64,000 nt of DNA from Catajapyx aquilonaris (taxonomy: Eukaryota), in assembly GCA_000934665.2 (NCBI GenBank), contig KZ538032.1, positions 62,001 to 126,000 on the forward strand, written 5' to 3'. Made by a program: the position numbers and the translations under genes. This document shows, in pieces, positions 1 through 64,000 of this stretch (its first letter is position 1; each line of letters starts with the position of its first letter). The notes beneath the pieces are model-generated. The model made no database searches and was not told where the DNA came from. It worked only from the letters and a program-made list of their open reading frames with translations.

Positions 1-2819
1 TGTCGGTCATAGGATTACAGATTGTCATTACTCGTCGCACTAATTTTCTTAGCACAGAATTAGCCCACTTGGGTTTTTCCGCAGTCTAAAACCCGAATTC
101 CACGTACAGCATTGCACATACCACGTTTAACTCATTACATCGCATTAGGCGTTCAATCAAAGTAATAACTCATGTAAGTAGGCTGGATATGAAACAAACC
201 TAACTAATCAAAAGCAAAATTAATGGCACTTGATGTAAACCCATATTGAAACGTATGACCTTGTGGCTTATAGCCTGATGCCATAATATGCTCCACGTGT
301 ATTGAGTTACCGTACTCCATCCAATAGCCTGTCCCATGAGTCTTTTTTTTTAAAACCCTTCAACGGGATCGTAGTTAGCATAGTTTTGAATGGAGTCGCT
401 CAATATTATCCTACCATGTCAACACTTTTATGCGAAATGGGTGAGCAATCCCGGCGAAAAGGTAAGCTTGTGAATTCCTTCAGGCGATCACATTATAATT
501 CCACTCGGCGCGCAATTCCGTCAGAAATTCATCATCTTGCGAATGTCTGGTTGGCTGCAATTATCCTGTGCGTAGAAATAATTATTTCGTCGACAATGGA
601 GGAGCTTTCAAGACCTCTCGAGTTTCATCATCGCTGTTAATATCGATCAACGTCAATGACGACATGCGACGGGTTATATGCTGTATATTGTTGAGGAAAT
701 CGCCCCAGACATATTTTGCACTGGATATCTCACATTGAACGTGTTGAACATGTATCAACCAACCTTTGAGCCACTGCTTAAGGCTGGTGGCTTCAACTAA
801 TTAAACCAGTCGTTATTGATTCGGAAACTGGGTATGGTCTGCATACAATAGCCTGAACCCGGTTTACATCCGATTGCATCCCCTGTTATTATGTGGTCCT
901 GGTACATTCAAAACACAATAACTTCCTATATATGATTGGAGGGAGAGAAAAGGGAGATTGAGTGGTTTTGCTTTTCTATGTGCAGGTCGGGTCAAGTTGG
1001 TCATTACTGTACTCGCCTCTCTCGGGACGAAGATCAAAGGTGTTCCATTGATGATGAAGTGCAGCAGAGAACTGGAGGACTTTAACTGGGAAGGTTATGC
1101 AGCAACTTGGGGATATGTGAGCCGTACATTGGAGTACTTGGAATTTCAGCGGCTTCCATTAGAGGAGCTGAATTGGAAACGTGGAATGAGGGGATTCCAT
1201 GTACTCTGATGTCACTTTCTGGCTTCACTGCTGGTCCAATCAGGTTTATTTAAAGACATTCGTCGCCACTGTAGCAACAATTTCAGAAATACTTAGAGTG
1301 TGTTAAAGAGACAATATACGCAATGGAAATGAAAGACGTGCCATATAATCTGTGCTTGTCGGCGCCAAATCCGTGTATTATCGTAGGTATTAAGTGTTCA
1401 GTCTCTTAGTGACGCCTGTAACTCTAACCCTGGATTCTTCTTACTTGAAGATACTCTCTTTCTTTCACCCATAAGGACAACCTGATTGAGAGATACGTAT
1501 GAACTAGAAATGTAGTGGCATGGGAGAGTACCTCAGGGAACATCAATATATTATTGTCGTTACTACTACAGTATAATTATGCTCTGCCTTAAGGATATTT
1601 AGCACGGAAAGTCAGGGTTGACTCCGAGTTGAGATGGGGGTTAATCCCCTGATCGTATACATAATATCAGTTCATCCCTATGTCGCTGAGGTCGAGAAGG
1701 ACTTGGAGTCAACCCTGGTCAGGAAGCAGGGTTGACTCTGCCTGCCGTGGTTAAGAGCGTTCAAATATGGCGGGCAGAATCGAGTTGGAATAAGTTGGAA
1801 TAAGTGTTTTGGAGCTTCCGGAGGAAGTCGAGGCTGGGTGACCAGACATGGTATACGACTTCGTAGTGATCCTGGGTCTGCGGAACAGAAGACACGACGA
1901 ATATGGTAGATGATGTTTCTTTCCGGAAAAAAGCAAGATCCGGTTCTGGGCAGTCGAGCCGAGTAACGCCGAGTGCATACGTATCCGACCCTATACCCCG
2001 CTGGGTGCAATCCTGACACTTCTTCCACCCGGGTTACTCCACCCACGATTAGTAAAATCGTTATGTTTGCAAGCCTTGTTTGCGAATACAATAGTTGCCT
2101 TATTGTTTCCCAAATATGCCTACAGTATACTGCACAGTATAGTTCAACGTATTGCATTTTGACAAAAGTGTGCCCGCAAAGCAACATTGGTTTAATTACT
2201 GAAGGTACTGCACTGCTCAACTACGTATTGGGTAACAATAAACCATACAAATAATAACAACAAAGGAAGACCCGGGGTTTAGACAAAAGCTTTAGTGGCG
2301 AAACTGGACATAACAGTTTGGCAAGCAATAGTTCTACTGTAGGGCTAAAAAATTTATTCTAAATAACTATCTGTTACACTACTTACTGTATATACAAGTT
2401 AATCGTGATGAAAAACCAAGCGTAGGCCTCTACTTAAGCCATGTTGAACCTATGTGTAATTGAATGCTGCTGACTCGCGTTAAAAAGTGGAAAAGATAGA
2501 TTCCATAATATAATTTTTCAATGGCCATGTTGCACGCTGCTTTTAAACTATTGCTCTATTGCTTTGTTATTTTTGTAAGCCAAGCACTGTAAAGAGGAAT
2601 GAATGTCATGTTATGTTAATTTTATACTTAAGCCGTCGAAACAGCAGATTGCTTTTATTACATTGCATTGTGCTCATAGAGCTTTGCACAGTGCATTTGC
2701 ATAAGCCATTCTCGTTGGCCACTTGACCCTGATCAGCTAATTTTATGCAGTATGGTGCTATAAGGGTCACCCTCTGCCACTGGGTGTTTCAGGATCATGT
2801 GACCAATAAGAGTGCCAGT

Positions 2820-2970
2820 CAAGGGGGTAATCACTCGACTGAAAAGTGTACACTGGAGTAACAAATTCAAGGAGTACCAAGGAGTAATAAAGAGTGAGGT
2901 ACATGAGGAGTACCAGCTGGGAGTACCACTTTCAGGTGTACACCGGAATACCGAAGTGGTTACCCCCTTG
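2820..2970. mobile_element. hAT-type MITE (~150 bp)
   Basis: TIR CAAGGGGGTAATCACT / AGTGGTTACCCCCTTG, 8-bp TSD GTGCCAGT, internal GGAGTACC repeats. Confidence 0.9.
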
Positions 2971-3780
2971 GTGCCAGTGGATTGTGAAAAGGTACTGTAG
3001 CCTACTCTGCCTACAGTGGGAATGACCTATAAAGAGGGTGTAACGTAAGGATTCAAACAAACACACCCAGGGTGACCTAATATCCACGACAGAATCGGCT
3101 TGTCACTCAGGTAATTTTATTAGCTTTATTCAACTATTATAAGTGCATCTCCCATAAATTTGTAACAATTTTTTACCCCGACACTTCCATCCCTCGTAGA
3201 CTGCCTGCTACACCTAACATTTTAGATTTAAGAGGCCAAGACTTGCAGCATAACTGCGAGAGTTTTTAACACCGTATATATTTTAGAAGCCCATCATTAT
3301 CTCAGTAACGAGGCTGAGAAGACCAAACTGCATATCTACAAAGCGATCTTTTGGTGCACAGAAGTATGTTCGCCTTAGATGTGTGTCTGAATCACTACGA
3401 AACGCCCTGGATAAAGCACCTTAAGATAACCTTAAGATATGCCATTCAACCTCACTGTTTTTCATACACCAGTATTCTGTCATTGTACCGAAAAACCTCA
3501 CATCTGCACAATGCGACCAGGTCATTTGGGCCAGGTAACTCGAAAGAAAACGCAACCTTATGCAATGTGCAGATATGACTTTTTCCGGAAGGACGGCAGA
3601 ATATATAAACATGTTTTTAAAGTTATGCATGTAGACTATTGTCACGTCCAGTCTACTGTTCAGTTTTACCCAGTCTCATCCAGTCAGACTGTGACTGATG
3701 AAATGCAACACAAACAAAGACATCATATCGGGCACACAAGTCAAAAGCATCCATTTTTTCGGCGACTCTGATTGTCTCAC

Positions 3781-3891
3781 CCGGAAGTCAATGCCCACGG
3801 TGGAGATGAAATTTCCGGAGAGGAAGCGGCCATCTTTGAAGCGGACGAGCAGACATGTCTTTCCCACCCCGGAGTCCCCGATGAGCATCAC
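3781..3891 (-). CDS. Rab26: Rab26/Rab37 canonical P-loop/switch I exon B2 ([37 protein letters not shown])
   Basis: 111-nt phase 0/0 exon with acceptor CAACAG| and donor |GTGAGA. The peptide carries the Rab26 signature ([21 protein letters not shown]). Confidence 0.95.
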
Positions 3892-6800
3892 CTGTTGAGC
3901 GTCCAATATTGTTTTCTCTTGTAATCAATTGAATCCAATCACATCTGATAACCGGTCAAGCTGCAATGTCTGGTCTCATTGACGTACTTATATACAAATT
4001 ATTTTTTAATAATTTTTCATTGTGAGGGTTTCATGCTTCAAATCACAAAGCCCATTGCTAATGAAAAGTATAGGGCTGGCAAATGATCAGAGCGTGCGTT
4101 TCCTAAAATGCTACCTTCTGGATAAACTTGCTTATTATGCCTGAATATTATGATCAGTTCATACAGTAATATAGCATGTGATTGACTGTAGGCTACAGAA
4201 GGAATTTTAGTTATGATGCGTCAATAATAATTTGGGCACGATACATGATGCCACTCTATCCCCGACTGACAGTAATCGTAATGGGAGCTATTGCCATGTG
4301 AAATTAGTAGCAGATGCAGGGCTGTAACATAATATATTTCTGCTGCATAATTTTGCAAACGAGTCACTGCTGCACCACACATGTAATTATTGACAGAAAT
4401 GTAATCTGGCCTAAATAGACTAATGTGATGCAGAAAAGTGACTTTCCTATACAAACTACTCGTACAAAAGAAATGCAAGGTCGAATAAAATGAAATTGAT
4501 CCTGCAATGACATGGTTACGTTCAGGAACGAAATATTAAAATTTCCATGTAACCTACCCATACCAATTTAATGGTTGACATCAGCCTGGCAGGAGAGCCA
4601 GAATATATTCCAAAAGGGACCCCCTGCCAGATCTCTTGAGGCTCAACTTCCATAATCTACGGCCGTTCGAGGTAACTTACGCATGGGATAACCATGGTAA
4701 CGAATCTAAAATGATATTCAAGTAAACAGCAAGTTACCCCTTACAGGAAAGTTGGCTCCACTTTCATGGTTCTTGTACACTTATAACTCTGCGAAAACAA
4801 TCTGATACCAATAGTGCTCATGATGTGCTTCAAAAATACAGTTTCCTGAAGTTACATTACTGTTGCACTTACATAACTTTTACTTGTTTAATTAATAAGA
4901 ACCAAACTTGCCACGATGGCAATAAAAAGCACCAGAAATATATCATGTTACCCTATGCAATTTTATGCACTGATCTTATTTCCCTAAATTCTGAAATATT
5001 CCTACAGACTTTCTGGCCTGCTCGAAAGGACCAGCACACCATGAAAGTAATATAGCCGGAGGGAAAAGTTTCCCGCTGAAGAAAGAATGAACTGGGGTGT
5101 TATCTTACCCGTCACCCTCGAATTAAAAGCCCATTTTGAGTCTGCTGGGAAGACTCCCCTGACCGCGCCATTCTCATCAAATCAAGCGGAAATCGTCTGG
5201 TGTTCCAATTAAGCATGATGAAGGGGCGCATATCGCGTCACAATTACTGCTCAGTGAGGATCCGGTGGCTCAAAATTCTTCATTAACCCCCTCGGCTTTG
5301 ATTTTGGCCAAATTATGATCGGGACCCTCTGCAAGGAGTGTCCAAGATACTCGACCTTTTGCCAAAGATGTGGCTGAATATGTGGTGTTCTTGAGAGGTG
5401 GTTGATATTTGAATGTTTTTAATTATGTTTCGGGTGGATATGCTATAATAATTATTTATTTTAACAAAATAAATGTACTGTACTGTATATCAAAAAAGAT
5501 CTGGTTTAGTACTTCCACTTTACAAAGTGTGAACAAAATCCGAGATACCAAATCTTGTATTGGACCGACGTGGAATGATCCTATAGATCATAGTATAAGC
5601 ATAGCTACATCAAGTTTTGTTTCATGTAGTAGCCCATTGGTTAGATTGGGAAATAGATCGTATTTTCCGGGTGAGTGCCTATGATCATTTATATAGGCAA
5701 TGTTATGGGACCGGTTAATGAGACAGACACGGAGTAAGTGTCAACCCCTAGCTCTTACAACTGCAGGGTCTTTAAAAATAATGATTTTTATAAAGAGCTG
5801 TAGTTAGTGAAAAGATACAGCTTATATTGCTGCTCAAAATGCCAATTCCGGAAAGTTGAGCCTATTCGGTCGATAAAGTTTGCCTTTTCGCCCCTGTTGT
5901 CCTTTTTGTAAGCCTAATGGACCATTGAAATGATGACAGAGTATCTGCGGAAGAGCGGTTCCATTTTCTGAATTCCGTTTCCATGCGCTATCGTCCTAAA
6001 AAGCCGTTACTATACCATGCGATATTGAGCACATGGTTCGGTTACCATCCAATAATTTGCATAGTGCACTAAAATCCTTAGCGTTATGCTATCTTCTGAA
6101 TGTAGTGCTAACATCAGGACAGTAAAGTGTTTTGATAGGGTTGCACATTACTATGGAAATAGGTTAATTATACATGTGCAGCATAATATTTATTTTCAAC
6201 CTACTACAAGTGTAAAAAGTGAGGTTAATAACGGATCGGGACTCTACCTGTAACAGTTGGTGCCCATAAATTTAGCCATCGTCGGTGCCTGTAAACGGTT
6301 ATGACGCTGACGTAAAATGTGTTTTTTTTTTCTTTTGCAAAAAATCCCGTTTACAATATATTGGCACAGCGTTTTAGGACATTCGCAACTTTCTTTATTT
6401 AAGATTTAATAGCCTCACAGTTAATTTGCCTACTACATTTTCTCACATTATTCTCAAGTAATATAATAGAGACGGTATTTGACATGGCTATATCTATTTC
6501 ATGCAGCGAACGTCTCAAGGCAACTTATTACCATGTTCAGTTAAGAAACATTATCATTAAAAGCTTCATCACATGAACTGAATTCAGTTTTTGCAATATT
6601 CGTAATCATTTCATGAATATTGAACAACCATGATTGCTTTTCATATTTTTGGAGTCTTGGAGAAGCGCTAGACTCTTCTGGCCTCCTCTGCTGTCTGATC
6701 TCATAAAGCGTCGCCAGATCAGCCTGGGGCACACTTGGAGAGAACTGCTATGAGCGAATATTGGCACTTTCACTGCCTTTTTAAACAACTCACTGTAATT

Positions 6801-8325
6801 GAAATCTGAGGCTAAGCAACCCGTAATGAAGGTCTTGAGAACGCAAACGAGCCTTGGTGTAAAAAAATTTTCAAAAGCAAGTTGAAGCAACTACTGGAAA
6901 ATGTGTAGTGAGGTATATATGAGCTCGGTAGCTGTATATGCTCGTTTCTGCCCACCAAAAAACGGGCGTAACCAGATTAGGGGTTGGCCCAATTGAAGGA
7001 TCGCAGCTTCAAAGAGCTCATTCAAATTGCGTTTTACGCTGTAATTGGACAGACTCAGAATTTCGAATGTGGTTTCGCACCTGCGTTGTCACTGTACAGT
7101 ACACAAAAACTATACGGCTGTCTAATTTGCTCAAATCCAATATTCCATATTAATTACGTAGGTGACTATCGACTAGAGCAAAATTCATGTTCGTTCGAGA
7201 GAATTAAAATGCGATCCCCCTTATTTTATTTTAACTATATCCATTAATAGTAATATGAGCAACTATCATGCTATGGCGAATTTGAACACGCATTTTCAGC
7301 ACAGTTTTCAGAATTAATCAGTTGCACTTTCTAAATTCAACTTTTCTGAACTTTGTAGATGTGCCCAAAAGAACTTTAGGTTTATAAATAGCACATTTAA
7401 TTATGCTCATAAGAAGAATAAACCAACGTTTTAATTAGGCACACGAATAACATGGATGCCCTTTAAGAACTGTTTCTGCAGAACCACAGAACAGCACATA
7501 AGCCACACTTGTAATAATTAAAACCCGTGTGGTTCTAAATTATTCATTGTATTTGACTCCTGGCATTGTCGTCACGTTTACAATGCTACATTCAGTTGAT
7601 AGGTTCATACACTATAATACTACTATAGGAAAGGTTGACAGTGGGAAGGAGAGGATGGATAGGATAGAGTGAGGCGTAGGTAGGAGAACAATATAAAATT
7701 TAGGTCGTTAAGGACATACCAGATATCTGAGTAGCAGTAGAAGACTGCGGAGATGTCACATCAGTTGACAAAAAAGTCATTTGATGTACTATATCTCTCA
7801 AAAAGACGAATACGATTTTGTATTTGGTTTCAATGCAAAATCGTCTCTATCTTTTTGAGCGATATAGGAGTGATGTTTACAAAATCGTCAAAATGATACT
7901 GAGACAATATTTAGCAAATTTTTTTTACGGAAAGAGGCAACGCAATAACGAGAATCCGGTGTCTTTTCAAGGCGTACTGAGGCGCATATACTGTATATTT
8001 TTAGAACGTAGGTATATTTAAAATCACCTTAGGTTTTATACACCTATTGGCCCAATACTTTTCATCTGCACTGCTGCATTGCATGACGTAAAATTTGCCC
8101 TGTACAGTGTTCACACACGCGTGTAGTTGTATTACATGTTCCTCATTCACGTGTTTTCGCGGTAAAGCCCACGCACGGTGTTTCCCCCCCAGCATATGTT
8201 CACGTAATAGAACCACCTCTCAAGAGCCACACATTTCAAAACAGTTCCAGACCAGACATGATTATTTTCAGTCCCGATTGTAGAATGCCGACTAGAGAGC
8301 TGATAAGCCCACTATCTGAATTTAC

Positions 8326-8580
8326 CTTCGATATGACGTCATAAGGTTCGGGAGGGGCGGACATGCGACGTGTAGGCGGGTACACAAAGTTTGCGTTGCC
8401 TTTTGTATAAGCTCCAGGAGATGGCGAAGATGGACCCCGGCTTCCAGACCTAGGACTCAGTGGTGGCCTAGGACTCAGTGGTGGTCTAGGACTCAGCGGT
8501 GGCCTAGGACTCGGCGGTGGCTCCAGGCTTTGTCTCCTGCTGCTCACCCCAGAGGATGACCTCCTCAGAGGTCGACTCAT
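8326..8580 (-). CDS. Rab26: Rab26/Rab37-family GTPase, alternative first coding exon B1 (85 aa, MSRPLRRSS...PYDVISK)
   Basis: ATG at 8580 (TAAAATG) with an in-frame TAG upstream. Ends TCG AAG|GTAAAT (phase 0). YDVISK fits the YDxxxK that precedes beta-1 in Rab26/37. An acceptor CCCTTTTTCACCCTCCTCCAG| opens the exon at 8674, giving a 94-nt 5'UTR. Confidence 0.87.
8448..8519 (-). repeat. Coding 18-bp tandem repeat encoding PPPSPR(PPLSPR)3
   Basis: Units of CCTAGGACTCAGTGGTGG repeat about 4 times on the + strand inside exon B1. Confidence 0.9.
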
Positions 8581-9122
8581 TTTATACGGGGTCACCGGAC
8601 ACTAGAGTAAACAATCACCCCACACTGGTTGCCTTTTGGGGCAATGCGGTCTCTAGGTGGTGGCTGACCAACATCTGGAGGAGGGTGAAAAAGGGTCACA
8701 AGATGGTCAGAACAACATGGAAGACTTTGGACACCACCTATCAGTGTGAAGCTCCGAATATAGGTTAGGTGACGGTGCTTGTAATCTCAAGAATCGGAGC
8801 TACGACGCAATAGCACCCCTAATTTAATCCCAGGGGGTCGCACAATTAGGGGGCTTATGAAGTTACCGTTTGCATGGTAATGCGGGTGTGCAGAAAATAC
8901 TCGTACGGTTGTCCGTAATAATGTGGAGATTGTTTAAGGTTTAAGCTGATAGGAAAAGGACTTTCAAGTCTATCACTTCGGGAATATTATTGTGGAAAAA
9001 ATATCTGGCAGTTTTGGTTTGGACCCAAGTTTGATCCTTGGTGATGAAGGATGTACTGTACACCCTACTCTACATCATCGACATGTGGATCTGCGAGGCA
9101 ATTTACAAGTACAGGATATTTA

Positions 9123-9248
9123 GGCCCGGTTTCACCGAGCTCGGTATATGATAAAACCAGGTTTCTTTAGGAAAATCCATACAAATATGTAGGGATTTTC
9201 CGAAAGAACCCTGGTTTTATCATATACCGAGTTCGGTGAAACCGGCCC
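9123..9248. mobile_element. PIF/Harbinger-type palindromic MITE
   Basis: Nearly whole-length inverted repeat GGCCCGGTTTCACCGAGCTCGG...GGTGAAACCGGCCC with TTA TSD. Confidence 0.85.
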
Positions 9249-12200
9249 TTAGTAACTTTACTGAATTAGCAAAACCAAAAAGCCACTTTTAGAATATGAT
9301 AGCCATAAGTAGCATGTTGAAAAATCATCGCCGGATTTATTTTTTGCGAACTACATTTATCAATCTATACATTTTTATCACATCTGTTAATTTTAATATA
9401 ATATGCATTTTGTATCACTGAAGAATTCTTGCACATATTTAGAATATGTATACAGTACGAATTAAATCAGGGAAGAGTTTTAACAACTATAGACATACAC
9501 GCTGACAGATCAAATAACAGTTAATTGCTTCAGAAAAGCTAATCGGTAGTGGCTTTAGAATGTCGCGTGCAATTTCTTCTGGATATGTAAGCCAGGAGTT
9601 ATAAAAATGGATTGTTTGATAATGAAACTTCTGACGGTCATTTTGTTGTTTATACCATACCGGTATATTTTATTGCTTGCTTCCGTTCAAATCTACTCCT
9701 TTGCTTATTACTGAGTCTGATATTTCTGATTCACGAAACAGTCTCATGAGAATCTTGGAAGCCCTTCTTTTCAGCTATGCAAACGAAACGCAATCATGTT
9801 GTTCGAAGATGAGCGCTCAGGTGGATTTCACACTTTTTCGTGAAGGCATTAAGAACGTCAGCTATCCAGTAGGAAAAAGGGTGAAATGAAGCAATTTAGG
9901 AGGGTCGATCTCCAGAAGAGTCGGCCGTTTCCAGAAAGGTGACCCTCGAAGGCCCTTTTATAGGATTCTGATAATGGAGGCAAGTTCCAGGTCTGTCTCC
10001 TAACTGCAGTAGTAAGAGCTTCATTATTAGAACCTCTCCAGAGTCCATTTGTAGACCTTGCGAAATCGTGCACCTACGCTATATACAGGCAGTATATGTG
10101 TAAACCTGTAGTGGTCTATATAAGTGAAAATCTCGAAAACAGACCCTACAGATTCTATTAACTACTTACATTATGTATTTTACTTATATACTGTATGCAT
10201 AGTATACTATAATGGCATAGGCTTAGTTTAGGCATGTCAATGTCCTATAGTAACTTGAAACTATGCGAGTAATATTTCCACTTGTCAAACACCGCTAGAG
10301 GGGAATTTTTTAATATAAAAGGGAAGGGCGAAAAGCATCAGGTGTTACGTGGAATGATTTGTTACCTGAGAGACTTGAAAAGCATTCTCGGCTCGCAAAA
10401 TGACAAAAGAAGTACGGTACAACTGATGCCAGGGTGGCAGGAAATTTCATGGAAACGAGACTTTAATGATTTTCTACCTTAGAGTCTCTTCTACAGCAAT
10501 TAGTTTGCGGCTGTCGACTTCATAAAGCGCCGACGACAACCAGTGACAATATCTTACGCGTGCTGCAACGATTTCAGAGAAGACCTCCGGAGTAGATCTT
10601 AGTATATACCAGTGTACTAATAGAACACCAGCGTCATGGGATTTTTATATCCCCAGTAGGGCCTCTTCTCTGCTCTTTACCTCTTAAGTACGTACACTCC
10701 TAAAAAAAAAACCCTACTCCTCCCTTCCACTCCTACCATGATATCCCTGTTTGTCTACTAGTCCTACAGTGCTATCCCACGGGTACAACTGCCACGGAAA
10801 CTATTTCTACGCACCATCTTCTATACCCCTTTGATTTCCGATTTCCCTTCCAGAATGAACTATTTGGAATACTTTCCCACCACGACATCATCATCAGAAT
10901 CTGTCAACGCAGAAGTCAGAATTGCTAGCAAATCAACAACGAACGTCACTTCAGCGTCCATAGGACCAAAGAGAAATAGATGATTCTGATTCTGTTACAG
11001 GGTTTACCCTGGGCAATAATGGATTTAGCATCGTATTGACTTCCGCTTCTCGAATGTTTTCCTTTCCCGGTCATGGCAAAAAGCAAAGGCCCGGCTTTTT
11101 CATTCGTTTTATGGAAATAAAATCAATTTCCTGGCCCCATTCAAACGCTCTCTATGCTTTTATTTTTCCTACTGCTGAGAGAACACTGTCGCATCGTGCG
11201 AAGTGTAGCCTGCAGCCAATGATATAGCCACTATAGGTCGGAATTAATTTTGGCACTGACTACGCCTATAGACATACAGTATTGTTGCTTCAACACCGGA
11301 CTATCGGACACGTGGCATCTTCAGAAGAGATAGCGGATGATATGGTTTTAAACGGGAATGGAATTACCATAATAGTCCATACTAATTTAGGTGCCTCAGG
11401 GGCAGAAACCTTAGCATGAAATCTGGACCTCACGTCGTTATAGATATAGCCATGTAAAATATGCTCGCCAATTTTATCTACAGGTTATCTTCATATTGCC
11501 GTGTGTAACGCACGACCTTTTCAATACTCACGCTGATTAAACCGCAGTGATTAAATTATGCCTAGATTTTGTGAGAATACCGTAATATAATATTATAGCG
11601 CCAGAAAAAAGCCCCGCTTCGCTGTCGGACCTAATACAAAAGTTTCGAGGATCAGAAACCCGATAGCACGACGTCGAATTGAATGTACAGGCTAACTGGA
11701 TCCCAATATGCGACAAGGGTTAAAAATCACGACACTGTGCCGAAAACCACTTTGGGTTCAGAAAACTTGTGCAGTTAGAGCCAACATCCCTCTCAACCCT
11801 CCAGTGGGACCGAAACTGGGAGATATTTCCTCAGGCTATATTTTGGCTAATAGGGCAGGCACTCAAGTTCAATCCGAGCGGAAATCTAGGTTGTGATGTG
11901 GAGTTGCCGATACTGAAAAGACACTCCGAGTTGCCAGGAAAATACTACAGTAGGTCAGTAATAATCTATGTGAATAATCATAGTTATAGGAAAGATTAGT
12001 CGGGTGTATTGATTAGCTAAAACTTAAACCTGATTCGGTTCCAAGTCTGTCAATCCATAGTTTGCAGAACCTTCATCTATAGACCCAACACATCATACGC
12101 GAGCAGTGATCATTACAACTGTGCAACTGCCACGTATGAACCTGCCAGGTAGTAGTGCATACAGTGTGGGAATAATGCAACTCCACTTGCTGAATATCTG

Positions 12201-12738
12201 ACCAGTTTTTAAAAATTGGCCTAATTGGGAGTTGTCTTGAAGAATTAATGACACTTTACAGACATGAATAATTTTGGCGCTGGCAGTTTGGGCTATACTA
12301 TGCTGCACATCTAGCCCTATTTACAGTGTTAAACTGAAGCTTGGAAGCTCGATTGTGCTTGAAAATGACCGGAAGCGATGTACAGGACTGGGTACAAAAA
12401 GCCAATCTCCGCTCAGTCGACGTCACATCTGGGTACAGACTAAGAGCGCTCACAAACACTTGTACGCGTGTTCATCGCAGATGTACGAAAGTGGGGGATG
12501 AGAGAGATGGGCTTGCTGGGAAGTGAAGGCGGAAATGGGGAAATAGGCAACAATCATTATTTCCCACATCGATTCAGCCGGTAACTATAATCAAAAGCCA
12601 TTGATTGGTTTTCGACCACGCACGTCATCTATTCCACAAAATAACAGCTAGACCGACATTTTGCACACAAAAAAATATAAATGAAAGGAGTATGTGGCAC
12701 TCCCCAACACTTACTTTACATCTCCTCATATCCCGCCC

Positions 12739-12801
<63 letters not shown>
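12739..12801. repeat. (AAT)n microsatellite
   Basis: About 21 perfect units. Confidence 0.95.
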
Positions 12802-12802
<1 letters not shown>

Positions 12803-12916
12803 CTCCTATTATATTAGTCCATCCAGTTAACTTCCGGAAATCCACATAAGCGCTCAACTTCCTGGCAACACATGTACCATATATTGTACGTTCAAAAAAA
12901 ATTATCAAAGACTCAC

Positions 12917-12994
12917 GACAAGTAAACAACAACATGTCCTCACCACCAACGACGAGGAAAAGGATATGTAGAGGCCGAGGGACTACCGCCGACT
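12917..12994 (-). other. Candidate non-coding first exon for module B
   Basis: Inr-like TCAGTC (12996-12991) followed by a consensus donor |GTGAGT at 12916. B1 begins with an acceptor and so needs an upstream exon. An alternative donor |GTAAGC lies at 13037. Confidence 0.3.
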
Positions 12995-13037
12995 GATGTG
13001 ATCATCGGGCACTCTCGCTACAGCACCGTGCGCTTAC

Positions 13038-13051
13038 GTCACCATGGCAAC
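13038..13051. promoter_or_regulatory. RFX X-box motif with overlapping CRE-like site, in the candidate promoter of module B
   Basis: GTCACCATGGCAAC matches GTHNYY-AT-RRNAAC. TTACGTCA at 13034-13041 overlaps it. A minus-strand Inr TCAGTC sits at 12991-12996. Confidence 0.5.
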
Positions 13052-16000
13052 AGGTGGAGTACAGGGTGGAGGGGAAGAGGGGTGGGAGGATAGGTGAGTC
13101 CGGGGAGTGGGGGTGCGGTGAGCACCTTTCATCGTGTTGCACTCTGTGCATCGTAAACCACCTCGCACGGGAATTACATCTGCATTTTTTATCGCTGCCA
13201 GTTTAGTGAAATTATCTGGAAGGTGCTGGGGAGGCATAGATTCGGATCCAATCGAGTACAGTATGATGATACAGTATCGGAAATGGACTAATGATATGCT
13301 GTGTTTACAGCTTCATGTACAGTATGAAGAAAAGGCAAGGCGCGCCTTATTGAAATATTAATAAGTGGCCTGTTTGCACATGTGCTTCTGAAATTGAGCC
13401 TAGAATTACATATGGAATGTATCAGCCTTGTTTTAACGGCTTTATCAGTGATATGACGTTTGCATGATAAGACAAGAATGTGGCCTTCACAAGTTAGCTA
13501 CAGTACATTTTTATATATTGTGCTTGAAATACAGTGATACCTGTCTATAAAGGACAACTGAATACAGATGTAACTTGTCCTGTGCGGAATTTTTGTTTGG
13601 TCGCGGCTGAGGATGGTCAATGGTCGCATATAACGGAAACTAATCTTCTTCGGTACGGAAACTTTTCGGCTCCAAAATGTACATGTTACAATAAAGTAGG
13701 TCTAAGGAGTCGTTCCTAAAGTACGGCACACATGTAGGGAAGTTGATGCCACCGTGTCTGATCGTAATGTGGACGTGACCCTCTTTGATTATGCATCCGA
13801 CAATGAGACTTTTGTGGAGGAATCTCCAAAGCTGGAAGGGGCTAGTGGGACTGTTCTGCAGCCTAAATATATTAGCGCGGGAGGTTGAGCCTGTGTGACT
13901 CTGCTTGACGTGGGAGACGTGGAGGGGCAACAGTCCAAAAATATCATATAAGAATGATATACAGTCACGAGCATAATGATGGAAACAGACTTAGGAAGGT
14001 GATAACACAAGTTCAGTAAAAAAAACTGGTGATGTACTGCACGTATTTAGCTAAACGAGAATATAAGCATAATAAGCCATAAACCTGACGTGAGGTTCGC
14101 TAAACGTCGAATCATTTCGATAATGAATATACCTATGTATAAAGCTTGGACGTTATAATTGCCATACTTTTAAAAAGAAATTCATCGCTAAAGATTTTGT
14201 TCCTGGCAAGTATAAACCTTCTTCCCATCAACATTACTTTGCAAAGCTGCATCACGGTATTAAATCTGCACTTATTTTTAGTCCATTATTTTAGAGAACA
14301 CTTTATTGAATAAATTCAGGACGTATTCTGCCCTATCTATTTGCATGGAAAAGGAGGGAAGCATCAGGTGAGGTGGCGGGGGTGTTGGATTCAACAAGTG
14401 ATGTGTGTTTTGAAATTGTCACTTGGGGGACCCAGAAGGCCCCTTTTTTCCTGCAATCCCATTGCACCACGGGGAATATTGCGCAACACCTGTCGTGAAC
14501 ACTATAATATTATTTACCCTCGACCTGACAAGTGTGTATGAGAGAGGGGTGGGGGAGTGGAGGGCAGAGGGGGATCTGCAAAATAATACCTCTGAAGAAA
14601 ATCACGCAGGAATAAGGCTCGGTTGAGATCGACGTTGTTATAAGACATTGGGTTGATAGCACCATTGTGAGCGCCAGAATCAAAACAATACCACCATATA
14701 GGTGCTGATTTTTGTGTGTGTATTTGCAACGAGTACCGCATATAATACACACTTTATATGCCGAAGTCACTGTTGGAAAGTGGAATTTTCACACTCGTCC
14801 ATTTCATCTTAATGGTACCGTACACAATGCACGTAATGCAGAGCGCAGAGAATTTTCGCCTGCGGCTGCAGTCATAGGCTGTTGCTATACTTTTGAAGGA
14901 AAGTCAACGTCAGGTTACATTTTTCATTATACTGACTTTTCAACTCTGACAAAATCGGACAGTCTCCATACTCTTCAAAGAGTTTTAATCAGGCTAAAGC
15001 TCTCAAACCGCCATGTAATTCCTCCCGAGTCCCAAAATTGGTGTATACGCACCAAGGGCTTTACCTGGCTACAAATTTGTTTCCTAGCAACAAATGAAAA
15101 AAAGCACATTTTTATAAAAATTTTCAGTAGCTATACTGGTGTCTGACTTTTCTTGGTACCACACTCCTCTCCGCACTGGCAAATTAATCTCGCATTGCAT
15201 GCTTTCACTTTGATAAGTCCAGCTGCTTCATCATTTCAGCGAAACTGTAAAGTGACTATTGCACCTGTGAAACTTTTCTTTGAGTCTGGCTGCCCTGCTG
15301 CGCTGAAAATGGTCACTTTGAACCGATCATACCGTTACCTTTGCAAGTTCTGACGGCACCTGCAGGTGGCCTCGAGGATTACCGTACAGTTCATTAGAGG
15401 GTTATAGTGTATTGCTATACTGTATAAAAGATCTGTAGTATATGCCGAAGCGACGTATATACGTTGATAGCTAAGGCAATTATTTTGAGCCTGAAAAGAT
15501 ACTGACAAAATCAATACGCTAAACCTTTTTAGTGGGAACAAATATCTTTCCCTGATTGTTGTCATGGCATGGCGCACCCGTAAGTGACGTCATTGAGATC
15601 TTATGCTAATGACGTCCTTTTTGGCCTTATTTTTGTAAATGAAAAAGCGAAATTCTCGGAAAACATGTAAATACATGGGGAAAAATAAACTCACGACTAT
15701 AAAGCGGCTTGCTTTGAAAGAACGGTCCAGGAATACGCTACATGAAAGCGCGCTTTAAAATGTGGGAATTTCAATGATATCTACGTATAATAAGACTGAA
15801 AGGCAGCTGTACATTGCTGATAATAATATTGCCTTCGGTGCTGTGTGCTTACACAGCCTACAATTCAAATCGGAATTTTTATATATATAAAAGGTATAAA
15901 GCGAGATTAATTATCTCTTAATCGGGAGGTTGCTTGACATGAAACGAGCCCTATCTTACTCGGCGGTAAGTCCTTTCAGGGAAACCTTTTGAACATGAGC

Positions 16001-18511
16001 CAAGAGGGATTTTTTAGCCCCGAGGAGAAGGAAAAATAGAGCGAAGTTGGCAGGCGAACTTCCACTGAGTTTTGATTCACAGAGGTCAACAAACGTGCCT
16101 TCGTGCAGTGGAGTTATGGCCCCTTGAAACAAATATAGCTGACTTCAGAAAGGGATAAATCAGGCATCTTGACATACGCTTTCCAGTATTTCAAAAGCAT
16201 ATTTTTTGTAGCACCTGGTTTTCCCTATCGTCACCCATTGATTGCTGACTCTTTGGGTTTGCACATGGCTGTTGAACGTTTCGTGCTCGACGGAAGCAAA
16301 CAATAAGCCGGACTTATTGATGTGTATTTTATGCAAGGTTTGTGCCGAACCTGACACTGGTGGGATGATCCCCATTCAACCCAAGGGAAAATCAGGAATG
16401 GTGGCCTGCGAGGCAGTGGAGGGTGTTACAAGTGCTTTTGCCCTTGCCTTGGAATCAAGTGTCACTAATTTAAATTTGCAACCTAAGCAGATTTTAAATT
16501 TTCAACATACTGAAAACCACTGTATACCACTGCTGCTATCAGTTACAACCTACAATATTATTGTACCTGAACATAATGCCGCAATTTTTTGTTAGCTGTC
16601 GTCTGAGCTGGACAAATATCTCCGCAGGATCATCAATACATCAAGTCTTGAGAAACTGTGTGGAAATCATTCTACATTTCACAGACGGCAACCGAATAAT
16701 GCCAGCGAGATTCTGGGACAAAAGGCTAGCCTACTCCACAAACTAAGGACAGAATATCATTTTAACAACCTGAACACATCAGTGTGACGTATATGCCAAG
16801 GGACTAGAGTTCTTTCTTTCTATGCAATATCCACAAATTTATATTGAGACATTGCTATACTACTGCACTGCATGGGTACAGTCTCGCCTCATATTCCAAG
16901 GAGATGGTGTACCGGTGCTGCGCGGCAGATGACATTGCCTATATACAAACCAGGCTTTTTCAGATGAAAGTGAGCCAGGCTGTACTCAAACATCGTCATA
17001 AATAAGTCCGGGAGCAAATGCAGACTGGAATAAAAACTGGCTTTGTCACACTTTTGGCCCATTTGTGGGTAGCATGTACAAGCCAATACGCATCTATTTG
17101 GTATCAAAATCATCGACCTCCTGCCATTTTGACGATTCTGCAAATATTCGTACTTAAAAGTGTGTTAAGGACAGTATGTAGCATAGGTTTTATTGTAATC
17201 AAAAACTCATATCTGAAAAGTGCAAACAGGACACCTCTCTATATGGCCTGACAATTCAGATTCGTCACTAATGTTCATGTCCATTTGCCTGTCTCCGTAT
17301 TTACCATTGGGAGATGTTTTGATGTCAGTCACCGATCTTCAACCAATGTTTTCTTCAGGGAAAGCAGAAAAGAGTGTAATATAAACTCATTGCGAAACTA
17401 CAGTGAGAAAGGGCTCCAACTGTGCAATGCGTCATTTTTGCGACATTCCATTGATGACGCGTTACAGGTTAAAATGATAGACAGTTTTGTTTCGTTTTTT
17501 TTTTCAAAACGTCCCTCAAGTAGCCTACAAGTTTTTGTTCCAAAGTCTCCACAGGTTGGGTATAGGCATCATAAATCTGGATAATAAAATAATTGTTTAA
17601 AATGTTGTACTTCACGCAGGGGGAGAGAGGTTTCGTGTTAGCAGTACCGGTAACTGCTTTTGAATCCAAATCAATCTGTTACTAGCTTGAAGCTGCTCTT
17701 CTATGTTTTTAGAAGCGAAGCGACTCCATCACCTACATTCGCAATACTCTGTCTCTATCCCTAGAGGAAAGAACTTCCCTAAGTTGTATCCTGAGTGACA
17801 GCAGGAACTTATACAACTCCTCTATAGTTCAGTACGGTCACGACAATTCTATCCACATCGTATGGTTCCCTTATGGCCCCTAAGGACTGCTCTCATTATT
17901 TGAGAAACCCCCCCTGGAACATTGTGAATGAAGGACGATGTGCAAGTTTTTATAGATGCCCTGCAGCTCTTAGGAGGTTGATGTGTAAGGATAACGGTTC
18001 AGTGACACCTTTGAAGTTACAGGTGGGAGTTTTCGCTACAGAGAATTTACACCACGTATCCGGCCAGATATAGCGAATTTATTTCCGACCTCATTTTTGA
18101 AGAAAAAAAAACTACCTCTAGGATGTATTCACATGCCCATCAGAGGTCTTCCGCATTAAAGTGTAATACATTAATATGCTACACGTTCCGAATAAATTTG
18201 GACTTTTTAAGTTGCTAAAGAACAATTATGGGAATATTCGATTCGAAATGAATAATCCCATCCAACTCAGCTGTTAATGAGCCACATTTAAAAAAATATT
18301 ATCCCCATGATATCACGCATTGTCCAGGCCATTCACTTTCCATTTGCCCTGTTACTCATATTAACTACCCGTTCATATCATAGACCCAATCATGAACCAT
18401 CTTTCATTATAAATGAAACACCACACTGTCTTGCTAGCATAGCATGCTTTGGTTTTTCGGTGAATAATCTGAGCATAATTTAGTGAGTAATGGAGTAATG
18501 AAACTCAAACT

Positions 18512-18790
18512 TGACCGAAGCAGTGGTGGCGGAGGGAATATGGTATCCCACTGCTAATCGGGAGGTCCTGGGTTCGATCCCCGGGGCCGGCAACCCTAAC
18601 CGTGGTTTTCTGTGGTTTCCCACGGTCCCTCCAGGTAAATGCCGGGGTTGTTTCCTAAAATAATAGGCCACAGCCGCTTCCTTCCGTCCCTATCCTATCC
18701 CCAAAAGCGAAGTAAAAATGCAAAGAAAGAGTTCCAGTCAAAACAAAAAAACTCCCCCCTAAAGAGCCGCCGGCTGATAACGGGGTATGA

Positions 18791-18875
<85 letters not shown>

Positions 18876-18878
18876 TAA
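18512..18878 (+). mobile_element. tRNA-derived SINE, family 1, full length
   Basis: A-box-like TGGCGGAGGG, CTGCTAA loop, B box GGTTCGATCC, body GTGGTTTTCTGTGGTTTCC...GGCCACAGCCGCTTCC and (ATT)n tail. 15-bp TSD AATGAAACTCAAACT at 18497-18511 and 18879-18893. Confidence 0.92.
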
Positions 18879-21800
18879 AATGAAACTCAAACTCGTGTAC
18901 AGTAGGCCTACACCTGTGAGTTCACACTCCAGCTCCAGCCGAAGTTTACGGCGTCAGTGGAATTAATCCATAATGTTGTGATGAAACCCTCATCACCTTT
19001 GCATCATGGCGAGGGAGAACGTGCTGTAATAAATCCAATAGTGTCCGTATTTACTACTTTAGTAAATTTTACAGTGAACGTTTAAACGTGCACTGTAAAA
19101 TTTAATCTCATTTTTTCCATATAGAGAGGGTTACAATTTGAATGATCATTTTAATTATTTTTGGCACTAAGCTTTTAATCAGTTTTTAATCAGTTACCTT
19201 TGACTAGTATAGTTATCGAAAGTGTTGGCTGCTACTAAAATTATAGGTCGCTTGGACAAATTAATTATTTTAAACACCTGCAAAGGGGTCTGGCCTCCAA
19301 AAAAGAAAACACAAGACATTCGAAGTCAACTGTTCCAATGGGCAATTCCCAATCGAAAATTCATTGCAATTCAGAACTATAGGGTATATGATCCAATTCG
19401 GCCTAATATTAGCAGCTAATTTTTGATTAGGGCCTACCACTAAAAGTAACTACCCCTGAGTTTCTCTTTTCAAGATAATTTTCAGCTCATAGTTTTAAAA
19501 ATGGTTAAGGTGGACATTTCAACTGGACGCACCTTGTATGAAAAGTATTATACGTTTCTGAACTAAATACTCGAATCTGCCTGTCTCTCGTACAACCTCC
19601 CACGATGCTGTTTTATACAGAAGGGAGACTTTTTGACATCGGTGTTCCACCGACGCCTGGTTAATTCATCGGATTAATTAATTAGTCATGCTTATTATAT
19701 GACACGACACGGTCCGAGTGAGTTAACACAATTTTAGCTGCAACAAGGTCACCTACCGGTGATGCACAGCTGCTTGGTGCCAGAAAAAGGCTTGGCAAAA
19801 TCATTCATAAATTATTTTCCCGCATCCCATTTGCACTTACAGTAGTTAGTTACATTTCCAATCTCTGTTTTGCTGCCTACAGTACCTATCATTGCATAGT
19901 GCCGCGTGTCTGTTTGTCTTCCCACGAAAGCAGTCGGCATTTGATACGAAGCACAACCAGGTCTGAGAAAAAACAGCATATGAACTGTCATATATCGTGA
20001 ATGCGGTATTGTGAAAATGGACATCTTAAAACATGAACTGTTTAACATTATCGTGAAGTTGAATATTACGCCGTTCGAGAGTGAAATGATGCAAATGAGA
20101 AGCTGGGAATATGGGAGGGCAAGAAAAAAAATCCTACCGAGTTTAGCATGTTCCGTGCGCATAAATTATTTTGCATATCCGGTTAGTGGATTACATAGAA
20201 TACTGTTCACTTTATAGTTGTATTACACGAAATGTTCGCTATAGCTTTTATGTTTTGACTTCTATTCAATCAATTATTTACTTACGCAGCCTCCAATCAG
20301 CCATGGCAGCGCAGCGATCTAACCGGTAGGATATTATCTAATACAATATGGATTTTGTCCCACGTCGTAATGACGCCACCATATTTAAATTACGTAAAAT
20401 GTTTTGGCTTCTGAGTGAGTCGGATATGCCTAATGCCCTAATGGCCATGCCTATCCATAATAAATATCTGGGAATTACTGGCCATTTTATACCGTTCAAA
20501 ATTGTACCTTAAAAATCATTGGTCAGCAGCAAGTTTAATAAGAAGATTCAGACTCCTACTTATTACCAATTTGCTACAAAGAATGGATTACGTAAACAGT
20601 AGTATAGGCCTACTCGACTAGCGATCCTATCAGAGCCATCTATGGTTCATAGAGAAAACTTCCAGAAGTTGCTCGGACACAGCCAAATTACTTTCCTACT
20701 GGGTGAACGGACTCGGACAACTTCCAAGTTACTAGCGGTTTTTTTTTGTGTACAGTACATTTGACTCTACCTATGTCGTATTTGTGCCAACATTTAATTT
20801 GATTACATCTGTTATAATTTTTGCTAATACCTACATTAGTTAAAGCTCTTTACATACCAGTATATTTATATTCACGTTGTAATGAAAATATATCTCCAAA
20901 TGAAGTTTGGCAATTTCAAACTAACACATCGAGTCCTATTGACTGCTCTAGAGATGATGAATTGGCTGCATGGAACTACTTGTATATTGCAAACTAGTTC
21001 AAAATTCAGTCGTTATCAATTCTATGATGATATTTCATTATGACAGTCCTACCTCTGAGACTTTGGAATTTGCATCAGGACCTAATCAAAAGCTATTAAA
21101 TTATTTTAGATCGGGTTAATTTTGTTGCGCACTCACCCACCAAATTGCTAAATATTTACAAGGGAGAAATTACATTTCCCTCTGCCCCTTTCCACCCATA
21201 ATATTGGGTGCTATTTTGGTGCCATATCTCGCACATATAGGACAAGGCAAACCGAGGGAAAATGGGGAGAAAAATCATGGGACGCGTCATATAGCGACAT
21301 ATGATTGTTTCTATGAACTTTTCAAATCAATGAAGTTTCCCTAACTGGAACTAAGGTTATACTAATTGATACTACTACTTCAAGACGCAATTTTGCAGGT
21401 AAGTTTCCAGAGAACCTAACCACTGCGGACATTTCAATTGAAACATGTACTCGTATGTGGCACATGATGACGTCGTGTGATGTCTTACGGTTAGAATATG
21501 TTATAGACCTGCTCTTTGTTTTAAATTGCAATAAAAATGTCAAAGGCATCCTACAATGTTATATCGGTGAACTTTGAAGCTTTAAAGAGATGGCAAAAAA
21601 GCACTTTTGTTTCAACGCACCATCATTTATACAGCGTAAATTATTCTGCCCCCTACTCTTCACAGCACAATATCTCGCAGATAGGAATGAACATGCCTAT
21701 AATCCTGATTTTTCATGACACCAATGCAATTTATGCTTGTTCGTCTCGAAATATAAAATTTTCCCATCGCAGAGCACTTTAAATGCTATAATTTCAGTGT

Positions 21801-23594
21801 CAGGTTCACGGGCCAAAGGTGAAAATGAAAAGCGCTGGGAGCGAGGCAACAGGGCACGCTAAATTTTCCCAGCAAACAATTTAACCCCTGGTGGGTTCCA
21901 CACCCACGTACGTTATTACCAAGTATAAGGCTTATACATTTTTAAATGGATTGTAAATTGAAACTACCTATGCCTTCTAGCTCACCTTCTATCCCAGCCT
22001 TTCACCTCCGCACATAGTAACCCTTAGGAATCGATAAAGATGTCGGCAAGCTTGTCCATCACATTTACTTTATTAATTAACTCGTAATGTCCAGTCAGCT
22101 GTGGGATTTCATATTAAGCTCTCTCGATACTGGAGAAGGCCGATTATCAGTCCACTAATCATACACCAAGGCCTCTGGCCTACAACCCCAGGCCTAATTA
22201 GAAGGAGAGGATGTGCAGTAATTAGCGTCAAAGTCAACATGTCTTCTTAACTACCGTTAATGTAGGCTTACGCGACACGATGAGTTTTAGAAGAGGGAAC
22301 TCACTGAACACACTAATAATAAATTAATCCCTCAAGAATATGAATAACAATATATTTAAAATCATGCTAGGATTATTATTATTATTATTTCAGACAGAAA
22401 ATACATATCATGCCACTCTGAGACTATAATATTTTTAAATAGTTCTGATTTCATTTGTGTACTCGATGCGATTTTATTGACATTCTGATGGCACATTTCA
22501 ATACCTGCAGTCACCTAATATCCACCATGGAATAATTACTAGATGAGAAAATTATTCCTCCCTTCAATACGCCCGTGTTCGCTCATAATCCGATTCCAGT
22601 ATGTGCACGCCGTGATGTGCACTAAAGACATGTCTACCCAGAAGATATGCTGTGTCATTTGGAAAAGACTATTGGTTAAAATCTACGGCTCGGCGGCGTC
22701 ATTTGAGCTGGGAGAAAGAGACCTTCAGAACAACAGCAACGTAGAATTTATTTATCCGTCAGTATTACAAATGGAGCATTCTTGCTGTGCTGTGTATTTA
22801 ACGTTATAATATGCCTATGTAGCCAACTACCCCTACATAGAAACAGAGTAAAATGTCCATTAGATTTGTAGTAGCCTCGTTACTCTATTAATGTTTTATT
22901 CGTTATAACGTTTTTATTAACCTCGTTAACTTTGCATAGTACCGGTATGTAGTGTAAAGATAAACGTTTATTCTACACATTTATTTCATTCTTTCAAATA
23001 TGAGCAATCAAACAATCGGAACATCCTTCATGCATTCCACTGACAAGTGAGTACTTAGTCACATGCTAATGATATACAGAGTACTGTATTACCTCCGCCC
23101 CAAAATATTAAACCAATTACCCCTGTCATTTTCTCAAATGAAATTCATCATCATTATCCACTGGGCCCTGTGAGTAGTTACAGTTCAAGCCTACATTTCT
23201 GGTGTCCACTTTAGTCTAAACTGTTGCATGCGGCCTGGAACAATATACTGCGTATTACGGGGGCATTCTGATCACACCCTGTAGGCCTACACCCAAGTGG
23301 TAATTACATGGAGTGGCTAGTTCTCGTTGATTAGCAGGTTATAGCCTGTTTCCCCACTGTTTGAAGTTTTGTACTGCCCACTTTAGCAAGTTGGCCAAGA
23401 ACTCTCTCGTAATTTGCTTACTCATTCTCGGGCAATACACACCACCTGTAAACTATGAGGATCCAGTCTATACACCCCTGACTGGCAAAGTGTCTAATTC
23501 GTCACCTCCAACACTTAAGAGGCAACGAGTTGGTTTCCCAGACTCGTTAAAGTGACCCAAGAAAGATATTTGTTTGTTGCGGTGTCGTCCCTAC

Positions 23595-23705
23595 CGTAAA
23601 ACCAATACCAACGGTGGCTGAGAAGGTGCCAGTCTGGAAAGTTCCTGTGTCGAATTGGACCAAAAGAGATGTCTTCCCCACTCCGCTGTCACCCAGAAGT
23701 ATAGT
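23595..23705 (-). CDS. Rab26: Rab26/Rab37 alternative P-loop/switch I exon A2 ([37 protein letters not shown])
   Basis: 111-nt phase 0/0 exon with acceptor TATTTCAG| and donor |GTAGGG. Encodes G1 GDSGVGKT, the G2 Thr and a variant RabF1 motif VGIGF. Confidence 0.93.
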
Positions 23706-23974
23706 CTGAAATAAGATAGACGATGCGATGGTATATACATCAGTTGGCACTTGCCTCGGATACTAAATAACTCTTTGTTGTTATATATTTAAGAAAGTGT
23801 GTGAAACTTAAAATTTCATTAGTAGCCACTTGAGGCGTCGGAAGCAATAAAAGTTTGATAGGGAATGATGCTTCGTTTCCTGAAATTCCCATGAGGAAGA
23901 CTCAAGAGATACACGACCTATAATGGATTTCGACCAAAGTGACGCTGACATTCCATTTTGATGATTATTCTTTG

Positions 23975-24122
23975 CAAGGGGGTAATCACTCGACTGAAAA
24001 GTGTACACTGGAGTACCAAATTCAAGGAGTACCAAGGAGTAATAAAGAGTGAGGTACCTGAGGAGTACCAGGGAGTACCACTCGCAGGTGTACACCGGAG
24101 TACCGAAGTGGTAACCCCCTTG
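23975..24122. mobile_element. hAT-type MITE, same family
   Basis: Same TIR and body, perfect 8-bp TSD ATTCTTTG. Confidence 0.9.
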
Positions 24123-24361
24123 ATTCTTTGTATGTCCCCAAACCAGTGAGGAATGTGTGTCGCTACTAAAGTACAACTAAAGTTACTATTTCGTAATGAT
24201 TCCGACAAACCCGTAAGGTTGCATTCCTGGGTCCCAAGGATCATTTTATGTGGAGATATTTGGACTAGGGAACAGAGTTACTGTGATAGGCTTCGAATAG
24301 TTCAAACATTTCCTGATATGGTATGCCTCACTTTCCGATTCGGCCTTTTCACTAGGTAATA

Positions 24362-24571
24362 CAGGGTGTTTCAACTTTTTTGTCCGAACAGTTATCGGAA
24401 ATATTGCACTATAAGCTGCTATACTTTGTGAGCAGTGACTTGCAACTGGTTTGTCGGAGGAATGGGGAATATTCCCTGCGAATCTTAGGTTGAAGCGCAT
24501 ACACTGCTTACAAAGTAGCAGCTTAGTTCAATATTTCCGATAACTGTTCGGACAAAAAGTTGAAACACCTG
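24362..24571. mobile_element. Tc1/mariner-type MITE (CAGGGTG TIR)
   Basis: ~70-bp inverted arms and TA TSD; related copies at 34479 and 54388. Confidence 0.85.
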
Positions 24572-25473
24572 TATTCCTATAGGTATAATTACGGTACCTT
24601 ATTTCAAAGAAGTGGCATGACAAATCAGTGTCTTCGTCAGTATACTTTTATAGCTCTACGTTATCGTGTTTATCTAGAAGCCTTCACATTACTGATTAAT
24701 TAGTAGATCACCCCTAAGAGTGTTTCCCCCTGCTGATGATGACCCAAGTAGGCGAAAGATATAATTCTATTTTCCCAAACTACACATTCGATATGTGCCC
24801 TTCCAACATGAAACGAGCGATTAGACTATATAGTCAAAAATGGGCTCAGAATCCAAAACTCTTCGCAGCACCGAGGTAGGCTAATATAAATTCATAAATG
24901 TAACTATCTGGAGGGCAATTACAAATATGTCAAAAGCCACTAATTTGTTCCTGAATATTTCAATACAAGAGAAGTATACCTTAGTTGGAAATATGTTTAT
25001 TTTTGAGTTCAAGTTACCGGTATATGAATGTGCATGAATGTTGACGCACTGATATGTGCACAAGGAACATCTTGTGATATGAAAACTGGGCCTTTATCCC
25101 AGTCCAATACGGGGTCCATTTTTGTGATTGAATAATTGAAAGGTTTGGTGGAAAAACCTGATAAGTCCACTTTTGGGCGAAAATTAGTTATGGGTGGTTC
25201 TGCCACCTTGGGGCCATTCTGCAGCTTTTGGTACAAAAATTAATCCAGACCGTCCTGCCATGTAGCCCACTGAAGAAATATAGCCCTCCCAAGTGACCAG
25301 CGCAGCACACTGTCCAGAGCGCGCACCGGCTGCGTTTTCGCCCTCTCGCGGGTGAAATTCCAAAAGTCACCTCCTACACTTTTCGGAAACATGAAGCACA
25401 CATTTCACGCTTCATTTTCAGGTCCATTCAAAAAATCGTGTCACAGAGAGACGAAATCTTGGTTCCTTACATA

Positions 25474-25503
25474 CAGTACCCTGCATTAATGGCTATGCAC
25501 AGA

Positions 25504-25541
<38 letters not shown>

Positions 25542-25758
25542 AACAATAACAACAACAACAATAATGACAATAATAATTAATAATAATAAATAATAATAAT
25601 AACAACAATAATGACAATAATAATAAATAATAATAATGACAATAATAATAAATAATAATAATAGCAACAATAATGACAATAATAATAAATAATAATAATA
25701 ACAACAATAATGACAATAATAATAAATAATAACAATAGCAATCAAAATAGCAATAATT

Positions 25759-25794
<36 letters not shown>

Positions 25795-25812
25795 CAATAG
25801 CAATCAAAATAG

Positions 25813-25862
<50 letters not shown>

Positions 25863-26524
25863 TCATACCCCGTTATCAGCCTATCGGCTCTTTAGGGGGG
25901 AAGTTTACTTTTGCCTGGAACTTTTTGCTTTCATTTTACTTCGCTTTTTGGGATAGGATAGGGACGGGATGAAGCGGCTGTGGCCTATTAATTACGGAAA
26001 CAACTCCGGAATTTTTCTTTAAGGACCGTGGGAAACCACAGAAAACCACGGTCAGAGTTGCCGGCCCCGGGATTTGATCCCAGGACCTCCCGATTAGCAG
26101 TCGGACACCATATCTCCTACTCCAAACTGCTTCGGTGGCTATGCACAGATATCGCCACCTGTCCAAGAACTAGCGGAATTAGGAGTCGGTGGGCTGCGTC
26201 TAAAATACTGGACAGCTCAAGATATCGCGGTAGATTCAAATGCTTGTTACAAAGATGGATCACAGCGGATCACAGATAATTATATCTGTGGGATGAATAT
26301 TATAAGGCCATTGCGATTCCTATCAATGTATTGAGGTTGTGAACCAGTTATTACACGGACCACGCGAATGCCTGTTAATCCACCGCGATATCTTGAGCCG
26401 TCTATAGAGCGGTCTCGTGAGCAGTCTTAAGATCAAAGTATTTTGGACACAGCCACCGACGCCTAGTTCCGCTCAATCCCGCCAGGTGGCGATGTCTGTG
26501 GATAGCCATTAATGCAGGGTATTG
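25474..26524. mobile_element. Tc1/mariner-type MITE interrupted by a SINE
   Basis: After removing the SINE, the left TIR CAGTACCCTGCATTAATGGCTATGCACAGATATCGCCACCTG pairs with the right CAGGTGGCGATGTCTGTGGATAGCCATTAATGCAGGGTATTG. TA TSD. Confidence 0.88.
25504..26135 (-). mobile_element. tRNA-derived SINE, family 1, with ~360-bp expanded microsatellite tail
   Basis: Homologous to the 18512 copy. 14-bp TSD TGGCTATGCACAGA at 25490-25503 and 26136-26149 encloses the whole simple-repeat tract. Confidence 0.9.
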
Positions 26525-28054
26525 TACAACGACGACTACTACAAACCCATGAATTTTGGTTGAAATCGGAAAATATTTGTCGGAAAAGTGGTCCGAGTTG
26601 ACGTGGATGCTCCATTAGTATATGAAGTCACTAAAGCGCAGCAGTATGGCTGAACAGAGTGATGAGGAGTCTGAATGTCTGATGATGAATTAGGTGATGA
26701 GTTTGTAACACTATGTATGCCTGTAATTGAGGAAAAAATTGTCCATGCTCATAACATACACACAAAAATAATTTATTTGGACATGTCTGATTCTCATTCG
26801 GTGCAAAAACAAGACTTGCCCACATTATACTCTACTGTAGAATGTGTAATATGCATCGTACAAACTTCATATTCTGGTTCATGATTGTATCATCCTATTA
26901 AACAAAAAATTATCATTATAAACATTTTTGAAATTTTCCGGAAATTCAGTTTTTCTTTGTTTTCTCGAAAGTAACAAAAGTGGACATATCCTGTTTTTCC
27001 ACCAAACCCTTCAATTACTAATATAGCTCCTGCGGAGAGGAGTTATCCTTCGCTGGAGTCACGAAATCATAATGCTCCGACTTCGACTTTTCTGGTACAA
27101 ACAGGATACGGATAATCCTCGTCCGAACTGCCTCCCTGTGTAGTCTTTCATAATTCCATTTACCATGCACAAAGGACATTGCAGCACAATCAGCACTGAC
27201 ATGCCATAATCCACCGTAGGCTTACACCTAGCAATTTGATAGATGGATTTGGTAGATGGATTGGCGACCTCCGCAAGTGCACGTTCATTACGGAAACTAT
27301 ATGATCACTTCACTCACTTGCTATTTTTATATTATTACTTAAAGTATCTGTTTCTGGATCGATTTTGTGGCTGTGGGCAATAGGCTTTAGTGAAGAAGTA
27401 CAGTACCTAGTAAATAATATCAGAAGCGAAAAACAGAACTAGGTTTTTTCATGTTTTCTGAGTTGTGAAAATCAGGGTGTGAAACTGGCGAATTAGCAAT
27501 GTTCAAATTTACAATGGCCTGATGAGGATATTGGACAGTGCAGACATAATTGTTTCCATTTTATTTCAATGATAGCCCATGCCAATATTTAGATTCGTAA
27601 CAGTATTTTTCACTAAAAGCGACGGTTAATGAGGTTGATGATTTGGCAATCCTGATTGGACCATGTGGAAACCTTTCAAGTGGGATGACAGTATTACAAT
27701 GGGGAAACATGTCTGTGTAGATACGAATTTAATTAAATGATAGTTTTAGTACACATTATACTGTATAATCCTAAACATTGGAACGGTCAACCAATTGTTA
27801 TAAAAATTGAAGGAAGAATTTCTGCACTTGTCAATATTATATCTTCCTGGGATAATTTTAAGATGAAAAATTACAAACTAGCCAATTTCACACCTTGATT
27901 TCACAAATTAAAAAATATAGAAGAAAAAACTGAGTTAAATCTGTTGCTTCTAACATTATTTCTGCCAGTATTTCCACTAATACAAAATTATTACCAGCAG
28001 CGACAAATTAAATTAACCAAGCATAACAGACATACGGTATCACATTTTTCTAAC

Positions 28055-28303
28055 CTTATGTGTAACTTCCTCCTTGTATGGTGATGGTGGGCACAACACG
28101 TCAGGTGGTGGAACATAGTCGCGATATCCGGTTGGTGATACTGTCTTAGCCCCGCCATCTAACCTAACCCGGAGGTCAGCTCCCTCGTGGTGAGAGAGGG
28201 CAGGAGAAGGTCTTGACCAAGGGCTTCCGCTTGGGGAGCTATTTCGGACGCTTTCAGCCTCATCAGGTGATTCAAATACATCGTCGCTGAAGTCGTCCGC
28301 CAT
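28055..28303 (-). CDS. Rab26: Rab26/Rab37-family GTPase, alternative first coding exon A1 (83 aa, MADDFSDDVF...EEVTHK)
   Basis: ATG at 28303 in good context (GCAATGG). Ser/Pro-rich open frame ends CAT AAG|GTTAGA (phase-0 donor). An upstream acceptor TTTTTCTCTTTGCAG| opens the exon at 28400, giving a 97-nt 5'UTR. It joins in frame to 23705 to give [14 protein letters not shown], as in the alternative N-terminus of vertebrate RAB37. Confidence 0.85.
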
Positions 28304-28598
28304 TGCCTTTTGTATTCAGTGGCTAAGGCATGATGATGACCACGTGGCCTCCAACGCGGATACAGAAGGGCCCATGTATGGAATTGTCTTCAACTGATGC
28401 CTGCAAAGAGAAAAATACACAAAGGAATCAGTCATGGATCCAAATTAGACTCCGTATGGATGGACGATTATTACCCAAGTTAAAGCTGCTATTTTTCAGT
28501 TCATTCAAAAATCCAAAATGTATCAACAAGGAAACAAGAGTCTGGTATTCTGCTTCAATATACAGGGTGGTATGCTAACCCCTTCGCTACCAGCTAGG

Positions 28599-29803
28599 CC
28601 GAAAGCGCCTAGAATTTTGCTTACACATACTCTGAAGATAAAAACAAGATATTTAAAAATAATAACAGATATACTTACATGTCCAGGCTATTCTCTAAGA
28701 ATGTGGCTGGAACAATGTAACTAGTCTAGAGGTCCCAAAATTAATTTTCAAAAATATCACTGTAGAAACTCAAAATTTCGATAATACCCGTGGCGGGTAT
28801 TATCGAAATTTTGAGTTTCTACAGTGATATTTTTGTTAGGCTGATTTAATTTTTAATTTTAATTTTAATTTACCCCGTTGGGAGAATCGGGGCTCCATTA
28901 GGGGGGGGTGGAATACCACCATTTTACCACTCAATTTTTCGGATAGGGAAGGAAGGAAGCGGCTGTGGCTTATTATACGGAAGCGACCCCGGAATTATCC
29001 TGGGGAGACCGTGGAAAACCACAGAAAACCACGGTCAGGGTCTCCGGTCCCGGGAATCGAACCCAGGACCTCCCGATTAGCAGTCGGACTCCTTAACCAC
29101 CACACCAACCTGCTTCGGTGCTGATTTAATAAACACTTTAAAATATCTTCCATAAATACTTCATAAATAGTACTGTAAAATATACGAAATAACAACCTTC
29201 AGAATTGTGCCAGAAGAATTGGCTGAAATCGTCGGACTTTGCGAGAAATAAATAAATTTGTGAGTTTTTCGAAGTGCCAGCAAGTCGCAGATAAGAAATA
29301 ATTAAATTCTAGCGAAATACGACGATTTCGGCAAATTCGTCTGGCACAATTCTGAAGGTTATTCCGTATATTATAAGGTATTTAATAATTAAATCAGCCT
29401 AACACGTGGCCGGTATTATCGGAATTTTGATTTTTACAGTGATATTTTTGAAAATTAATTTTGGGACTTCTAGACGAGTTACATTTTTCCAACCACATTC
29501 CTAGTGAATAGCATGAACGGGTAAGTATATCTGTTATTATTTGTAAATTATCTTGTTATTATCTTCAGAGTACGTGTAAGCAATATTCTAGGCAATTTCC
29601 TAACAGTTGGCAGGTAGTACTCGAATTTCAAGCTTTTACAATGATCTTTTTGAAAATTTATTTCGAGACTTCTGGACGAGTAAAATTGTTCTAAATGCAT
29701 TCATAGTGTTTTCCATGAACGTGTAAGTATAGCTGTTATTATTTGCAAAATATCTTGTCCGCATCTTCAGAGTACTCGCAACCGGAAATCTAGGCGTTTT
29801 CGG
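28599..29803. mobile_element. Foldback-type element with long inverted arms
   Basis: 28607-28790 is the reverse complement of about 29410-29593. Inner arms 29120-29260 and 29300-29400 also pair. A degenerate repeat of the right arm lies at 29648-29803. Confidence 0.75.
28851..29119 (-). mobile_element. tRNA-derived SINE, family-1 head/body with a different 3' module
   Basis: Same head and body as family 1, tail (TTAAAA)n, 11-bp TSD GCTGATTTAAT at 28840-28850 and 29120-29130. Confidence 0.88.
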
Positions 29804-32350
29804 AGGCAATAACACCTAGAAAGTAATGAAAGCGGGCCAGTCAACCGTACGTATGCGACCATGGTTCTCATCTGCCGTATAAATTATAACAACTGAATTG
29901 ATCGCGTTTTCAGTCAGTCACAATTTCATCCACAATCATAAACTTCGAACTTCTAAAAGTTAGTTTCTGAAATAATGAGGCAGTTCTGCAATACAGTAAT
30001 AGATACTGATTCTTGGCACTGTAAATTGTTTCTGGCACAGTCATTAGCCATATTGTGGGATTTCTCAATCTACGAGCATTTGTCTGATGGATATTTGAAA
30101 TTGCATCTCTGGGCATCAATTATGATAAAAGTTGCTATAAAAACCATACCGGTACTACAAGTACTTCATAGATCCTGTGTTACAAGTAGCTATAGTACCT
30201 AGGCAACAAATATTCAGATCGTGATGGAGAAAAATGGATTATTCATCTGATTTTATTTAAATTCCAACATTTGCCATCACATCGCTAGGATTACTTTGGA
30301 ACGCAGGAATTACTAGCGTTAACTTTCTTAACTGTGTTATGCAGATTACAATATGTTGCAATAACTGTTTCAATTTAAAATTATTGCATATCAAATTTAG
30401 CTACACTGTATACTATATACACTCGACTACACCACTGCACTGGCAAGAAAGTGATTACTCAAATGACTGCTGCAGCACCGCACGGCATGGTGAAAATCTC
30501 GCGGACGCTCATTTCCAGTCTCTCTTGTCACCTTACTTGCAGGTGTAGCACTGATTTACATACACCATTAGAAAGCTCATTTAAAGGAATTTCCAAGGCT
30601 ATACTATACATAAACATACGCCAAATGTATGCGTTGGTAAGGCTGTTGAGGTGAGCGTCCGACTATGTGAACTGAATTCTGAAACTCGTTATAACTTATT
30701 GGATCTAGCTGCTCCGCATACAGTATACGCGCACAGCGCAGCGCAGCTATATTTATCAGGCTGAAGAAATATTCGGAAGAATATTTATTCGTAGTTTAGT
30801 AGTATGCTGAGAGGCGTATCCACATATACATGCTAAATCACTGCAGAAAGTCAGTCAGTGATGTTAGGTTATCGCTGCATTAAATGCGCCATAAAGTATA
30901 CGCCTGCATGCTATAATTCTGTTGAAGTGTTTTTAGCTCGATGTGCATGGAACAATGCCAATGATGTAACTATTGTAAAATGAATGCTATAAGCCTATGC
31001 ATGGACGATGAGTAGGCCTACTAGCAGGAATGAGGATTTACTTGGAAACATGCCATCATATTTCTTTTCTTTCCATAATTCCCTCTCTTCCCACCACAGC
31101 ATAAAAAATTCCGATTGATCTATGGAATTTATTCATTCTGTTATTCTGTATGCAACAAGTACTTCTTATATTGCAGTTTATAAGCATATAATTTTAATGA
31201 GGCAGCTTATGCTCAAACAAATTACAACCTAATCCTACAAAATGCAGGTGGTAATGATCCCTAGACAATTGTCTAAGGTAATGATCAGCCTAGTATACTT
31301 GTACAGCATTCCATATATCATTGGTGCTATTTTCTTATAAGAACCTTTGTTAGCCTATTCTATACCAATTTCGCTCGTACCTCTCCAGGTCTCTCCTAAG
31401 TCATTGTACGCATCTCTTAAACACCTGCAAAGCTATACCTAATTACGGTAATTATTATGGTAGTCGGGGTTTGTGGCGCGAGCTACTTGTACAAAGCAAT
31501 GTTTGATGAGTGACGGGGATATCAGTAAAGGACAGCATTTACTAATTGAAGCCCCAGCAAGCTATTATCGCAATCACTGGGCTGTGTAATTATACTAGCC
31601 GCATATTGTTAAGTTCCCGGAACTAATGTGCTTTTGACCTGGTGTGTTAGACCTGGTACCGTGCGTACGCTGGAAGCTGAAGTGGCAAAAGAAGAAAACT
31701 TGCATTCCCTGGAGTGTAACGACTGGGCGGGACTCATTTCGTTAGCCAAAAGAGATCGCTCGCTACGGCGAATTGAACCTTGATGGAATTTCCAGCACGA
31801 CTAACTGCCATGCAAAAATGGTTCCACTCGGGGGCCAAGCATTCCTCCTCAGGAGATTCCTAATTGAATCTGCGACGATCCGCGTCAAGTGGCGTAGAGT
31901 GACCTCTTTTTTGACGATATGCTCTTGGGTTGAATCAGATCAAATTAATGGGGGCGTGCCAGCCCCTAACTAGACTCGCTTGGATTTCAAATCCAATTCT
32001 TGATATTGGCACTATTTACAGTGATGATATATTTCCCCAGTGCAGGCCAACTAGGGGCTTACCTGAGCGGAAACGTGGAATCGAAAATATTGTCCTCGTT
32101 ATAAAATATGGAACTTAACAACAGCGATGGGTACAGTACGGATTAAATCAAATCGACCCAGCATCCAGCATCTCCTCTTTTTAAAAAACATTTCTGAAGC
32201 ATTTATTTGTCATAATAGGCCTATATTTTGTTAAAATAATTTGGGCATTTAGTCCTCTATGTGTATGCTTGCAGATGGTCCAGTCACCGTTTTTTTAAAA
32301 TATTTGGAAAACCTGGCTGGGATTGTGCATAAAAATAGCAACGTCTCTTA

Positions 32351-32475
32351 GGGCCGGTTTCACCGAGCTCAGTATATGATAAAACCAGGGTATTTCTCAA
32401 AATCCCTATCTATTTGTATGGATTTTCCTAAAGAAACCTGGTTTTATCATATACCAAGCTCGGTGAAACCGGCCC
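32351..32475. mobile_element. PIF/Harbinger-type palindromic MITE, same family as 9123
   Basis: Homologous palindrome with TTA TSD. Confidence 0.85.
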
Positions 32476-32594
32476 TTAATCCTGGCATTGTTGTTCTGTT
32501 TTCTTGCATATCTTCGCATTTACTGGCAACCCACGATTGGAGTGTGATTGATTCCTCTTGGAACTTTTGTTGTTGCTTATAAATAACCATGGTA

Positions 32595-32936
32595 GGGGGA
32601 GGTGTGGTGGCCGTGATGGTAACGTCACGGCTTGCTGAGTGAAAGACCCCAGGTTCGATCCCCGCCTGGGGAACTTTCCTTTCACCTGCGTCAGGAGGGT
32701 CTCTGACCTGCACCTTGGAGGTGTCTGGCAACCTAACCTCCTGGGGGACAGCACATGACCCCTTTACAGACCATGCACTTGCACCACATGTTCCCTCCCC
32801 AAAATCCCTACCCCTACCCTACATCCTAGACTCCTTGCACCGGTGTATGAAGTTAAACGGAGAGAAAATGGTGGTATCCCACCCCCCTAAAAAGGCTAAG
32901 CCTTATCACTGGGTAACGTAAAAAAACAAAAAAAAA
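32595..32936 (+). mobile_element. tRNA-derived SINE, family 3
   Basis: A box TGGCCGTGATGG, B box GGTTCGATCCC, A-rich tail, TSD CATGGTA at 32588-32594 and 32937-32943. Confidence 0.8.
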
Positions 32937-34478
32937 CATGGTAACACACCCACACTTTTTCAGCAATCTTGCATAGTATTTCCCGAAAATACTGCAAATA
33001 CGTAATATGAAGCATGGGAATCAGGACAATGTGGGCCGATACGTGTATTTTTTATACTGGGAGAAAAATGGTGAAAAAACATTAATATCTTCCATTCTCA
33101 TTACGTATCTGATGGGGGGGAAAACGCCGGCCTTTATGCAGACACTTTAGCAGTTTAGCTCACTGATTAATTGTTGAATGAGAAATAAAAATCAAATCCA
33201 GGGATAAAGACATGATTTGGAAAGCAAGATTAAGTATACTTCCATCATGTTTCCATTGATATGAGAGGGCGTTTATTAGATTATTCTGAATACTTCGCAA
33301 AGTGGTGTCCTCATAATATTACGTATTCTGCTCATGTGTAGGTTATTTTGTGTAGGCCTACTACCTCAAGCCACATGTGGTTATTATGAAGACTGTTATG
33401 GAAGAACATTGCAAATGACTTTTGGCAACTTTTCATGAGACAAGCTTTTCTGCCGTGGATCACATGCAACGTGAATGCACTCTTGCTAGAATGTCCGGCT
33501 TTTTCTCGGCTAAATCAACAGATGGCGTTGGGTGGACTATACTGTACGAACCAGACGGCCATTTGCTATGTTTCTACATTGTCAACTCAAAACAGCCAAA
33601 ATGTCATTTACAACGTTCTTCCATCAGTCTTCTTGCATATAATATTACTAGGTTCACCTGAAATTCCTCCATACACCTTCTGTGGCAAATCGCCTCCCAC
33701 ATAGCTCACCATTGTTTCGGTAATATTCAAATTTGTTCCCTTTACTACCGCCCACTACAATCTCGCCCACCACAAAGTGAGACAGGAAGCCGCCCACAAG
33801 CCCTCACCCACAGAATTAGTACCCTCAAAGGTATACACCATGCACTGGATTACCTCCGTAGTCATAGAAACAGGTTGAGCAAGAGTTGCTTCACATGACC
33901 TTATTTGACCCTCCGTATAATTAAGGTCATTTCTGTATTGCAGTATTTGGAAAAGTTTGCCAGTGTCGTTATTTCGCAAGGTTTCACTGTGGATGTGTGG
34001 GCGTTTAGAAATCAAAGTCTCTGGAGAGACAAGAAAAAATATAGCGCACTTGCTCTGCCCTTTGCCGCCTTCAACCTTCTCAGAAGAGCCAAATATATTT
34101 TTATCGGTTTTCGGATCCCTAAATACCGCCACAAAAGAGGAGCTTAGGTACGGTCCCACCAGAAAAACAGGGGTACATACAGTAAGAAATGCGTATATTC
34201 CTACCTAAGGCCCACATCCAGTCATATATTAGAAATAATAATTGAGTGGTCGGTGGAATAATGGAGTGTCCCAACCCAAAGAAAACGACAAATTTCTGGA
34301 TACGAGTTTCATAAAATTATGAGATTCAATTAGAAGTGTTTTAAGATTAGTGCCCTCTTTCTACCGACCTCTTAATTTTATTTATTGCAGATAATCGTTT
34401 TAGTGAGTGATTATTTCGCACTACGTTGCTTCTAGGTTACATTCTAGCAATTAACAGCAAGACGTGACACATAGTATA

Positions 34479-34720
34479 CAGGGTGTTTCAACTTTTTTGT
34501 CCGAATAGTTATCGGAAAATTGCACGTAGCTGCTACTTTGTAAGCAGTGACTTGCAACCGGTGATTTGTCGAAGGAATGGGGAATGGGGAAAAAGAGGGT
34601 CACGCATCCCATGGCATGTGTGACCCTCTTTTTTCCAGGCTTGACCCTCAATTTTCAGCTGGCAGCACGTATGCCACTTCAACCTACGATTCGCAGTGAA
34701 TATTCCCCGTTCCTCCGACA
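34479..34720. mobile_element. Left arm of the 24362-family MITE joined to an inverted copy of its core
   Basis: The arm matches 24362-24470. The core TGTCGGAGGAA...GCATACGTGC is present on the minus strand at about 34660-34720. Confidence 0.7.
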
Positions 34721-35546
34721 CACACCCAATTTACCACGTTTATTGAATCAAGCTTCCAAATATGCACGTTGACTGATGGACAAGAGTAGGAGTAGCCCGG
34801 TATTGGAGTATCATGGGATATGTGACGGGACACGGATAGAAGGATGGACGGCGCGGCGGGTCTTCTTCAGGCTGGTACGGTATGGTACTGTCTGAAGGAC
34901 AGTCGTGACTCTACATCTTGATTCTGGACTTCTGCTGATCCGGCTAGATAGGTCGTCGGACAGGACAGGTACTCGACGATTTGGCCAGGCGGTGACACGC
35001 TGATGGACAACTGGTACTCATCATATTGGGCCGATCATGCGTTGACCACTTGCAGGACTGCGTTGTCTGGTGACGGACAGGAACAGGTACTCGTCACACA
35101 AGGCAGGACTGCGATGTACGGACCGGACAGCGGTGAGTGAACATCACTTGCAGGATCTGCGTTGTAAGTTGACGGACAGGAACAGGTACTCTTCAACCAA
35201 CGGCAGGGTTTACGTTGTACGGGCAGGACAACGGTGAACACGCTTTCGTAACAGTTCACGTACTTACACGTCGTAATTGTTCACGTAGCACGCTCTCGTA
35301 ACTTCACCCGTAACACGTCTTCGTAACAGTTCACGTAACTAGACGTCGCGTCGTAATTGTTCACGTAGTACGACTCCCGAGTTTTTCACCTCCAACCTCT
35401 CTCCTTGCACTTCTCTTCTCAGACTGATCTGTCCAGGCGCTGCTCCTGGTCTCGTGTCTCACACTGTATGCTGGGAAGCTTAGCAAGGTCTGTACTGCGG
35501 GTAGTGGGTAAATCAGGATAGGGTAAGGGGATTACTCCTTACAACA
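34567..35546 (-). mobile_element. LTR-like remnant (possible solo LTR)
   Basis: Minus strand starts TGTTGTAAGGA and ends TCCTTCGACA (imperfect terminal inverted repeat, TG...CA). AATAAA at 34744-34739; internal repeats GACGGACAGGAACAGGTACTC and CGTAATTGTTCACGTAG. No clean TSD. Confidence 0.4.
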
Positions 35547-36566
35547 TCGTTGTAATACCCATATAACTCTCTTTCCAACGATTCATGTAACTGGCCGACA
35601 AACGAGGTGAAACGACAAAAGCGAGTGGAACTAATTATCGCCCGCGAGGTTTTTACTGATATACAAATGTGAGGTCAATATATTCTGAAACGCAAGGTGT
35701 GAATTGTCAATTCCAGTAACCACTTTAAGCAACTATTAGGAAGAGTGAATATGACCTGGATTGTTGCTACCAACGGATTTATTATCGTGACACATGTTCT
35801 TGTAATGAACAATCAAACATGACTTTACCATAGTATACACGTGGCTATAGTCTATTAACTGTAAATAAAGTCATCAATTATATTTTATTAGTAATTCTGT
35901 TTTATTGGCAGGCTATTGTAGCAAGCGTCATTTACGTTAGTTTGGTTAAAGCAGCCGTCAAATGTATATATACATTTTTCACGAGAATTATGTCCAAATA
36001 TTTACTCTTGGCCATATTTACTCCGCTATCGTTGCAATTTAAAAAACTGCGCTTAAATTGGAAAATGCATACTTTGAAGTGTAAACCTTAGCTATAATAC
36101 TATTGCCGACAATAAAACAAAAACTAACAAAAATAATGTAGGCCTACTGCACAGGCGTAATACACCTACAGTCCAAATTAATATTGGATTTATCCTTAAA
36201 TTCGCCTTGAATTTGTAAGCTGCACAGCCAGGGGCGTATGAAAATATTATTTAACACAAAGCATACTTATATTGATGAGTAGGCTATATAGAAAGTATAG
36301 AAGTATCAAAGTATTATGCATATTCAAGAGGGGCGGAAAAGGTGCACACTCCCTGTCGATCAATGGTTAGTTTGCGATTTTCTGAGTCGAAATCACTCCA
36401 GTTGATCTGGCGATTTCTGATCCATGATGAAGATGAATTCTTTTGATCTCACCAATATGCTTGTTAGAAAATTTCATCACATCAGATTATCTGGAAACCA
36501 CTGCTGGTGAGGGTTAGCGGAGCAAATAGATATTTCTAGGCGTTTAGGGAGTCATCATAATTTATT

Positions 36567-36927
36567 TTTTTTATTTATTTTTTATTTTTTTATTTTTTCA
36601 TTACCCCACGGGGGGAGTTATGCTACTCCTTAGGGGGGGTGGGTTACCACCATTGGAATTTGATTTTTGGAGCGAGTTTAAGAAGATCTTAATTAGTGTA
36701 CTCCAAGGGTGGGTGGGAGGGGATGTGCAAAGTGCAAGTGCAATGTCTCTAATCGTCATTTTGTGAACTCCCCCGGGTGGCTTAGTCTATCGGAAATTGC
36801 CACCCGAAACGAAGCCAGAGATGGCCCAACTCTGCACGAAAGAAGGTGGGAACCCCGGGTGGGGATTGAACCCGGGACCTTAACTTCCGTGGGCGCGCGC
36901 GTTACCGCGGCGCCACTCCGTCTCCCC
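36567..36927 (-). mobile_element. tRNA-derived SINE, family 2
   Basis: Head GGGGAGACGGAGTGGCGCCGCGG...GGTTCAATCCC, A-rich tail, 18-bp TSD GAGTCATCATAATTTATT at 36549-36566 and 36928-36945. Confidence 0.9.
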
Positions 36928-37322
36928 GAGTCATCATAATTTATTGAAATGCTCTGAACGAAACTGTCTAAGTGTCCAATATTCAGCGTAATTTCAAGTT
37001 TCACTTGTTAGAAGATAATTATAGAACAGATCCTGTGTATATGACAGAGACGATGTGCCCAACTATTTCACCACTCTGTTTTCGGTGTGTTCCAATGAAA
37101 TGTCCGTAGCGGTTTAGGCATATTTGTTGCTAATACGTGGCTTATTTTAAGGAGATACTTTGGAATGTCTAGTTTTCGAGATTATTGAGAAATATGAGCT
37201 GTTAGGCTACTATTAGGTTGAATGGGAACAGGGTAATTCCATCTCAACTAAGACGAAGTTGGCACTAGACAATTTTGAATTTTGATTGAAAAAGTTCATA
37301 TAAATTATACTGTATATAAATA

Positions 37323-38118
37323 CAGTAAAACTTCTAGAAGTCTAACTTCCCCACGTCGAAGTTCTCTATAAGTCGAAGTTCTCTATAAGTCGAAGTTCTC
37401 TATAAGTCGAAGAAAATGATGAGCTTGGTTGGTCACAATATAAAATAATAGGAAATAAACTTCCCTAACTCGAATTTCTATAACTCGAAGTTCTCCATAA
37501 CTCGAAGTGCAGGCAGGGCCTTACAATGGGGATGGGATATCAATGCATTTTCGTCTCCCTAAGGGCCATTTTCTCGAACAGTGGTTCAAATGTAAACCCG
37601 GTTCAAAGCCGGTTTAAACCCTTGACAACAGCTAGGTAACAACAATCAAAGCAGGGATTAAACTGGCTTTGAACCCGGTTTACATTTGAACCACTGTTCG
37701 AGAAAACGGCCCTAAGTCGTCGTTCATGTTGGCGATTACGGAAATTTTTCTCATTTCCCAGCCGAAGAGTCGAGAGTAGGCCACATGTACAGAAAGGCTC
37801 AATTTCCTGATCTCCGTCTACCAGATGTACCGAAAGAAGTGTTTGACTCTGTTGTGACAATTTAATCCTTGAATCTAAGAGTAGGCAAATGTCCACAACG
37901 GACAGTTTTTTTTACAACAAAACAACGATGAACATTGTAAGTGTGATAGTGACAGTTATTTTTAAGTTTTGAACACATTTCGTCCTGGATATAAAGGTAC
38001 GTTTCCTTATATCGTTACGTATGTGCTTAAAAAATTTCAAACTTCTCTAACTCGAATCTTCTATAACTCGAAGTTTTTTCCCGGTCCCATGGAGATTCGA
38101 CTTATAGAAGTTTTACTG
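37323..38118. mobile_element. Tc1/mariner (pogo-like) non-autonomous element
   Basis: TA|CAGTAAAACTTCTA ... TAGAAGTTTTACTG|TA, with subterminal 17-bp repeats TCGAAGTTCTCTATAAG. Confidence 0.85.
37563..37712. mobile_element. PIF/Harbinger-type palindromic MITE nested in a Tc1/pogo-like MITE
   Basis: GGGCC...GGCCC termini, ~55-bp arms, TAA TSD. Confidence 0.85.
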
Positions 38119-38182
38119 TACATATATATAGACTACTCACAATCTTGTGAAATATCAAGTTTGAATCTTGCTACTCAAAACC

Positions 38183-38684
38183 TTGTAGAAAAGGGCCATG
38201 CTGAAAATAATTTTCAGCACGGCCCTTTTCTACAAAACACTTTTTCTACGAAACACATTGGCCTAGCTGATTTTCCTCCTAGCTTAATTATTAAGCTCGG
38301 AGGAAAATCAGCTAGGCCAATATTTCACGAATTTGTTTATTGGTCTGGGAAATGAGCAGCCACGTGTAAAATGGCCCACTTCGACGCCATCGAAAATATT
38401 AGCTGTGTTTCGTTTGCAGGCTTCCCCCTTGCATTACAGGTCCATGGTCCATCTGGTGCCTTGGGCGTAACCCATTTTACCCAGGCGCATCGCAGGTCAT
38501 GTGTGCACCTCCTTTTTTCCAGGTCAACCCAGCAGCAGGGTTGATTACATGTGTGCTGCTATTGGCAGCTAATATTTCCGATGGCGCCGAAGTGGGGCAT
38601 TTTACACGTCGCTGCTACGTCATCGCAAAATCGCTGCTATTAATCGCCGTTATAAAACGACACTTGAAGTTGGACCACCCTGTA
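38183..38684. repeat. Cluster of inverted repeats / MITE fragments
   Basis: Hairpins at 38183-38235 and 38257-38321, inverted arms 38356-38615, and a Tc1-like end GGACCACCCTG|TA at about 38684. Confidence 0.65.
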
Positions 38685-40481
38685 TATTTGCCCAAAATCA
38701 ACTATACGTGTGCACCGTGGGGAGACCTCACATACTATTTCTGGTGTCATACTTCAATAGTGAGTCGTGTATGGTTAGCTAGAAGAGAAATCCCCACAAC
38801 ATCGCTTTTATATCGTCCACTTGATAATATTCCAGTTTCATTTCCGTCATGTGGAACAGGAAGAATTCGGAAGCTTCATAGATAAATCGAAGAAACTTTT
38901 CAAAATCTTCACAGAAGCATATGTCGTATTACACACGACTGTCAGTATTAACACCTTCGTAAATTTTTAAAAAAATTAAATAAATTAAACGGCTTTGTAA
39001 AAGGTCCAGGGGAATTCCCTCGTACAGTACCGGATTTCATCTGGTCAAGAAAGAAATTCGTAAAATGCAGATCTGATTTTCCTCCGGATCCAATTTTCAG
39101 AATGGTTCACGTTATTGCGCATTATGGCTCAGTCTTGGTATTTCACGTTAGGTCGTGGGGTGTGTACACCAACGAATTTTTCCCAATAAAATCCGAGATG
39201 GAAGGGCGCCAATTCGTCTGAATTGTGATGGAAACCAGCCATCTTTTTTAAACAAAATCTCAGATGCCAATGCTCCAAAGCTTTCACTAGCGATGTCTTA
39301 AGCCAGGAAAGTCATGGCAATTAAGGCCTGAATTAATATTTCCATTCGACGTAATGCTACTAAATAACATCTTTGAGAGCCTCTAAAAGTAATTGCTCAA
39401 TGGTAACTGATTTGTAATAAATAACGTAATGTTAAAAATACTTAACCGCAGTGGACATTTCAATTGTAACTCACTGCATGATGTTTGTGTAATTATTGTG
39501 ATGATTATTTAGGTTGATAGCCGGAACATTTTGGCGAGAAAAATTTCGAAAGTTGCATGAGATTTAAAATATAAAGTAAATTTGCACTCTTAATTGTGCC
39601 GTTGCCTCCATGCAAATATAAATAATTGTCAAATATTTATTTATAATGTAAACTGCAACATTCAGATGGTGCACAATACCTAAGACCACAGTTCCACACA
39701 AGGGATATAAATTTATATTGATTAACACCGCACCAACCAAAGTGGGACTCACAGGATACAGTGTATTTGAAGTATCACTTATCAGTAGTTTTAAGCAGTT
39801 ATTTCAGAGTAGATACTTTTCGACGTCACCGAAAACATTAGCTGCTAATATTAGGTTGTATGATGTATAATTTGAAACTAATTCAGGGGATTCAACTATA
39901 TCAATCTCCGATACCATGGGGTCAAAACTGCTCACTGGCAATGTCATAAGCTAGAAAATATCGAACTTTAAAGCCTGAATGAATGCTTCCATTCAAACTA
40001 ATAAGAACAGGTAATATTTTTGATAACTCCTAAAAGAAACTGTTCGAAAGATGCTGTATTCATATGGGCTCATTATTTCAAAGAGGGGAATTTCCCCTAT
40101 CATATCAATTAATATTTAAATATATACTTCAGGTGTTTTGCAAGATGGTTCGAAATTTATTACTCATAACTCCTTTTATGTCATTTATAAATAGTCGAAA
40201 TGATAATTATAATATTCCCATGTCTATTTATCAAGGCTACAAACTTCACATACGAATGAGATAAATTCGGTACATACTCTAATTAAACTATTTTTATAAA
40301 ATGAACTTTTCCTCTCGCAGGCCTGCCAAAATATGAAACATGATTTTAGCATACCTGGCACAGCCGCACATGGTCATTATAATATTTTATTATAATTGTG
40401 ATTCCCAATGAATGGCTCTAACCTTGAAACGGATTAAACCAGCCTATAATAAATCCAGCATGTGTAAATGCACATATTGGT

Positions 40482-40631
40482 GTACTATCGGGTTCAACTA
40501 CTTTTGGCCACTTTATCCTGGTCTTGAAGCAACCCTTCACACACACACACACACCCTTAACATGGGGTCTGTGCGAAGGGTTGCTTCAAGACCAGGATAA
40601 AGTGGCCAAAAGTATATGAACACGATAGTAC
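40482..40631. repeat. Hairpin / MITE-like inverted repeat
   Basis: Perfect 40-bp arms 40499-40538 and 40575-40614, with a (CA)n-containing spacer. Confidence 0.8.
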
Positions 40632-41086
40632 TGTACATCGCACCTATATGCTACAAATGTCCGCAAAGGAAGATGTTCCACAATTAATTCTAGCACTATT
40701 ATTTTTCCTTTCTACAGTAGTCCAAGTGGAGTGTTAAAATTTATTCCACAGACACCCAATAAAATGTGCATCGCCCAAATGACTCCGTAGGAAAAAAATA
40801 TATTATTAATGTTTCCCTTACTCACTGTAAAATCATTTACAGAGCATACCAGGAGTTCAAATCAGATTGTTTCGTCGCAGGAGCCAGCCAAGGCATGTCA
40901 TCGCACATGAAGATTCCCCCACAATCGGAACAATTTTGACAAAAACCTGCCCCTCTTCAATGTAGTTACAGTGTCATTTATTCAGGAAGGTGATTTATTC
41001 ATATGTCCAAGTGGTCAAATATTCTACTCTGTCTAACCATGTGACATGTGCGTACTGCGTGCCAAACGTCAGGCCTGTGTACTCAC

Positions 41087-41428
41087 GTCACAGGAGCCCA
41101 TGAATGATGGGTTGGCCCAGTAGAGATGTGCGGAAGTCAAAGTCCTCGCTCAAGGTAGGGAGGTCACCCAGTCACCCTCTCGATTTGATGGCCACACTTG
41201 ACCTCGATGCTGCCCCTGGGCGGCTTCCTTCCGGGATCAATGGCGGATGGCGGTAGAAGGAGGAGGGGGGAGGGGGAGGGATGCTTGTAGAGCTTCTTGT
41301 CTACCTCTTGCGGAGCTAACTGGAAGCATATTGGCGATCGATGATGGGGGAGGTGGGGAGGGGGCGTAATAGACGCGATAGGTGTTTAGGGAAAACAGAT
41401 AGGTTGCAGAGGTTGAGAGATATTGACT
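41087..41428 (-). other. Candidate non-coding first exon/promoter for module A
   Basis: GC-rich, non-repetitive island with a minus-strand Inr TCAGTC (41430-41425) and a consensus donor |GTGAGT at 41086. Confidence 0.3.
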
Positions 41429-43894
41429 GATTTGAATTGATTTATCAGATGTTTATGCATATTATTTAACAGCGAATAATAATAACCTATGTCGGATTTA
41501 TATTGCCAATTTTCTTAGCAGATACCTCTGGCTATTATTTTAGCTTGATCTATACTGTGCAGAGTACATGTCAAGCACAGGCACAAAACAAGTTCAAGTA
41601 TTCTTGCCTTGAATGGCAATGAAATCTGAACCTCTTTGTTACACACAATTACTAGTGGATTTTCACTGCCATATGGCGGCTTGCTTGCATAGGTTTGGAA
41701 GTGAACGAGCAGAATAGAGATTGTTACTGAACAGAAATCGTTACGGATAATTGGCCTAATTGGCATTATTTTAGTCAAATTCTATTACGGCATTTTTACG
41801 AGTCACTGCCTAAAAGCAATATACAGCTTTCTTCTCCACATGCAAATCTGGTTCAATTTAACAACCGACGCGACGACTCATATGAAATTTTAACAAATTA
41901 TGATAAGTATAAAATAGTAATTCGCATTCGTGTAATGTCATAATGTGTAATGTCACCTCTTCATGAACTGAGACAATTTTCGATGGTATAACGGAGATTT
42001 ACAATCACAATACTAAGCAGTGTTGATACATGCTGCTTACATCCTATAGAGATAGAAGAAACTACGCTCGTGTCGATAGTACAAAAAATTATTACTCTAT
42101 ATATCCACAGGTTATACTGTAGAATCGACCTGCAAGATGATAAATTATTACTTAATAATTTGCTCCTGTGGGAATTTTGCATGACATTGGGCAGTAGCGT
42201 TGGGCGCAGATGAATAATATTTTCATAACCGGGCAGTGAGCGGCAAAAAATCATGGGTGTATAATATTCCTCTCATCTAACACCTGGGATTAAAAAGGTG
42301 CCCAAAATGAGAGCAGTGTTACTCAACTTACAAGTGCTGGAAAGTGACATATTCTCGTGTGAATCTGATCTTTTAGGCCTACTAAATCTATACTGAACTG
42401 TTACCGGTAGTTGATAAAAATTATGGTAATACCTGACTTGCACAGTTTAAGTCTAGCCAAGTGCTGCTATCTCGTAGGCTACTATTGACAGGTCACATGT
42501 GCCTCGTCTCTCATCATACTATAACCATAATCAAGCCTGTTTCAGGTATGATAGGATTAAAATCCTTCTTGTCAGCCTACAATTAACCAGTGCCAATAAC
42601 GTACATATTATGACATTCACCAATGCCGGTACAGTAATATATTGTTGCGCTGCCATTTGTTCAACTGCCAATTGCCAATCGGAGCGCCAGATGGCAGATG
42701 AGTATTCCCCAACACCACAGTTAGTTCAAATATTTGCCTCCAGGTGGAGGAAGCGTGTGGCTCCCATATCAAGACATAAAACGGTACCTATCGCACGTGA
42801 CACACAGTACCGGTATACAGGCCTACTTATTATTTTTACAACAGGCCGTATTCTATTCACTAGAATTAGCAGGCTTCATAGCCACATCTTAAATCGGAAC
42901 TGTTGCCGTGATAATAAACAGTTGAAGCAAAAAAAAAGGGGGGGGGGGGTTCCTTCGTCAATCTTCACTCCCTAATCCTTCAATAAAAAAGTTCGTTTAT
43001 GTCCACAGTAACAAGGAAAAGAAAAAAGTTCTATTTCCCCAGCCTCACAATGCACATTACGACAGATTGGCTTTCATCATTCCTTACTCGTAAAAGTGGC
43101 AGATATTACGCCACCTTTAATACTTTTTTCAAAACTATTTTTGTACGGTGTTTCATAATATTATATTCATAAAGAGGGTTAAACACAACATTTTGTATGG
43201 TATGCAAGTATTCTGTACATATGCCTACCATTAGAGATTTAGTTTCACCTGGAACACAAAATTCACGACCCTTTGGGATTAGATGGCACATAAAAAATGA
43301 AAAAAAGTAGGACGTGAATACAAAAAAACGTGGGGACCGGTCCAGCGACAGTGACCAGGAAGAGACAGGACAAAGAGAAGTATTTTTTAGCAGGAGGGGT
43401 GGGGGACGGTGTTAAAAAAAAAGAGAGAACCCAGAGATGGACCCCACCACCCCTTTTCCCACACTCTAATAGTGGCGTAAAAAAGTGTTTTGGACTGTTG
43501 GAAAAGTGCTGGTGGATTGTCCAGCACTAGACGGTTAGGAAATTGCCGTTGCACACATGAATACTTTCTTATGTTGATAACGTATAGACAACTCATGTTA
43601 CTGATAGGACCTATCGCATTGGACGAGAGACCATTATTGCACATAGGCTACTTTTGCTTCCCGTACTGTAATATTATCATTTATCCATGTATTTGCAGTG
43701 TAGTTGAACCATTAGCCGGCCCGAAAGAAAAAAAAAACACTATAATCTACATTTATCGAAAAGATCGATACCGGTAGTATTTATTTTTTATTGAAAAACT
43801 CTGGCAACAGGTCTCATGCATCTATATTATTAATACCATACTGTGATGACGATTCCTCCCGCTGTGTAGGGCCTACAGCATTGCAAGTGATGTC

Positions 43895-44200
43895 AAAATT
43901 TAGCCCGCGTGTCCTATATTTGCAATAAACTTTTGCTTTCTGGAAATAGTGTCAGGGAATTTATAAAATGCAAAAAACGCCAATCGCCTTTTTTTAAAAA
44001 CCCAACCACCACGGAGTTCCTATAAATGCTGTTCCGGCCGCGGGCGCTACCTCCTCATCGTCTTACTTCGGTACTTCGCCATCGGTTGTCGCTGGTCCGC
44101 GTCTCTCTCTCTCTCTCTCCACTTTCGCAATTTTGCCAAAAAAATTGCCAAATTTTGGCAAGTTGGTGCCTAGTAAAGCATTATTTTACGCATTTCCCTT
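43895..44200 (+). repeat. Dispersed repeat; a diverged inverted copy lies at about 59440-59730
   Basis: Shared blocks such as TTGCCAAATTTTGGCAAGTTGGTGCC versus GGCACCAACTTGCCAAAATTTGGCAA. Confidence 0.55.
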
Positions 44201-44706
44201 GGCATTTCCCCACCTCTTATCTTACGCCAACCATATGCCGAAAAAATATTTGCCTAGCAAAATTATGGTTTCATACCCAACAGCTGAACAGCAGGGAACA
44301 ATTGAGGAACCAACTGCAAGGGCCACGGTTCACTTAATCAAACTCTACACGTCATAAAAAGAGCCTGTTACTCTAATAAGCATTCGGCGTATTTTATTTT
44401 TTTACAAAAAACGTGCTTATATTACGTCAATTATTAACATAATTTAATGATGTAATACTTCAAGGTACAAACTTGATTATATCTGCCATTTTTACACATA
44501 ATTTTTCAATCATAACCACTTTTGAGCGACTATAACGCCAGAGCCTCAAAGCATTTCGTTCACTCAAAAATGAGTGGCAACAATGTGGGAAACAAATGGC
44601 GTGGGAGGAAACAACGCAAACGGAAGATGTGCTTTGGTAGGTGTCTACCCCCCCTCACCCTCTCCCCATTCCCCACAACCAGCATTCCCCCCCCCCCCCC
44701 CCCCCC

Positions 44707-44791
44707 NNNNNNNNNNNNNNNNNNNNNNNNNNNNNNNNNNNNNNNNNNNNNNNNNNNNNNNNNNNNNNNNNNNNNNNNNNNNNNNNNNNNN
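44707..44791. other. Assembly gap (85 N) flanked by poly-C and poly-G
   Basis: Run of N in the sequence. Confidence 0.99.
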
Positions 44792-47381
44792 NGGGGGGGG
44801 GGATAGAAAAAATTCTCAGCCATGACCTAGCTTATTTACGCCTCTGGTAAATCCTGCTCTACTTTATTTTTCTAGATCTCGAGGGGTATACTCAAGAGGT
44901 GGCGTTCGGATACGATTGTAGTACCAGTATGTGTCGGTAGATGCCTGGTGGAGGATGGGATTCGTACCTAGATGGCGATGGGATAGTTATTGGCAGTAGA
45001 TGGGGGTGATTCGCTTCCATGTGATATTCTTGCTCGCGATTGTACTTGGTATATTTTTAACCTATTGTTTCGGAAAAGGAGATTTCGGTTGACTTGAAAC
45101 AAAAGTTCCCAATGTATGTCTCATTTGTAAGAAGAAGAAAAAATCGAAATTGTAATAAAGGGTCAGACACGTCGATGTGAGTACACACCGAGAAGGGGTG
45201 TTGTCAGTTGGAATACTCCTAGGCTGGTTTTATTGTTCACTGCCCAGGCCTATTACTAATTCCAAATCTATACTAACTCCTGTCCATGGAAACGTAGTAA
45301 ATGTTTAGAAAATATCAGACTAATAAATAATACTTGTCCTGTATTGATATAACAGTATACAAGATATTGTCACGCGTTTTTCAAATTGCCATGATTGGGA
45401 TTGATATTTCTCTAGCTAATCTGTTCTGATATTGCGAGAAATTGGAAGATAATGTCATTCCCCCGATAAGGACAGTATGCAGTAGCATTAGACTACTATT
45501 TATCACATCATGTATTAGTTGTCCAGTAGGCTTATTATGAATGAATACTGACCACGTAGTACGGGATAATGTCCTGAGTCTGCATACAGATTGACAAGTG
45601 ATGAGTAATCTCTAACCATAAGGTAATGGCGTTTCCTCATTACGTCACCGAATGTTAGGATTGTGTACAGTATAGGTATCTAGATATGCAGTCGTCGAAA
45701 TCATTCCAAATATTGCATATGGTATTGATGGATAACTGAGATAATTATCGGGGGTTGAATAAACCATGCAAACATGCTTTTCTGTACATATTTGGTAGCG
45801 TTCCCTTTAACTGACTCATTGTAACTTGAAGAGAACATCGAGCATCTAGAGAAAAGATTCCCGAACTTTTCCGTGGCAGCATGCTGATGCTGTACTTCGT
45901 TGTATAATAACCTCGGGGTTTACTTTGGGTTGTGAAGGTGATGGAGCCAAAAATCTCAGAAAGTAATGTAATGCACTGCCGGGATGTCCCCGGGGCTCTT
46001 TCACGAATTCCGAAAAACGAACAGTGCAAATATGAGTTTCGGGATACAGTATATTTGGAAAAGTCTAAGTAAAGGCAAATACTCTTTAAATGTATCCTCA
46101 GCATTTCTTCTCCATTTATGTGCGATACAAAAATAGTATTGTGCTCTAAAGACAATCTGCACGAGTCATTACGCACTATTCATATCATATTGCGTGTCAC
46201 ATAAAAACTCACATTGGCACATATAGAGCCTCTACTGGGAGGCCTACGTCCTGCGATAACCCAATCATTTTAGATTTTAAATTATTCTAACAATGTGTCA
46301 TTATTTTGTTACATTGTGTTGCGCGGCGTAGCTCACTAAATAACCAGTTTTATTTAATATCTTTTTTACAATGCAAGTGTGCCTACTTTGCATCTCCACT
46401 CTCATGTTGCAGAAATTTCCTTACGTAATACCATGTAATAATGACGAACATTGTTTGTAAAATCGATAGTAACAGGTATAAAAATATAATGGAATATAAT
46501 ATCATTTACAAGCCCCATTACAGTTGATTGACTTATACTATACCCAAGCGGCACTTGAGTGAAGCGGACTACATGAATATGTAATTTAAATTTACCTCAT
46601 GACACGAGTGCGAAAAGGGATTTGGCCGTGGACTATCCACTGTAATTAGGGCTGCAGAAAAACTATACCAGGCGCAAATCAGACTGTGTCTATTTATTTG
46701 ACGTAGTAACAAGTACATACAAGCCTGTTGATCAATACACGTCCGACACCATGACAGAATGAATGATAAAGTAATTTTACGCCTCCGGAGCCCAGTAATA
46801 TCCAACATTAGTTTTGTAAGATCTCCTCTAATTACTGCTAATCTAATCATAATCGAATAATCTGCGTACTTAAGAATGTAAATTCACGTCGAATTAACGG
46901 CCGAAAAAAGACACACACTCTATCATAGATTCCTTTCCGGATCATTATGCAATGCATTACACAATCACCATCTACTGTATACTCTATTAATGTTATAACA
47001 CCCATACTTGCAGTATACGCCTGCTGTGAAAGAGGCACGGATACCAGAACGACTATTGCGTAACGCATTCTATGATGACGCGGAAGGAATCTATACGTGG
47101 GTGTCTATCCTTTTTTCGACCGACATGCTACACGAAGTTAATGAAATGTCTTAAATGGTTCAATATTTTAAGCCTAATTATAACAATATTGTCGTCTAAT
47201 CGTGCAACAAATTTTTGTGTGTAGCGTTATCTCTGAGGAGAGTGCTACATCAGGATGTTGCGAATGTTGTCTTGGAGACCATGAGTCGGTTCATCGCCCA
47301 GGAAGGAATATAATTATTTTTGGTCTCAGCCAGAGCTCAAGTTTGCTGCCTGCTCAATCACATGCAGAGAAATTGCAATTG

Positions 47382-47395
47382 GTTGTCATGACAAC
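47382..47395. promoter_or_regulatory. Perfect palindromic X-box-like motif
   Basis: GTTGTCATGACAAC. Confidence 0.35.
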
Positions 47396-50300
47396 TCATT
47401 TTATCCACCGAAGGAAACGTAATTTCATTTAGACGTCTCTAGAAATAGATATCGCAGATCTCCACTCTCCGAAGCGGCCTCTAACATCAGCAAATCATAT
47501 TCCAGAGTCTAGCAGCCTCCATATCCAGAAGTAACCTCCACAGGAAATCCACTTACACTTCCGATAGAAAAAGAGTGACACTTTGCATGCCACTCCACCT
47601 CAATATCGCATTGTGTTGGCCCCCAGCCCATATCTGATGCCCTGCACTCTTTTCCCCCTCTCGGCGCCAAACATTTTGCCTCACCCTGTATAAATAGTAT
47701 CCGCAGCACTAATGACCCCCCCCACTGTTTGCCCGTAGCCAGTTTTTGTACCGACTATAGCTCGACTGACACAGATTCAAGCCGTATATAGCAAACTCAG
47801 TATGGAAAAGGGCCAAGGAAAAGATCAGTGTAAATACCAGAAATTGTCAACAATTGCAACAATGTCCGTCCTTGAAAGCACTAAAAATCGCGATTTCGTT
47901 ACGTACACAAAAAAATCGCTGCATCGAGAAAGTACATGCTTGTCCTAATCTTATGAAGCGAGAGGGGTGGGATGGGGTTGGGGTATAGGGGAAGGGAGCG
48001 ACTTACAGCAATTCTTTTATGAATGCAAGTCCTTGAACGGCAGCCAAGTGGACGAAGAGAACGCTGCCTGCAAGCAAAGGGCTGTTTTATGCCGCATCCA
48101 GTGTATGACCTTAATGACATTTCCCTGCTGGTGTCAGGTCCGTCTTGCTTGAAACGACCGAGATGAAACACTCCAGATGGCGCACGACCAATTCATTGCG
48201 AGTGGTGTTGCCAATTTTTGTGTTCATAATGTATGTATGGGGTATGTATGGCGGTGGATTTACGGAAGTATATTAAAAGAAAGGTTATGATTGTGGGTCA
48301 AATTAATACATTAGCGAATATAGTCGCTGACATAACCTTGAGGCAATTAAGCACTGCGTTTCTGATGTAATAAAGTGCAGGCCGATGTAACTTGCTCAAA
48401 ATTTACAGCCTATCTACATCCAATCCAATCCAATCTACAACATCATGGTTGAAGTTAACATGCACCAAACATTATTTAATAATGTTTGGTGCATGTTAAT
48501 TTCAACTTAGGAGGCAGTAGAGCCCGTCATAATTGGCGCTAATTGTGGAGGTTGGATCAAATATAGACGATTATGCGCTGGAATGCTGTAGTTTCCAATT
48601 ACGTAATTTTTTGTATCCATCACAAAGGCATTAATTATAAATCTTGGAATTAAATTGGGAACCGTTCCTCTTATGTTGACTATTAATAATTAGGCTTTTA
48701 GTTTATTAAGTTCATTTGCTGAAAAACTGTTAAGACTACGCTATATGAGATATGCATAGGTTTTATTTAGGTAGTTCAGACACATTAATTTTGGCGATGC
48801 ACAGATTTACCTACAACATTTCTTGATGCACACATAAGTAGGGCCTGTTTTAATGAGCGGCTCAGAGAATGGGATGTTTCAAACTCAATTGACGTCACTT
48901 TTGTTGCCATTGTTATTGTGACTTTCTTAGTATAACAACAGCTTTTGTGATGAACTGTAAGTCTGAACGTTACAAAACCTGTGTCTGGCTTACTTGTGCG
49001 TAGCACTAGTGTACAGCAGCACACCAAAGCACACTGATGAAAAACACTAAGTTAATTCGCTATTTCAGAAGCGACACAAATTTTGCAAATGACGGTAATA
49101 TTAGACGATACTAATAGTTGGGTGTTACACTATATATACCTTTTATCGTAATAGCAAACTGATCAGCTAATTACCATACAGAGGTTTTACATCGCCACAT
49201 ACTCATATACGTCAAAAAGCCCATTTTAAGCTAGAAACAAAACAAATGACATTTCTGACTTTTAGAACCTCTCTACCTGGTATTATGTGACACGACTTCC
49301 TCAGAAAACCTTGGGTTTTACAACCCGTCTCATTATTAGAAAGGCCCTTTCAAAGCTACTTTGACTTGCTGGCTCAACTGTTACAGGGAACAACTTACAT
49401 TCTCTATTACTGTATAAATATCTGACTTGCTAAAGTATACAAGGAGTAGAGTTCAATATATACGTAGGAAATTAGGAAGACACATTCACTGTTGGATGAA
49501 TAAGCACCAACAGATGACAAAAAATAACACAACTATACTCTTCGTATAGTTATATACTGTCCTTCCCATCCCATATATTAAAAACCTAACAACAAAATAA
49601 TGCAACTGAGAGGGGAAAAAATGTCGACAATTTCGCACTGTAGCTACTCTCTAGTCGAAATTTATTACTGCCCCTTTTGTTGTAACTTCCGCAAATATTA
49701 TGAGATAATAGGTACATAAAAGAGTGCCGTAAGTATCATGCATTGTCATGATTCATGAATATTTGCTCGTAAACTGTGAAACTACGTATGTCACAATTCA
49801 CAACACATGCAACATCTAAACAATATGCCACAATAAATCTTGGCAAGAAATTCAGGTTACATAACACATTGTAAGATTACCTAATTCTCACAAATGCTGT
49901 GCATTACCGAAGTCCCCAGTTCAAGTGGAGAGTATAGGCTTACCCCAGCAACTCTTCAGTTTTCAGAAGCAACCAGTTGAAAGCAATCATCAGTACCACA
50001 TTCACTGATTGTGATTGTTCCTTATTCTTTTTTAAATTCATTGCTGGAGTAAACAACCCAACACTTCTTCTGGGTACTTGGGAAGTGCACTACCCTTTAT
50101 TACAGCTTACAGTCCTTACACTCAGCTATTACGTATAGCATTATTATACCACCCACGAGCCAGCAATTCTTGAGAAGGAAGCTTCTCCAAAATGACTTAA
50201 TTCACTTTGATTACTAATTTTGTCGCTCCTCCTCCTACTCCCTCGCTTCTTAGCAAATTCATTGATCAGCGTCTTGTGAAATAAAAAGCCGGAACTTAGA

Positions 50301-50935
50301 AGGATATTTTTAGCCAATCAATAATTGACACTCAGATCACAAACAAGCTTTGCCGCTCCCAACTCACAACCTTCGCTTCGGTCGTTGAAAAACAGACAAA
50401 AAGCAGCCTCACGACCGCCCTTTCGCTCCCCCAAAAAAGTAAAAGAAACTGAATGATACGGCAAATGATGTGAAAGTGAATAGAGAACCAGGTTGGGAAA
50501 TGTGCTGGCGGCTGAAAAATAATGCCGGCCCACGGAGACCGGTGAAAATATTTGCACCCTTTTTCTTTGCGCGGCCTTCAAAATATTTACATCATCGGCA
50601 CTAAAATTGCGTAATGAAGTGTGCTCAGGCAGACTTCCGCTCGACCTCGTTTGAAAAGGAAACGATGTCTCAGAATAACATAATTATGGCCCTACTGCAC
50701 CTGCATGTTCACAAGCAGACGCCATTGTTAGTCCTGTGTAGAATCGTACTATTTTTTTCGGATAATAGTGCGTAAAAGCGATATATTAATTTTCATGGCA
50801 GTTTGTCTATCTAGTCTGTATAAGAGAGTAAGTGATTTGTAGAGTCCGGATTTTTAGCCAAATGCCTATATAGTTCCTGAACAGTTGGAATGGTTTTGTG
50901 AGGAGATTGTGAAGAGATACAGGTCAGGGTGTGGA

Positions 50936-50939
50936 TAAC

Positions 50940-51008
<69 letters not shown>

Positions 51009-51232
51009 CCGGGAAGTGCTTGCCCTCATCAGAGGTATATATAGCACGGACCTTTATTTATGTCTCGTACATATATTGGAACCTTTTTATACGTAACGCC
51101 CGGGCCCACGGGCAGGATGACAGGAGGGGATGTGCAAGGTGCAGTGCAATGTCTTAACGTGGCCATTTTTAGTGAATTCTCCCGGGTGGTTTAGTATGTG
51201 GAAATACCACCTGAGACGAAGCCAGAGGTGAC
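50936..51232 (-). mobile_element. 5'-truncated family-2 SINE
   Basis: Body and tail homologous to the 58796 copy but the tRNA head is missing. 12-bp TSD TCAGGGTGTGGA at 50924-50935 and 51233-51244. Confidence 0.85.
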
Positions 51233-54200
51233 TCAGGGTGTGGAAAATGTAGGTTTTATAGTGCCTAAAATGGCCTATGTCGTGGTTTTCGGAACTATTT
51301 TGCATATTCTGCCTTTTTGAGACTTTTCATGCCTATTTGGTCTTTTTTGGGATGGTTTTTGAACTTTTTGAAGCAATTTCGGGACTTTCTGGGCCTATTT
51401 CTTCAGAGGCATGTTTGGGTTTTTTGCGGAGTATTTTTTGTGTTCCTGAAAGGACCAAAATTGTTCAGAAGTAATACTACGAATCATGTTGCTGTGACGC
51501 GTATGCCAAATATTTTTCTAAATTTTCCTATGATTGTTCCAGACAGAGGAAAATTTAGAAAAATATTTGACAACATATTGTGCAAGTGGAAACTGGCTAT
51601 ATAAGCGGTAATGTCCAGAGCAAGTGATACTAGTGCTTGCACTTTGTGTCTTTTTCCCAAGTTTCGTGATTTCCTGTCAGTTTATCAGTCGGTGTTATTC
51701 GGTTTTTGCTATGGTTTGTGACCTTATATTTATACTTTAGTTCTATAAAATTATTCTAGCTTTTATATCTGTCACATTATCCTCCATACTCCCGAAAAAG
51801 TAAAAATGTTGCGCCTATTTGAGGTTTTATCCTGCCTAAAAATCCTGACTCTAGTGATTTGTCAATGAAAAAGGTATCATGCAGTACCAGATAAGCTCTA
51901 TTTGCTAAAATACGAATGTAAGTTAGTAGGTTAACTTACTATATTGTCGACACAATTTTTGAGTAAAAAGATTAGTTTCAGTTGACTCAAAAAGCTAACA
52001 GGTTTGTAAAAAGTAAAAACCATGTAGTTTTCATCTTTTCCAAACCTCTTAGCTTTTTGAGCTTTTTGAGTTTGAGTTTGAGTGTTATAGCACTAAAACT
52101 TATTTAGAATGGAAGGATAACTATAAGGATATAGCTACCGGCTAACTTCATTGTTATCCTGAACTAATATTTATAAACCAGTCCTAAATTAGAGATTTAA
52201 TTTTTTGTGTTAAATTTTCTTCCCACTTGTGGCGACTTCTTTGTCACGCGCATTACACGGCCTTGCACAGTATTACTCGCACACACAAGTCCCAGTGTCG
52301 TTTTATTCATAGGCTGCATTAAATTTGAATTACGTCACAAAATTTTGTAACAAGTTTGTCTCATGACACATTGCCCCCTCTCGCGCATGAATTTTTAATG
52401 CCGCATTTAAAATTCATATGTGTGATTATTTTGCTATTTTTTCAGGACCTGTCGCACCACTGTATGTCTAAAAAAAGATGCCCCCCCTCCTCCTTCTGAG
52501 TCAGGCAAGGAGGGGGTGTAGGCGTCTGTGTGTGCTTAACCACAGTCCCATTAATGTCAGTCATTCAGCTCATAAGTACCCTTGCTAGAATTATTGAGAA
52601 GTTTTGACTGTACCTTATTAGACTACTGTACAATAGGCGGTTTATATTTTTGTTTTATTGTGAGTGGTGGCTAATCATTGACCTCGGTGCTTGTGGGTCA
52701 GAATGGAAAATCACTGTCTGAATGAATGCTTCCATTCAAACTAATATTAGCAGCTAATATTTGTGATAACCCTTAATATTAATTGGTCGAGTATAATGAC
52801 GCAACGCTATTAAGCAGCTTAAGTGTCAAAAATGGGCTGACAACTAGAGATATTCGTATTTTAATTGCGATAATTTATAAAGTATTTGACACCGTGAACG
52901 CATCAGTCATCTTTTTAATCACTAAGGCATCATTGAACACTGCATAAATAACTACCGTCATACATGTTGGGAATTCAATCTGATTCTTTTTCAACATCAC
53001 ATACACCTTGTACCATATTATATAGTTTGAAAAGATGGTAAGAGGTAAATAAACAGGAAAAAATAATGAGGAATTGATTTATTTGCATCAGAAAATGTTC
53101 TAGGCATGACGGAATTATACAGGAGAGGGGCAGTTACAGGATTGTTTGCACCAGTATCGAAATAATGTCTTGAGTGCCCCTGACCCTATAATATTATATG
53201 CGTAAATGAGCGTCATACAGAGAGCTACTCAGTATAGGCTAAGTAAATAATGGCACCTTTTTTGTGATATGCATGTTTTTTCTCCCTCGATCACACGTTA
53301 TTGGATGACCAAGATAGCATTTATCTTATTATAACGAGTCTTAGATTACTCTCCCTATGCTGCTGGCCTCTGTCTGAGGACCGAGCTGAGGACACGGAAG
53401 TTATACCGGGATCGCGGGCCTTGGTGAATAATAATCCGTGCAGGAATGACCTCATAAGTGGCATAATTGGCAGTGCTGATTTGTTGTTGACATCGACAAT
53501 GAGATATCTGGTCCCAATAAAAATATTGGTTTGACGGAAACGCCACTCGTAAATTCGGTATCCCATGTAATAGGTTTGAATACAGGCTATATGTGTCAGC
53601 ATTGTCCGAGGCCTACACAGAATACAGGCTAGCAATACACCTATATGTTTTTTGAGATATAAACAGTACACTTGGGCTTTGTAACATGTGGTCCAAACAT
53701 ATATAATAGGACATCGTGTAGATGTTTCCGATGACAAATTATATCTACCGGGTGTTTGTCTGTCATATTTTAAAAGGCGAGGAACAAAGGAGAGTGCATG
53801 GATTAGTCACCCATGAGTGAACAATGTCAAAACCCATAAATGAAACTCCAAACATTGCGCCGAGCGTGAGCTGGAGTTCGAATACTGCCCAGAAGTTAAT
53901 AAACCACAATTTCTTGCCTGTCCCACCTCTTCATGTCGTCATCTTGGAGAGAGTAACACCCTGTGCATGTATTATATACGTCCCAAGAATTTCTTTTGGC
54001 CAGACGTATCCTGCCTTATACAACCTTCAGCAAGCTTTTGAGTTTCTCCTGTACATTATCATTACCAAGTAGGCTACTGATGGTTGTATCGCACCAGTGT
54101 ACGTCTGGCAAAACTCTTGTAAACAAAAAAGTACGTCGTATGTTGAATCTCAATAGTCGACTAGTCTACTTGTAGAATATAGACATAACCTATACGAGAT

Positions 54201-54387
54201 ATAAATCCCTAAGTTCACACCTCTTGGGGCGGAATGAAAGGTGACAATTACGACAAGTGAATTTATTATTGTTTCTTCTAACGGGTTGCTTCTCTGGTTG
54301 TTAGCGTTCAACAGTCAGCGTATACTTCTTTCCCAGCCTTTCCCTTATACTGGGGGGCTTGGACAGCGCACCACCCTGTATAATTAT

Positions 54388-54596
54388 GGTGTTTCAACCT
54401 TTTTGTCTTAACAGTTATCGGAAATATGGCACTAAGCTGCTACTTTGTAAGCAGTGACTTGCAACCGGGGATTTGTCGGAGGTATGGGGAATATTCCCTG
54501 CGAATCTTAGGTTGAAGTGGCATACGTGCTTATACAAAGTAGCAGCTTAGTGCAATATTTCAGATAACTGTTATTGAGACAAAAAAGTTCACTCTG
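54388..54596. mobile_element. Tc1/mariner-type MITE, same family as 24362
   Basis: Homologous arms and core, slightly damaged ends. Confidence 0.8.
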
Positions 54597-56184
54597 TATA
54601 TGATGCTGTATTTATTACAATATATACAGTATGTACTCCCGTAGCAGTGCTGCTTACATATAAGCAGGCCTACACCACACTAATTGTAAAGCGAAACCCC
54701 CCTTTTTAAAATTCAGGCCGCCATTTTGTCGCCATATTAAGACGCCCTAGCCTTGTCAAATACCATATTATCACCGTGACAAATCCATTGCAATTGACCC
54801 TGACACTGGCTAAAGGTGGATTGACAAACTTCCAAAGCCGCACAATTTGGAGACCTACAATGTGAAGGCTATCCTCCTACAGCCACAACCAGTAGCAAGT
54901 TGACCAATTCATCACCCACAACATCTCGCGGTTAAAAATAAACCCGCCCGTTTGCATGATGCCCAGGGCAAAACCGTGAGAGTGTGAGTCAGATGACCTA
55001 GGACGCAACGGATTCTGTATTATCAAGTCAGGATATAGAACGCGCCAAATTCGTCCTTAAGTGTAATTACCTGGTCAAACAGGCCTCCTTTATTGGCCAA
55101 ACGCGTCTTTGAAGGTCGTCTCGTGTTGGCGAGCTCCCGCATTATCATATCCTTTTACCCCTAAGGAGTGTGCAAAACAGCAGCAAAAAGGTCACGAAGA
55201 ATAGGAAAGAATGGGTCCTCTTGTCCTTGGGAGGCTGATGCACCCTGTGCCAGACCTTGTTACACCTTTCTTTCCATGACTCCCAACCACAGTTAGGTCT
55301 AGGTTCTAGAGACGAAGTTTGTCGGTCGGATGGACCCAACCTATATGCAGTCAATCAGTCACGTTTAAAAGCGCATTTAGGTGCAAATGAGGCAGTATTG
55401 GGTTAGCCCTCGATTGTTTCCCCTTGAGGCACAAATGCTGGATGGCCGTCAGAAGCCGTTGAGCAGGGCCAAGCAGGTGTGGCTCCTTCCGATACCATCG
55501 GCCGCCCTTTTGTTTTCCGATCCCACCACCAACACCATCTGGCTTGCACCAGGCTTCACACATCTCTTTTTGTGAACCCACATCCAGGTTGCCCGACGCG
55601 TGCTCTGTCAAAGACCAAATTTTGCCTCTTTGGACATTTTTCCCTCCCGCTTGATTCCTGTTGCCTTTGTCGGGTTTTGAAACAGATGAAGACAGGCTCA
55701 CACATGATAATCCTATGATCCCGCACGTAATGATGGCTTATATAAAACCCATTGTTGCCTATTAAACACTCCTGATGATAGGCAGTGTGATTAGCATTCA
55801 CCATGCTATCGACTTCACTTTGTCTGGCTTAAATAAACTTTACAGGGTGACTCTAAAGTCTGGATAAGTAACTCATCCTTTACTGACTGTCAACAATCTG
55901 CCAGTTGGCACAACTGGAAACCAACAATACAAACCAATTGCCTATGTATCCAGACTTTAGACTGTTTAGAGTATGACAATTTCGGGACTTCGATTAGTAT
56001 ACTTCTCGGCCCCGTTTATCTCGGAATATGAAGGCTATATGTGTCGGCTATCTGTATATTATTTTGAAGCCGGATTCTTCATAGAATCCGTGCAACCGAT
56101 TTATTGGCAATAAAATCGCAAGTTTGGCAACATCGTAATTTTGTTCTAATTATGTCCAGGATATTTCATGAGAGCACATTAAGC

Positions 56185-56330
56185 CAAGGGGATAATCACT
56201 ATAGAATGAAAAGTGTACACTGGAGTACCGGTACCAAATTCAAGGAGTAATAAAGAGTGAGGTACCTGAGGAGTGCCAGGGAGTACCACTCGCAGATGTA
56301 CACCTGAGTACCGAAGTGATTACCCCCTTG
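56185..56330. mobile_element. hAT-type MITE, same family
   Basis: Same body, 8-bp TSD CATTAAGC/CATTAGGC. Confidence 0.85.
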
Positions 56331-57479
56331 CATTAGGCTACCAATAACTCCGCAAGTTAAATGTAATCTCCAGGCTTACCACATTGCACCTCTGTATATG
56401 TAGTCTACACTGCACAGCGTTCCGACGAGAGACATGTACTTTTCTCGTTTGGGTCTGCGTTGCAATGACATTGCAACAGTGATGCCGAGTTATCAGTAAT
56501 GATAGCATATGGGTATTGTAGTACATGCGGCGCAGATGCACGCAACTACTGCTTTTAGCAATTGCTCCAAACCAGTGGATAGTATATCTATTGGAACCTG
56601 TAACGCTGTAAGCTAAGAGTTCAACGTCGTATATTTACAAGTGTTCCTCTGAAAGTTCTAACTTTCTCTTGGACCCGCAGTTCCCTTGCGGATTTTCATG
56701 ACGTAATTATTCTATAGTTGATTTTGGTAATTTCGGTTTCATTACAGAGATAATTGAATGACAAGTTTAGTTTAGTCATGTGCATGAACAATACGCTGAT
56801 TTTCCAGATGCTCAATCCCCCAGCTACCCTTAAGCAGAACAATAAATTATTTGCTTGATGCCCCGAATAACACCTATTATTATCTAGAATTATTAGGATG
56901 CTGTTATTTCCGTATAATGCAGCCAAATTCTCAAAATCGATCCTTAATCCTAGTTGGAGTGCAACCTTTGACAAAAACCTTATAAAGGCGCTCTGCATTA
57001 TGTTATATTACACTCTTATGCGGCCCATAAATTGACAGCTCAGCTGTGAGTATATAGTAAGTCATCAGCACGGCACTGAACCTGCATTGTGGGACATTGA
57101 CGAGGATGATCCTGATAACCAGCATACATTTCAGGAGTTCATGATGTTAACGTGGGAAAATCTGTCTCCATTCATGCCACCGAATGTATACTGCGGATCA
57201 CCATGTAACGTCATGGGGTGGTGGCAGCGTCATAACGTATAACCTGCTACAAACTGCGCCTTTCTGTATACAAAAAGGTGCAGTTTATGAACTACGAGAA
57301 AATGAGATTGGATTAGTTTGACATCATCGAAGTAGTGTGGTTAGCGATATTTGGCACCAAACTTCTCATTTTTAGGTATAGCTACTTTTGCACAGACACA
57401 ACATCAGTTCAGTGGTTATCAAAAAATCCGCTGCTGGACATTAGCTTCCAAAGGGGGACTTCCCTGCAAAGATAATTAT

Positions 57480-57530
57480 CGATGATGATGATGATGATGA
57501 TGATGACGATTGTTGTTAGTTGTTGTTGTT
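57480..57530. repeat. (GAT)n/(GTT)n microsatellite
   Basis: Read directly from the sequence. Confidence 0.85.
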
Positions 57531-57533
57531 ACA

Positions 57534-57625
57534 TGGCAGCACGGTTGGGTAGTGGTAGCACCAGAGACTTCCACCCCAGAGGTCCTGAGTTCGATTCCCG
57601 GGTCGGGGATGGACTGCTGGTTCCA
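57534..57625 (+). mobile_element. tRNA-like SINE head (degenerate)
   Basis: TGGGTAGTGG A-box-like, CTTCCAC loop and GAGTTCGATTCCC B box, with poor stems and no Pol III terminator. Confidence 0.55.
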
Positions 57626-58791
57626 GGTTAATTCTGCTATACAGTAACAGTGCCACAGGTGGGGATATAGAGGGTCGAGTGACATCATTTTCAAACATGC
57701 CATTCATTATACTGGGTGTTTCATACTGACTCAGACAACGTTCTATATATAGTCTCTGGAAAGTCATATGATGTAGATGTGTTATTTTTTCGTAGCCTAT
57801 AGTTATCCAAGATTATTAGCATCAATCAAATAGTCCAATATTGTATGGATGAGACAGCCTACGACACATCCACTCTCTAGAAAACTGCAACATGAGTGGT
57901 AACACTTATTTTCAAACGAAAAAGGCAAGGTTGCAGGAGGAACCCATACCTGCCAGGATACAGTATTTTTGATGTCTTGGATGTCAAGTCCATCATTGTG
58001 TAGCTAACAAGGCTTATTCTCACAGAAGGCGACTCCTCCAGTGAAATTGATCCTCTGCTTCTCTGCTTCTCGCACCAGATATTTTACGAAAGCATTGTTG
58101 CAAAACATCCTGTATACTGTAGAGTGTATAGACGATATAAATGGCATGTTTCAAAATAAAGAGGTTATCCCCTCTATCCCCCACTTCTCCAGAAATCTTC
58201 GAATCCATTACGACTGACCCCAATGAATCAGCCAACCAGATAATAAGCCTATATATTAGTCGAAGATATATAAGTCTTCTAAACTCAATTACAAAACTTC
58301 TCGCGTCCATTATATTTTGTAGGTTACGTCAGAAAAGGCGAAACTAATTAGTCACGCGCCGTGACTAATTAGTAAATATTGGTTCTTAAATATTTTATTA
58401 CTGCAAACTTAGATAATGATAGCCTACTCTGCTCAGATTAACAAGAGTAATATTGGTTATTGTGCTTTGTTGTCGTTTTCCGGGAAATCTTAGTAAGGTG
58501 GCTACAAAATGTTTTCCAAACAACGAAAAGGTCAAAAGGTCTCTCAGGTCTTGGGGATGTTGTTACGGTAGCCGCTCCGACGTATCACTTTACTGTTGAT
58601 GGATTTTGAGAACGGAAAGTAACGAACAAAACCAATAGAAACTCTTCCGATGAGAAAACCAATCGTCGACCTACCCGGGAATTCTCAGACTAGAATGCTG
58701 GTAACACTGTAAGCCATTGCACATAATCATGCAAACAAGGGCATGCATAATCTGAATTTTAAAGTTTGTAAGAATCGAACAGATATGGTGC

Positions 58792-58795
<4 letters not shown>

Positions 58796-58856
<61 letters not shown>

Positions 58857-59184
58857 TGTGGGTAATGCTTTCACCCCTTCCGGGGTAGGCTATATAGCAT
58901 GGACCTTTATTGTATTTTAAGTTGTTAAATACATGGTGCCTATTTAATGAAAGCCCGGGCCCACGGTCAGGAGGGGATGTGCAAGGTGCAGTGCAATGTC
59001 GTAGCTGTGGTCATTTTGTGAACTCCCCCGGGTGGTTTAGTCTATTGGAAATACCACCCGAGACGAAGCCAGAGGTGACCCCGAACTCTGCACGAGATGA
59101 AGGGGGTGACCCCGGGCTGGGATCGAACCCGGGACCTTAACATCCGTGGGCGCATACGTTACCGCAACGCCACTCCGTCTCCCC
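58796..59184 (-). mobile_element. tRNA-derived SINE, family 2, (ATT)n-tailed variant
   Basis: Same head and body as the 36567 copy. TSD ATATGGTGCATAT / ATCTGGTGCATAT at 58783-58795 and 59185-59197. Confidence 0.88.
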
Positions 59185-60785
59185 ATCTGGTGCATATTAT
59201 AAATTATGAGCAACTGATGTAGCCTACCGGTATAAAATGTGCGATTTTGTGAGGTGTTATATGACTTTTTAAAATATAGTACACTCGTTTTTGTACATAA
59301 CACGTGTGGGCGGTGCCAAGTTTCTGCACATTTTGAAATAATTGTGTAGCAAATTTGTAATACTCGTACCTTGCACCAACTTATATTTTAACCTTGCAAC
59401 AAAACTTCTGCAATTATTTAGTGACCTTGTGATGTAGGCAAATAATTCCATTCTGGGCACCAACTTGCCAAAATTTGGCAAAAGTGCGAAAGTATCAAAG
59501 CTACATCAGACGGTAAAGTGCAGAAGACGGTGAAGTCTGAAGTGCAGAAGTAAGCGAGTGTCCACCCAGGAGGTGGCGCCGGGAACGGTGCGCGGGGAAA
59601 TTGGGAATTTCGTGGAGCAGTAGTCGGCGAGTTTTTTTTCGGTCTTTTGCGTTTGACAAAGTCCCTCGGCCCTTTTTCCAAAAAAAACAAAAGTGGTTTG
59701 CAAATCTAGAAAACGTGAGCAAAATTTTGAAACCACTCCTAATGCTGTAGACCGTACGGTGCGAGAGGAGTTTCCATCACAGTCAGGTATTAATAATATA
59801 GATAGGTAAAAGGCAAAGCTTTAATTAGTTTTTAATATACTGTACAATGTTCAATATCAACTATGTCTTATTGCACTGCATAAGGTTGGTTAGTCTGCCA
59901 GACTGAGAAGCAACTCACTGGGCGTGCCCTAAACAATCATTATTTTTATTTTTATTATTATAGTACAGTAGGCCTATCTACTAAATTTTTTGCATATTAC
60001 CTCAAGGTGGCATCAACGGTTCATTCAAAAGGAAACCAATCTAGGAAGTTTAAAAAATGAAGTAGTAACTGTATGCCAGAAAAGTAGAGTGACATTTCCT
60101 GGCCATCTTCGATTCAGGGCATGGGTTGTTCGATGCTGCAGGAGCCATTTCCCAACAATCGCTCGTTTAAAGCAATGGTCACGCGCGGTGCACAATCTCT
60201 GCACATCGGCCAGGGCTGATGTGCCTCCAAGAGACTTGTGCAGGCGAAAATGAGCCGGAAAAGCTCCTTTTACTCCTTCAACCATCCCATCCACACCTCT
60301 TCTCCTGCCTGCCTACCTTCTGGCTTCTCCACCCATCTCTTTCTGCCTCGCCCTTCCTTTCTTAATGATTCGCCAGCAGATTGCGCTTGTTTCCATAAAT
60401 CATCCCTTGATATTTTAATTACGCAAGAAATTGCCCTGATTTATTCTGGAAGAGTATGAGTTGGAGAGGCTGTGTTGCTTGTTGTGCAGTCATACCCAAC
60501 ACCAGCCTCAAATCGGGCCATTTTGCAGTGTAGCAAAAGTTAACGATGATGAACGGAAAGCGTAAGGACACACAATTTTAAGTAACAGATAGAGTCATAG
60601 CAGTGAAATAGGACCATCTGACTTCACTCTACTTTTATGGTAATATAATAGAGTATGCCTGCTTGTTGACAGTCGCTGGGTCCATGGGTACATTTGGAAG
60701 GCGTCTTCGCCAGCCTGGATGCAAAAATACTATTTAATTTCGACTCTATATTCCTATTTTTATCGGGTATAGAGTACGCTGACTT

Positions 60786-61091
60786 CAATATAATAATATC
60801 ATAATAATATCATACCCCATTGAAGCCGTCCTGGCTTTTTAGGGGGGAGATTTGTTTTTTTTTTGGCTGGAACTCTTGTAAACTTTATTTCGCTTTTTGG
60901 GACGGGATAGGGATGGAAGGAAGCGGCTGTGGCCTATTAACTAGGAAACAACTCCGGTATTCACCTGGAGGAACCGTGGGAAACCACAGAAAACCACGGT
61001 CAGAGTTGCCGGCACCGGGATTCGAACCTCGAACCCAGGACCTCCCGATTAGCAGGCGGACTCCATATCCACTACACCAACCTGCTTCGGT
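60786..61091 (-). mobile_element. tRNA-derived SINE, family 1
   Basis: Homologous over its full length to the 18512 copy, with a short TCGAACC duplication in the B box. No clear TSD. Confidence 0.85.
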
Positions 61092-64000
61092 ACAGGGATT
61101 AATATTCAAATATGCGTGTAGTTTCAGTGGGAGTCATAAAGGCGTAGAATATCATGGATCTGAGCCAGAACGTTGTTGCTGGCATCTAATTAATTTTTGT
61201 CTGCAGAAATATTATGCACCGCACTTGAATGTGTCATACTGTATACGCAGATTTTGCTACACCGGTTGGACGTTTTTCAACAGTGTAGTACCGGTATTTA
61301 TTTTAGAGCTTATTCTTCGTTTTAAGAGAGAATAGCAAAAAAAAAAATATCACGGTGTTTAAAATTCAGTGTAGGTTTGTCTCACGTGCATTAAGGCGGC
61401 GCAGTAGCAAAAATTCGGTAGGCGCATTTCGTAGGGAACTGTATTTTTTTGTCGCAACACTTGTCGTTAATATGGGAAAACACGAACTAGGTGCCCTGCG
61501 CAAAGGTTTGGCCGTTACAATAATACCATAATCGACATGATTGCATTAAAATTGTGGACATACGGCCGCAGATGTGTCCGATTTTGTTGCGATTCCTGCC
61601 GCCATGTTATTCAAATGGACTTTTCGGGATTGCCATTTTCCTCTCACTTCAACTCGTCTTAAAGGTCATTTCTAGGTCGACAATTGAAAAACACCAACTA
61701 GCTGCCCTGAGCCAGATTATCTACTATTTTTTGGTGCAATTTTTGTGCCGATTAAATCATTGTTGCGGCCGTATGGCTGCAGAAATGTAGACATGTCGAA
61801 TCCCCATATGCTTCCCATGCATAAGCGAGTTTGTTTGGGACGTGTCGCCAAGGGCTCCGCATTGTTACCATATTTTTGCTAACTGCGCCGCCTTAAACAA
61901 CATTAACTTACGTTGGAAATATCTAAGAGAATTCTGTACACTCGATCCGGAAATGAGTCAACCCATATTGCAAACAAGCGCCTTATCTACGGCATTTAAC
62001 AACCTCAGCACCGTGACACAGTCCAATATAAATCCACATAATGTGTGTCAGCCTCCTCCAGGCCTCATTATACTCCCGCACCGTGCCAACAGGTGCAACA
62101 ATTTGGCACGCAACCCAACAAAGCCCCCCTCCCCATAACACCTGAAGTACTGTGTACTCATTCCCTACAAGGGGCACGAAAAAAAACGTATTCAATCAAA
62201 CCCCCATGTGAAACTGGTTGGAAATGAGCCGATAATAGTGGGCAAGTTGTGACCTAGTACCCCCCTTACCCTCTATGCCCGATTATAGGAAATGAAAAGC
62301 AGGGTAGTCATATGGATTTGGATTGCTACCCAACCCCCACAGCAACCCAAAATAATAAGCCCTAGGGGCCCAGTGATGGCGACGCCACGCCACGCGCCCC
62401 ACGCCAACTTCTCTTATTGCCCCTCCATGCCCCCCTTCCACAAAAGGGGGATCAGGATCCCTCCCTTCAAAATAGATCCCACCCGACTCCCACATGCACC
62501 CCATTGCCCCCATGCACACACATCTCCACAACCACCGTGCTGAATAAATTCATCACCAAGGTCATCACTTTTGATGCTGTGGCCGTTGGCAGGCTTTCAC
62601 CAGATTTTTTGAACTGAACATGGCGGGGGCCTCTCAATTTCTATTTTCTTTTCTGCTGGTTTGAAATGTGCAAACATGGTGCAAATTTCGGGGGGAAATG
62701 TAGTGGGAATTTGGCTACCAGTATTTTCATTGGTTTGTAGGTTTTCGGAATTTTTTATGCTTGTTTTTTGGTAGAGAAAGTGAATTGTGGGCACTAAGGT
62801 TTGGCCTGTTATCCCACCCCCATGCTGATATTTCCCATCATGTTATTGTGTAAGCCTGACACACCTGCTTGTATTGTCAACGCTTCAGATACACCTTCGA
62901 AGGCAATTTTCTCAATGAAGGAACGAGATGGTGTTTCTATACCGAGTTTGCAGCGAAGGCTCTGTGAGCAAGTTACTACGAATCGGTAGCGAATCGAACA
63001 AAGGGAGTGCAAAGTTTTTCCTAAAGTTGAACATTGCACAGAAGTTTCCCCTGCATTAAAAAATCAGCACAGTCCTAAAATGTACTTAATTTATTATAAC
63101 CATTGCGCCACATTAATTCAAAAATATATGCTCAAATAATTTTATTATGCTATATTCGTTTGGAATATGGCGAGCCAATAAATATTCGGCAATTCCCAAA
63201 AGAGAACTACCCGTATCACTGACCCGGGGGGAAAAACAAATATGGCATTTAGAGGCCCATGTGACTGCCTGCTATTAATCGTGTTCATGCCTTGTTTCGC
63301 TATCGAGTGCAACGTCGGCACTGAGCTTCTATAGGCATGGGGACGTCGAAATAGTGACTATCGATTGAATGCCCTGACATCCGTGAATGGGGTATGCGTC
63401 CATCTTAATAAAAACTCCATCAAAAATTTTCGAGCTTCCCTGCAAGCTACACTGACACAAACAATAGGTCCTTCTACATGTTGGCATTTTTTGGGCAAGC
63501 TCCGAGCTGTTTCAGTGGTTGTTGATGAGAATTGCATTATTTCACCTCACACATCAAATGTTCCCAGTATTGGTAGCAATATTAGCATCTACCCCCTGGA
63601 GTATCTTCCTGATCATTGAAGGGACAATATGATGAGTATAATAGTACACAAAGGACAATCAGGAATCAGATTTGTGCACTGGGGGTTCATATGGATGAGG
63701 TCAATAGTGGTAAAAATGTAGACTTAGGCCTGTGAAATTGGTACACTTGATCCAGGAAAAATTAATTATTACAGCCTGCATGAAAAGGCCACGTTTTGCA
63801 TTATTCTATGTAGGTTAGAATACTTTCTATCCCTGGCAAAACGTGATTGACGAATCGTTCCAGTCACGCATAGCATTCCCATTAATAGATCCCGATGTGT
63901 AAGCGGTGCGATTTAAGAAATTATTCATTACGTGCCACATTGTTGGACATGCCAAAGTAGTGTACAGTACCACCCTGTATTTTCTGTGAAGATTTCACCT

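Follow-up and report, generated by a model that had tools for sequence, protein, structure and literature searches.

A probable two-headed Rab26/37 gene with alternative P-loop/switch I exons in Catajapyx aquilonaris

The closest described counterpart of the locus discussed here is human RAB37. Its entry in Martinez-Gomez et al. 2021 (PMC8373072) gives the same pair of 37-residue exons (chr17:74729256-74729366 and 74740768-74740878), as used in the forms ENST00000402449 (..GIGFT/NKV..) and ENST00000613645 (..GIDFR/NKV..). In the supplement and text of that work the event is assigned to the Bilateria, a Drosophila orthologue is reported, and a different interaction surface is proposed for the two products. 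Human RAB37 has further been described as giving coding transcripts of 216 and 223 aa with tissue-specific use (PMC9714508). RAB6A/RAB6A' (event 172, PMC8373072) likewise derives two GTPases from one Rab gene via duplicated homologous exons. Its printed exon, however, begins near the WDTAGQE region and not at the P-loop, and the event is listed as internal and of vertebrate age, whereas the RAB37 event goes together with separate first exons and dates back to Bilateria.

The window analysed comprises 64,000 nt of Catajapyx aquilonaris (GCA_000934665.2, contig KZ538032.1, positions 62,001 to 126,000). A preliminary description, made from the letters of the sequence, had reported two same-strand, 111-nt, phase-0 modules, each with its own ATG exon; translation, exon borders and reading frames bear this out. 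The features, in coordinates of the window, are as follows.

28055..28400, minus strand: exon A1, the distal ATG exon, including a part of the 5' UTR which reaches an AG acceptor at 28401-28402
28303 to 28055, minus strand: coding sequence of A1, 249 nt, 83 aa, phase 0, ending ..EEVTHK, donor AAG/gttaga
23595..23705, minus strand: exon A2 (the A or GIGFT module), 111 nt, phase 0, ending ..TVGIGFT
8581..23594, minus strand: 15 kb separating A2 and B1, intronic for distal-promoter transcripts; contains the proximal promoter region and zero Rab coding exons
8326..8580, minus strand: exon B1, the proximal ATG exon; coding sequence 8580 to 8326, 255 nt, 85 aa, phase 0
3781..3891, minus strand: exon B2, the canonical Rab26/37 P-loop/switch I/RabF1 module, 111 nt, phase 0, ending ..TVGIDFR
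1..3780, minus strand: beginning of the intron 3' of B2

A2 and B2 each translate into 37 stop-free residues containing GDSGVGKT and TVGI(D/G)F, and both are flanked by cag/exon/gt borders. They are identical at 22/37 residues and 66/111 bases. The pyrimidine tract of the acceptor is strong in A2 (15/20) and weak in B2 (8/20). Both A1 and B1 carry in-frame stops immediately 5' of their ATG, and those of B1 preclude read-through into B1 from A2. The coding sequence of B1 ends at a donor AAG/gtaaat, and its protein is proline/serine-rich with a PPLSPR repeat; the position 8580 given for this exon is the start of its coding sequence. Given the AG acceptor at its 5' border, A1 is probably preceded by an untranslated exon farther upstream.

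Human RAB37, as printed in the supplement of PMC8373072, shares with the window two homologous 111-nt/37-residue exons running from the P-loop to RabF1, the same break point before NKV, and a separate N-terminal exon for each form. The two human isoforms which the preliminary description had named (GIGFT/NKV and GIDFR/NKV) are indeed those given there. By eye, 31/37 positions agree between A2 and the human A exon as printed there; the latter has the lower coordinate of the human pair and lies ~11.5 kb from B, whereas the spacing in the window is ~20 kb. Of the present locus, the window shows the 5' exons. That the human A exon is also the 5'-distal one depends on a plus-strand orientation of RAB37, which we take to be the case.

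Eight full-length Rab26/37 protein queries, compared with the whole window by tblastn (E<=10, word size 2), matched A2 and B2 at E 1e-12 to 4e-18, and the best solved-structure match to A2 was human Rab26 (2g6b, E 9.6e-9), followed by Rab27A (E 3e-5). The tblastn values and the match to the Rab26 structure together mean that the likeness of these exons to Rabs is not a chance one. All homologue matches named as Rabs by their sources were Rab-37, Rab-37-like or Rab-26. The locus is the 5' half of an animal Rab26/37 gene on the minus strand. The segment encoded by A2 runs from beta1 through P-loop, alpha1 and switch I to a variant of RabF1. The G1 P-loop, GxxxxGK[ST], is present in both modules. 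The consensus of RabF1 in the Rab family is IGxDF; B2 (TVGIDF) and A2 (TVGIGF) both keep the Thr of switch I, while A2 shows a change from Asp to Gly in RabF1 which recurs in 87% of 31 A modules.

The relationships of the modules were assessed with a tree built at the level of exons. It comprised 31 modules of type A and 23 of type B, drawn from the window and from 30 of 145 retrieved homologous proteins, the latter selected for taxonomic spread. It had been predicted that A exons would cluster with vertebrate GIGFT exons and not with B of the same species. They do cluster with vertebrate and arthropod A exons: a single branch with 100/100 support divides A from B, and the window's exons fall on the expected sides, each being the orthologue of its counterparts elsewhere, as in a duplication that predates the divergence of the species. 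None of 500 label shuffles matched this separation. Across 23 species, mean pairwise identity was 84.1% for A-A and 80.3% for B-B, against 58.8% for A-B within species, and by this measure the A module is constrained at least as strongly as B. The P-loop and the Thr of switch I are invariant in the A modules as well as in the B modules of the tree, the differences between the two groups being concentrated at positions 1-2, 13, 17-25, 27, 29-30, 35 and 37. B2 is 92% identical to B modules of flea, sandfly, lamprey and hagfish. A disused relic of exon duplication, decaying in this genome, is a scarcely credible account of A1 and A2: the latter has an intact frame, AG/GT borders, a strong acceptor tract and protein identities of 97% (A modules of Hemiptera and cockroach) and 86% (those of bat and alligator), and in A1 the ATG, the frame, the donor and the conserved motifs are all preserved.

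A motif scan and tblastn found no G3 (DTAGQ), G4 (NKxD) or G5 (SAK) motif and no prenylation cysteines in the 64-kb window, nor any Rab exon besides A2, B2 and the two ATG exons, positions 1-3780 on the 3' side of B2 included. The preliminary description had noted that WDTAGQE and NKxD exons were missing between the modules, and in the interval 8581-23594 no tblastn match was better than E 0.11. One weak tblastn match, FRNKLVAFDIFVIALQI at 24905-24955(-) (E 1.8-4), lies in the intron between A1 and A2, 5' of A2, and was rejected as chance as it has no supporting context. The five ORFs of at least 150 aa in the window had no Pfam match, and an Rfam search of the window returned no match. Since the 64 kb hold no other Rab exon, the shared exons (NKV.., WDTAGQE, NKxD, SAK and the C-terminal cysteines) are expected beyond coordinate 1, and our judgement is confined to the 5' half of the gene. 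The ATG exon possessed by each module might suggest two tandem Rab paralogues, each with 3' exons of its own. We regard this as very improbable: the G3-G5 exons, which are the family's most conserved, are missing between A2 (23595) and B1 (8580) and elsewhere in the window, and the A and B forms of orthologues, such as the human pair printed in PMC8373072, have identical downstream sequence.

It is thus very likely, in our estimation, that a single Rab26/37 gene splices either A1+A2 or B1+B2 onto common 3' exons to produce two GTPases. A1+A2, the distal unit, and B1+B2, the proximal one, would provide an N-terminal tail and one homologous module of 37 residues apiece, and either would be spliced to identical downstream exons outside the window. 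The two GTPases would have G3-G5 and a prenylated tail in common and be distinguished by alpha1, switch I and RabF1, which form the face of Rabs that exchange factors and effectors read. Transcripts from the proximal promoter could not include A2, while those from the distal promoter would have to skip B2 in order to yield the A form. Both the shared 3' exons and the skipping of B2 are elements which we infer from orthologues and the literature. An inverted-repeat scan of positions 1-28500 found no sequence feature enforcing such skipping; long-range RNA pairing which would loop out B2 was considered and rejected, the inverted repeats there being only microsatellites, copies of dispersed repeats and a foldback element.

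The 145 retrieved proteins, classed by module order, offer a view of the forms annotated in relatives. A-only products, with A2 joined to NKV, account for 23/145 and occur in Hemiptera, cockroach, beetles, wasps, shrimp, scorpion, ticks and horseshoe crab; four of the 23 are cDNA-like, with full-length ORFs on contigs of 1.3-1.9 kb. A further 98/145 carry A2 and B2 adjacent and in frame, and another 11/145 carry A2, an insert and B2, counts which are favoured by both search lists because two domains are scored in each tandem protein, so that these rank first. Mutual exclusivity of A2 and B2 is thus not what automated annotation mostly reports.

Distal transcripts might, then, mainly join A1, A2, B2 and the shared exons, placing an extra N-terminal P-loop/switch I half-domain before a complete G domain, with the A module serving as an appendage, or as a competitor of B for the core, and not as a replacement. 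The breadth of the 98 tandem entries invites this reading, as they include hagfish, lamprey, fish, amphibians, reptiles, birds and mammals among the vertebrates and insects, a barnacle, a spider and a centipede outside them. So does the anatomy of the locus: A2 and B2 are both 111 nt and phase 0, so that inclusion of both stays in frame and would escape nonsense-mediated decay, and the first acceptor 3' of the A2 donor is that of B2, given the stops 5' of the B1 ATG. We nonetheless think it unlikely. The 98 tandem entries and the 11 with an insert stem almost all from genome annotation (one of them, present solely in a catalogue of metagenomic proteins, includes a translated intron). There are no cDNA-like contigs among them, against four among the 23 A-only entries, even though tandem proteins outrank the A-only ones in the same search, a ranking itself inflated by double-domain scoring. 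The human transcripts given in PMC9714508 are of 182, 186, 191, 216 and 223 aa, a 253-aa form being missing from that list. Moreover, the invariant P-loop and switch I Thr of A modules are hard to explain unless A works within a complete G domain. AlphaFold2 models, each built on a shallow alignment, gave a mean pLDDT of 63 for a tandem form (a spider sequence aligned with 44 tandem rows; most of both modules, residues 14-87, <50, core 70-93) and of 65 for an A-only control (a tick protein plus 22 rows; residues 62-78 <50). The module is badly resolved in both, and the models favour neither form. That the in-frame A2+B2 transcript is nevertheless a real, conserved proteoform, in which either module completes the G domain or the spare one regulates, strikes us as quite unlikely.

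Drosophila Rab26 models, too, contain both kinds of module, the A-type one (..TVGIALT) and the B-type one (..TVGIDFR) standing behind a long A1-type tail that bears an SDDVFE motif, and all five of the Drosophila and Bactrocera models retrieved (the D. melanogaster protein not among them) are tandem. In the tandem model of D. ananassae isoform C the Thr of the second GKT is residue 204 and the Gln of DTAGQ residue 250, in agreement with the names of the stocks Rab26[T204N] and Rab26[Q250L]; some fly reagents may, on this numbering, contain the A2+B2 tandem form. An A-only protein with one residue more than the D. sechellia model (203+1, 286-37+1) would, however, account for the same numbers just as well.

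The two-headed Rab26/37 arrangement is real, ordinary and already known. Its principle is in the literature, as are its occurrence in human and fly and its dating to Bilateria, and both forms are widely annotated; the window adds one more orthologue. The preliminary description had proposed an ancient bilaterian arrangement with different effector faces; the dating to Bilateria and the reading in terms of a different interaction surface both stand in print in PMC8373072. It is a clear instance of an exon duplication, no younger than Bilateria, that would allow one Rab gene to encode two switches with different faces towards regulators and effectors. Anyone working with Rab26/37 reagents or annotations should check which head the construct or model has, and the tandem models with a double P-loop, very common in databases, need validation at the level of transcripts. 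Literature searches on the A and B forms found only the descriptive papers PMC8373072 and PMC9714508.

The N-terminal exons are lineage-specific. B1 showed no significant similarity to N-termini of other species (best E 0.13) and is thus without a detectable relative, while A1 resembles arthropod A1 exons and differs from its counterpart in human RAB37. A word-indexed search with A1 gave no match, and a full HMMER search of a representative library gave three, of which two were genomic A1-exon ORFs (E 7e-7 and 6e-5) and one was of low complexity. By tblastn its similarity reached E 1.3e-4 and 8e-5, and by local blastp E values as low as 2e-12; A1 is homologous to the arthropod A1 exons, with which it has the motifs DDVFES and SPTGYRDYxPP in common. 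The signatures of A1 and A2 are pancrustacean-like.

Two 111-nt exons on the minus strand, exactly where the preliminary description had placed them, translate without stops into 37-residue P-loop/switch I/RabF1 modules, and each is indeed preceded by an ATG exon of its own ending in phase 0. The two-exon observation is thus confirmed, and its interpretation as a two-headed Rab26/37 gene is supported.

Exons of the Rab26/37 gene in the window
28303->28055, minus strand: exon A1, distal ATG exon; 83 aa, phase 0 end, ..EEVTHK followed by gt
23595-23705, minus strand: exon A2, distal module; 37 residues, stop-free, TVGIGFT
8580->8326, minus strand: exon B1, proximal ATG exon; 85 aa, phase 0 end, ..ISK followed by gt
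3781-3891, minus strand: exon B2, proximal module; 37 residues, stop-free, TVGIDFR

Both modules encode the P-loop GDSGVGKT, helix 1, the switch I threonine and a RabF1-type motif, are bordered by cag on the acceptor side and gt on the donor side, and agree at 22 of 37 residues (66 of 111 bases). An in-frame stop lies directly 5' of the ATG in A1 and likewise in B1, the latter making read-through from A2 into B1 impossible, while an AG acceptor at 28401-28402 suggests another, untranslated exon upstream of A1. The acceptor pyrimidine tract is strong at A2 (15/20; 23706-23730, minus strand) and weak at B2 (8/20; 3892-3916, minus strand); the latter, a single observation, would fit regulated skipping of B2 in distal transcripts. 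B1 also carries a short tandem peptide repeat (8447-8520, minus strand; PPLSPR three times plus a PPPSPR variant) with no counterpart in the B1 exons of other species.

The remainder of the gene was sought by a six-frame motif scan of the window and by a tblastn search at word size 2 and E<=10 that used eight full-length Rab26/37 proteins. Matches arose at three places only: A1 (E 8e-5 to 0.02), A2 and B2 (both E 1e-12 to 4e-18). In 1-3780 and in the interval separating the modules, neither approach found NKV..WDTAGQERF, NKxD or SAK exons. The earlier claim that no WDTAGQE or NKxD exon separates the modules therefore stands, the idea of two separate paralogues is contradicted, and the shared exons must lie past the window's left edge. 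A weak repeated match at 24905-24955 (E about 2-4), inside the A1-A2 intron, was taken as chance.

That the distal exons should group across species rather than with their same-species partners was borne out by a tree of modules from 30 proteins, picked for taxonomic spread, plus the two of the window. One branch (support 100/100), kept in all 200 bootstrap trees and equalled by none of 500 label shuffles, divides its 31 A rows from its 23 B rows. A2 sits with the A rows, nearest to a bug and a cockroach (97%), and B2 with the B rows. Across the 23 species with both modules, A modules are on average 84.1% identical to one another and B modules 80.3%, and the A and B of a single species average 58.8%. 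Arthropods and vertebrates must thus have diverged after the duplication, and constraint on A is no weaker than on B. The two modules agree over positions 5-12 (P-loop) and 31-34 (TVGI), the diagnostic differences falling at positions 1-2, 13, 17-25, 27, 29-30, 35 (Gly vs Asp) and 37 (Thr vs Arg), which in Rab nomenclature belong to helix 1 (its end), switch I and RabF1. Judged by its sequence, exon A1 is old as well: it has DDVFES and SPTGYRDYxPP in common with arthropod A1 exons, and matches two genomic ORFs with an identical ..HK/gt break point. Among the sequences retrieved, the A1 and A2 signatures are otherwise found in insects and crustaceans; no relative of B1 was detectable.

This architecture is not new, being published, widely annotated and of bilaterian age, and the window contributes one more orthologue. 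In the portions consulted, Martinez-Gomez et al. 2021 (PMC8373072) list RAB37 among tandem exon duplication-derived substitutions, date the event to Bilateria with a stated Drosophila orthologue, map it onto structure 2g6b of Rab26, and suggest that the residues in which the isoforms differ make a surface patch letting them bind different proteins. The supplement prints both human proteins and their 37-residue exons (A, chr17:74729256-74729366; B, 74740768-74740878), each followed by NKVVTVDG. The human isoform pair had accordingly been described correctly, and the idea of an ancient bilaterian gene making two GTPases is supported, yet was already in print. No paper comparing the A and B forms functionally was found in the literature searched, subscription journals lying outside its coverage.

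Most likely, one gene comprises two promoter-plus-module units leading to the same 3' exons. A proximal promoter would lie between A2 and B2, so that its transcripts could carry B only, and distal transcripts would have to skip B2 to yield the A form. Alternatively, distal transcripts may retain both modules, giving a double-P-loop tandem protein as a minor product: A2 and B2 are in frame with each other, the first acceptor reached after A2 is that of B2, and the tandem form is widespread among the models of annotation pipelines. With the A2 query lengthened to 40 residues, 805 proteins were significant; most of the best 120 of these have A2 followed immediately by B2, and the named ones, which come from vertebrates, insects, a spider and a centipede, are all Rab-37, Rab-37-like or Drosophila Rab-26. 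A second query, an A-only leafhopper protein spanning the junction of A2 and the first shared exon, showed that this prevalence owes much to ranking: with two modules to score, tandem proteins head the list. Beneath them rank A-only proteins (GIGFT joined to NKV) of Hemiptera, cockroach, beetles, wasps, shrimp, scorpion, ticks and horseshoe crab. In addition, full-length A-only ORFs occur on four contigs of 1.3-1.9 kb, whose only possible origins are spliced cDNA or retrocopies.

A recount of 145 retrieved proteins gave 98 tandem-adjacent, 11 A-insert-B and 23 A-only, the other 13 being fragments or unclassified forms. Tandem models are automated, place their P-loops 37 residues from each other and occur from hagfish through to insects (P0003-P0125); they derive almost entirely from genome annotation. 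One A-insert-B model, P0065, whose only source is a metagenomic protein catalogue, continues through an intron. Against the tandem form as main product, none of its models is a cDNA-like contig, though such contigs would have ranked first, and the human coding transcripts cited in the part of PMC9714508 consulted (182, 186, 191, 216 and 223 aa, one group cerebellum-specific) include no 253-aa form. Moreover, the invariant P-loop and switch I threonine of A are sensible only within a complete G domain. Either annotation errs systematically in the tandem models, or they reflect a genuine minor isoform. In relatives, the skipping of B2 that gives the A form is shown by the human transcript and by the cDNA-like contigs that carry A only. 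AlphaFold gave low confidence in the module region of both a tandem protein and an A-only control, the alignments being shallow. The numbering of the fly stocks Rab26[T204N] and Rab26[Q250L] (PMC9813115) fits the B module of a tandem D. ananassae model (Thr204, Gln250, 388 aa; Drosophila models P0105, P0107) and, just as well, an A-only protein that exceeds the D. sechellia model by one residue.

Upstream of A1 (28401-64000) no recognisable gene was seen, its four ORFs of at least 150 aa had no Pfam match, and the window had no Rfam match; an assembly gap of 86 N (44707-44792) lies outside the finding. A 191-nt inverted repeat pair (18527-18717 and 25934-26124, 87% complementary) flanks A2 on both sides, and related direct copies at 25993-26137, 28976-29120 and 60941-61085 mark it as a dispersed short repeat element. 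The intervals 12739-12837, 18770-18877 and 25517-25890 contain long (ATA)n/(TAT)n microsatellites as well as a degenerate tandem array, which lies in the A1-A2 intron and has units of roughly 9-16 nt. At 9117-9254 there is a near-perfect foldback, its 67-nt arms 90% complementary and separated by a 4-nt loop; situated some 540-670 nt upstream of the ATG of B1, it resembles a miniature inverted-repeat element.
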